Source: Pocillopora damicornis | Lineage: Eukaryota | DNA length: 64,000 bases | Assembly (NCBI RefSeq): GCF_003704095.1 | Contig: NW_020846824.1 | Span: 186,001-250,000, forward strand | Direction of reading: 5' to 3' | In this document: piece by piece, positions 1-64,000 of the stretch | Layout of the letters: each line of letters opens with the position of its first letter | Position numbering within the stretch: position 1 is the first letter of the stretch | The notes under the pieces: generated by a model | The model's input: the letters and a program-made list of their open reading frames with translations, nothing else | The model's database searches: none | Told to the model about the DNA's origin: nothing | Made by a program: the position numbers and the translations under genes

Positions 1-1527
1 CACTTCTCTGTTTTGTGATAGCTAAGCCATGGACATGCCAATACTTTCTTCAACATCTTGTCACCAAATTGCGCATATGGCCTTCATTGTATGATGCTGC
101 TGTAATCAAAACACTCTGTCCTACATACACAATGGTGGCTTCAAATGGGTGCAGTCTGAAAAGATCCAGGCAAATTGTTCACAAGAAATGTTTTCTGCAC
201 CAAACAGTATATATTCAATATGGCGAGCAAGAGTGATCTTGTATTTTGTGAATATATGGTTAGTTGGCCTTGCAGAAAAGGGGCAATTGTCTGAAGAGAA
301 AAAAAAATTGTGACATAAACAAGTTGGATTGTGAATGAATATTCTGAGGCTACTTTTGAAAGAAGAGGGAATGAACGGTTGGAAGGACTATAACAAGGAA
401 GGAAGAAAATAAGGAATGTTGAATTTAACATTAGATTCTCGAGCTCTATTTTAGTGGTAAGGAGTTTTAGCAGAACTCTTTATTACTGCTTACCTTTCCT
501 TTTACGTGATTGATTGTGAATATTTCTCTGGATTCAATCCCACTTTGTGCCAAATTATCAGCATAACAGTAATTCCTCCTTCTCAAAACTGTATTTGTCG
601 TAGAAAATTTGTTACTGTGGTACATGTAAAATTAACGTTTGGTCTCATTAAAAATTTACTGCTTAACAAGACTGACAGCTTTTGTGCAAACAACTTTCTG
701 TTATGTCTTTAACTTCTTTTTGCTTTCACGTTCATCAATTTGCAATGATATTGTGGTGTTTTCTTCTGGAATTTTGGGAGGGTTTTTATTAACTCTGTAA
801 CGTAGAATCCTCAGTCCCGTAGTTCTTCGGACCATTCTAAATTTTTTCTATTATAGTCTAAACTCTCCCCAGGGATCCCAATTAGTTGAGATAACAAAGC
901 GTGGTTTGACTAATCCTGCTTAAATTATTCGACAAAGCTCACTTGGCACTTCTAAAGGTAATCTGATCGCTTAAAAAACGACTCTCTGTCGATTGGTGAG
1001 TACATTTTTACTGAACAAGTAAGCACGTGCTACTACACATCACGGCGCCGTGTTTTAAGTTTTCAAAAGTATACAATCTTACGGAAATCTTGTCAGTCTC
1101 GTTGAGTGACGAACCATTATTAAGATCAGAGAAAAGCCTTGCTCTGAAGTAAAGATCTTAAATTCGAGTAGTCGAAGAGATGGCTGAATTTTCGGCAACC
1201 TAGAGAGGAATATAAATGTTATGTTTTACATGAAATTTAAAACTCAAAACAATTATTAAATATATAGCAACAGAATTTCGTGGCTACTTTCAGAGTAATA
1301 TTTTGTATATGAAATTAAATTGGGGGTCAGGACACTTTTAAACCACTTGCAATGTAGACTTTCTACAGATTTTCTTTTGTTGTCAATTATTCCACTTGGC
1401 AAAATTTATGTTTCCTAGACAGACGACTACACCCCATTTATACTCCTGGGTAACAGCTTTGCTAAAGCTAAATAACACAGTACAGTGAATCAGGGGGATG
1501 ATGGGGGGTGGGGTGGGAAGGGTGTTA

Positions 1528-1683
1528 AAGAAAATTTGGTTTCACCAGCTGGGTTGATAATGTAAATTGGCCACCATAGAGAGTTTCTATAAAGCTGATG
1601 TTTCAAACATTATCCCTTTGTCATTCAGTGTTCGAATCTAAAATTAACATGATCAATGCAGGTGATAAAACCTAATTATCCTA
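1528..1683. mobile_element. Degenerate copy of the foldback element at 55150-55350
   Basis: AATTTGGTTTCACCAGCTGGGTTGATAATGTAAATTGGCCACCATA ... TGATAAAACCTAATTATC. Confidence 0.6.
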
Positions 1684-1775
1684 GGACTTTTGCCATTTAT
1701 TCTGGGTTCTACCAGATTTGATTTTCTTGGGGAGTAATTTCTTTCTTTCTTACTCTCTTCCTCATCAATAGAGGG

Positions 1776-2273
1776 ATGCATTCTGAAAAGTTGGCAGTTA
1801 TTGAAGTCAAGGTGAACTTCTTGTCTTGTCAGGCACTGGAAGATATCAGCGCGGGGTCTTTTTTAACTGATCTCTGGGGTGCAGTGAAAAATTCTCCAGA
1901 TTCTCACACTGTGCATGTTGAGAAAAACAAGCATGTGACTCCTGAAGGGGTTATGAAATATGTCAATCATTCTTGTGACAGTAATGCAAAATTTATCTTT
2001 GAAAAGCGCAAAGTGTCATTTCCAACCCGAAGTGACAATCACGAAGTCTGTTGGCATATGGTGGCCACTCGTAACATCAAGAAGGGCCAAGGAATCACCT
2101 TTGACTACAATCTAACAGAATATGACATGGCTGAACATTTCCAGTGCAACTGTGGTTCAGAGAAATGCCTAGGTGAAATAAAAGGCTTTAAATATTTGAC
2201 ACCAGAGCAACAGAAGTCCAGGGCAAGGGAGTTATCTCCAGTTGTTACTGAACTTTGGGAAGAAAATGCTTGA
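1776..2273 (+). CDS. Small stand-alone SET-domain protein with post-SET zinc motif (165 aa), putative lysine methyltransferase; CDS in a single exon
   Basis: ORF carries the SET motifs YVNHSCDSN and IKKGQGITFDY and the post-SET FQCNCGSEKC. A polypyrimidine tract and AG acceptor at 1770-1771 lie 4 nt before the ATG, so an upstream exon exists and a few more N-terminal codons are possible. AATAAA at 2363-2368. Confidence 0.88.
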   Translation: MHSEKLAVIEVKVNFLSCQALEDISAGSFLTDLWGAVKNSPDSHTVHVEKNKHVTPEGVMKYVNHSCDSNAKFIFEKRKVSFPTRSDNHEVCWHMVATRNIKKGQGITFDYNLTEYDMAEHFQCNCGSEKCLGEIKGFKYLTPEQQKSRARELSPVVTELWEENA

Positions 2274-2430
2274 ATTGTATAATATTATAAATTGAATTCT
2301 GGTGTGTCAAAATACTTCAGACTAATTAAATATTTACTGACACTGGTTAAATGTCTTGATTCAATAAAGAGGAAATTATAAGTGGAATTTTTGCTCAAGG
2401 AAATAAATTATCCTCACAGGTGAGCTACAC

Positions 2431-2641
2431 TTAACCTTTTAACTCCCATTAGTGACCAAGACAGAATTTCTCCTTACAATATCAATGCAATATCAACCAG
2501 ACAAGTGATGAGAATAAAGAAAAATATCAATTTGGGGATAATTAGTTGATCCAATACTAAATTCTCTGAACTAACATTAAAAGAATTGTATGGTTGACAG
2601 TAAGGAGAATTACAAATTTGATCCGGGAGTTGAAGGGTTAA
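2431..2641. mobile_element. piggyBac-type MITE (TTAA target duplication), family A
   Basis: TTAA-CCTTTTAACTCCC ... GGGAGTTGAAGGG-TTAA; related copies at 11632-11843 and 33622-33784. Confidence 0.8.
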
Positions 2642-2821
2642 AACACTTTTACCATAGAAGCTTAAAAAAATGGAGTTCCTCCCAGATTTACAAACCCTTA
2701 TATCAGGGGCAATGAAATATTTTTCTGTTAATGCTTTGTTTTAGTGGAGGTCAGTCACAATTTTGATTAAAATATATCAATTTTTGACCTGTTGATGGTG
2801 AGCTCTAATTTGAGTAATCAC

Positions 2822-2876
2822 AGAAAGCTGAAGTATTCAGGCTTCCTCGGGATTGGAACCCATGCCCCCCAGATAC
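2822..2876 (-). mobile_element. tRNA-derived SINE fragment
   Basis: Minus strand GGGTTCCAATCCCGAGGAAGCCTGAA resembles a Pol III B-box (GGTTCRANYCC); no cloverleaf can be folded. Confidence 0.4.
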
Positions 2877-4220
2877 AATTACTAATGCTGATTGAGAAAT
2901 CTATTTTTGGTCTAATTTTACATATGTTCTGTATACAACTAGTTCCCTGGTGTGCAGTGAAACTTCAATGACATCTCAGAAATAAGAGACAAAGCATACG
3001 TCAGGAAAAATAGTCAATCACTTACACTTTGCAAATAGACTTTAGGTTAATTGAAAGAAGAAACAATGTAACATTATCTTCTTTGTCAAGGAAAATGTTG
3101 CCTGAATACAGAGCTGGATAGGAGAGGATTTCAGGCTACTACTTAAGTAAATAATCAGTGTTACGTTCTAAAGGGTTGGGACTTTTACCCTTTTCTTGTA
3201 GTCAGGCCAATATTCCCATGGTATGTGAACCCAAAGGTAGCCCTGCACGCTTTCATTCCTTTGAGTACTCAAAGTGACCTTTTGAGGAAAAGGCACTTTT
3301 TTTTTCATACATGTGCAAGGGAAAAGTGTCAAACAACAGCAGCTGTAAACATATTCTGTTTTGTGGAACAAATCAGTCTGCTCTGAGCTGAAAACTATTT
3401 CTTGGTTTTAGGCCCCTTTCAGGATTGTTAATTTACCTTGTGACTACATTGTATCAGATTTATTAAACAGCAGCCTAAGCAATAACCCCTTTGCTTTCTT
3501 CAATCAATGGCCTGATTTTAAGGTGACAATTCTCAATGAAAGTGCATGAAATAGCTATTAATATACATTTTCATTGATACCTTCATTAGCCATTCCGGGA
3601 TTTTGCAGGCTTTCTTTAATACTGTCTGCCAACACTTGGCACCAAAATTACAGCAATGCTTTTAAGATCGATCCAACATCCTCCAATAAGAACAGCTTTT
3701 GATTACCCTTTTAACTTTGATTGAAAACTTAGTTCAAACATTTCTAGAGAAAAAGTGACAGGTGTATTGGAAAAATAGATTAACAGGAAGCGAAGCGAAT
3801 TTTGCGAACGAAAAAATTATGTAAAAAGCTGCATATGGAGATTAAAATCAAATCTGAGAGCGGAAAAAATATCTTGAAGGATTTTTGTTTTGTAACAAAT
3901 TTTAGATTAGAATCTTTATTCAACGGAGGATCAGATAAGGTGTGAATCCTTTTAAGAAAACATTAAATATAAGCGGTGTAATTCATATTTGAAACAATAA
4001 TTTGGTATATGGGCGTATTCTGAATGTGGCTAAATTTTCAGTTGTTTCCGATGTATGTATGTTTCATGATTGCTATTAATTGACAAGGGACCACAGTCTG
4101 ACGTCTAAATATTTCAAAGTAAATCTGAACGCGTTGGATTGGTTTTAAGAAAGTTTTCTTGCCTTTTGATCGACCACAGCGTCTTTTTAATGGTCTTCTC
4201 TCGAGGAAAATCTTTCCGGA

Positions 4221-7200
4221 ATGTTTCTTTTAATATTGAGGATTTTTGTTGTTTCAGAAGCGTTTACTTTGCTTCAAGGTAAGTACAACTTTTCCGATGA
4301 ATCAATACATAGTCCTACTCAATTTCAACTTATGTTACTTTGATAACTTAACTGCTAGTTTGAATGTTTCTTTTTTTATAATGACGACGCTCGAGACAAT
4401 CATGTTGAGAAATTTACCCATCCGTTACTCGTTAACCATTACTTTAAAAGCACAAGTGGGTTCGAATCGTTGGTATTCAAATATTAAAATGCTGGTCTCT
4501 GTTTGTTTATTTCGCTCAAGACGGGTTCATTTTAAAATAAAAAATGCAATACCTTTCTCAGTTGTGTAAAATGGATTTATCGTTTTATAATAACATAATG
4601 TTTAACTTCATGTATCGTTTACGATGAAAACTTCATTGTTACAAGCCCTTCAATATCAGTTTCGGGTACCCATCATTCCATCAAGACTTCTTCAACTTAT
4701 GAATTTAATCCCTTTCCCTTCTGTGTTTGTTAGCTTCTGGTTCAGACTTGTGTCCTCTTATCTTCTTTTTTAATGACCTTTGCATGTAAATGAAAGCCAC
4801 TTTCAGTAAATTTTGTAGTAAGGTTCTTCAAGCGCAATACATATATTTATGGTTGAAGTCGTGTAAAGAATTTTTTTTCAGTACAAGGGAACAAAAAACG
4901 GAAAACGCAAACAAACATTCAAATATAATTTATTTTTGATGTTATCCTTGAAATGTTAAACGTTGACGTTGATATATTTTCGCTCACGCTTCAAAATAAA
5001 CTTTGAAGTTTTTCCGTTTGAGACTTCACTGGGTCAAAGTTTCATCCAATCAGGGAAGTTAAAAAATCCAGATTTTTTTTCGTTGACTCATGAACTGGTC
5101 CAAGTTTTTCTTTTTCTTACTGGTTGCAAAATTATTGAAATATATACTGATTGACTTGATATTGTTGCTACTTTGTTTCAAATCGATCGATTTATCGGTC
5201 GTCATTGATTTTAAAACGGCTTAAATGATGTTATATTAAACAATTATTCACGAAGTGAAGTTACATTGTGGTGGAAATTTACCTCGCTGCTTTGCGGCTC
5301 GGAAGAAACCCACCACTTTCACCGACACTTAGTAAGATAATTGTTACAAAATACATTACACGTGAGCCAAAAGAGTAGTTTATTTCCGACAGTATACTGA
5401 ATATCAAACTCTTGATCCGGGAATTTTGTCTCTTTGGTTGTTCAGAGGTGAAAAGTACTTGTTAAGCATTTCCGAGTTAGCTCATCAGCGTACGAAAAAG
5501 TTCTATTCACCCGTGTAGTAGGCGCTTGTTTGCTTTTTGGAGTAATGTTCAAACGAGTTTGGAAAGTTATCCGGGATTATATTGGTTTTGCTTCACCTCG
5601 GTCTGTGATTGGTCCATAAAATTTACGCCACAATCTCAACCAATCAAGTGCAAAGTTTAACTTGGTCACTCACGTTTTCCCGCGCTTCAAGCAGCTTGCT
5701 GGTTTTTACCGTCTTTGTGATTGGCTGTTGTGATCACTTTGGTTTTGGTTTTCTTACACCCAAACGAAGTGTGCTCTTTCACATGTCAGTCCCACTCCTA
5801 TCGGTGGCAACCTCTACTAAGAGAATCATCTTTTGCGTTAATCATCCATAAAGAACGTAACGTAATCATCGAATGAATTCTAACCCACGTTCAGATTGCA
5901 ACTCAACATGACTTTACCTCTCTTTTTCGTCACCTCGTTCTAGGAGTACCAATTTTTGAGCCCGTAGGGTGCTACCTTGACAGCGGTACCTCACCTCGCC
6001 CCATGCCACTGCTTCTCAAGGATTTTCGCCCAGAAATGAACTGGAATAATATCGAGGCTGTAATTAAACAGTGCGCAAGCTTGGCATACAACAGAAGTTT
6101 CAGGTTGTTTTTAGATCTCCTGTTGCTATAATACACGTCACGTTGCACTTAATTTATGAATTTATGTATGTTGTTCATTGGGTATAATTACTACGTTATC
6201 TTACTTCTTTGTTGCTTCGGATTCAGCTATTTTGGACTACGTTATTATGGACAATGTTGGTCCGGTGCAACCGCTGATCAAACGTACAGTCGTGACGGAC
6301 CGGATAAGAGATGCGTGAGAGGAGTAGGCCTGGAATCAACCTACTTTGTGTACAAATTTTATGACTACAGTCATCAAGGTGAGAAACAGGGACAGGTTTA
6401 CCACTTCTCATTTCCGTATTGGAAAAAAAAAGCATACATACACACGTTAAAACGGCGCGACATGTGACTCTGAGAACTGGGTAAGGGAGTCTTTTTACGG
6501 AAGTGAGTAGGTGGTTCTAAGGCTCGTGGGTTAAGCGTTCCCGTGTGATAATTCAGAAAGAAATGTACCGAGTAGTAACAGTGCTGTATAAAGATCGTTT
6601 CAACTCAACTTATTCGCAAGCTTTCCGGGGAACCAGTTCTATTATTATTCAATGTCTACCTACGTGATGGGCAAAATAAGTATTCTTCAATGCAAAATAA
6701 CATGAAATGAAGTAAATATACGCAATCAAATTTTCTGCGCTTTATTTTTCATAGTTCCCGGATGTAACATGGTGTGGAAGGCTCAGGATAACTTCTGTTT
6801 TCTTGTGTCTGCAAATTACAGTTCAACCGAGAATAAAATGAAGGAATACTGTCAAAAAAGTGAAGGAGACTTGTATTATGCAACAAATAAAAGTGCATTC
6901 CGCCTACTGGAACAGTTTCTTTACACGATTGTGTCGAGTGCAAATGGCGGAAAATCTTCCCAATGTATTGTGGTAGGCCTTTTGAATGCAAGCTCCTTCT
7001 CAAACTTACCTCTTACACAGCAGAATAAATCAAACTCGATGACACACATCTGTGCCACGAGATTGCCAAGTCAATGGAAGTTACAAGGATGTCTTGTTAA
7101 CAGCTGCCATCATTTGTGCATCGCGCCCAGAGGTGAGGGTATAGATATAGAAATATCCGTGTTTCACTTTACAAAAGGGAGATTCCCAGGGAGAAGGAGG

Positions 7201-7667
7201 TTACGGCGGGGACCACAATAGGTTAATCATTCCCTGCAGGGTCAGTTATTACAATTATTTTACCCCGGGAAATCTCAAACACCTAAGATCTCGAACCGGG
7301 AATTTATAGAGTCCACGAAAGGTTGAGTTCAACTGGACGCGACTAAAAAAAGAGAAATCAACTTTAATACTTCTTCATTTCAGACATCAGCCCTGTTTCT
7401 GGAACATTCATCCAGCATGCCACAGACGCTGCTTTCACAGGTCACATGATTACCAGCCTGCTCGTCGATGACGTCACTGTATGTGCACGTGAATGTCTGC
7501 TCTATCGCAATTGTGTGTCGTTTAATTTCGAATATCTACCGACTGGAGGTCGAGAATTAATGAGTTCAGGAAGGGTCTGCGAGCTGAATGACGAAATTAG
7601 AGACAATTGTTGGGCAAAATTTCATCGACGGAACAATTATAAATACTATGAAAGGCTGCAACTGTAA
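4221..7667 (+). CDS. Secreted mosaic protein (343 aa): signal peptide, WSC-like Cys domain, divergent C-type-lectin-like domain, PAN/apple domain
   Basis: Exons 4221-4278, 5944-6103, 6227-6378, 6755-7132, 7384-7667; all GT-AG, phases 1,2,1,1 consistent, total 1032 nt. Signal peptide MFLLILRIFVVSEAFT. WSC-like VGCYLD..RPMP..W..CA..YFGLRYYGQCWSG..C..GVG..FVY. CTLD-like C-x2-W-x6-C..YC..GDL..VGL..C..WK..C..C. PAN-like CARECL..NCVSFNF..VCELN..YKYYE. Confidence 0.82.
5239..5345. repeat. Palindromic interspersed repeat
   Basis: AACAATTAT...ATAATTGTT ends with inner GTGGTGG/CCACCAC arms. Confidence 0.55.
5543..5777 (+). repeat. CCAAT-rich interspersed repeat family C
   Basis: GTGATTGGTCCA.AAAA.T..CGCCA..CCAATCA..TTTTCCC.(C/T)GCTTCA recurs at 32520-32735 (+), 15868-15985 (-) and 53750-54038 (-). 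Confidence 0.65.
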
Positions 7668-10600
7668 ATCAGTGTTTCTCGAGTTTTTTTTTTTTCAGTT
7701 TGAATTTTGTTGAAAAAATGACTGTTCCCCTCCCGAACCGTGGTGTTTTGCGAAATGGCTCGATTTGGACGTAAATAGGAGACAGCAAATTGTTAAAGGC
7801 GCCGAATGGCAAAAAACTGCCTCTAACATCTCTACTCTCGAAGGACACTGATTGGATTTTTTTATGCTTTCTCTCTTTCCCTGAGAAAAATACAGACTGC
7901 CACGTGATATGAAAGAAAACTTGTATCAGAAGTGACGGCAAGAAAGTGATGTCGATTTAGTGTCATTGCTTAGTTCGTGTATTGTCCATCAAAAAGCTCT
8001 TACGATATTTGTACCTGCCAAAAAAAAAAATCCATCTGATGTTCAATTATATTTTTGGCATTAAAGTAAAGTTGTTGATTTAATTCTGACTTGTACTGAG
8101 AGAGAACTCGCACTTTAAGTTGTTGTCAGCTAGTAACTTCTTCAGCGTGCCCGAAGATGAGCAATGTTGCTAAGCAACGCATTCTTCCCTTAAATTTGCT
8201 TACCGCTGTCGTGATAAGATTCAAACGTGTACTGTGAAAAATTCATACAGTCAATTCGTAATTTCTTCTCGATACAGCTTCAATAATTCCCAGTAAAGCG
8301 TACAGATTTTCCTGCCCAATAATGATAGGTTGATAAACGGCATAGTTCAGCTGATATGGAGGAGTAAACAAGAAAAAATCAACTCCGATATGTTTTTAGC
8401 ATAGGTGTAAAGGAGGAAATGACAGGCTTTCTCGAAATCAAATATTAAGTAGTCTTAAGGGCAAAACTTCAATTCTTTTCTTTTAGTTCTTCAGAAAGTA
8501 AAACAATAATTTGGTTATCTTTCACAACGCCAATTTTCTAGTAATATGAATAGGTATAAAATTTTCCTTTTTAATTAATTTTCCAATCAGGAACAAAACG
8601 AAAGGTCGATTTGTTGAAACAATAGCTGTAAGGTTTTTTCTCATTATACAAATATTCAAAGCAAATAAATTGTGTCATTGAATATCTCCTATTCAGGTGT
8701 CGATAAAATGAGTTGAGAATTCGTCACTCGTTTAATTTTCAGCTTCCCAGAATCTAACGAGCTTTGCACAGAGCAAAAGTAACTTCCTACGTAAGTGTCT
8801 TCAATTTGCTCTCTTTTCAGAAATTTTTAGAATTTTGTGGGATAAAAGATCTATTTAGAAACAATGAATTAATTTTAATGCTAAAAGTAGGGAATAGAAT
8901 GTAGCTATCGTAAAATATTCGAAACTCAAGAAAGTACAAAAGTTCTTTATTTCAAACGAATTCCGTATATAATGAAATCAGCTGTGTGTGAAAGCAAACA
9001 AATTAATTATAAATGCCGTTCAAATTTTAATTTAGTTTCTGAACCAGCGCTAGCGTTCGTTTCAATCAAGATCAATACCACAGATTTGAAGTTCTGCTCT
9101 GAATCTCATTTCACTTCAATGTTATCTTGAGACAAAATCTTTCCGCCGAATCTTTCAGGTGAGGATCTGAAGATATACATGTTTTTAGAGGTATATACAA
9201 TCAACTCAAAGTTCGAATCTGTTTAGCGGCGTCTGAGCTACTCGATAGATGAAGACGAACTACAAGCATATTTTAAACTTAATCCTAAACGAATTTGGTC
9301 ACCAATGTTGCAGAAAAAAGGTCAAGTTCTATTGTCAACAGCCCTCCATGATTCTCGAGACAAAAGGGGTGCGTGCAGACTTTCCGTATGGTAAATATGA
9401 CTCTTGGCTTCCAAGGGAGTATTTTTTATTATTCATTTTTTTTTTTACATGAAGATACACTGTAGAAAAAGGAACGCTATTTCTTCAACATAAGTCAGGC
9501 AACAGCGCGTGCGACAGTGATATAAAACGCAAGCTTAAGGGATCGTGTTTAGGAAAAAAAAACCTTAATTGTCTCACAACTTTACCATTACGCAGTTCAA
9601 AATAAGTCTTAGCCCGAGAACTACACAGAGGATCTTCAAAAATGTATTTAGAATTCATTTCGTGCCAAAAAACACGTAACCATACTATCTCAACCGATGC
9701 TTTCCTGTCGACCTTTAAAACAAGACATCTAATCCGCTGAGGGGGATCAGATCTCTCTCTTGATAGGAATATGGTCCGATAAGCAATTAATTTGCAATTG
9801 CCTTTCACCAGAGAGTAAAAATTTTTCGTTTGATTTTCCTTTATTCAGTTTCTAACATTAAGGTCTTAACGTCAAAAGCTTTAACTAGCTCACGAGTCTG
9901 ACTTTCTGGCTTTAAAGCAAAGGACATCTTAAACATAGGATAATTGCTTGCGTTAATTAGAAAAGAAATTTAGACTAGGATCATTTTGTCGAAATACTTA
10001 ACTATTTTTGAAAACAACATGGAAAACAGAAATGCAGCTGGCCAGAGAAAAATTTGCCCTGTCATAGCATGTCGCGTATCGATGGCGACCGTTGTCACCT
10101 GGGGAAGACCCATAGTGCATGCGGTTGAAATTTTGCGATCTACACCGAAAGAGACAACATCATGAGATAAATGATTATACTTTATGGCATTTGCAGTAGA
10201 TTCGTAGGTCGTATACTGCCAAAAGCAATTCTGCAACCTGATGAGCCCCCAAGTCCTAGGATGATATGGATAACTGTATAAAATGAGGTTTATTAGGACG
10301 ATCTAAAATCCGTAACCAGGACGGAAAAATGATACAAAATGTAACTCTGTTTAGTAATTGATATTCATAGGTTTTTCTCTTTCTCGTATTTTATTGCTTT
10401 TATATATTTGTTTACCTGTTTGACTTGTTTGTATGTTTGTCTGATTTCCTTTACGCCGCGCGTGTCTGCAAGCATACTTATATAGTTTACCTGTGTCCTG
10501 TATCCTCTCGGTTATAGCATCGGATGAAATCACGATTTACACCCAACTTATGATCTATTGATTCAATCGTTTGCTCTCATTCATTTGCAGATATCTTGGG

Positions 10601-11631
10601 AACTACATTTTCTTCCTTTTAAATCCAGTTTAACACGATAATTACGTACTCCAATCATCGAATAAGCAAGATTGAATTTGTTTGAACATATAGGGATTTT
10701 TCCAGTATTATTTTTTATACACCCTCCCTAAAAAATGTTAGAAAACTCTTTTCTTTGTAATTAAATTCCCATGTTCATTCCATAATTACAGGGTTTCATT
10801 CTGAAAGTTTCCGCAGATCATGATTCGAAAAGTAGATCCGAGTTGTACGTGCTGTTTGCGATATGTTGCTTAAATTTGATTAATATTTAGATGAGTGTAT
10901 AGGCTACACTGATCAGCGAGATCTACATCCAAATATTCCATTTTTGGTTATATTACTTAGGGTGACGCATAAGGGATCTTTAGGAAATCCTTCTTTTCAT
11001 AAGATTAAAAGGTTTATGAGCCAAAATAGAAAAGAGGAAAGATCAAATTTGATGATAAAGAAAGCAAATGCATTTTCCTCACCGAAAGGGGATGTTAATG
11101 TATATGAGAAGTAAAAAAAGTCTTAATTGAACGACAGATGATAATGTTCTTGTTATTCTACCAGAATATTTAACACGCTGAGACTCCAAGGCATATTATG
11201 GTGAATATTCAACGGCAGACGAATCTTTATTGTATCTAAGCATGCGGTACATCATGAAAACAATTAGAAGAACGAATGATCGAAACTTGTTCAGCACAGG
11301 GCGCTTTTTGTTTTTAATTACATAACAGATAAAACGGGGAAGCTGTGACTCTAAGGTGACTTTAAGAACTTGAAGACATTCAAACTGAGGTGGGTAAAAT
11401 GAAATTATGCCAATTTAATATTCAAGATCTTGAAACATAAACCTTCTTGGTAGGTTTACATATGAAGGATCCAAAAATAAACACGAAAATGAGTTTTGTA
11501 TGGAATATTCATTTTTGTCCGTGATTAAAGTAAATTTCTCCTCCTGCTGTTGTTTGAAAAATACATCGAGTTGCCTTTTCAAATTTAACTTTATTGGCGA
11601 ATTTCAAAGCAAAGGTATTTCTGGTCCCGAT

Positions 11632-11843
11632 TTCACCCTTTCACTCCCATGAGTGACCAAGAGGGAATTTCTCCTTACAATATCAATACAATATCAAACA
11701 GACAAGTGATGAGAATAAAGGAAGATATCAATGAGGGCATGATTAGTTGATCCAGTACCAAATTCTCTAAACAAACATAGTGAGAATGATATGGCAGACA
11801 GAAAGGAGAATAAATGATGATATCTTAGGCTTGAAAGGGTTAA
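11632..11843. mobile_element. piggyBac-type MITE, family A
   Basis: Colinear with 2431-2641 (AGTGACCAAGA..GAATTTCTCCTTACAATATCAAT..GACAAGTGATGAGAATAAAG); ends AAAGGG-TTAA. Confidence 0.8.
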
Positions 11844-14552
11844 TGACTTGTTGGTTACCGAAGATTACTGCTTGACGTGAAAGATTAAATTTTAATTCCT
11901 TAATGTCAATTTTATGAGTTTAAAAAATGAAGTGAAATCGGAGCTGGAGGCAGGAAGCAGTCAAAGTGACTCCTGCTCAATTGATGGCTTTTTCGGCTGC
12001 CAGTAAAGTACAAAGGAAAATATTAAATATTCATAATAAGAACAGTTTTATCATGTTGTGAATATTATATTATTTGAATTTGGCTGATGTATAGAGGAAC
12101 ATCCCGAGTTTTGATCAGATTGCGGTTAAATTTGGCTAACTCTGCTTTTAAGCTGATTTACGGTTAGCACGCGTGAAACTCCACCTCGGTTTTCAAGTAA
12201 ACGCAGAGTTGCCTTTTTTACGCGAGGTGAGTATCCGATTGCTTGGAGGTCGATGATGTTCTGTGCCTCCCAATAAATTAAAGAGACATGTTTGCGTAAC
12301 AGAGAGAGAACCATACTAAAAGCAGAATTTATTGTCTTACTTTTCCAATCAAATTGCGTTACCTAGGTTCATTAGAGACTAGGATAAAGAGAATGAAAAT
12401 TATCAATGGGAAGGTTTGCAAGAAAATGCCTTTGGGATCCTTTTTAACGGTCAATTTTATTTAATTTAGCGAGGAATTTAGGTTCTAGATTCAGCATGTA
12501 GTCGGGACTTTTGGACTGATTTGCGTTGAAAATCGACTTCCTCTAGCTTGAGAGTCTTGTGCACCGGAAATCAACTTACATGTATTTATATTGCCACTTT
12601 TTGTTCATCTGTCTCGATAAGAAAAGGAGAGAGCATAAATTACTCGTCGAAAAATGAAAAATTGGTTTCTCATGCAATAGCATTTTTCAAAGGAAGAAAG
12701 GATGATTTATGGCAAAGAATACACCCGGCACGAGTTTGCAGGACTTGCATTGTCTTTTTACGTTTGTGAACATGCCAAGACTAAAAGCTAAATGTTTGTG
12801 CTACGGAATCATATTGCAATTGAGTTTGTTTAGCAGAAAAAGCGCTGGGGGGTTGAATCTATACAAGTTTGATTTCACATAAAGGTCAGTCCACCATGAT
12901 AAATATTGATGAATAATTTTTATTAGTAATTATACTCCCTCATATCAACTGCACAAGTAAACTAAAAACCAGGAGCTAAGTTTATCTTTTAAGTGCATGG
13001 AACAGCTCGGTTTTTTTCCCTAAGCAAATATCAATTTACTGCGGAGATACGTGAAGTTTTTCTTTTCACACAGAAGTTTGTTGTAGTGTTTTGGTTTTAT
13101 AAACTGCATCACAAATGCTTAGACAAAATAATCATAAACTATTAAAAGAATAATTTTGAATGCAATTTTGAAAATATCTGATATCTCTCAATATGCATTT
13201 TGACTTTACATAAAATAATATAAGTTTTGTGCTTAGCAGGAGTCACATTTTTGAGATTTTAAAAGTAAAATGCTAATCAGATTTGATAAACCACGAGATC
13301 ACAAGACTAAAAATATACGAGAAATACATCAAAGTCGATACTCTGGAGGTTGCCAAGTTATTTAGCGTAACCAATGATATAGAAAAGGCTGCAAGACGAG
13401 AAAAAATGAATGATTTTTTTTCTGTATCGAGAGGGGAAAATTTTAATTAGATTTCGAGTCGGAATTCATCAAAGGTCTAAAAAGTGTTAGATTGCACTCG
13501 TTACTGCAGTTAAAAAATTGGTAAAAAGAATTTCACTCAAGCGACGGAACTCCCGTTCGAATATGTGTTATATCAGTAAGTGTTTAATTTATGTAATCAA
13601 GTCCAAGAGCGAAAGTAAAGTTCATTGTCTGGGAGACGATTTCTTAACATAAAAATTGACAAACCAACAAGTTATACATTTCTATCTTTTCTGAATACGA
13701 ATGCTACTTTGCCATGTTTTTGAACAGACGTGAACAACATCTGTTATGGTCCTATTCAGCCTAGAGAGAAAGGAAAAAAAAGGGTTAGTCCACCGCAATT
13801 TGCATCTGCCGCAGACAATTTCATTTTAAAAGCACCTTTCAGCCTTGTTATTAAGTGATTCCTCCTCATCTCTTTCAGTTAATTTCAAAGTCTAATGGCC
13901 GAGCTTATAAATTATTCACAATAACTGCGGCTTGTCTAACTAAGCAAGCCTTGTTAGCACACACCTTCTCCAGTAATTTCCATTTGCCGCTTTGAATACA
14001 TGTTATAAATATTCGATAATGGCAAACAAGCTTGTTCATACAACAAATAGCAACAATTTCAGACAACAGTCCCGCCCTACTCTAGAGTGGTTTGAATCGA
14101 CAGGCGGCAACTACCCGTGCGCTAAAATTCTGATAATCTCGTCTTCTATTTCGCACTATGGACGTTTTAAATCGAGGCATTTAATTGCATGCAGTACAGT
14201 CAGCAAATTTGGCAGCATCCGTTGTGGTTCAGGTGGGCTCATTTTCATGAAAAATGATCAATAAACGTTAGCCAACCTATGAGAACGAAGTCACTCATCA
14301 AGTGAGGCATCGTTTTTGTACTAAATGAAACAATCGCTATCCAAAATTTCGACATATATTGATTGATATCTATATATCGGGCAGAATTTTTTCCTCAGAA
14401 CTCAATTTTTCTGGCAGAGGCTTTGACAATAAGCGTCCAATTTTTTTATATTTCAGCTGTGGTGGTGAGAATGCGTTTTAATCGATCAATTTGTTGCGAC
14501 GTTGTGGTGTAAGCTGAAAAAGGAATTCACTTCACTCATGGCAAGAAAATGT

Positions 14553-14587
14553 TATAAATAGAGGGTTATCATATTGTCACTTACTTT
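14553..14587 (+). promoter_or_regulatory. TATA box plus initiator of receptor subunit 1
   Basis: TATAAA at 14553-14558. The Inr-consensus TTACTTT has its A at 14583, 30 nt downstream and 52 nt before the signal-peptide ATG. The short 5' UTR contains a (GAA)n run. Confidence 0.6.
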
Positions 14588-14634
14588 GAAAGAAGAAGAA
14601 GAAGAAGGAAGTCAAACGTCCCGAACAATCAGCA

Positions 14635-17600
14635 ATGAAAGGACCGCTGTTTTTTTGCATCATTTTGTGCTTGTACTGGAGCCTATTTCCTGTGTCAACA
14701 GGTACACTAGTTCTCTTTATATATAATGTCTATTAACATACATTGTCGAACAAGACAACTCTCTATCTACCCCCAACTAGTGCTTCGGAGACGTCTGAAC
14801 TTCATACATGACCTGATCATGAAAGCGCTTGATTGTATCTTGAAACCACATGACGCAATTTCGAGTTGAATGTTTTTTTCAAGCGCAATTCATTTAAAAA
14901 TTTGAATCACTCTGCATTTGTTTGAACAACGATTTTCGACGTAAAAGGCTCTTTATTTGTCTCGTTGGAACTCCTTTTTGTGAGTATTCCCCCATTAACA
15001 AGAACTGATGCATATTTTTTTCGGAATTTAAAATTTTAAGTTGTTCGATCGAGCGTCAATTGCCAATATATATAGATGTCAACTAAAAACTTGCTTAAAA
15101 TTCTTATTCCCAATCGACAAAACGACACTTTTAACACTTTCTTTAAGTAAACGTGTTCATATTGATAGAAGGAAGAGTTGTTTGACTTTGGATGTGTGTG
15201 CAGTACGTTCAACGATCTAATTTAAGCCTTTTTATGGGCTCCATTCATCTGTTATTATAATTGCGAATGCCGTGTGGCAAGGCGTTTAATTTGTAAAAAA
15301 TCAGCATAAAGTGAAATGGGTGATATTCTCAGCTTCTTTTAGGGGACTAATTACTATTTTTCAGTCTAAAAAAAAACGGAATGTGTTCATTTTTCTAAAA
15401 ATCATTTTTCTAAATTGGTTCCCAAACCTTGTTCGATTAAATCCTTCAAAATACGCTTCTCTAAACATTTCTTGATTACCATCCTGACAGATTAACAGTC
15501 ATAATTATATTCATATGAAATGCTCACTGTTATTAATTATTCATGTAATGTGTATTCTGACAGGCTCCAAGGAAAGTTCTCAACAACGCCTGCTGGCACA
15601 TCTGTTCGCAAAGTATGATGGGGACGGCCGTCCAAGCTCCGACAGGTCACGCGCTGTTCTCGTGTCGTTTGGCGCGAAACTTGTCAGGATTATCCAGTTG
15701 GTAAGCACAAATCTTCGACTAAGACTTTTGATAGAAACAATATTGTTTTAATTTCAAGTAAGTGGCGTAAATCAAAAACGAGGTGATCATAATTAACTTC
15801 AAATCAGAATAAAAATAGTTTTCATTTGACTTCATAAAGGAGAAGTCAAAGTGCGAATGAGCTAGAAAAAACGTCAGCCACCCAGTCCTAATTGGTTTAC
15901 ATTTTTTCAGGATCTGATTGGTTGAGAGGACGGCGTGAGTTTTCTAGAGCAATTAGAAAGTGCGACAAAGTAATCTCAGACAAGCTTTAAAGTCTCAACT
16001 GAAAAAAACAAGAACGACAGCAATGTTTATTCGGTTACTTGGATGGGTGAATGGAGAGTTATTGTAAAGATAGTAATATATATGCCCAACATTGGACCAT
16101 AAATTGACCAGCTTTTTGTTTCAATTTGTTTCTGCACTATTTTATTATAGAATGAAAGAGGAAATACGATTCGTTCTCAATGGTGGATCTACCAGGTAAA
16201 AAATTATTACAATTAGAATTGCAAAATTCACTCATATATTTAGGAAGGTTATACGTGCACAGTTTTATAAAAATCTAATTTTGAAGAGAGATTTTTTACT
16301 TATGTTATTATATCCTAATACTTTATATTCTTGGGATTTGAGGTTTTGAATCGTAGTGAGCAGATCTGTTATCAAATCTATTACTGGTTTAAAATTCTAC
16401 TTCACTCTGTTTATACATTTATTTAATATATATATTTTAATTTGTACCCATGCCCCTCTCACAATTCTTATTCAGCAATGGATGAATTCTGACTTGACTT
16501 GGAACGAGGCTGACTATAATGGAACCAAGGTTATTCACGTGAGTCCCAGAAAGGTCTGGGCACCAGACATCATACTGTACAACAGGTGAGAGTATGAACC
16601 CCTTCCACCCTAATATCAGTATGCATATTCTCTATACTGCTCTTCATGCAGTTCTTAAGGCGCTGACAAGGAGAAATTGTTTAACAATCAAGAGCGTCTT
16701 AAGTTGGTGATCGTTTCTTTTTTTTCTGATGATTTTAATGCGCGATTCCGGGGAGTGGTATTAATATACTATTTACTCTTTAAGGTTTACAAGGCGGCTG
16801 ATAACTGCCAGTGCTTACAACCAATTTTCGTGACACTCAGTTTACTTAACAATTCAACATTTTTACTTCTCACTGCTGGGCTGGATTGTTCAAAGCTGGG
16901 TTAAGATAACCTAGGCTAAGTATGAAATCTGAATTAAGATCTGACAATTTAATTATTGGATGCTCTAAACAGAATAAAGAAAACTATCCTTAAAAGGCTT
17001 TTGAACAAAATAATAAAGAAGCCCGAATTTAAAATTTCACCTTGGGTTAGCGCTAATCGGCCTTTGAACAACTGGGCTCAGGATGGAAAGAGGCCATTTT
17101 GAGAGTAAAGTGTCTTGCCGGGAAATTTTCTCAGACTTTTTTCAACGCGTAATTAATATCATGTATGAGATAGATACAGCTTGGGTAGGCTAAGCTTACT
17201 TCTAACATTTGTGATCTCATTGATAAATCATTACTTTTAAAATGATATAAGGAAGCATTTTCAAGTGTTCACAGATTTATAATTTGCACGTAATTAATAG
17301 CAGGCCACAGTTTCTCATCCCACACAATCAACTTTTTAACCTCTCACATTAAAACCCTTTGTTAACAGATAGAAACAGGGAAAAAAAAAAGGGAGCAACA
17401 TGTAACGTCCCCATGCGATATCAGCACGGCTAGGGGCTCTGCCTCATGCACCACTTTTTTGTCATTATCACATTTTAACATCAGCATGAAATATTTTTGT
17501 TAAAATGATTAGAAGGGGAGTTATGTTGATGAGTTAATCTAAGTGTACTTGAAAATCCATACTCGTCAGGGCGTGGCCTGCTATTACTGTATTTATCATA

Positions 17601-19819
17601 ATTAACTTATCACAGTGTGCGGTTCGCTGACAGTGCTGACGATAACGACAAACTTGGTGGAGGAACAGAGAAGTATAAAACCAAGATAGCAATAAACTCC
17701 AACGGATCGTGCAAGTGGATGGCGCCAGCAATCTTTCAAAGCACGTGCGAAATCAATACGAAATACTTTCCTTTCGACGACCAGGTTGGTCATTTGAATT
17801 ATGGTCATAGAATTATTGGCAATTATGGCTCGTTGTACAAATGTGTGCTTAGTTGCCAAGCTTTTGAACGGAAGTGAGGCTGAGGATGACTGCCACCTTC
17901 AGTCTCACTCTGACTCACTGTAACATGTAATGGAAACGAGAAACCAGTAAGCTTTATCATAGTTGAGTGATTACTTGTAAAAAACCGGAAAAATATGCTT
18001 TGAAAGAACTCCTCTTCAAAAGCTTGACAACTACGCACCCGAGTTTAAGATAAACTGCTACCAAAATGATCAAAAGTAACAATGGACGTTTTAACTAAAA
18101 GCTGAGAAATCTCGATTTTGCTACATGGCTGAGGTCACGATTCGTTGTGTAGGTCTGTAAGTCAAAACAGATCTTAAAATCGCCTAATGTCCACTCTGTT
18201 TAAGATCTGCACGCTTAAGTTCGGATCCTGGGCTTTTGATGGCAGCGAGCTGGATGTTGCTGTTGACGAGTCTGAGACTGGTGCCAAGGGAGACATCTAT
18301 CGGAACAATACCGAGTGGGACTTGGTAAAAGTGACAGCGGTTAGAATCGAGGTAAGTGAAGAACAAGGGCGGTTAGAATCGATGGAATTTTTTATTTGCC
18401 AATCCTCTCAGATTAAACGACCCTCACCAGAAATTACAAAGATCTGGATGGATCGCATGGAAAGTTATGAAAATAACACAACGCTAAACGCACTGCAACT
18501 GTACTTTGCTGTTGTTGTTTTTTGTAACAGGACATATACAGCTGCTGTGTTCACCCATACCCAAGCATCATACTTTCGCTTCATCTAAGCAGGCGGTATT
18601 ACTTCTACATGGTGAATCTTGTGGTACCGTGTTCTCTTATAGCCCTCATGGTCCTTCTTTCCTTCATTTTGCCGCCGGAGTCTGGGGAGAGAATAGGACT
18701 GGGTATTACAGTACTTATGGCTATGGCTATCTTCCAGGAACTGACGTCAGCTAAGCTGCCAGCGGATTCCGAATACATTCCGTTGCTAGGTAATGTATTA
18801 TCGCTACTTTAAAAGACCAAGAGGGAACAGCTGATAGAAGGCGTCTGATTTTTGGTATTAGTATGTACGATACAGACACCAAATAAAAATACTTTATTTC
18901 GGTCAATATGCCTAAATATACCAATACCTAATATACCTAGTCCTGACGTGCAGTTTTGTCTCTTTGACCGCTCGGAGGTGAGTAGTACTTGCTAATTACC
19001 TCCAAACCAGCCAGTCGGCACGCGCCAAAAGCACTTTTCACCCGTATAGTATAGTACATACTAGTGATGATGATGATGACACCAGGTTCCTCGGATCTGA
19101 GGAACAGTGGGAAGGTCGTCCTTGTTGACACGCCCACTTAATGCTTGGTACATAATACTTTGAACAATACCAACAAACACATCTTTAATACCGTAAATTT
19201 TTCTGTTTACTTTTCAGCTAAGTACTACTCCAGTGCTATTTTTGAGATTGGTTTGGCTCTGTTTGCCACTTGTGTCATTTTGAACTTTTTCTACCAACGC
19301 TGCGAAATGCCTGGTTGGCTCAAACAGCTCATGTTCAGTTTTCTGGGTCCATTGGTGAGAATAAAGTATACACCTCAACCGTCAAACAAAACTCGTAAGA
19401 AAAACCAAAAAGGTTTGATCGAAGAAAACTTTGAGTTAGCTTCGCAGTCCGAAGGCTCTTACTCGGGGCCCATTGAGTTAAGAAAAATGAATGTGTTAAA
19501 CGATAGTGCATGTGAAGGAAATGGGCGCTGTGGTGAAGCAAAGCCTTCGTCGCCTGTTCATCTCATACGTTCTAGAACACGCAGCAGTATTCGTGAGACT
19601 CCTATTCTGAATGATCAAGTGACAGAAAAACAACAAGGAAAGTATGTGTTCGAGGCGGCTGATGGGTCCCGCGCGGATGAAATAAACAATATTACTGACT
19701 GGCAAATGGCCGCAAAAATTTTGGATCGTGTTGTGCTCGTCCTTGGGATTTTAATCAGCGTTGCAACTTTCCTCGCAATTTTCATGCAAGCACCAAGAGT
19801 ACAAGAGATGTTTTCCTGA
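14635..19819 (+). CDS. Nicotinic acetylcholine receptor-like (Cys-loop, cation-type) alpha-like subunit 1, 505 aa
   Basis: Exons 14635-14701, 15564-15700, 16151-16195, 16476-16585, 17634-17784, 18205-18351, 18531-18789, 19218-19819 (1518 nt, phases consistent). Signal peptide MKGPLFFCIILCLYWSLFPVST; loop A VWAPDIILYN; Cys-loop CEINTKYFPFDDQIC; loop B FGSWAFD; loop C YSCCVHPY; M1-M2 PPESGERIGLGITVLM; M4 AAKILDRVVL. Confidence 0.95.
15868..15985 (-). repeat. Family C repeat fragment in intron 2 of subunit 1
   Basis: CTGATTGGTTGAGAGGACGGCGTGAGTTTTCT matches the reverse complement of the family core. Confidence 0.5.
16595..16795. mobile_element. piggyBac-type MITE, family B (related to the reverse complement of family A), in intron 4 of subunit 1
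   Basis: Shares CACCCT..TGCATATT..AGGAGAA.TTGTTTAACAATCA..GTTGGTGATC with 20774-20986 and more weakly with 38192-38376. Confidence 0.7.
16876..17081. mobile_element. Non-autonomous DNA element (MITE) with CTGGGC..TTGTTCRAAG terminal inverted repeats
   Basis: CTGGGCTGGATTGTTCAAAG ... CTTTGAACAACTGGGCTCAG; an inverted copy lies at 56457-56699. Confidence 0.7.
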
Positions 19820-20773
19820 AATTCAAAAGTGATCATCCGCCCTTCTTTCAAATTATATATCCTTTAAGGTCGGGAAGCTTGATGATCACACAGTGATTCT
19901 CCTAGTCCCTTTGACGCGCCCTTCTGTTCACCTTTATTCATTTTTACAGAAGTGATCTGTTTTACTCGTCGTAAGATAGGTATAAGAAACGCCCTGCAGT
20001 CACTGACAGCAAATTACTCTTTTAAGGGGGGACTAGAAACCAGCGTAATTGTGATATAGTTACAAATAAACAAAAATATGATTTTGGGTAAGAAATAACA
20101 GAAAACAGTCAATAAAGATAAACGTTGTTCAGATCATTGATATTCGACAATTTGTTAAACATGATGATAATAACAAACTTTGCAGCCCCTTATGAAGCAA
20201 GTCAATATACACATGAATTGTAAAATCGTTTGAAGTTAAATTATGACCTATTTCTTAAAAAAAATATATGATTTATTCCTGTTGCTCTTAATCAGCTACT
20301 TCATCTCGGAGCCCTTTTTTCGAAACAGATTTAAGATACTTTCATATTTTTCTGATTGTTGTATTATTTACGCGTAGTCTTTTGAACATTAATAAAAAAG
20401 AAACCATTGAAAACAACTGCAATGATAATTACAAAGATATCAAATTAATCTCATCGGTATGAACCAGATTTTTACTTATCATTAACATATGCAAAACCAT
20501 ACGCAAAAATAACAATGAAATGTAGACATCCTGATATGTTTATCTTCTGAGCCGTTTGGTGGAGAAAAAAAAAAGATTTATTTTCCATATGTCAATACAT
20601 TTATATGTGTTGTTTGAAATAGAGTGTGATACTGGCGATATTGATTGCAGAGCATATCCTGTCTACATCATTTTCATTCACTCATCTACAGTTAATACCG
20701 GACAGAAAGCTGTTGTGACTATGACAGTCTGTTGAAGAGAGCCGTTTCCGAATCAATTGACTACTTAAAAAAC

Positions 20774-20986
20774 TGAGCACTTTACACCCTTAAATTAGTG
20801 TGCATATTTTCCGTACCGTTGCCTACATATTTCCTGAGGTCTAGAAAAGGAGAATTTGTTTAACAATCAGGACCTTCTTTGGTTGGTGATCATTTCCTTT
20901 ATTCTCATGACCTTAACGTCTGACCCAGAGGTGATTTTATAGGGAGAAATTATATGTTGGTCACTCTTAGGCGTTAAGGAGTTGAA
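20774..20986. mobile_element. piggyBac-type MITE, family B
   Basis: Colinear with 16595-16795; the internal TTTATTCTCAT..GGAGAAATT..GGTCACT matches the reverse complement of family A. Confidence 0.7.
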
Positions 20987-23900
20987 GTAATATATTTACC
21001 TTTTCATAGGAAATAAATGCACTTTATTAACGCGATTATAAAAAATTGCCTTTATTAAATGCATCTCAATTTACGACGATAATTCAAATCACACTACATT
21101 GCATCATTGTTGTTTTGCAGTAGCTTTATTTCAATAACAAAATCTCATCTGCTCATGGCTCCATTATCAATGCCTCAGAGTTATTATCTAACAGTTCTTC
21201 CACAAGAAATGTCTTTCAATACGTTTGTTGAGAAGTTTGTATTGAAGAAAATTCGCGTAAAAATATAAAGCTAAGCACACATTGTTTTCGAACAGTTCGC
21301 GTCAATTTGATGTATGCAAACCTAACCTATAGAGAATTCGCTTTAATTTTCTGTAACGTAAATTTTCTTGGCGTTGTCAACATGCATCGTTAAATTCCTA
21401 GCAGAAGGTAAGTCATTTTGTACAGTTCAGAATGCCTGTGGCAAAGAAACTCTCTCTCCGTATTGGCTAGTAACCAATGATGGAGGTCAAATATAAGAAA
21501 TCAAGATGGAAATTTTTTGTTTTTGATAGGTTAGTTGAGGACAAATACGGTAGGTTTTAAAATTAATGAAATTAGAGCTTTCCCCTCGACTTGATTTGAA
21601 ACAAACGTGTGAATGATTGGTTTAGCTCCATAAATTTACCTGGAAGTCTCGTCCCCATACAAACCAATTTATTTCAATTTTTTTAAAACTTGTTTAGTCT
21701 GGTTATTAATAAGAGTGACGTGGCGAAGGAAATAGATGATCATCATAAATCTTTGCAACACAACAGTACTGAGTGTTTGTTCAAATAGCACCTAAAGGAC
21801 GAATGAAAGCCACAGGCGCAGGAAATATCTCGGGCTTCATTCAGTGATTTGCTTAAGCAAATCAAGTTTTAAGTTTCTTATCTTTTAGTCAGGAACGGCC
21901 TTCAACGTGCGAAGATCCATTCGGTTAATCTCGGTCGTCTTGTTGACGAGGTAAGTCTCCTTTTTGTATAATTATCACTGGCCGGATGCTTTTTTTTTTT
22001 ATCTAAGATATCGGAAAATTTTTATATTTTACAACGGGAAAGTGATTCTCACAAGATTGAAGGTTCTTTAGTAAATCTAGAGAAAGTGTAGCTAGCAAAT
22101 TCAGGTCATCTTTGTTTCACACAATGGGGTTTGAAACTCTAATCTGTCTCTTTGTCGATTCAATTACAACACTTTTTACTTACAGGCTAATAGATCACTT
22201 GTCATGTTGTTTGCAATTTTTTTTAATATTGAGCACGTTTGATGTACGCTCATAGCACAAGAATCGAAGACGCGACATACAAAATGGTTTAAAAGCAAAC
22301 TGAACTGAAATGAGAAGTTTTTTCTAGTTTATATGTAAACACCACACACACCACCATATTTACACCCTTGAAACAGCTTTCAGCCTCACCAGAATTTAAA
22401 AAAATCAATAAGTTAAAACTTTATCCACCGAAAATCATATTTTTCGAGTTCTCGAAGTTTTTTTGGCTTGTAAGAAATTCCCAGTAGTCTTGTTCGATAG
22501 AATTTGTAAAGATTTATCTTAGTCATTTAGACATTTATCTAAAATTTAGTTTGCAAACACTTTTTGAAAGAAATTGTTAGTGTTGAAGTGAAAAGCCCTC
22601 AAGGTTCGATCAACTTGAGGCAAAGAATACCTTTGCCGAAACGGTGATATTTTTCTGAGAGACAAAAGACAAATTTTCAGGATGGGGCAAAGCTAATAGA
22701 GTGATCCCGCTTTGTAGAAAATCTCCCATACATAAACAAAAAAAGAATCGCCTACTGCCTGAGGCGAACAGACAATAGATAATTACAAAACCACAATTGG
22801 ATGATGCTTTCTGAGGCGTCTTAAATTTGTCTCAAATATTTCCTGTAGAATCTGGCGATAGGAAAAATCTGCAGTATCAGTCAGATGTTTGGAGAACCCC
22901 TGCCTTTCATGTTTTTTTATCCGTGGCACTAGATCTTAATATTGTTAGCGGAAATTTCTGTTACTCGAATTTAAAGCTGTATTCATTTGTACTCATTCTT
23001 CATCTTTCGAATCAAATCATTGTACAGTAGGCACATCAAAAAAATATCCATTTGTTCGGCTTGTCGCCCATACAATAAATGTGAGGTTTCAAGCGGTAGG
23101 TATCGAAAATATTCAAACGGAAATATACCGAGTGTTAGCCTGAACAGGCAAAATTAACCTTTTCGAACCAAAAAGAGGAATTTTCGAGTACCGATTTCCA
23201 AGAGGTGAGATAAATTATACTTTTATGAGACCGTACTTCATTTATGAGTCACTTTCAGTGATATTTCGAAGTGTAAAATTTTCATACCAGTTCGTTAATA
23301 CCATGCATTCATTAACACTTCATTTACGACACATATTGTACAAAATAAGACCATAAGACAAGAGTTGAGTCTAAAAGAGAACAAAACATTGACTTATCAA
23401 AGATTGGAACAAGTCTTATAAATATTCAAAAAGAGGAAAATTCTCCAAGTAATAAATTCATCAATTTTTGTTAGAACAAATGCGACGAAACACGTCTATC
23501 ACGTCTATAGGTAATCAGTAATGCATTTGTCCTTCGCTTGTAGTTACAGCAGCGCCGATCTGTCTTTTATCTGATCTCTTTTGAAAAGGAAACAAGCGGT
23601 ATCGATAAGTCGAAGGAAATTTGTCCACAGAAAAGGTAAGGGTTTAAATGTCTGTGATTCGGATGAAATAAATTAATTAAGATGAGATTCGGATTAAAGT
23701 AAAATCGAACTATCCTAGGGAGAACTTTGGGCTTGATATATAGATCAACTCTGGGGAGATTCCAGTTCAAAGCTAACTTTTTACAATGTCTCTCGGCCTA
23801 CGGGAATAGATAGTTCTTAGGATTTATTTCTCATTCAAACAGCTTGTGTTATGCAACTATTTAGTTGTTATATCTGCACTGTTAACATATATATCCTGAC

Positions 23901-26900
23901 GCACCAGTCACAAATAACTCAAATACACTCGAAATGAGCGCAATTTTCCTCTGATTACAGTGAGGTGAAAACAAAAGTTGGAAGATACCGGTTTGAATTA
24001 AATTTGTTTCTTGGTTTTCACAGCATGAGATTTTAAACAAAAAGCAGAAAGGAATTGTGAGGAAAATTTGATTGCGGTGGGCACAGGAGGAATTCGTTAA
24101 TAAGTAGTTCGTGATCGGCGTGAAACCTTCAAAATGTTAGACTACTTACTGGGAACAGTTAGATTCAACTTGATCAGAAATCAATTATTCTTTTAAGCTC
24201 AAATTTAACAATCAAGTAATAATCTCCTCATCTGGGCTTTTCAATTCAACACGTTTAATTTTTAAAATGAGGTTTTGAAAATAGATTTGCATACCTAACG
24301 ACCGTCAAATTTAAAAGAAGACTTTTTCAAGAAAGCGGTGTGTAAGGGAAACAATTATTACATCATAAAAGTATTTAATACGCACTGTAATGCAACTTAA
24401 AAAAGGCTTAATTCATGACTGACCAAAAGAATTAAGAATAGCTAAGACCTCTTCCAATAAATATTACTAATTAAACGTTGAGTTTGGATCCTCCAATATT
24501 ATAGTGCTGTTATTTTTCTGTTCGCTACAGGACACCACGGTGACTCGCTGGTTATTTATGGTTTTCACAACAATTTCTGTACACCTACGTATCACGGCGC
24601 GGCATGTGGTTTGGCCATTATAACGAAAAATAAAAGTGGCTATAGCTGCTTCACGTTTCCTTCGTTAAATTTTCATTTTTTCGTGCATTCATCTTTTCAT
24701 TTATTCAATCATTTGTTTCATGCATTCGTTCGTTTATTGGCGCCAGTTCGTTAGGACTTAAAATCACTGTTTCTTGTTGAGAGTCCTTATATTCCGTGAG
24801 TTGCTATGGATGTTATGCAAATCATTTAAAAGGGTTCAGCTGTAGAATTATCAAATACATGTACATGACCTCCCCAACATCCAAAGAATCAGCAATAAAG
24901 GTACGGTGTGTTTTACGTGACGCACGAAACAGAAAATATTACATTTATCGTGAGAATTTATCGTCAAGGTGGTTTCAAACTTAAGAGGCCGTGAGTGCCA
25001 TCGTTGAGAGATTCATGCCGTTGGTGTACTTAGCTAAGTGGCGAGCGAAAAATCTTCCAGTGGGGGTACAGCTTTCCTACTGTATGGACGTTTTACTAGA
25101 AATTTTAAATATTTCCAAGGAAACATGATATGGCATTCCTCGCTTATTAATAATTGAATTATCCAATCACGTAAAGGAGTAGAGGCACCATTGTGCCGCA
25201 AATGTCCACTACTGCATCGCAGCTGTGTTTGCTATCGGGTCATAGTACTAATTCACAGTGAAAAGCAGAAACAAATTGGGTTCGTAGGCTAGAGTTTTAC
25301 ATCTGGACTCGTTTTCGATCCCTAACTGATCGCGGTAGTTGTTTCACGGGTGAGTTGATCCAAGTTTTCTTTTTTAATGTATATAAAATGGGCCTTTAAC
25401 TGATTCTTCCGCAGCTCAGGTAATTCGATGCTTCCTATACTTAGCTGGATAGACTTTTAAAATATAATGGCTTTTTAGAATCTGTTTCCGATACGAATGC
25501 AAAAACACTGGCTTGATTTTACAGCATAATTTTGTAAAGTATACAATGAATTATTTTCAGTCTAAACTAATTTCGAAAGCTACCTTCGGTAACCAAATCG
25601 GCGTCAGTCGAGGTTATGTATTAAAGGTTCGGTACGATTAATTGCACGAAAACAATACGTCACCAGAGATTATTCTTTTTGTGCAAGTAAATATTATATC
25701 ATGTTATTTGTGTTTGTGGTTTTTGGTTATTGTTCGGCGTTTCAAAGCAAGATAGCACCGTTCATTCAGTCGGTTTATCTTAAAGCTTCATTCTTTTTTT
25801 CTCCTTCAATAATTTGAATTTAAGTGATTTCCGATAATACAAGTTTTATGAAAATAACTTTGATTCGCCAACAAGAGCACTGAATGAAAAGATGGCTATG
25901 AGCCATTTTTTCTTTTATTCGTTCGACGACGCACAAAGAAAATTGTTGGACGTGGAATCAGCTTAGGGTAGTTGATGATATTTTCATCAAGCTATGCCCT
26001 TTGCCACAGGAATCAGAAAAGGGTTCTTTTGGTGATTTCCTTTNNNNNNNNNNTTATGGCATGTCGAAAGAAGAATCTCATTTCAGAGACATTTGTGTTC
26101 CAACATGGAGAGCCAAGACTGTCGAATTAACAATTTCCATGAATTTCTTTGAAGTAGCATCATTGTCACAATTCAAGCAAGGTACATTTATCACAAATTC
26201 TGACCTCTACAAGCCATTACTTCATTTTTCTGTCCACATATCCTGTAATTTCACTAATTGTAATAACTCTGAGGTCTGCTCAAGACTTGGGACTGACAAG
26301 TGCCCAATCAATACTTCAGTTAAGACGACACCATCTGTCAAAGCGTCACAAAAAAGAAAATTCATTCATTCACCGCATTAACAGTACTTTTAATTAAATT
26401 TATGTGAAAACAAGTAATGAAGCTTTCCTAAATCTTTTTTTTTTTGTTCATATACAGCAGTTTATTACGGCTGTCTGCTGTTGAATCTGTGGACAGTACT
26501 TGTAAACCACAATCTCTCAAAAAGGTAGGGCGATCGAATGGTCTTTTTTGTATTACTCTACTTTTTGGACAAGTTTGGGCTGAAGGCATCAAAAATTCCC
26601 TCAAAATAATTCAAGCGGGTTCGTAGTTATAGGAAGTGGTAGCAAGCCAGCAAATGAAAGCTGAAACACAGGCCGTACAGACAATTCCCTTCGTGTAACG
26701 TGGATACATAAATTGTATCCCAGTTTACTTTTTAGAGCTGCACACACAACGCCGTCTGTGGCCTGTTTGTCGCCTTGATCGAGTGTCAGACAGGCCTCCA
26801 GTTGCTCTCTGCGGCGAAAAGAATGGTCAGTGAGGCATCGCTTTCCTTTCCGTTTTTCTTTAAAGACGCCTAATTGAACATTCCTTCAGCTTTAAATTTT

Positions 26901-27818
26901 ACCATGATATATATATATATTTCTTTTTCCTTGTTACTCTTGTGTTATACATATTTCATGCTAGGGTTGACAAATGTCTTTTACAACATGGCCACCCAAA
27001 ATATCGGCAGAAATGTGGGACAAGAAAACGATCGTTTTCTTTCCTGACCATGATCATGATTTAGCAAGAAGTACTATAATGCAGCAAAATATTCATAAAG
27101 TTAATTATTCAGCGGTTGGCAAACACAAGGCAATTTGAAATTTCAATTTAAAGATAACTTTTTTGTGGACACAGTTAAAGGCTCAAATTTGCGGTAAAAG
27201 GGAACAGAAGCTGTAATCTTTTTTTATATTAAACTTTTGGTTATTTAGCCTGGGTATTTACATATACAAAAAATTTCAGTGACATTTTCTCTGTTGATTG
27301 ATAAGCAGGTAGTCTGCTATATGCAATTATCTGTCTGCAGGAAAGTCTTATGATAATTGACTTTGCATGAACGATTTTTATTTCAAAGGATCAAACCTGC
27401 CACAGTTCAGTTTTAGCTGTTGGATCTGTGCTAAATATAACAATATTTCGGACCACGAAGGTTTCGGGCAAAACGCTAAATAAACTGTTAGCTATCTGTT
27501 TTTTTCTCTCGATTTGGCGCAGGAACCGTGGGAGAGAGGAGATTGGGACGAGACATAGCACGTCCTACATTGTTCTGATCCAGCCCTTCTCAGACAAACC
27601 GACACTGTCGCTTTTAGCTTTCTCTCCAAGCTCTAAGGACTATAGGACAACATGATATTCTTAGGGGAGGGAATATTCTTGAAGACCCTCCAATAGGTGT
27701 AGGTATTCCGTCCGTAAAAAAGGGAAATTTAGACAGCGTTAGATTATGATTGAAGTGGTGCATGTTGGGATAGGCTGACGATTGAGGGTTTCTGCTCGGC
27801 TGAACTTGAGTATATAAC

Positions 27819-28086
27819 GGACTGGTCATCATTTATCTCCTCGGGGGGGAGGGAGTGTCGAAGAATTTTAGTTGCGTCACGCTGAATTTACCCGATAAGG
27901 CTCTGTAATAATCTTATGATCATTTCTCATTGGCAGTCAATTTTCAATAGTCCCCCCCCCCCTTATACCTTGTTAGTTACGACTGATTCCCCCCTTCCTT
28001 CCTCCTAAAAACCATGTTATCCCCCTCAAATTCCCCCAAACTCCCTATCATCCCCCTCTCAGGAGGGAAGTAATGACTGATCTCTA
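27819..28086. repeat. Interspersed element with poly-G/poly-C tracts and weak terminal inverted repeats
   Basis: GGACTGGTCATCATT ... AGTAATGACTGATCT ends enclosing G8 and C11 runs. Confidence 0.45.
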
Positions 28087-29639
28087 ACTTCCAAGCTTTG
28101 TTATTCATGCTTGATTACTGTCTCTAACTGTAACTGCTTCATCAGACGCATCAATACACTTATAATTGAATACTGTGAGCGCTGTGATTGGCTGTTGCGT
28201 TTGGGCTATGAGAATATAGACGTACAGCTGACGTCAGTGATACGCTCGCTTGAGGCTCATTTGCCATTTTACTTATTTCACTACTTTGAGTGGTCATTAG
28301 TGATTTAGAACTCAACAGACACATGGAATAATGGAACGCATCTGTTAAGCAGAGTCTCTCAAACCGTAAGAATTTCATACCTAGAGCTTGTTCCAAACTA
28401 CAACTAACATAATTAAAAATGCATGTTTAATATAATCTTTTCATCAGCATTGAGTTTTGAACAACAGGAAGTTCAAGTCATGACGCCTATAAGCAAAAAT
28501 ATTTCACCGAATCCTCCACTCTTTTAAATAACTTGAAGAACAACAAAAACAAATTTGCCATCCACTTAATCGCTGTCATCAATTATTAACTATAAACAAC
28601 ACGTCGTTGCATTTGGAAGTATAAGTATGCTATATCTGCTGACTCATTATTCATCGTCATATTTAACTGCTTCACCGAGCTCTTTGTCACAAACATTACT
28701 TACCGGATAAGAAACTTTTGCTAAGGGAAATAACTTGAACCAGCTCATTACAGGAAAACTGGTGACTCATTCCTTGACGGAAAATTTATACTCTGATCAC
28801 CGAGCCCCTTGTGTACAAGAAGAGAAAAAGACACCTAGGGACACATACGAACAGAGTACTGGGAAATTGGTTTGGTTTATTAAGGTATTATTGCTCGTTG
28901 TCAAATCAGGAAATTGCAAACCACCTTGAATTTTAAAAACGAACGTGCTTTAATAACAACATGATCATCATTTATTTAGTCAATATATATTTAGAACAGC
29001 AATGACGCAAAATATCAGGTGATATCGTGGTAAATTCATTATGTTGGAGAGTTTTTTTTTTATATTTTTCAGAATCAGGCGTCCATCAGCCGCGTAATAG
29101 CTTCATGGCAAAAGCTTGTGGTTAGCACGTTTCGCACTCTGAAAAAAGTAAAATAACAACTCGGCTGTATATCTATGATTAAAGTATAGATTTTCAATAC
29201 ACTTGTTTGCTAAGATTAAAGACTGTTGAATAAGATTACTTTACACATACGTACTATACGACATATATGTAAAATTGGCTTCCTACGGTGAAAATAACGC
29301 CAACTTTGAAACCTTTAGATTTACATTGATATTTCATTATCAATATCACCTGTTCGATGATCACATGACTGCACATGTTTGGAAAAACCATTTGTATTCC
29401 GTTTATATTTGACTGCTTGTTAGGTATTTAGGTTTCCAAGCACAATTTTAACTTACAGTTTCAGTTTCATTAACAAATTTTCTATTCAGTCTCAATCGCA
29501 AGTGTAGCAATGACTTTGAATTGACGCTCGTTACGCCGGCTGACCAAACACGGATAAAATTTTATTGATAAACCTCTTTAAAAGCGGTAGTATGCTAAAC
29601 TACTTTTCAAATTATGCGGACGAATTGTTTTTTTCCGCC

Positions 29640-29737
29640 TACGTCGGCCTTCCTGTAGAAAGCGTGTCGGAAGTTTCGTTCGAGAAGTAAGTGTGGTTAA
29701 CAGTGCGACAATCGTTCGCAAAAAGTACGGCACAAAG
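29640..29737 (+). other. Candidate non-coding leader exon of subunit 2
   Basis: CpG-rich stretch ending in the donor AAG|GTAATG at 29737/29738; it matches the unexplained acceptor at 31266. The 5' limit is a guess. Confidence 0.35.
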
Positions 29738-31319
29738 GTAATGTTCAAATCTTTATTCTAAACTTCAACGGCCATATCATAACGATACATTTACATTTAC
29801 TCTTATATGATTAGTAAACACAATGTTGTGGGATTTCTCAAATGTAAAAAAAGTAGAAGAAAAAATTTCATGCGTAAAGATGCCGCCATGTCTGCCAACT
29901 TTATTAGTATTTTTCAAGAAATGATGTTTAAGTTTTACAACTTGATGCTTCACTTGCTGTCTTCAAATTAACATTTGTGCACAGTTAAAATAGAACTTTT
30001 TCACAAGACAACTGTTAAGTTGAAATGAAAGATTCCGCTCACAGCTGAGTATTGATTCAAGCTGGCTCGTACGTGTGGATCAATTCCGTGAGTTTAAAAT
30101 GCTGACTTTCACGATTTTAAATTGTCACGTTTTTATGTTGTTTAGATTACAAATCATTTTGAATGAGATAATTATGTGGAATGGAAATATTTTATTTCAG
30201 GATTTTCTTTTAATGGGTCAAAAGACTTCGAACAAATGAAATACACAACAAGTTGGAAATTTAGGAAAAAAACAGATAGAGTAAAGCTATTACGACAAAG
30301 TCCGATGTTGTTCCCGTAAAATAAATTTGTCATCAATCGCTTAAGAGTAAAAATTCTAATCATCTGTCACATTAACAAATCAACGCACGTCTTTAGGATA
30401 TTGCCGAATATCGTTTGTAGCGCACTTCTACAAAATGGAAAAAAAAAAAAGAAAAAAATAGCGTTAAATGCATTTACTTTTTCAAATTATTTTGACTTCC
30501 TCGCAAAAAAATTGGGGCGGACCGAGCTTTAAATTTCATCGACGCCTTGAAGTCTACATCATTGTTATTCAAGCCCTAAGGCACTCGGTTTCATATCTAT
30601 GGATGAGATGCACACCTTGAATTTTACCAGATCGGTAGATTGAAGATTTCTGCGGTATGATCTAAAATTTTCACGTAATATGACTTGCGTAATTCAAAAT
30701 ATTAATCAGAAAGAAATCAAGGTAATGTCATTTTTCCGATCTTTGTTTTCATCATTAAAAACCAAATCAAGAACAAAAAGTGAAAACTCTTCAAGCGTGC
30801 AGACAGATCTTAATTTTGTGTTTGTACCAAGAGTCCGAAGTTCATAGTGTGTTCTTTCATTATCTTGGCATGTTGTTACCTTAATATAATATCGTAATTA
30901 TAGTCATGATGTATACCTGTACGGTATAACTGATCATTCTGATAAGAGATAATTTACGGTGAAAAAGCATTTTTAATCATGTTTACAGAGATAACAGAGA
31001 GACTGGAAAGGAAGCTAAGGGTTAAAAGCCTGGGAGAAGGTCTCCTTGAAGTTAAGGAAAATATGTAACAATTGTGCTCCGGCAAAAACGAATTAATAAT
31101 TATCTGAGGAACACTGAATCTGCGCGTCTGAAGAGCAGTCTCGAAAGCTTTTATATAAAAGGATCGGTAACATTTTTTTCTTCATCATTAACAGGCTTGT
31201 GGATCGATTACAAAATTTTTAGGTGGTAGTTGTCAGAAGATATAAAAGTGTCTTTGTCTCTTGCAGATATATAGTCCAGAGCGAGCTCGTCGAAATCTTG
31301 GCCAAACCGCACTGGAATA

Positions 31320-34300
31320 ATGTTACGAGTTCTTATGTTGCAAGTTGCGGTGTCCATGTTGACTTACCAAACAACTAACGGTAAGAAACAAACTCTGGAA
31401 AAGTGTAAGAAAGCTTTTAACTTGTATACCTTTCAAGTGTTTTGAATAGCGCTTGGGAAGTTTTGGCGTAAAAATATGGTTTCAGGTAAAATTAAATTAA
31501 AGCTAAATTTCTATCAGACTCCGTGGTATATCTGCTATAAAACATTTTTGGAAGGGGATGAGGCATGTTGAAATTTAGATGAGAGGGAAGTCTTAAAATA
31601 CCGATGACTCTAAAGTGGTACATTCAGGAATAACATACACCTCCATGATTTACATGATACAGTGTTGATTGAAAACAAAGTACTTGAGGTCAAATGAAAC
31701 ATTAAATTCAAAATTATGGGGGTTGATTATATTTTTAAAATGGTTTCTGTTATTTCGGTGTCTATTTTTGTTTGATTGCGTTTGCGATGTGAGTTAATGG
31801 GTTAGGTTTTTTTAACTATATAAGTACATTTGCATTAAGCTATTTCACAAATAGAAAGTTTGTTGAATGAACAAATGTAATGTACTTTCACCATATTACT
31901 TAGAACCATAGCTTTTTAGCTATCTATGGCTTCTAGAGATGAATGAAAGAAAAAAATAACGGTCAAAGTACACATCTTGAAAATATATGCACGATCCATT
32001 ACGCTAACCTGAGCTGCATGCAAGATCTCCCCCAATCGGAAAAAAAACGAATGCTCAAACATACGAACGTACTGTAAATCTATGCACGAACACACACAGC
32101 ACGAGTATAAGTAAATAGGTAAGTGAATATCTCAACACATGAATGTATTGGACCGCAACTTTTGCGTTTATTCATTAAGTTTTTGCAAATAATTAAACGT
32201 TCTTGCGTTCGACGCAGCTTTTCAACAAGTTGCCACCCAAATTATGTAATTATCAATTTAGCAAAAACCTTTAAAGCAGCAAAAATGCATGGATAAAAAA
32301 GATAGAAATATTTAATACTTTTAACTTAATCTTCTGTATTTCTTTAAAAAGCGGAAAGAAATTTCTCTCGCAACCCTCAACAGCGGTTGTTGGACGATTT
32401 ACTTGCGGGCTATGACAGAGATGGGCACCCAGGTGGCGGACAACGAGTCAAAGTGGATGTAGGCGCGAAAGTTGTACGGATTGTCAACATTGTAAGTAAA
32501 CTCACAACGGGAAGCTTTGTAGGAATATTCAATATTCAATAGCGTTGCTTTTGTGCCTGTCACTCTGATTTGTGATTGGTCCAGAAAACTCGCGCCATTC
32601 AACAGAGCCAATCAGATGCTGTACTTTAACCAATCACGATTCGGACGCTCCCTTTTCCCCGTGCTTCAGGTGCCTTGCTTTATTTTGCACTGTTCTCAAT
32701 GACAGTTGTATCATTTCTGTTTTTTAGGATTATCAATCGACATGAGCTTCAAAACAGTAAACAAAAGTAAATAAACTTGACCCCGTGCCACGGAAAGATC
32801 CAATCTCGTCTTTAGACATAACTGGAAAATTCTTGTGTTCTATTATTTTACAAAAGACCGCAAATTATAAGATTCAGACAATGTGATTAAAAACTAATTA
32901 ATACGCTTTTAATTAATTATTCTGTTAAAAATAATTCTTAATAAATTAATAAAATACTTGTTTCCACCCCTGTAGGACGAGAAGAACAATGCTTTGCAGG
33001 CTCAATGGTGGATGAAACAGGTCAGTTTTTTTAATTTGTCTCCAACAAAGCTAAGAAAAGTAACTATAAAAAGCTACAACTGTTTGAAATGCAATCCAGC
33101 CTTCATGTTGTTGCTTTTAAGATATGCTATGCTGTTTGGCTAAAATTTAACAGACTCAGTACGTAAAGCGTCGCTTGATTGCCCTACTATGACCTCTCTT
33201 AGATATTCTACTAATAACGGCAGAGTTTGTCAAAGATGGAAGAAAAACGTGGGAACGATAATTGAAATGAAACAGAGACAGCTCATCAAGCCCCTAGCTG
33301 AATTGGTCCATCATGATCAAAGGCACGCGATGCGTACAGAGGCTCATTACGCTGGTGTTGCATTTTAAAATAAACAGACCAAAAACTAGTTTTTAAACAG
33401 ATTTTGTAGACATGAGCAAGTTACAAGTTTAATTACTCTTAGGACTGGAACAATCCTGACCTCAGATGGAATCCAGACGACTATGATGGATTACAAACGG
33501 TTTATGTGGTTCCATCAAAGGTGTGGGTACCAGATGTTTTGTTGTACAACAAGTAAGTGCATGATTCTAATTTTCTTTCTAAAAGACCGCACGTTCTTGC
33601 AATCCTTCAATGAATTAATTCTTCAACCTTCTTCAGTGAGCAAGACAGAATTTCTCCTTAAGGTTTCAAAACAATATTAAGCAGAAAAGTGAAGAGAACA
33701 AAGAAAAGTATCAATTGGAGATTATATGTTGATCCAATAACAAATTCTCCAAAACCAATGAGATCTTTGGAGTAAAAGGGTGAATCTTATTATTTCCGTC
33801 GTTTAATCACGGTGTTCCTGAAACAATATTAGTGCAGAATTCGTTGTCAACCGGCAGCAAGAACTCTCAGACTTAAATTCAGTTAATTAAATCCCTGATC
33901 AACATACCAAGTAAAGTTTATTTTTCAGCGCTGACAAAGAAATGGATGCTGCTGGTGCACTGGAGAAATACAAAACCAAAATTTCCCTGTCCTATGATGG
34001 AAACAACTCGTGGATGGCGCCAGCTATGTTCCAGAGCATTTGCAAAATCGATATCAAGTATTTTCCTTTCGATGAGCAACACTGTCATATGAAATTTGCT
34101 TCCTGGGCTTATGACGTCTCAAAGCTTGACGTTTACGTCAATCCTAAAGAGACAGGTCTACAGAAAGGGATTTACCAGCCGTCCAATGAGTGGCACCTCG
34201 TTAGTGTCGATGCAGTGAGGAATGAGGTATGCACAAGTTATCAAATAGTACACTCCGTAGCACGGGCGTATTCTTGGCCACCAAACGCTCTGTGGTTCTT

Positions 34301-36559
34301 TAACAGAACTTCGGTCGCCATCTCGGGTTTTTAGGATAGAAGGAGGCTGGGAAGGGCAAGAAATTTTTGTCGATGTAAAGGAAGAAAACGGGAGGGGGGG
34401 GGTATACGCTAAAGCTTCTTCGCTAAATGTCCTGCCTTACTACCCCTACGTTAATCCTCAACCCGAATCAAACTTATTTGATCAACAAACGATCGTCAGT
34501 GTTTATCGCTAACTCGCTCTCTGTAATAAAACACTTTTGAAAGGTAGGGGTGGTAGATGATGCAAGGGAAGGGTTCGCGGGATTCAGACCCCCTTACTTG
34601 CTTGGTATGGTATGGTATGGTGACTTTATTTACACACGGCATTTCCTTCAGGTACATTTACATTCAAATAGAGAAAACTAACTACCTAACTAAACTAGAA
34701 TCTAAGGTAAAAGACTAAAATAATTACGATGAAAAGAAAACATCTGCTTTCCAAGGAGGCCGTGTGTAAAAATAATGTATAGCTGATTAAATTATTTCAC
34801 TGAATTGAAATTCAGGTCCCTTAATTTTCCCTTAAATACAGTAGGGGATGTCAATTGCCGCACCTCAAGCTGTTCCATAACNNNNNNNNNNNNNNNNNNN
34901 NNNNNNNNNNNNNNNNNNNNNNNNNNNNNNNNNNNNNNNNNNNNNNNNNNNNNNNNNNNNNNNNNNNNNNNNNNNNNNNNNNNNNNNNNNNNNNNNNNNN
35001 NNNNNNNNNNNNNNNNNNNNNNNNNNNNNNNNNNNNNNNNNNNNNNNNNNNNNNNNNNNNNNNNNNNNNNNNNNNNNNNNNNNNNNNNNNNNNNNNNNNN
35101 NNNNNNNNNNNNNNNNNNNNNNNNNNNNNNNNNNNNNNNNNNNNNNNNAAAGTATACATGCTGTCCTCATCCTTATTCCGAAGTGTTGCTGACACTAAAT
35201 CTACAACGTCACTCAAGATATTATGTCATCAACCTGGTGTTTCCATGCGCACTGATTGCCTGTATGGTGTTTTTAACGTTCGTGTTGCCTCCAGAATGTG
35301 GGGAGAGGATTTCACTATGTATCACTGTTCTTATGGCCATGACAATCTTCCAGGAACTTACATCGGAGAAACTACCACCCAGCTCAGATACATTCTTTTT
35401 GATCGGTAAGTGTGTACAGAGCACGCTAAATTTTGTCTAAAAAATACTACAACAAAAACAAGACTGCTTCGGTGACGAGTGAGCTCTCACATGGTCACAA
35501 AAGTCTCCCCTAACTTTTTAAGGAATCCATTCTGTAATACGTTTTAATTAAGTGATGAATTATCAGCGAATTAGGCAAATAGTAATCAAATATGTTATCA
35601 CTAACATTAAATTCAGAGGATACCTTGGCCCGCAAATTGCGATGGTTAGTCTAGACGGGTAGTGATTGCATGATTTTCGTCTAATATCTTTGCTGATGAA
35701 GTCCAATAAAAGTCTTAAAGAAAATGCGAAAGAGATGCATAGACATGACCAAATGACTACTTAACGAACTGACCGTGAACTAACTAGAAATCTCTTCGCC
35801 ACGAAGTTAGATTGCAAGGACGGAACCACTTATATTTTTCGACAACCAAAGACCTCTAATAGATAGATAAACACAATGAATATTTCCTCGTTACTGAATA
35901 TATTTTCAGGCACTTACTACACCGTCGCCATCTTCGAAATCGGTTTAGCGATAGCAGCCACTTGTCTCGTTCTTAACTTCTACTACAGCAAAACAAAGAT
36001 GCCCGGCTGGTTAAAAACGATTCTTCTCAGGACTCTGGCGCCCCTTGTCAGAGTAAAAGTCAAGAGAAGACGGCTTTCAGTCAAAGAGAGTCTGCGGTCA
36101 ACAGACGGCGGGCATGCGCTCGATACAATTCACAACCCAACGTTTGAAACTTTTAACCACTCGGACAATGGCCTGGCTCTGACCTGGGTTGGGGATGTAT
36201 TTGAACAAAATTCAAGTGTTTCTGTAATGTCTGTGAACTTGAGAAAAGATAGTGTCGTTGATGAAGAGATGGACTCCAAACAGAACATCAACAACTGCGG
36301 GAAGAACTGCAACGGTATTGCTGGCAAAGGCAACCATTCCATCAAACTCAAAGAAAAACTTGGTCAGGAAAAAGAAAGCACACACGAAATCATGGAACCA
36401 ACTTTGCATCAGATAATTGAATGGCAAGATGAGTGGAGAGCGGCGTCGCAAGTGTTGGACAGACTCATAATTATTTCCTCTGTGATTATCGGGTGTGTTT
36501 CTGCTGCTGTTATTTTCCTGCAAGCTCCAAGAGTGAGACAAATGCTGTCTTTTTCATAG
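31320..36559 (+). CDS. Nicotinic acetylcholine receptor-like alpha-like subunit 2, about 520 aa (acceptor of coding exon 6 hidden in an N-gap)
   Basis: Exons 31320-31380, 32352-32491, 32976-33020, 33443-33552, 33929-34226, ~35147-35405 (first 2 nt inferred from the 259-nt paralog exons), 35910-36559. Motifs VWVPDVLLYN, CKIDIKYFPFDEQHC, FASWAYD, YTCCPHPY, PPECGERISLCITVLM, ASQVLDRL. An acceptor at 31265-31266 implies a non-coding leader exon. Confidence 0.92.
32520..32735 (+). repeat. Family C repeat in intron 2 of subunit 2
   Basis: GTGATTGGTCCAGAAAACTCGCGCCA..CCAATCAGATGC..TTTTCCCCGTGCTTCAGG. Confidence 0.6.
33622..33784. mobile_element. Degenerate, internally deleted family A MITE in intron 4 of subunit 2
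   Basis: CAAGACAGAATTTCTCCTTA..GTTGATCCAATA.CAAATTCTC..GGAGTAAAAGGG matches 2431-2641. Confidence 0.7.
34603..34881 (-). mobile_element. 3' end of a non-LTR retrotransposon (L2/CR1-like) running into the N-gap
   Basis: The minus strand gives LWNSL and then, after a frameshift, EVRQLTSPTVFKGKLRDLNFNSVK* (a typical ORF2 C-terminus). Also a 12-bp inverted repeat (34629-34640 / 34759-34770), AATAAA (TTTATT at 34625-34630) and a (TACCA)n microsatellite tail. Confidence 0.7.
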
Positions 36560-36744
36560 AAAAGAGGCACCAGTAAGAAGTGTGTGAGAACAAACCCAGC
36601 ATATATGACAATGCATATTCTCTCTACTTTTCGGTGCAATAACGTGGGGATATTGTGAGGAAAGGACAACAACGTTCGATCCTGGAGAAAAAAAACAAAA
36701 GGCTTCCCTGAATTTCGGCTTTGTGTGTGAGCGGCAACAAAAAG

Positions 36745-36960
36745 TACGATGGCCCACCTCTGTCACGGCAAAAGAAATAACCTCGCGGCAAAAGAGAAAG
36801 ACTCGCGACAAAAGGAGGAACCTCACCGCAGAAAGGAAAAGACTCACGGCAAAAGAAAAAACCTCACGGCCAAGACTCACCACCGTGAGTCTTTTCCTTT
36901 TGCCGTGGGGTTTTTTCCGCGAGGTTACTTCTTTTGCCGTGACAGTTGTGAGCCACCGTA
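36745..36960. mobile_element. Foldback MITE with ~45-bp inverted arms, internal ~20-bp subrepeats and TA ends
   Basis: TACGATGGCCCACCTCTGTCACGGCAAAAGAAATAACCTCGCGG versus reverse complement of the right end TACGGTGGCTCACAACTGTCACGGCAAAAGAAGTAACCTCGCGG; repeated CTCACGGCAAAAG-like units. Confidence 0.8.
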
Positions 36961-37990
36961 AAAACGTAATAACTTGGTTAAAAAAAAACATATATTACAA
37001 AGGTTTCAAGTCTGAAATCTTCATTTAAGGGACAGCATCAATACATAACAGGTGAGAAAGAAAAACAATTTTATCGAAGAGTGAGACGCTAACTTTCATA
37101 TACATTCCCGTCTAACAATATTGTAAGGTACCAAAGCCCAAAATTGTGACAAACCAGAACACGGTACTGTTAAATATTTTTAACTGCTATTTTCATTAGT
37201 GTTCACTAACATATCTTTCAAATATACATGTAATGCAGTTTTTACTATACATGTGTGACTCTCAGAGAGGAGAGTGACGCTTAATCTTTAAAAATCAAGT
37301 GGTAATGACCAAGAGAAAATTGAAGGAGAGAGAAGAACACTCTGGAAGTTTACAAAGGATATCCATGACACCTAAATTATCATTTAGTTTTAGACGGAAA
37401 TGGAAAGATGCATTCTCAGACGTCAGCATTGTAATTTCTCGCTCCATAGAAACCATTCCCCCTCTTAATCAAAATCGTTTTCAGCAACAAAACCGATTAC
37501 AGCGCTTTCCACCATCAAATTGCTTCCACTCAGGAATCCTTGATGCGGACCTCTCGGAATACAGGTTTCCATTTTGGAGGTTAAATCTAGTTATAATTTT
37601 AATGGAATTGATACATTGTAAGGCCTGGACTGGGAATCTTTCTCTCTGTTCTTCCATTTACTCTTGTTCTGGAGTGTGGAAATAGTGAATGATAAACATT
37701 GCGACAACAACAATAAACGACTTTTGTTCTTTATGTTCCCTATCTTTGTGGCCTAGAATTGTGCCACATCAGGTGAGTCTTGCCGGCTTAGAAAGCTAAT
37801 ATTCAAAGGTCCTGACCAGTATATCAAATTTGTTACTGATGTGACAGCTTAGCTCAGTTTAGGACTGGGCCGGAAAAACTAAAATGGAAACGAGGTTATC
37901 TCGGCCCAATCTCCATTTCGGAATTGTTGCACCAACCTAGTTTACAATCAAGAGCTGGCGGTTAGTTACTAAGTCTTTTCCCACCTCCCT

Positions 37991-38159
37991 AAGGGTCTCA
38001 ATGTGGTTAATCGATAGCCGCTCGGCAAAAAACTGACTAATTTCAACCATTAACCATAAAAAAAAGTTAACCGTATAAATTTTACTTTCAACCGCTAGCT
38101 AAAGAATGACAAAAAGTTTAATCGAGAACCGTAAAAGCCATCACCCCATTGAGACCCTT
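37991..38159. mobile_element. Short MITE
   Basis: Perfect 13-bp terminal inverted repeats AAGGGTCTCAATG / CATTGAGACCCTT (16/17 when extended). Confidence 0.65.
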
Positions 38160-38191
38160 CCCCCCTTAGTATAACATTTAACTGGCAAGGG

Positions 38192-38376
38192 TTAACCTTC
38201 TACACCACGAGATCAGTAGAGATACTCTCCGCACTGTTCTCTATGTGATGTACAGAACAGCTGAACGGTCAAGACCTTCTTTAGTTGGAGATCAATTGCT
38301 TTATTCCCACGACTTCAACCTTTGATCCAGAAATGATAAAGGCGATGTTTGTCACACTTACGGGTTTGAGGGTTAA
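38192..38376. mobile_element. piggyBac-type MITE, family B, degenerate
   Basis: TTAA-CCTTC ... GAGGG-TTAA ends; internal GACCTTCTTT.GTTGG.GATCA is shared with the 20774 copy. Confidence 0.65.
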
Positions 38377-41300
38377 GTTAAGTCGTCAAAATTAAGATTA
38401 CCATCTGGGACTTTGTTTTGTATCACACACGGTGCAGATATGAATCGGATATTCCTCTTTCCAGAACGCTTCGAGATGGGATGAAGGTTACCATTAAAAA
38501 AATACGTCATGAGATTGGCAGACGCTGCAACAGTGAAATGGTGGCCATCATTCTATAATAACACTAAGAAAATCTTAATCTAGTAATGAACACCTTGTTG
38601 AGAAATTATAGGAATTACGACTCGATTTTAGAACATGAAATTTGCGGTTAACAGGATGAGATTACGAGAATTAGTGGAAGGTTTATTTTAATGTTTTCAA
38701 TGTTTCTCTTTACGTCTTCAATTCTTTAGTCGCTAATTTCATTCTCCCTTTGTTATTTTTAAAACAGCAAATACACCTGTGCTAATGAAGAATAAACTTG
38801 TTTTTGAGTAAAACGGAAAAAACACCTTTGATATTCGACGAGATTAACTGTCTCGTATTCAAATTTTCGTATTCTCAGTACCAATAAGAATGGTATAGAA
38901 TAATACAGCAAAGCGGACGAACCTATCAGAGATACATTAGCATTCGTAAGTTCTATTCTAAGTAGCCCTGGATCTATTAAAACGAGAAAAAGGATATTGA
39001 ATGTGTCTAGATCGAGATAAAACTTGATAGTCTCAAAATGACGTACTTTAAAACACAGGTGATCTTACTAACGAGAAATATATCCATGAAAGGTTTATAT
39101 GCGAGGACTTCTGTTTCTTAGTTAGCTGCAATCTCCCCCATAAACGATCCCAGAAAGGCATGCATGCTATCGCCGAGGGCACCGAGCAAATCATAGAAAG
39201 CGCAAAGTGAACAGTCTTAAAAATTCATTTCTGAAACATTGAACTGCAAAACCTAAGAGAAAACTTCGGAAAGTTGCCCTGTTAATATTATGTCTTGCGC
39301 AAAGGAAATAGATTCCGTATAGCGTTTTTTGTTGTTTTTCAAATGTGGGGTGCGTTTCTTTGCTCTTAATTTACATGTCTCGAGAAAAGGAAAATGAATT
39401 CTCTAACAGCTCTTTTTTTTTTTGTTTAAATAAGAATTTCTCATTAACTCGTATGCGTTAGATCTGACTGACAGAGAGGTAAAACGGTCTATGGGTGTAA
39501 CCCGTGGGTAGCATTTGTTTACTTTACCCTTTTTCAAGTTCGCGACAAGTAGAACACTTTACGAGACACAAGGGCGCGTATCTTATTCATAGCCTAGAAT
39601 GCGACCACCTCTTTTTTTTTCTTTCAACTCGGTTACCCGGGTAAAGCACCAAACTGGAATTTAGCAAAAAGAGGTCGATTGCTAGGTGATTAACTGCGAG
39701 CGTTCTATCGGGTCGATCCAATTTGAGTTAAAGCCTATTTATTGTATAAGACAGCGAAAATATCTCTTAATGTTTACTTTTTCTCAAGACGCTGAAAGAT
39801 AGAGACTAACGAGGCTGTGTCGCTTAATTCATTAGCCCGATTTTAAATGCATTTTCACGATCTGAGGTGATAATTTCTTCCGCTCGTCCCGGATATAAAT
39901 ATAGGCAAAATGTTTCCAAGACGCCTCAATGCCACTGCTTTGGTGTAAAGAAAATAAACTCTATTCTTCACGGAAAGTCGATTAGATTTCACGAGCATTT
40001 ATCGAGAGTTGTTATAGGCGGGGAAATTGACATTTCCAATTTCAGCAGGAATAAAAGGAACCACATAACTTAAAACTACTAAATGGACTTTTCAAGGGCT
40101 CGCAACAATGCCCACAATAACAGCGTTTAATAAATGCAGATTAAGTTTATCGTATACATTTGCATTTGAATAAGTCGTGTCGGATATTAGTTTCAAAAAG
40201 TAAGACGTCGAAACACTGATGAAAGAGTACAGCGAGGTCAGTTAAAACCATTGAAATACACGGGATCAATCCTCTGAAAATCTATCGCATTTTTGATTGG
40301 TTTTCTGTGCCGCTGAAGGCTTCAACTTCATTTTTCTGACAGGACAAAGCTACGAATCCGATAAGGTACATTTGTTATTTTTTCTTAACAGCTGGGTGGC
40401 CTGTCATAAAAATCTCTCCTTAGACATTCCTAGTTTCCCTTATTCCCTTAACATGGAATTTGAGTTCACACAGGTAATACCTAATTCTGGTAGAATCGAT
40501 GGCAATTTGGTAAAAGAAGGAATCTTCTGTTGTGTAACATCTTTGTAATTTACACCACGTTAAAACGCTTCAGTTCGAGAAAAGCGACCTGTTAATTAAT
40601 GTTGCACAAGGTTAGGAGTACAAGGAAAGAGCAATAGTTTTGACCCGAGGTCATCTGAAGAGCTTGTAATTGTCAAAAACGTTTCTGTTGTTTCGACAAA
40701 TGATGGCGACAAGAAGCTCTTGTATCGAATTGTAAGCGGAAAGTGTTCCATCTCTTGTTATCAGTCTTACATCAACTGGTCCTTGTAACATATCAGTGAG
40801 TTTATCGCCTAGTGTAGCTTAATTTATTTCGCTTCTTCCCTAGCTAGATTTCCTGAAGATGCTAAGAGTCCACCTCTCTCTTACCTTCTTATTTCAGTGA
40901 CGATTATTTTTTCCCGTCTAAGGCTGCGAACGTAAACAAATACAACAGCAGGCCTAGTTTTATTTTCCACCGGCATTTTCGTTAAATTCACGCTGTGGAA
41001 CACTTTCTCGCTTTGACGGAATTTTCTGTCATAATTGAATTTATCCTCCAATTTCGTTTGCTGCTCCTTTCTTTTTCGTCTCGTTGCCATTGCACAAAGC
41101 TACTCATTTCATTAAACATTTGACAATGGAGGGAGTCTGAAGTATTTCGCGCTCACGAAGCTCTCTTCACAGTGCTTTTACCTTCTGAAAGTTGGTTATG
41201 TTGGGAAACCAAACTACTTGCATTATTGATTAAACCTTTGAAAATAAATCACATCGATCGAGGATGTTATCAATTGAGACGTCTTCGTTTACAGAAAACC

Positions 41301-44139
41301 ACAAAACACTTGTGCGAGAGCGTTACTTTCAGTTAAGCGAATTATATTTTTCTTTTTGTGTTAAGTTTGGCAGCGGTGTAAAGCTTCTTCGTGGCTTGTC
41401 GAATTCGTTCGAAAATCCAGCTTCTTTTGAAATAAACTGAATTATTTATTGAGAAGAAGTCTCGATTAAATGTTAATATCACTTCGGGTTCAACTAGATA
41501 TATTTTACCGCGCGTTACATAAAAAAATTATCAGTACAGTTTGGCAGTTTCGGTTGAACAATAAAGTGCGATATCTATGGAAACGCGGTCCAAAAAGTTT
41601 AATTTTCTTATTTATCAAACCGGAAAAATTTTAATATACACACTGGCTGCGGCAACTTTCAAGAACGAATATCAAGAGATTTTTACCAACTAACAATCCT
41701 CTTACAGAAGATTTGAAATGATGCTTATAAATTTGTTGCGGGATTGTAAAGCTTAAAAAATTTTGGAAAACGTGTCTTCGTTATCTATTTTTAATGACGA
41801 GGTATTTTAAATACGGTAATAAAGAAAAGCACCCTCTGTTTCAGAAGGCAAAATAAAAACCCATTTATACTGATTTTGTTCAAAGGTAAATCAACGAATA
41901 TTGTTTTGGATTTGTTTGAGCAGTTTAGTCTGGAATGAGCTTTCCTGTGGAGTGTTGTGAATGAGGATGTAGCGGAAGGAAAGCAAATAGTTTAGAAAGA
42001 AGTCGTATGAATTCAATCCACATATTATGTTTTCAGCGCGGCCTTAAATTTACTTGTCCTCTCCAATTCGTTGAGATTATTGGACATAATTGCAGAGGCC
42101 CATGTTTAAACTCAATTTCCAGTTTAAATCGCAGCCATGATGAAACTTACAAATATTTTTAGATGCTAGATGGCATGGAAATTAGTGTTTTTCTTGAAAT
42201 TTCAAAAGATTCTCATTAGCCGAAATTGCATATTGTATGCCCATTTTTCTTTGTTCGGATTTGACACCTTGGCTGAGAAAGAAAAATAAAGACAAACAGA
42301 TTCTATTCCATAGCCGCAGAAAGCGACAATAGAAAAGAAAATAGTATGTTTTATAGTTCGCAAAAATGATGACAAACTCTTTTTAGTCGAAGGGAAGTTT
42401 CCTATTTGTTGCAGATGAATTCCCGAACTATGGATGTTGTCACAGTTCTGACAAATTTTTGAATGTGAATGTTGGTTAGAAAAACGAACTTAGCAACAAA
42501 AAGGAAATGAAATGACAGACCTTAACAGACTTATAATAATCAATCAATTATCAAAGGACGAATTTAACTCCAGTTAACCAATAGAAATTCAGGAGAAGTT
42601 TTAACCAATCAGATTCAGAAATACTCGCAAATGATTGGCAGGTGTTCAGGGAACAAATCTTTTGCATTTGAAGTAAAAGCTTTGAAAAAGTTTACTGAAT
42701 TTCTATTTCATTGCTTAATATTAAAACAATAACAACCGGTTTCAAAGATGTCTTGGATTGAATGAATTTAAGAGAATGTAGCTAAAAATTGAAAAAACAA
42801 ATTGCTGCTCTTTTTCTCTGGAGTTTTATTTCTTGCGGAAGGAGGAAGATCCGAGTGAAAGAAAGGAAAAAAAGGAACACATAACAGCAAATTAGTATGT
42901 GACGTCAGTCGAAGGAATAAGTCGAACCGAAGCAACAGCAAGTGCTTTCGTTATTGCTTTATCATCAAACATTCACAAACTTTTACATATTCCAGCTTAT
43001 TTGTAGAAATTGAAGATTGTTGTCCTTTTAATAACTTGGAAGATTTGAACTAGTCAATAAGGCGATGTTTTTAATGCGCGCATTGTTAAGAGTGCTTGGA
43101 ACTATTTGGAGACTACTTTATGTAATCAAACCTTTTCATACAACTGCTAACGAAGTAACCAGTCTTTTCTACTCGGTGGAGGTCCTCTGAACCAACTGAT
43201 ATGTATATCTTACCGGTTAAATATCCTCAGCTTACACAAAGCTGTTTATCAAATCATAGGCAGTTTCATTGCGCGGTTTTTGAAAACATGTCTCTTGAAA
43301 ATTCCTGTTCCTTCTTCATTCTTTATCGCTCAAGACAGACGACAAAACTTGTGTCGCCGCTACAGGATGATAATCAGTGAGAGTTGCCAACGTTTACAAA
43401 ACTGTTCCCCAATGTTGCCAAGGTTTTCCAAGGGTGCTATCCCAAAAATTGTGGAAGGTAGCCGATGTTATTGCACCAAAAGGTTTCCGAAGTTACTGCG
43501 CCAAAGGTTAACTTTGTCGAAGTACTGCCGATGTTACAGCGCCAGAGGTAGTCTAAGTTTATCGAAGTTACTTCGCCAATGGTCGTCAAAGTCTGTCCAA
43601 CGTTTCCTTTGCCAAAGTTTGTCGAATAGTCCGTCATTGTCAACGTAAACAGTTTTTTCCAGAAGCCGAACCATTTCCCTTTCCGAATGACTGATACTGT
43701 TTTGATTATTCAACTCCGTGTACTTGAGCGAGATGAAATGCGATGCTTAAAAATCAGTTTTATTTACAAATGCCTGCAGAATGGACCCTAAAAAAAACGG
43801 TTAAGAACGCTGCCGAGTTTGTTTTGTTTTGCTTTTTTTTTTAAGTTTTGGCCAAAACATCCTCCGTCTTGAAAGAAATAATAGATTCACCTGACGAGAT
43901 CATGCTATACTTTGCACTTCTAGCTGTCATATAGCGAAAGCAGTGTTAATGGAGCAAGAAAATTCTGTCCACGCACAAAAATGTGTCTTTCGTGCGTACG
44001 AAGGAAATCAAATTGCTCATTTTACAACATACTCACGTACATTGCGTAATAATGCGTCGGTAATTAACGTCAAAACCAAGCGCCCACATCGCCACAATTG
44101 CCATGCGCACTAGCATCGCGTTTGAATAAAACGTAAGCA

Positions 44140-44300
44140 CAGAGTTGCTGGCTAAGTGGCAGGCAATCGAGAAAGCAGAGGAAGTCAAGCTCGGATAAAA
44201 ATCCATTTGTTGCCTTTCTGTTTGGGGAATGAAACGTGGAGACTGTTAAAGCAGTCTGAATCCAAGGAGTTTTATGTTCGATACAGAAAACCCGGCAAAG
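44140..44300 (+). other. Candidate non-coding leader exon of subunit 3
   Basis: CpG-richer promoter-like stretch at about 43950-44130, then the donor AAG|GTGAAT at 44300/44301; it matches the unexplained acceptor TTCTTACAG ending at 49138. The 5' limit is a guess. Confidence 0.3.
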
Positions 44301-47300
44301 GTGAATAGACGACTTTTTTGATTTTAAGTTGTATATTTTTTGCCGGTTTTTTTAAAAGTAGTTCATGATAATCTCTTTGGAAATAGCTGTAGCTTACGCG
44401 AGAAAACATTGAGATTATTCCCAGGACAAGAAATGCATTTTGGAGTTTAACAACGCTTCATCACTGCGGTTGTAACTTAGCTCTCAATTTCGCTGCTCAT
44501 ACTCCAAATTAAGGAAAGAAAACACTAAATTCAATTTCACTTATTTCACATTTCTAAATCACAAAATCAAATCTCCAAGAGTTTGTTCATTTTGTTTAAA
44601 TGTGCCAATAATTTTAAACCCTACGTTTCACCAGTCCGTAATACACAGCGTCTCATCATTCAGTACACACTTCAAAAAAAGAAAAGGCGAAAAAATCTAT
44701 CGGAGAAGCAAAACAAGAATTCCGTGTTTACACAAAGAAGTGTTTGTTCTTGAAGTTCCTTTTCTTCCAAAATATGCAAATTTAAATGAAGTCTAATGAC
44801 TGAGATTAACAAAGTTTTGTAAACAGCGCTTTAGAGCACATTAAACTTTGTCTATTATCGTAGTTAAAAACACTTGTGGATGACCCGTTAACATGTAAAA
44901 AACGCCTCAATAAGCATTAGTGGTTATTCTGCTATAAATGTTTCATACCTGGAGATTTCTGTTGAAACAAATTGCGGACATTCAGGGTTCATTTCAGAAA
45001 CTTATATAAACATCATGTTATCTTAACAAACAGAGACGAGAAATCATGAACTGCAGCTGCTCTCAGAGCAATTAAAGAGCGATAACGCGTATTAAAATGC
45101 ACGTTATTTTTAGCAGCAGTACATTTTCTTTCTTAATCAACATTCATTGCTGTGCGCCGTTCAATCATTCTAACCGTCAGGGTTGTCAAACTACAAGTGG
45201 ATCGAAAATGGTGAAAACTGAAAGCATTTATATTTTTTAATTAAGAAAGTACTTAAAATTGCAGGAAATCAGTGGATTTCTTCATCCAAGGTATAAGATT
45301 TTCACGGGAGGTTTTTTTTTTTTAATTATTGAACTAGCCATAACATTAAATGTGGGCTGGGTGCAGGGGCAATCCAGGCTAAAGAAATTTGCATTTTATG
45401 CTCGCAACAAAAGAAGGAGTATGTACTTCCATTTAAATCTTCTTTGCTTTTGCAGTATATTTTCTGGAAATCAAACAAAATCAAGCAATTATTGTTGTAT
45501 TTAGTACGTTGGATTAGACTAGATAGAATAATCAGTTGGAGATCATGTTAGCGTTTGCGTGAGGTTTGCCTGACCAGAAACACGCAAAGTCTGCTACAGG
45601 AATTTGCAATTATAGGACTGAAAGCTGAGCAAAATATATCAAACGCAATATCATGATTAGGCAATGGCAGATAGATGGATGATTTGACAACAATGCATGC
45701 AAAGTAAAATAACAAACCGTTATCGAAAAAAAATGCTCGCGACAAAAACATGATCATAGATATTTTGGTAACGTAATTCTGCACTAATGAAAGAGAAATA
45801 TAAATATATGCTATATTGTAATCTTTAGGCTATGCGGAATAACACGTTAAAAAAGGCATTCACATTACACAAACGCAAGTTTTTTTCCCTAGTTTAGTTT
45901 ACTCGGAGGTAAAATATTGTTTGTAGGGGAAAAAAAGGCACAGGTGCAAACGAATTTTTTTTTTTAATTATTAGTTTATTGATTTTTTTGACGATGAGAA
46001 GTTTTCATTAAAAAATAATGAAATACTCAATGGTTAAAAAAAAAGATAAAAAATGTTCAGGTAGCTCTGGGAAGGTTTGGGAAGAATGGCGTGATAAAAG
46101 CTGCAAGAATTACTGATTCCCCACGTATGATGTTGACAAGCTTGACGAGGGCTCTGGGAAAAAAACCGTGCGTTGACCTCAATCTTGCACCAGACTTTCC
46201 CCTACATTCGGGCAAAAAACATCTTCTCTGTTTAATGGTGTTATACCTTTTCTTTAATCCAATTTAACCAGCCGATCAAATGATAAAACAACCGATAGAA
46301 GAGAGCACTGCAAGGCACTGGGAACTAAGCTAAAATTTGTTTTATCATGGGCTTTTTGATCTGAGGTGATTCGGCAAAGTTTTGAAGTTTTTCGCTAGCG
46401 TAAAATTAAGACGGAAGGAAACAAAAATTAAAAGATGAATCTGTCTGCAAAGCGTTAAATCTCAGTCAAAATTAAACAAACCTAGGGATGGCTTAATCGA
46501 ACAAAACATGGCCAGAATATCTCAGTTTGCTTCGCCAATCGACGGCCCCAGTGCATGCTTTAAAGACCCAGGATGCATCACAGCTGTACAGTGGTGCTCG
46601 CTTCTTCAGCCGATAGTCACTTAAGATCGCACGGATTCACCTTGTTGTTTTATTGCCCCATAACAGATCATGTGACAGGAGTGTAACTGTTTGGTTTTTT
46701 TTTCTTTTTTTTTTTGGAAAATTTGTTACACCAGTGTTTGCAAACTCATCTTACTCCGTAAAAGGAAAGCATCAAACCCTCTAAGGATCTCAAGTGATTT
46801 TTCAAAGCTTTTGATCATCGGGCGTTTACCAGTACATAGCTTACAGTAAGAAAGGGACAGCTCCCCATGATTGGTGACACCAAAGAACTGGGACATGTCT
46901 GAATGAAGGCTTTTTTAAATCGTTTTAGTTAATGGCTATTGACAAAATATTTTCATTTATTGCCGGAATTTCCTGGGGCCGAGTAGATATAAAAAGGAAC
47001 CGTGGAGTGATTGAGAATTTTTTGATGCTTCAGTAATAAAAAAGCATCTAAATATAGAAATAACTTACAAAAATAAAAACGTCGAGGGGAGAACTCTGAA
47101 TTATACCCACGAAGCTAAACATAGGAAGTAATATCTGTATTTATTCGCTTCATTTGGGGTTGAATTAATGTGACGACGGTCTCCAGTTAAAATGTTATTC
47201 TTGTATATAGGAGTCGATAAGTTCTTACGTTAGACAGACATAAATCCATGGTAAGCCCACCAATCTTTGTAAGAGAAAAATTAATTGGTAAATGTGCGGA

Positions 47301-49166
47301 GATGGAGCAACAAAATGTGCGTGAGGGAGCCTCACTGTAACATTCTCCTAATTTCGTTATTTAAAACCAATCCTTGAGTTCCTGCTATACGACGTTGAAG
47401 TGTTACAACGTGAAATCAAAAGATAAAATATTGTACACTTAATTTGTCATATACACGTTTAGTTGAGGGCTTTCGTGTGACTGATACACGAAATGTTGTT
47501 TAAATTTCAACTGCATTTATCGTTCAATCGTACCAGAAATTAAAGAGTGAGGAACAAAGCAAATGTTTTATATCTATGCTGCTCTTTACCAGGTTGTGCT
47601 GAAGGATACACTCAACTCTCTAAGGAATGTAAAACATGATGGCGATTCGCTTGTAGGGGGACTCAATTATCATCTTCATATAGCAGTCTTCGAATTAACC
47701 TCAAGCGACCTTTCTATGTTACAAAACTTATACAAGGATCGAGCATTTTCGCTTGGAAAATCTATATTTGCCACTTTCATATGATTCTATCCTGGACTAA
47801 GACCTTATCTGGATTTTTTTTCGCCAAAAAACAAGTGATCAAGTCGAGGAAGAAAAATTTCTAAGTAAATTAGGAATACCCATCTCAGTGATTTACCGCT
47901 AAAACGAAAAAAAGTAGACAGTTATTTGTTGCTCCCACTGCTTTGAGAAATTCAGAAATACTGGTAATTAGCAAGGACATCGCTCATCTATTTTCAGACC
48001 CTATTGGGTATCGCGAATGACATATTTGTGCTATAACTTCATGTCTAAAACAAAGAACATATCGTTTAAACTTAATAACTTTCATTACATTCGCCTTTTA
48101 GGAAAAGAGAGATATTTTAGAACACTTAAACAAAAGGACTATTTAATAATAGTGAAATATTGCCTTTTGAGTCGTTGCTGTTTTGTTTCAAAAAGATCTC
48201 CACCGGTGTATCAAAACACAGAGTTTATCGAGAACAATTCCTCAGTTGCCGAGAGGCAAAATCTATTTTCATGATATGCCTCACGTTTGATAAACTTACA
48301 GGTCAATAGTCAAGCAATTTTCGAAAACTAAAACACTTATTATGCATGTTCACTTATTTCACTTCGTATGCAAGAAAGGTTTCTCAAACATGACCACCAC
48401 GAAAGATTTATTCACAAGCAAAATAAGAATATATTTATCTTTAAAATCCAAATTAATCATGTTATTGTTGAAACAAAGGCTATCTAGTGCACTCACCCTT
48501 TGGGCCTTTTCAACAAGTAAACTATATTTAATATTTGAATTTCAAGCCTTTTGTTTTTCGGTTGGATCGCGTAAAATGATATGTGAAAAGAGTAACTTAG
48601 TTGTGAAAGAATAACTACCTATTTCAAAGCTGACGTCTTTAAATTCTAAAACCAACGGGAACAAAATGAAACAAAGTACTTCAGCTCGAGAATATTTTAC
48701 CATTTTTTTACGGCAGGAAACATCTCTTGCTACCTTCAAAGAGGCGGTAACTACACACGCTAGATACTACATCAAACAAATCCGAAAGGAAAACGCCAAG
48801 TATTAAATGTTAAGTTAGCAACCTGTTCTGAACGTTGTTTACTAGGGACAATGATTTTACGATCACCAGATCGTGTCAATGTTTATGGTTTTCAAATACA
48901 CTGGATAATAAGCGCTATAAACTCATTGTTATGCTGGATAATTCATGGAAGACCTCAGAACATGATTCCATATTCATTTAATCTTTCCTTAGACGACTGA
49001 CGTCAGAGAAATATATCAGAAATTAACTCATGACCGATAAGGCGTCACATGGTTTATTCGCGGGTTGAGTACAGGTTCTAGCTTGACTTCAAGAGAGCGC
49101 TTAGAAGTTTTCTAAGCTTGCCTTCTTTTTTCTTACAGTTTCTCGACATTGAGTTACTTTCCAAAG

Positions 49167-52100
49167 ATGTCGCCGCTCATATTTACGTTCTGTGTTTTGA
49201 GCACCTGTGCGTTGTGCTCAATCCTTGCCTTCGCTGAGATGGATGAATCTGCGCAAGGTATGAAACTTTCTAGTTTACTTGAAAATTTCGCTCCCGCAAA
49301 AATCGATTCAAATGTTTGCTTGAAAGAATGGAAATCGTAGAAAGTTATTTTGAAATATTTGAGTAGATTTCATCGTGTTTGCTGAAAATTCGGATGTATT
49401 AAAATGATCTGCGTCTATTAAATACGGTAAGAGGAATTACAGTTTGAATTTTATTCCACATTAGAAAGGCCGCGTCTTGTGTGCCATCGTGAAATTTGCT
49501 CGAATTGTCTCGGTATTTCTCAATGTAGTTATTCACTGTTACGGCGGCTTTCAAAGAACTTCATTAGGCCATTTTTATTCTATTAACAATTTCTGTTCTT
49601 GTGCCGAAAAATAATTGAATTTCGCAATGAAATGTTTGAGCGTCGCCTGAAGGAAGAATTTAACCTTTTCATTTTAATATTACTGATATGATGACCCCCT
49701 GGTATTCGGAGGTTTTTGATTTTTAAAACATATACACTACGAGACAGAAATAAACATCGAGTGAAGGTTTTTCTTCAATTTTTAATGATGCGAAAACGTG
49801 TTCAAAGTTGCTAAGATTGGAACGTCCAGGGCTGAATGTTATTGATCAGCTTTTTTCCCAGCAAGTCGAAATTTATAAATAGCCACAGTATGGAATCAAA
49901 ACATTTTCCGTTTTGCGTTTTAAGAGATTCGAAATGTTAAAGAAAAGGGAGATTGTGATTAAAATAAAAAAACGTCCAGTGGTGTTAGTGAAAAATCAAT
50001 TCTTTCATTCCTTTGTTTCGAGAGTTAATTTCACTGAAAGTCGCACCATCCTCGCAATTTCTTTTCTTTTTCATTATCATTCAAAATTTTAAATTGGCAT
50101 ATGCCATGTTCAACATTGTGTTCCTCTCAAATCAAAGCATGTTCTTGCTTCTTAAATAATCTGTGTACGCGTTAGTTACACGTGCATTTTATGTGTGTTA
50201 ATGTTTTCATGTAGAAATCTTCAAGAGAGTAGATATCACTTTCATTTTGCAAATGAAACAAATTCCATATCGGACTTCTCCCTTGGTGGTTTAGGAATAT
50301 AACCAATTTGCACGAGTGGCAGAAAGAAACAATTAATTTAATAACGTGTCTTCTTTGGTTGGCTCTCCTTAGAGTCTTTAATCCTGATTTTCCGTCTAGG
50401 ACTCTTGGGTGGTAATTTTTATGAATATAAAACTTCAAGTAAATTTTGTGTTGAAATGCATTCGAAAATTCGTAAATAGATTTCGAAATACACATGTGCA
50501 TTTTTTGAAAATCCAACTGTTCGCCGGTTAGATCCAAAAATGTGCCAGTATGCTATGTATTGTTAAGTCTTATTTCGAAATAAACTTTATAATTCTAAAT
50601 GACAGGCTTTGGAATTTAAATAAATTTGATTAATTATAGGCAAGATAATGAATAATAAAGAGAGAATTCGAGAGAGCTCTCGTTTTGTGTTGTGTATTTT
50701 GAAGAAAGCTATAACGACTTTTAACGATGAATTTCAAACATTGTTCTCTCACCGAACGAATTTTGTAAATTAAAACGGAATTGTTCATTGCAGTAAAATT
50801 TTTCACTTAAAATTGTGCGTTCATCTACAACGGAGCTTGAAAAGCCGTTCACAGCCTGGATACCCCAATAGAAAGCTAAAGAACGTATGACGTGTTACCA
50901 ACTGAGCGTTTGATTTTTTTATAGATAGAAGAACCATAAGTGCTTTTTGCTGAATTCTTTATCCACATGCTAATTACAAACGCTCAAATGCAACCTACTA
51001 TGAAGCTGTTTTCAGGTGGAAACGTAGTTTTCATAATTGATGGCCTTAGATACAAGCTGGTGCTAATTTCGTTTCATAATCATCCCTGTGACCCTAGTTA
51101 CGTATTGACACTTTCGATGTTCACCAGGCGCAAGTTTGTTTTACCAATTGGAAATCTTTTTTCAATCCCGAAAGCTAAGTTTCTTGAACTAACCTTAAAA
51201 TGATTATATTGACATGAGTGTCTGCCGAAGTTTCGAGGAAATTCCCTAATCATGAAAGTTAAATTTAACAAGAAGGCAAGAACGACATCGGTGTTAAGTA
51301 ATATGCTGTCATGAAAGCGGGATAACAAGCCATAAATGAGAAACCTGCGTATTTTGCATTAATAGAGATAATATTAGCTTTTTTATAGCCGGGGTTTTCT
51401 TTAACTTGTTTGATGTAAAAGCCGGCCGCCAATTGACGTGCAAAGCTGTCAACTAACGTTAAAAAGCTAACGAGCAAGAAAATGCAAAACGATGTGTTTA
51501 TGATGCACCAATCCACCAAAACGTCTTTAGGCAAATAAAACATCATGTATTTTGTAAGGAAATTTCAACACTGCTATAAACTCAAGATAACAACATTTGA
51601 AATTCATCTAAAAATTCTTATAAGATTTCCCAGGGCCAAAATCCGGGTTCAACAAAGTTTACTTGTGTTTTTTTTCTTTTTTTTTTTTAAACATGTGATT
51701 TATGGTTTGTTTATTTTGCTTTGTCATTTTTCCGTGTTTTATTGTTCATTTCCTTCACGGCGAAGTGACATCTTAATTCATCTCCCGTTGAGACCATAAC
51801 CCAGATATCTTATCAAATTTACACGAAATCTTTGAAATCACCGTCAACATGGCGTCCGCATTAAGCATCATGCGATACCAAGGTTAATGTCGGAAGCAAG
51901 CTATTAGATTGTTTAGTCTTTCTGTAAACTTTACGTCAGACAATCTGAAATGTACTGGAATACCTGCTGGCTAAATTGAATTTCAGTTATAGCAGATCAC
52001 GCATTGCGTCGTGTGATGAAGACAAGTTTCAACCAGTGCTGAGTTTGATTAGCAGGTTATCTCCAAAAATTTCATTGTATCCTATGTTCTATTAAGGACT

Positions 52101-55100
52101 TTTAATGTCTCTTTATAAGAACTGACCTAAAAAATCACTAGTTTTAAGAATTGTTGAGGTAACTAATTAAACAGCGAGATGAAAATGCATTTTCAAATCA
52201 TATGTTTAAAGGGGAGATAGTGTTTTATGTTTAACATAATAACACATCAGGCTTTTATCAGGGGTCTCCATTGTAATATTAATGGTTTTGTTTGATCGTC
52301 AGTCTGAAAAGAGAAACGTTCACTGCATTTTACTTTTTTGGCGTAACAGTCAAAGGTTTGGCGAAGACGGCTTATGGGTGGCAATGCAAAAGTGCTTATT
52401 TTATAATACGTCTTTAAATCAAAGATCCTTAAAGAAAGAGGTACCACTTTCTCGATTATTGAGATAGGTTCATGCGTAGAATTAATATCCGTATTTCTGC
52501 TTTTCTCTTCATAAATATGCCGCCAGCGAATTTTGATTACTTAAAGATCATTATCGGCTGATATTTAATCGAATCATTCAAAAAGGGATGGTTAATAAAA
52601 ATTACTTTATTTTACGAGTTTTGTGGCGTTGCACTGACTTTTATTTTTTCATACTTTGAGTCCTAAAATAAAACGTTACGATAATTTAGTATGTATAAAA
52701 GAATGTAAAACTTAGTTTATTTCCAATCTCAGATTTACGGTGTCTATTTTTTCTGATCTAGAATCTGTTATTTGTGTCTTTGTCAGGTCAAAAGTTATTG
52801 CTTTAAAATTTACCCTCCTTTCCAAAGCCCAATGTATTTACCCCAGATTAGCTCTGCCATTTTTAACTTAAAAATACTATTTTTGAGCTTTCATTAACTC
52901 TTATTTTAACAAATTTTTTTCTTTAACCACTAACCTCTAATTACTTTTATCCTCTGAATATTTTATAAAAATAAATGAAGAGCCCTTCTTTTGCTTAGTT
53001 CTATGGAGAATGTTTTGCGATTGAGTGAGATATTGGAAGATACAATGGTAACGATTGATTGAAAACTGAAAAGCGAGCCTCATCTGTGGTTTTAAACTTT
53101 AATTAAAACCACAATTTGGGGTAAGACGCGATGTAAAAGGAGCGGATTGGAGATTCATTGTTTTGGCGAAAAGCTTTACGAAACAGCAACACAATTTAAT
53201 CCTTCTTTTACAAGTGAAAATTTAGGTGTCTCCTCCATTTCATTCCACTCGATGTTGCTTTAGGAACTTTCATTTCTAGAGAATATTTTTTGGCAATTTT
53301 TGTCACACGCGACAAACACTTGACACATGGTGTTTTGTATATGTAAGACTAAAATCTGTTCGGCAAGTCGCCGTGAACGACATATACATAGAACACTTTG
53401 GCCTATTTTAAAACTAGGCTTCAACTCGCCAATTTGTACAATCACTGATAAATTGTAAAAATTTTGCACGGTTTTTGAAAGGCACATGAAAGGCGAACAA
53501 AGATCGTCCCTTGCACATGTTGGAACAAACGCCTTTGGTTCAAGAGAGGTAGATTATCTAACGCAAGAAGTGCTCTTAGTAACATTTGTCTTAGACACAG
53601 CTTTTCGACCGGTTTTTCGAGTAATTTAGACCAAGCTACTGTCAAAACATCTGTGAAAATGAGGAAATGTCCTCGTTCTCAATCGAAGCTAGGTTTGGCC
53701 ACTAAGTCTAACGTGTGCAACATGCGCTGTAGGTGTATTAAAGCTTAAAGCTCTTTTCGATTGGGTGTCGTAAAACCAAAACCAAAGTAATCATTGACGA
53801 AAACCAATTAGATGAAAGGAAAATACCTTTAAAAGCCAACGAGAACTCTAAGTAAAAACAACCAAACTGCCCAAAGCGCGGGAAAACGCTGGCCACCAAG
53901 TCGTTTTGTGATTAAATTGTGTTTTGCAGCTGATTGGTCAAGAAAGTGGAGCGACGGTTCTCTAGACCAATCACAAAAAAGGGTAAAAAAAAATCAAAGC
54001 AATCCCAGATTACTTTATTTTCAATTGAAAATTGTCCCAAAATTTCACATATTAAAGACATTTCACGTATGTTGAAAAAAAACAATGCATGAATTATCTT
54101 TTTTATTTTTTTTGGTAGAACACCATGGTAACCTTACTCAAGAACAAAGATTGTTAGATCATCTGCTTCAGAACTACAGGACCCGCAGACTTATCCGTCC
54201 TGTAAAGGATCTCTCCAAACCAATTGTCATCGATTTCAGTGCTGAGTTAGTTGGCGTAGCTAAAGTGGTAAGAAAAATGTACAAATTTAAAAAGGAGCTT
54301 GGAAAAAATATTACTCCTTCGGATGCGAATGCGTAAAATTAGGCTGAGCTCAAATCCGAGCCATGTGTTATGCTGGTCAGCGAATCTCGGTTTACAATTC
54401 AAAATGTTTCCGAAATGAAATTATGTTGCTATGGTAACGTATTTAGACACAAGGATGGTCACGATGCTTAGCCCGGCACTAATTTGATGAATATCTTGAA
54501 TTATGCAGGACGAAAAAGAGCAGATAATTAAGACTCACTTTTGGATTCGCCTGGTAAGTCTGTCCCTTCCTTGCTTGATATTTGCCCAGCATGAACAAAT
54601 AATAATTATGAATATTATAGTAAGTTTTTTGTGCTCTAGTAATGTACTCTTGCAGTTTTGTGGTATTGTGATTATATAATTTTGTACAACAAGAAAATTA
54701 TAAAAAAATTATTTATAAATATGACTCATTGAGGCAAAACCTGTTCAAATAAACTGTAATTAAACGATCAGACTTGCTGGTGCTTCTGTTGTCGTTTACT
54801 GTTGATTTTTTTATCGAGTGACAGCTTTGGACGATTGTTCTTGATAAGTTATCGACTAACCATTCATCGCTGAATTGTCTAACTAATGTAGTGCGGGGAT
54901 GCCCTGCTATTCGGTAACGCCATGTTCAAGTCATTTTTTTTTTTTAAGAATAACGCTAAGCTTTTCTTCGCAGGACTGGAACAATCCTTATATGACGTGG
55001 AAACCCCAGGATTACGGAGGAAACAAGGTGATGAACATTCCTCCCGAAATGCTTTGGGTGCCTGACATCGTTTTGTACAACAAGTAAGCCTCGCTTTGAT

Positions 55101-58100
55101 GACGTCTTGAATGAGATACTGTATTTGTGCCTCGATGAATTATGGGGGTAAACTGTGGTGCTGCGTCGGTGAGAGGGTACAGCAAGGTAATTTGGTTTTA
55201 CCAACTCGGTTGAAAACTGGAAGTGGCCACCATAAAGGGTTTCTTTCGCCGAGAGAAGGGTTAACCCTCGGAACGTTAGCTTTATAGCTTTTAACATGAG
55301 GTGGTCAATTTACGTAATCAAATGAGTTGATAAAACCAAATTACCTTGTATTTGAACTCGTCTGTCTGGCGTCAATTTCGGTCTGTCTGTGTGTATGGTG
55401 TCTTTAATTTGTACTTTTCCGTCTAATGTATCGGTCTGTCGGTAGCCTGAGCTGTTTTTTTTATTTACCTTCGACCAGTCTGTGTTGATGTCAGTCATCC
55501 TTTATCTATCTGTTTGTCGGTTTGCAGCACGCATTAATGTCTTTCCGTCTTTCTTTCTTCTTCATCTTAACTATCTGTCTCTCTTTCTATCAGTCCACCG
55601 GTCATTCTGGATTTCATTGGGTCACCTGCCATTCAGAGTTTCTTCTTAAGAAACTACAAACACATTCATAACCACTAGCCTGGGACAACCTGTGTGTAAA
55701 CACAGTGTGAAGAGACATCTCTGAAATTACTATGGCTTGCTTTGAAAAAAAACTTAATTCTACGGAAGCCTTTGGATTAGCTCTCATGAACCATCTTGTT
55801 ATGTGTTTGAATATTGAAATATATCATATCTACACACGGCTTGCAGTGTTGCAACAAGTACCGGTAAAACTCGATAATTGACAGTTATTTCTCAGATCTC
55901 CTTTCAATTCAAACTTTTCTTTCCTAGGGATTCCTCTTCTGATTTTCAGCTTCCATCCTTAAAAAGGTAAAAATAGCAAGTAATCCCTCTAAATCGACAA
56001 TTCTGACCAGTTAAACGATTTTTATCCCTCTTCTCAGCGCTGATGATCGACTCAGCTTAAAAGCAACATCCGGGTTCACAACGAGCGTCAAGGTCCGCCA
56101 TGATGGAAACCAAACATGGCGGGCTCACATCATCTACAAGAGCATGTGCAACATCAACGTCAAGTATTTTCCATTTGATGAGCAGCAGTGTAAAATGGTT
56201 TTCGCCTCTTGGTCACATGATGTGAACACAATAGACTTGAGAAAAAGGAAAGGTCTGCCAGGAGAAAAAGCTGTGGCTAAAAAAGATAGAGGATCCGACG
56301 TGTTCCAGGAAAACGAGGAATGGACGGTGGAATGGATTACCATCGATAGGCACGAGGTTCGTTAAAACTGATAAATTATAACTTCCTTGCCAATTTTATG
56401 ATACATTATAAAATACTTCAAAAGGTAGGAGGAGTTTAAAAAAATTTGACCGGAATCTGGGCCCCGTTGTTCGAAGGACGATTAGCATTAACCCAGGGTT
56501 AAATTTTTAATCCGGGTTTCTTCTTTCCTTTGTTCAAAAACTTTTTGAGTGATTTTCTCTATTCTTTTAAGATCATCCAATAATCAAGTTCTAAAAAATA
56601 CGAAATATACTGAGTTTTCTTGTAAAGTTTTCAGATCTGTGACTAGATTTCACACTTACCCTGGATTATCTTAACTCAGCTTTGAACAACCAGGCCCGAT
56701 TTATGTGATGTCATTCGCAACAATCAAGACATATAGAGATAAATCAGAAATTTTCATTTTTTTTTCAAATTCCTATCAATAACTTGATTTTGGAGGGAAA
56801 AGTTTGGTAATGTTCCCACTACCAACCTTGTTCATGAAATATCTCTGATAAAAAATAAACACCACACAGTCACCAAACGTAACTCTATCAAGTCTTTGAA
56901 AACTGATATAGTTTAAGAACAAAATTATGATATCTAGGTTGGGAGAGAAACTTTCATCGTTTGTGGTACCGGTGATTGCAATAACATTTTAAATCTAAAT
57001 TTGTTGTGAACTGCGAGAAACGTACATGCCTAAACATTTTGTCAAGCTACAGCAGTAGCTTGACAAAACACCGTAAGCTTTCTCTCCATCTTGGTATCAA
57101 GCTCTTACAGAATTCTTTGCTTAATCAAGTGTGAAACTGTTTCACTTGATTTCTGAGGCGACCCATAGTAAGGTCAAGTTATTCTTCTTTCGACAGAAAG
57201 AAAACGACTGCTGCGATTTACCCGTCGCCGATTTGACCGTCACCATGCTACTGCGCAGACGCACCTACTATTACGTAATGAGCCTTATCTTGCCCTGTAC
57301 TCTCATAGCTTGCACCATCTTCCTAGAGTTTATTCTTCCAGCAGAGTCTGGAGAACGAGTGGGCCTTGGTATTACTATCCTTTTATCGATGGCCGTGTTC
57401 CAAGAACTGACCTCTGAGAAGCTTCCCTCAAGCTCTGAACACTTCCCTCTGTTAGGTGAGTGCAAGGGACCAGGAGCCGTATGTTAAGTGACAAGGGAAT
57501 AAAATATTCTCTTGCATACGATAATATAACAAAAGGGAATGTTCCTAAATGCCAGTAAAACATTAGTTCTGGCTCCCCCCCCCTTCAAAGATACGCTTTG
57601 TTAAGAAAAAGTTGTAAATAATAATAATAATAGACAACCGTGCATGTCCCTAAATACAGGTAAGGACCCCTTCTGTAGTAAATCTCGCCTACGCTTCTGT
57701 TAATACCTGTTTGATTTGCCTTTATCTAGCTATGTACTACTCAGTGTCCATCATGGAGATAGGTACAGCACTCGGCGCTACCTGCATCATTCTAAATTTT
57801 CACCACCGAAGCACAAAGATGCCGAGTTGGTTCCAAAAGATCGTGCTTGAATGGCTGGCCAAGATCGTGCGATATGAGCCCACGTACAACCGGCATCCGG
57901 CTAGCGGTGACGCTTTAAATGACAGCACGCAAAAGATAATGCAATCAAACACAACTAGTGACAGGAAAAGAAACGACGCTTTTGATTTGGAAAGAGAATC
58001 AATCGAGTATGAAATGGACCTTTTCGAGGAGGCTCGCGTGGGACGTGACCAAGTGCCTTTGGCCCAAAATGGGAACATTTCAACGAATCACGTCACCAGG

Positions 58101-58340
58101 AAGCGCTCGGTCAAACGCAAACCGCAGGACTCTGAAACCGAGACTACGGAGGTACAGATATCGGAGGCGAAGTTTCCTTTGTATGACTTCAACAAGGAAG
58201 AATTTTACAAAAAGCAATGGCAGGATGCGGCCAGGATCTTAGATCGAGTTTTGCTGTTAGCGTCGGTTGTGATTGGGTCTGTTTCAGCAATGAGTATTTT
58301 CTTGCAATCTCCTCGGATCAGAGAACTGTTTATTCCGTGA
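49167..58340 (+). CDS. Nicotinic acetylcholine receptor-like subunit 3 (vicinal CC kept, loop C tyrosines lost), 527 aa
   Basis: Exons 49167-49257, 54119-54267, 54509-54553, 54974-55083, 56038-56356, 57197-57455, 57730-58340 (1584 nt, phases consistent). Signal peptide MSPLIFTFCVLSTCALCSILAFA; motifs LWVPDIVLYN, CNINVKYFPFDEQQC, FASWSHD, ENDCCDLPV, PAESGERVGLGITILL, AARILDRV. AATAAA at 58715-58720. Confidence 0.95.
53750..54038 (-). repeat. Family C repeat in intron 1 of subunit 3
   Basis: GGGTGT..AAAACCAAAACCAAAGT..AAGCGCGGGAAAACG..GACCAATCAC matches the reverse complement of 5543-5777. Confidence 0.65.
55150..55350. mobile_element. Foldback/palindromic interspersed element in intron 4 of subunit 3
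   Basis: Arms 55183-55207 and 55324-55348 are 24/25 complementary (CAAGGTAATTTGGTTTTAYCAACTC); inner TGGCCACC/GGTGGTCA; related copy at 1528-1683. Confidence 0.7.
56457..56699. mobile_element. MITE of the same family as 16876-17081, opposite orientation
   Basis: CTGGGCCCCGTTGTTCGAAG ... CTTTGAACAACCAGGCCC; the interior is the reverse complement of the 16876 copy. Confidence 0.7.
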
Positions 58341-60469
58341 CAGAGAACTCAACACTGTGTTAGGAAAAAAGTTTTCAGGCTGTAAACCACGATTCCATGA
58401 CTATTGAGTGATTTACCTTTGCTGTGGAAATGATAGTGATGCAGCTGGGAACGATTTTGCAGGAATCACCTCGAATAAGAAGGTTCTCCATTGTCCAGAC
58501 GTGAAAACATTGAAAAAGACCATAAATTTTCAAGATTTCGTGAAGTCAACGATTTTGGCAAAACTTGGGTTTCAGACAATTCTTTCAAAAAAAATTGGCT
58601 GCTAAACTAGTCCTGGGCAAGAATCTTCATTTGATCGATCACATCTGGCCATCTGCATGAAAAGTACCTCGGCTGAAACTGTTGACTCATCAATGCGCCT
58701 TGTGGCACCATAGCAATAAAATTCTCAGTCATGGTTTGGTGTTACTGATGCAGAATACGTTCAGATCTTAACTGTTGGAAAAATTGGACCGTGACTGCAC
58801 GTCAAAAAGTTGACAAGACCTCCCCGAAACAAAATCCTGACAAAACATTGCCTGGAATTCAAACTTCGGAAGTGACGAATAAGGCAAACACTATATTCAA
58901 TGTCTAACGAAAAGGTAAATTTTTATTTGTAAGAGACAAGGTCTGAATGGTGAAAAATTTGTGCCATCAAAACCTCTAACTAGAAAAAATGAACGGTCGT
59001 TGACTAATAGATAAGAACTCGTAAAAAACAGAGTACATTTTAACCTTGAGTTCGAAGATAAGAGAACTCTGCGACATGTTGCATTGTTTTTTCAATAGAA
59101 GAGAGAAAACAATACTCCTGTAATAGTTCAATAAGGCTTTAGGGTACATAATCACTAAAAGTAAATTGTATTGGTGGATAAGGGACTGATGAAGTTCATA
59201 TCATTACAATGGAAAGTTCACGGATTTTTAAAGAAGAAGTGGAGTGTGACATGATGATTAACAAGCAGGAAGTGACAACACTAACAGATAAAACCCACTT
59301 TGAGGTTTCCAGATCAGTTACACTTTAATTTATAGAATTACCAAGCTGCATTCTGATTAGTTGTTAGGATAGAACAAGGCAAGTCACATGACAAATCATT
59401 CAGCCTAGGAAGAATCTTGATGAAATCAAAACAAGGTTGTTTAGTTCATGATCAGTATTATTGTGCCGCATTTTAAAATATTATATAGAGTAATAGTATC
59501 GACCCATGTGCTCGATTTCCGTCGTTTTCTCAGAACTGTCTTCCGATCTTCCAAGAGATTATTAACTTGGATCGTCCGAAGAAGTTTTGAAGAAGAGCGC
59601 GGGCTCGTTTCCCGATCAGCGACTGGTAATAGGTTCTAATAGACCCATCAAAACTGCTGTAACACAGTGGTCAAACGTCGAGCATGCGCAAGGGATCAAT
59701 TTTAGCCAGTCGAACGCCAATTTCTCGCTCAAAATTTCAAAGGAACACGTAATCCATCGCAAAATAAGCTGAATAAAATTGAAATGTTCAGGAAAATCTG
59801 TAAAAGGAACCAAAAGTAGGGAAAAAGAAAAACTCTTCAAACACGAAGGGTTTTCAAGTACAGTTATTTTGTTTAACATTATGTTTTAAGCTTTACCAAA
59901 AATGTTACGTGCTTTTAAATCACAGTGACTTACCAGATGGGGTTGGTTGTTTGTACTTCGTGTGAGGCGATTTGGTTCTGACAGCCACCTTATCATTACA
60001 ACATTCGCGCATGCGCAGACGTTTGACCGCTTTGTTAATTGCAGTGGGCTGTCATATCTGTTATAGTGTAATAAGTAAATTTGTAGGTTTTTCATAAAAG
60101 TTTAAATGTAAAAGACAAAAATACATAGTAACGAAGGCTGGCCGCAGGGAAACAAAAGAGTTTTATCCAGAACTTGATTATTTTTAAAAGATATATTGAA
60201 TTGACATGTAAAAATGCATCCTCATTGAGTATTTTTACAACTTCATCATTGTACAAAGAAAGGTGTTGGAGCTGAATTATATGTCACGTGAAGGAAGTGC
60301 ATGACCAACGAAGTATGTTAACAGCCGTCGTGCTTTTGCGTGCGTGTGTGAGAGTGTATGCGTGCGGGCGCACGTGTGTGCGTATCCGCGCCCGCTTTGG
60401 TGAAAAGATAGAGCGAACGCGCAAGGACTAACGCGAAGGGGAGACTTCAGCTTGTGCACTTGTCATTTC

Positions 60470-60802
60470 AGCTGCAGCTCACATTTCGCTCGCGCAGTAG
60501 CGCTATGGACGATGATTTAATCGAAGCTTTGACCAACACGGAAATATGGATGAAACAAAAACTCGGTTTTCAGCATTTGTGAAAACCGTGACTATGTTGT
60601 TAACTTGAAAGAAGAACTTTTGTCTGACCATTAACTGTATTACTATCTCCCCCGCTGTTGGAAGCCGGTGGAAGCTCGGGGATCATGACGGGGGCAGGGC
60701 AACGGGATGCGTTCGGCGGAATAGGGATGGTGGTTGGGTTTCTGAAACAGGGGCTGCTTTGGAAGGACTGGACGGACAGGGAATATAAGTCAACTTTCTC
60801 AT
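60470..60802 (+). other. Probable first exon of a further gene running beyond the window
   Basis: CpG/GT-rich promoter-like block at 60325-60440, a G-rich segment, the donor CAT|GTAAGC at 60802/60803, then a T-rich intron-like tract. An ATG at 60685 is open to the donor, but the product is unrecognisable. Confidence 0.35.
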
Positions 60803-61983
60803 GTAAGCAGTGATTTTTTTTTGTTTTTTCGGGTTTTTTTTTTCGGTGCTTTTTTTCTAACCGTTTAACAGAACATTAGGATCAACGTCTCATTGTCGCC
60901 TTGACTAGGAAGGTTTTTCACTGCTGCAAAAAGAGTTCGATGAAATCTTGATAAATTTAACACCGTCCAGCTTTCATTTAAACATTAAAAACACTTGTGT
61001 TATATATTCATTCATTTGCTTGGTTATGAGGCCTTTTTAACAACCCGATAAAACGAGAGCTAATTAGTAAGGTTTTGTATTGAGGTTGCAAACCAACGGT
61101 AAATATTGATATATAAAGCTCATACATCCTGGGTCTCTGTGTACACAGCTTCACTGAATTTAACAGGCCGGTATTTCAAGAGAACCAGTGTTGCCATATA
61201 AACGATTAAAAGCTTCTATAATATCCAACGCCGAGTCAGTGGCATCCGAATGAGATCCGATAAAAATCTCACAGGGAAGAATTATTTATAAATGAAACAA
61301 CGAGCGGGGAAATGAAGAAATTTTTTCTATCTGACGAGAAAGAAAGATTTTATTCAATTTATACAGCTCTCAAGTGAATTGAGTTTCAGCCAATCATAAG
61401 CACGCTTTCATCAATTCTTGAATTGTAGATAATTGGGATAAAGTTTTATCACACCAAGTTGTTATTTCGAATCTATCATTTAGTTCAGACGTAGTTTCGA
61501 ACAAAGAAAGGCAAGAATGAGGGCGCAATAATCTTAGAGCACATCTCTCATTAACTCTGGGTGATGAAACCACGCAAGGTGAGTTGAGTCTAATTATAAT
61601 AGGATTTTTAGCAATGTATTCAACGGTGGGTTGTTAAAAAAAAAAAGATGGAAAGGAAGGAAAAAGATAAAAGAGCAAGAATATATCTCTTATCTATGCA
61701 TCAGTAACGCCATCTTATATTAGCACTTGCCTTCCAATATCTTATGAGGAAAAAAATGTTCACTTTTCGCTGCTTCTAATATCAAGAATATTCAGCTCCC
61801 TCGCAAGTTTTTCAACGAATCGCTAAATAATCATTTTGTTATGTCTGATTTATTCTTTATCAGCAATGACGTATTAAGGAGACTGAATTTGGTGTAGTTT
61901 CCGCATTTTGTAAGTGATTTTTTTTTTCTGCGATAATGGAACAATTTTTGCTAAGGTGCCAAAGGTTCTGTATTATTATAATT

Positions 61984-62015
<32 letters not shown>

Positions 62016-64000
62016 CGGCAAAAATAGAAAGTAACCTTCACTACAAATATAATTTCTGTCGCTAAGACATATTTAAACATGTGTCAACCCTTGCAGCATT
62101 TTTCTGCCGAGAAGACCATGGAAACTAGCATGTAGTGCAGGAACTGACAATTTGTTGCGAACTTAATCGAAAAGAGTGATATGAAGTCCAAACATTCCCG
62201 GTTATTCTAATTTGAAGCGAGCCTTACTTGGAATTGTAAGCGGAGGCGGGCTGCGGTCGGCTGCGGTCAGGCCCAAGTATGCATGCGGATATTTTACATG
62301 AACAGATCGTGATGGGCCGAGAAAATTATTTCAATCTGAAGAATAAGAGAAGAGTTGAGATCGATCATAGATCGAAGTAGACTTTTACAATCTCTCTTTT
62401 CTATCCATTTCCTCGACCATTTGGGCATTGCTGATCTTGGTAATATGCAGTACTCTTGACATAAAATTAGTTATAGTTCAGCTCACAATGAAGTTCCCGG
62501 TCATTATAAGGGATATTTCCGGAGCACAAAATAGGGAAGGTTTGGGAATCGACTCCTTTTGAGCTAGCTGATAAACTTTTCCTCAAACTCGTGACAAACA
62601 TAAATAATATCTTAGTTCATTTGAAAGGTGTTTCCATCAGTCTCCTGTCATTCACCTCTGAACAGTATACATATATTCCAAATGGCTGGAAGTGTGGAGA
62701 ACAGAGTCCAAATAAGTTCGAAGCACGAGAGATTCAGAGAGGGCAAATAATACAATATTCTTAGAGCAAAAAGGAACCCGCGAATAACAACAGTCGCGTG
62801 TGACAAAATTATTCGCCTTCTATTTTTGCGCTTAAATAGTTGGGCCGCTGATTTCGATCAACGAGCCATCAAATTGGAGTCATTTAAGCTACTTTAACTC
62901 TTTTGAAACTTTCTAGCAGCAGACAATCAATTAAGCGGAAACGATCGATTGTGACGGTCTAATAAATTTAGCATAAAAATCGAGTTGAGAAGGATATAAA
63001 AAGACTGCCCACGCGTGATCTGAGAGACAGAAATGAAATGAAAGTCCACCTCAGCTGGTTGTGCTTGTCGATTTCTTTTTTTTTTTTTTCTTGTTCATAA
63101 ATCTCCTTTTTGACTTGTCTTCAATAATTATTTCTGATTTCTCATTGTCTTTTCTCTTATCGTTTTTTCAACGTTGAATTGACTCAAGAGTGGGTGATTA
63201 CACACCACGTGCACCTCATAGCTTAGTTCGGGTATCGTGAGGAAAAAACGATAAGAGAATTCACAATCATAAACCCAAATCGAACCTCGTGACCAAATAT
63301 GGTAAAGGGAAAATGATTTTTTTTTAATTTTTTTATTCCATTTTCGTGCTGAAGACGACGAGAGCCCTTAATGAAAAAGAAAAGACTCGAAATCTCAGAC
63401 GTGACTCCGGGAAATTACACGTTATCATTGAAAAATCTCTCCACAGAGCTATTCCGCTTGAAATTAGCTGAGAAAAAGGTGTGAATGAAGCGTGTGCGCC
63501 AACGACTTCCGGTACAAGCAAAAATTATCGATGACGTTGCGCGTTGGACTTTGCGCTATCTGCCTTATCGTTATGGCAACAAACGTTATTTCCCAGCATG
63601 CTTCCCTTCACCTTTCTTTTTTTAACAACTCACTGTAATGGAGTAAGCGAGTGGTTGAGAGGGAAGTTCGTACGATCGAACACGCCTTTCTACCCGAGAA
63701 ACTCCATACAGTTCAAGGAAACTTGTTTCTTAGTATCTTTTCTGTCGAGAGAGCTTAACCCGTTGATTTGAAGCTGAATTTGGACGTTTGGATTTGACTT
63801 CGTTTTGTTGATTCGCGACACGCCCGCTCGACGAACGCCATATTGGTTGTATTTCACAACTTTTCCTGACACAACATTTCCTGGAGAGAAGATACGAGCA
63901 GCCATTAGGCATAAACACTTTGCTTCTGAAAGTTTACGGTAAAGAGACGCTGTGGAGTTAGTACCATTTCCTAAAGAGAGATTTGTTTTGGAGAATCGTT

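What the first reader, a model, noticed from the sequence alone, without database searches (positions are those of the whole stretch)
14635..58340. Tandem triad of divergent nicotinic-type subunits that may form one heteromeric receptor for a non-acetylcholine (zwitterionic onium?) ligand
Seen: three apparently intact head-to-tail paralogs share an unusual pore signature (FQELTS) but have complementary binding faces. Subunits 1 and 2 keep Y93, W149, Y190, CC and Y198; subunit 3 has lost the principal face and has a basic complementary face. Established: clustered subunits can co-assemble (vertebrate CHRNA5/A3/B4), and nicotinic-family channels have been repurposed for choline and betaine (C. 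elegans DEG-3/DES-2, ACR-23) and for chemosensation (cephalopod chemotactile receptors). Inference: a 1(+) or 2(+)/3(-) interface pairs an aromatic cation cage with arginines able to hold a carboxylate. That geometry suits glycine betaine, other betaines or DMSP, which are abundant in symbiotic corals. This is a hypothesis, not a demonstrated function.
Basis: partly seen in the sequence, partly recalled or inferred. Interest (0 to 1): 0.82.

Follow-up and report, generated by a model that had tools for sequence, protein, structure and literature searches.

The report
Ancient three-gene nicotinic receptor cluster
Three neighbouring coral genes encode different subunits of a nicotinic-type ion channel, and the same trio sits in the same order in a sea anemone, so it probably builds one mixed receptor; what opens that receptor is unknown.

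Summary
The window carries three complete, head-to-tail, GT-AG spliced Cys-loop subunit genes: G1 (505 aa), G2 (520 aa) and G3 (527 aa), 37-46% identical to each other. All three have FQELTS at TM2 positions 14'-19'. Intronless RNA contigs match every exon junction of each gene. The 267-N gap lies in G2 intron 5. It hides only the acceptor site and two exon letters, and mRNA contigs cross it in frame. G1 and G2 keep the full aromatic box. G3 keeps Y93, W149 and, in corals, the CC pair. It has lost Y190, Y198 and K145, and carries R57, K109 and R119 on its complementary face.

New here: the three genes are three old orthogroups, each with a sea-anemone ortholog. Nematostella has the same G1, G2, G3 order and orientation. 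FQELTS/FQELSS marks a cnidarian clade that includes hydrozoans. Glu at 16' and Met at 9' are rare outside it.

Best reading: one heteromeric cation channel, with G1 and G2 binding agonist and G3 acting as an accessory subunit, like alpha5 or beta1. The betaine/DMSP idea is untested. It is weakened because the trio predates coral symbiosis, ACR-23 binds betaine without arginines, and basic residues on the alpha10 complementary face are thought to impair binding.

The parts
14635..19819 (+). G1, an alpha-type subunit of 505 aa in 8 coding exons: 14635-14701, 15564-15700, 16151-16195, 16476-16585, 17634-17784, 18205-18351, 18531-18789, 19218-19819. Loop C reads IYSCCVHPY. TM2 has Met at 9' and FQELTS.
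   Evidence: Gene model; all introns are GT-AG. The intronless RNA contig L011 (ERR9592157) matches all 8 exons at 96-100% identity and runs on to 20017 as 3' UTR. The model is 98.6% identical to transcript protein P0309.
31320..36559 (+). G2, an alpha-type subunit of 520 aa in 7 coding exons: 31320-31380, 32352-32491, 32976-33020, 33443-33552, 33929-34226, (35147)-35405, 35910-36559. Loop C reads KYTCCPHPY. TM2 has Met at 9', Cys at 4' and FQELTS. One codon is left as X at the edge of the gap.
   Evidence: Gene model. RNA contigs X1 record 1 (1913 nt) and X2 record 7 (2157 nt) show every junction. A further 5' UTR exon lies upstream of 31265 (loose ends). The model is 94% identical to transcript protein P0205.
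34882..35148 (.). Assembly gap inside G2 intron 5. It hides the splice acceptor and the first two letters of exon 6.
   Evidence: In one search, table 5, the joint into 35149 is seen in 4 runs with no letters in between (table 5c). Orthologs have exactly one residue at that place. The gap was not filled.
44142..60501 (+). G3, an accessory-like subunit of 527 aa. 5' UTR exon 44142-44300. Coding exons 49167-49257, 54119-54267, 54509-54553, 54974-55083, 56038-56356, 57197-57455, 57730-58340. The 3' UTR reaches at least 60501. Loop C reads ENDCCDLPV. R57, K109 and R119 are present. TM2 has Leu at 9' and FQELTS.
   Evidence: Gene model. RNA contigs L012, L013 and L017 match all exons at 98-100%. 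The model is 99.4% identical to P. verrucosa XP_066017961.1 (P0151), and the first-exon peptide is identical to it.
26044..26053 (.). Ten-letter assembly gap in the G1-G2 intergenic region; it touches no exon.
   Evidence: No Cys-loop match lies there.

Best explanation
This is a conserved three-gene tandem array of a cnidarian-specific branch of the nicotinic (cation-selective Cys-loop) receptor family. G1 and G2 are alpha-type subunits with a complete aromatic box on both faces. G3 is a non-binding or accessory-type subunit: its loop C tyrosines and K145 are lost, and its complementary face is basic.

The most likely mechanism is that the three products assemble into one heteropentameric cation channel. 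Agonist sites would lie at G1/G2 interfaces and G3 would fill the structural position, as alpha5 or beta3 do in neuronal receptors and beta1 does in muscle receptors. The ligand is most simply a quaternary or primary amine of the acetylcholine/choline type.

The shared pore (Glu at -1', an added Glu at 16', Glu at 20' in G2 and G3, Met at 9' in G1 and G2) predicts a strongly cation-selective channel with unusual gating or divalent-ion handling.

Shown: gene structure, expression, orthology, synteny and residue states. Inferred: co-assembly, the role of G3, the ligand class and the pore behaviour.
For: Gene integrity and expression:
- All three genes are intact and spliced, and are found as poly(A) RNA contigs. 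G1 and G3 contigs come from the same ERR9592xxx accession series.

Orthology and synteny:
- In the tree, the G1, G2 and G3 orthogroups (SH-aLRT 100, 98, 100) each hold Nematostella, one or two other anemones (G1, G3) and scleractinians. G1+G2 has support 96 and the whole FQEL clade 99.
- Nematostella OW051994.1 carries G1-type, G2-type and G3-type genes in that order, all on one strand within 25 kb.
- In Orbicella, G2 and G3 lie 24.5 kb apart on one contig.

Residues:
- G3's TM2 is 100% identical from Nematostella to Pocillopora. V198, V145, R/K57 and R119 are found in all G3 orthologs. The CC pair is replaced by WS in anemones.
- G3 is the most conserved of the three against Nematostella: 54.6%, compared with 51.2% for G1 and 44.1% for G2.
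- Full-length G3 matches alpha7 best among solved structures. Its ligand-binding-domain exon matches muscle beta1 best.
- Basic residues on a complementary face are described as impairing ACh binding in mammalian alpha10 (PMC8634148).

Gene structure:
- Intron positions and phases are identical in the three genes, with exon sizes 45, 110 and 259 in each.
Against: - Co-assembly was not tested. Expression in the same RNA samples is whole-colony evidence, not evidence from single cells.
- G1 and G2 each have both faces complete and could form alpha7-like homomers.
- G3's loop C is invariant across scleractinians, so its principal face is under constraint and may do more than fill a position.
- Conserved gene order could reflect shared regulation or slow rearrangement with no co-assembly.
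- Hydrozoan members of the clade lack the CC pair and W55. The clade as a whole is therefore not tied to a canonical ACh site.
Confidence: 0.55

Rival explanations
1. A G1(+)/G3(-) or G2(+)/G3(-) interface is the real agonist site. It pairs the aromatic cage with the G3 arginines and so recognises a zwitterion or an amine with an anionic tail, such as glycine betaine, other betaines, DMSP, taurine, GABA or another amino acid.
For: G3 carries R57, K109 and R119 at the pocket positions equivalent to alpha7 Q57, L109 and L119. R/K57 and R119 are conserved in all G3 orthologs, including the anemones. Three cationic side chains would repel a plain cation such as ACh (inference). From general knowledge, position 57 corresponds to the loop D arginine that holds the carboxylate in GABA-A and glycine receptors. 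Nicotinic-family channels gated by betaine exist (ACR-23, PMC11377560).
Against:
- ACR-23 binds betaine with no arginine.
- The alpha9-like and alpha10 sequences aligned here also have R57.
- Basic loop E residues in alpha10 are described as a defect of the complementary face.
- K109 is found in corals only.
- The features and the cluster are present in Nematostella, so they do not track symbiosis.
Confidence: 0.12
2. The subunits work independently. G1 and G2 each form homomeric, alpha7-like ACh-gated channels, or pair with subunits encoded elsewhere. G3 joins other partners. The tandem order survives only through shared enhancers or slow rearrangement.
For: G1 and G2 keep W55 and Y93, W149, Y190, CC and Y198, so either could supply both faces of a site. 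Their loop C to TM2 exon matches alpha7, a homomer, best among solved structures. The genome holds well over a hundred Cys-loop exon matches on many contigs, so other partners are available.
Against: The order and orientation of all three genes are kept between a stony coral and a sea anemone, with no other gene called between them in Nematostella. The three share a rare pore sequence that is held fixed within each orthogroup, as expected if the M2 helices line one pore together. G3 cannot make a canonical site alone.
Confidence: 0.28
3. G3, or G2 because of the gap, is a decaying or broken copy.
For: None, apart from G3's lost tyrosines and the gap in G2.
Against: All reading frames are open and all splice sites are canonical. 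Full-length spliced poly(A) transcripts exist. G3 has the highest conservation of the three, and its TM2 is identical across Hexacorallia. G2 mRNA crosses the gap in frame.
Confidence: 0.01

Closest known systems
Vertebrate CHRNA5-CHRNA3-CHRNB4 gene cluster (alpha3beta4alpha5 receptors)
   Same: Three clustered nicotinic subunit genes: binding subunits plus one accessory subunit. From general knowledge, alpha5 keeps the CC pair but lacks a key loop C tyrosine, as coral G3 does. The cluster is conserved over long times.
   Different: The two clusters are not orthologous: the cnidarian trio sits in a cnidarian-only clade. All three genes are head-to-tail here. The pore has Glu at 16' and Met at 9'. 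Co-assembly is not shown for the cnidarian genes.
Human alpha7 nAChR (best solved match, e.g. 8c9x, 7koo)
   Same: Gapless alignment through loop C, TM1 and TM2. G1 and G2 have Y188, C190, C191 and Y195 in alpha7 numbering, W149, Y93 and W55. Glu is at -1'. From memory, human CHRNA7 exons 2-4 are also 140, 45 and 110 bp.
   Different: TM2 14'-19' is FQELTS where alpha7 has FMLLVA. Position 9' is Met in G1 and G2. G3 lacks Y188 and Y195 and has R57, K109 and R119 where alpha7 has Q57, L109 and L119.
C. elegans ACR-23 (betaine-gated) and DEG-3/DES-2 (choline-sensitive; subunits co-encoded)
   Same: Nicotinic-family cation channels that use a non-ACh onium ligand. From general knowledge, deg-3 and des-2 are neighbouring genes whose products co-assemble.
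   Different: These are weaker matches than alpha7 or beta1. ACR-23 binds betaine with the usual aromatic box, a cysteine thiol and water, and no arginines. There is no orthology.
Mammalian alpha10 and muscle beta1 (subunits with a poor or unused binding face)
   Same: Both have a basic or otherwise unfit complementary face; alpha10 R117 is described as weakening ACh binding. beta1 is the best solved match to G3's ligand-binding-domain exon and has a loop F insertion of similar length.
   Different: G3 has lost both faces at once and belongs to a different, cnidarian clade.
Nematostella NvnAChR-alpha A-Z set (Faltine-Gonzalez and Layden 2019, PMC6825365)
   Same: The same family and the same independent cnidarian radiation. 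The Nematostella orthologs of G1-G3 are presumably among those 26 genes.
   Different: The parts of that paper I read do not mention this cluster, the three orthogroups or the TM2 motif. I could not map its JGI gene ids to the trio, and the motif was not found in its held supplements.

Membership tests
Cys-loop (pentameric) ligand-gated ion channel | Neur_chan_LBD and Neur_chan_memb domains, a Cys-loop with 13 residues between the two cysteines, and four TM segments | tested here: met
   Exon-wise Pfam matches to PF02931 and PF02932 for all three genes. The C-x13-C Cys-loop with FPFD is visible in the models. There is a full-length alignment to alpha7.
Nicotinic (cation-selective) branch | Glu at -1' with no Pro-Ala-Arg anion motif, and closer to nAChRs than to GABA-A, Gly or 5-HT3 receptors | tested here: met
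   TM2 begins SGER or CGER in all three. The best solved matches are nAChR alpha7, alpha3, alpha4 and beta subunits, with 5-HT3A far below. Ion selectivity itself was not measured.
Alpha-type nAChR subunit | Vicinal cysteines in loop C at the positions equivalent to Torpedo 192-193 | tested here: met
   The CC pair is present in G1, G2 and G3 of the window. In G3 orthologs of sea anemones the pair is replaced by WS, so the feature is not conserved for G3.
ACh-competent principal face | Y93, W149, Y190 and Y198 (Torpedo numbering) | tested here: met
   Met for G1 and G2. Not met for G3, which has N at 190, V at 198 and also V at 145.
ACh-competent complementary face | W55 plus uncharged residues at 57, 109, 117 and 119 | tested here: inconclusive
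   G1 has W55, Y57, A109, K117 and M119. G2 has W55, K57, S109, S117 and M119. G3 has W55, R57, K109, T117 and R119. What charge is tolerated depends on the ligand.
Clustered co-assembling subunits (CHRNA5/A3/B4 type) | Tandem genes whose linkage is conserved | tested here: met
   Order and strand are the same in the window and in Nematostella. G2 and G3 are adjacent in Orbicella.
Clustered co-assembling subunits (CHRNA5/A3/B4 type) | Expression in the same cells and physical co-assembly | not testable with these tools
   The only evidence is detection in samples: G2 in four RNA runs from three studies, and G1 and G3 in contigs of the ERR9592xxx accession series.
Betaine- or choline-gated nicotinic-family channels (ACR-23, DEG-3/DES-2) | Orthology to those nematode receptors | tested here: not met
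   The trio lies in a cnidarian-only clade. ACR-23 and DEG-3/DES-2 are weaker solved matches than alpha7 or beta1.
Betaine- or choline-gated nicotinic-family channels (ACR-23, DEG-3/DES-2) | Activation by betaine or choline | not testable with these tools
   This needs electrophysiology.

The most novel reading that the evidence does not exclude
The conserved trio encodes an obligate heteromeric cation channel. Its agonist site is the alpha-type(+)/G3(-) interface, where an aromatic cage faces conserved R57 and R119. The natural agonist would then be a zwitterion or an amine with an anionic tail (a betaine, DMSP, taurine, GABA or another amino acid), not acetylcholine. That would make it an excitatory, nicotinic-family amino-acid or osmolyte receptor dating back to the ancestor of Hexacorallia.
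Probability: 0.12. Interest if true: 0.8.

Novelty: new variant of a known kind. Interest (0 to 1): 0.55.

Why it matters
No cnidarian nicotinic-type receptor has a defined subunit composition or a ligand shown by heterologous expression in the literature I could search. This trio gives a concrete, small and conserved candidate set: two binding-type subunits and one accessory-type subunit. Orthologs exist in the laboratory model Nematostella, so the composition question can be tested directly.

The clade-wide pore sequence (Glu at 16', Met at 9') is rare. Among 138 distinct TM2 sequences of relatives outside the clade, none has Met at 9' and two have Glu at 16'. It bears on gating and permeation in pentameric channels generally.

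If G3's basic face turns out to be a real ligand site, that would show a route by which nicotinic-family channels acquire non-cholinergic agonists.

Tried and rejected
Searches with joined models
Searches used single exons by reference, or protein ids that the tools returned. Joined models were used only in local scripts for alignment, BLAST against fetched proteins and the tree.
- The word-based protein search cannot see full-length relatives from a single exon. I therefore used the representative search once, with an alignment of the three loop C-TM2 exons.

Look-ups that gave nothing
- P0012, P0167, P0008 and P0199 were not on record as exact gene products.
- The Hydra member has no Cys-loop neighbour within 10 kb, so a cluster outside Anthozoa is not shown.
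- The strand of the Orbicella G2 and G3 genes relative to each other could not be read from the loci.
- FQELTS occurs in no paper of the library and not in the held supplements of the Nematostella nAChR paper. The trio could therefore not be mapped to the NvnAChR-alpha names or to their in situ patterns.

First-exon candidates for G3
- A start at the in-frame ATG at 54086 was rejected. The RefSeq ortholog and the RNA contigs use the exon at 49167-49257.
- The 503-aa calls in RNA contigs reflect the gene caller choosing an internal start. They are not a frameshift: the upstream ATG is 72 letters before it, in frame.

Other rejected leads
- The extra Cys-loop gene after Orbicella G3 is a copy of the last three G3 exons with identical match scores. 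It is not a fourth subunit.

Not run
- Complex prediction was not sent.
G1 and G3 expression therefore rests on RNA contigs fetched by protein look-up.
Full report
**What is in the window**

The window is contig C3459, 186001-250000, of a 234-Mb assembly in 4393 contigs. Pfam searches of the whole assembly place ligand-binding-domain and membrane-domain matches on this contig at only three places, all on the + strand.

From stop-to-stop frames and splice sites I built three models. All their introns are GT-AG.

| Gene | Coding span | Coding exons | Length |
|---|---|---|---|
| G1 | 14635-19819 | 8 | 505 aa |
| G2 | 31320-36559 | 7 | 520 aa |
| G3 | 49167-58340 | 7 | 527 aa |

Intron positions and phases are the same in the three genes; each has exons of 45, 110 and 259 bp. 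G1 has one extra intron, which splits the Cys-loop exon. The proteins are 46% (G1-G2), 37% (G1-G3) and 40% (G2-G3) identical.

The genome is a Pocillopora or a very close relative. G3 is 99.4% identical to P. verrucosa XP_066017961.1, which NCBI names 'neuronal acetylcholine receptor subunit alpha-10 isoform X2'.

**The gaps, tested first**

- The 10-letter gap at 26044-26053 is intergenic.
- The 267-letter gap at 34882-35148 lies between G2 exon 5, which ends at 34226, and the readable part of exon 6, which starts at 35149.
- By comparison with G1 and G3, exon 6 should start four residues before the CC pair. The gap would then hide only the acceptor site and two exon letters.
- I laid RNA contigs from four runs of three studies on 31250-36650. 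Contigs of 1913 and 2157 letters carry every G2 junction as modelled. They pass from exon 5 directly into 35149 with no letters in between, which keeps the frame.
- Orthologs have exactly one residue at that place.
- I left the codon as X and do not state the hidden letters.

**Expression**

- G2 is present as spliced RNA in poly(A) libraries.
- G1 is matched over all eight exons by an intronless 1764-letter contig from ERR9592157.
- G3 is matched over all exons by 3.7-3.9-kb contigs from six runs of the same accession series. These contigs add a 5' UTR exon at 44142-44300 and a 3' UTR reaching at least 60501.
- This is evidence at the level of whole samples, not of cells.

**Residues**

A gapless alignment of the loop C-TM1-TM2 exon to human alpha7 and a full-length alignment of the G3 ortholog to alpha7 fix the numbering.

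| Feature | G1 | G2 | G3 |
|---|---|---|---|
| Y93 (loop A) | kept | kept | kept |
| W149 (loop B) | kept | kept | kept |
| W55 (loop D) | kept | kept | kept |
| CC pair (loop C) | kept | kept | kept in corals |
| Y190, Y198 | both kept | both kept | N, V |
| K145 | K | K | V |
| Position 57 | Y | K | R |
| Position 109 | A | S | K |
| Position 117 | K | S | T |
| Position 119 | M | M | R |

G3 also has R at 111 and a Lys/Arg-rich insertion in loop F.

Only 'lost the principal face' is too strong for G3.

In TM2, FQELTS occupies 14'-19'. Glu therefore sits at 16', one turn above 13'. Position -1' is Glu. Position 20' is Glu in G2 and G3 and Ala in G1. Position 9' is Met in G1 and G2 and Leu in G3.

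**How unusual is the pore?**

- In this genome the back-translated motif meets Cys-loop hits only at these three genes.
- A profile of the three exons, searched against 1.84 billion representative proteins, gave 32 hits at E of 1e-30 or better. Among the best 150 there were 19 TM2 segments with FQELTS and 7 with FQELSS.
- Named members come from Pocillopora, Oculina, Nematostella and Hydra. A sister group with FQQLTS includes Montipora.
- The motif is in no paper of the library.
- The signature is therefore real and rare, but it marks a cnidarian clade and is not peculiar to this trio.

**Orthology and synteny**

Full-length relatives were reached through protein ids returned by the tools. A maximum-likelihood tree of 54 proteins (quick search, SH-aLRT support only) gives:

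- one clade (support 99) made of a hydrozoan group, the G3 orthogroup (100), and G1 (100) joined with G2 (98) at support 96;
- in each orthogroup, Nematostella and several stony corals, plus further sea anemones in G1 and G3.

The two duplications therefore predate the split of sea anemones and stony corals. From general knowledge that split is of early Palaeozoic or greater age.

In Nematostella record OW051994.1, a 25-kb locus holds three Cys-loop genes on one strand.

- The first matches G1 best and has G1's TM2.
- The second is the G2 ortholog.
- The third starts with the exact N-terminus of the G3 ortholog P0200.

The order and orientation equal those in the window, and no other gene is called between them. 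In Orbicella, G2 and G3 lie 24.5 kb apart on one contig. The Hydra member stands alone within 10 kb.

**Conservation within orthogroups**

- G3's TM2 is identical from Nematostella to Pocillopora.
- V198, V145, R or K at 57 and R119 are found in every G3 ortholog.
- Scleractinian G3 has an invariant loop C with CC. Anemone G3 has WS in place of CC.
- G1 and G2 keep the aromatic box throughout, and Met at 9' throughout.
- Against Nematostella, G3 is the most conserved: 54.6%, compared with 51.2% for G1 and 44.1% for G2.
- Hydrozoan members lack CC and have His for W55.

**Interpretation**

G3 has been held under strong constraint for a very long time, yet it cannot make a canonical agonist site on either face. 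It shares a rare, fixed M2 sequence with two neighbours that can make such sites. The simplest account is one heteropentamer in which G1 and G2 bind agonist and G3 is an accessory subunit.

Three parallels support this:
- the vertebrate CHRNA5/A3/B4 cluster (general knowledge);
- muscle beta1, the best solved match to G3's ligand-binding-domain exon;
- mammalian alpha10, whose basic loop E residue is described as weakening its complementary face (PMC8634148).

I put this reading at about 0.55.

I rate it at about 0.12, for three reasons:
- ACR-23 binds betaine without arginines (PMC11377560);
- R57 also occurs in the alpha9-like and alpha10 sequences aligned here;
- the cluster and the basic face exist in Nematostella, so they do not track coral symbiosis.

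Independent homomers, with linkage kept for regulatory reasons, get about 0.28. Decay of any copy is excluded.

**Novelty**

The genes are already predicted and named as nicotinic subunits in RefSeq for close relatives, so the family assignment is not new. In the literature I could search, I found no description of:
- the three-orthogroup structure;
- its conserved tandem order across Hexacorallia;
- the clade-wide Glu 16' / Met 9' pore;
- the accessory-like nature of G3.

I class the finding as a new variant of a known kind.

**Limits**

- There is no cell-level expression, no assembly test and no ligand test.
- The tree used a quick search.
- The strand relation in Orbicella is unknown.
- Joined models were not sent to any search tool.

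Noticed in passing
window 1776-2270 (+): An open frame of 165 aa matches the SET domain (PF00856, E 8e-10). It is probably an exon of an unrelated methyltransferase gene upstream of the cluster.
   Followed up: partly
window 17784/18205: G1 has an extra intron that splits the Cys-loop exon between FPFDDQ and the second Cys-loop cysteine. G2 and G3 lack this intron, and the same stretch is one open frame in the Nematostella G1 ortholog (L007:2955-3350).
   Followed up: partly
window 32517-32697 and 33603-33783: Short stretches inside G2 introns have RNA contig depth far above the exons in all four runs, and the contigs run on into unrelated sequence. They are probably pieces of a transcribed repeat or mobile element.
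   Followed up: no
L009:19992-22196 (Orbicella MZGG01000382.1): The last three exons of the Orbicella G3 ortholog are repeated about 3.3 kb downstream with identical match scores and are called as a separate 435-aa gene. This is either a partial tandem duplication or an assembly artefact.
   Followed up: partly
P0035, P0325, P0330 (Hydra, Clytia, Hydractinia): Hydrozoan members of the FQEL clade keep the TM2 (FQELSS). They have no vicinal cysteines, His in place of W55 and an altered loop A. Their ligand site has diverged strongly while the pore has stayed fixed.
   Followed up: partly
G000 contigs C2895, C4013, C666, C203, C469, C2721, C2801: The genome has at least 154 ligand-binding-domain and 113 membrane-domain exon matches. 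Many lie in tight groups, and some have open frames of 380-470 aa, which suggests intron-poor genes. Tandem Cys-loop clusters therefore look common in this coral.
   Followed up: no
window 36554-36991 (-) and 36723-37028 (+): Overlapping open frames on both strands just after G2 contain repeated short peptide units and have no Pfam match. This is probably a tandem repeat in or just after the G2 3' UTR.
   Followed up: no
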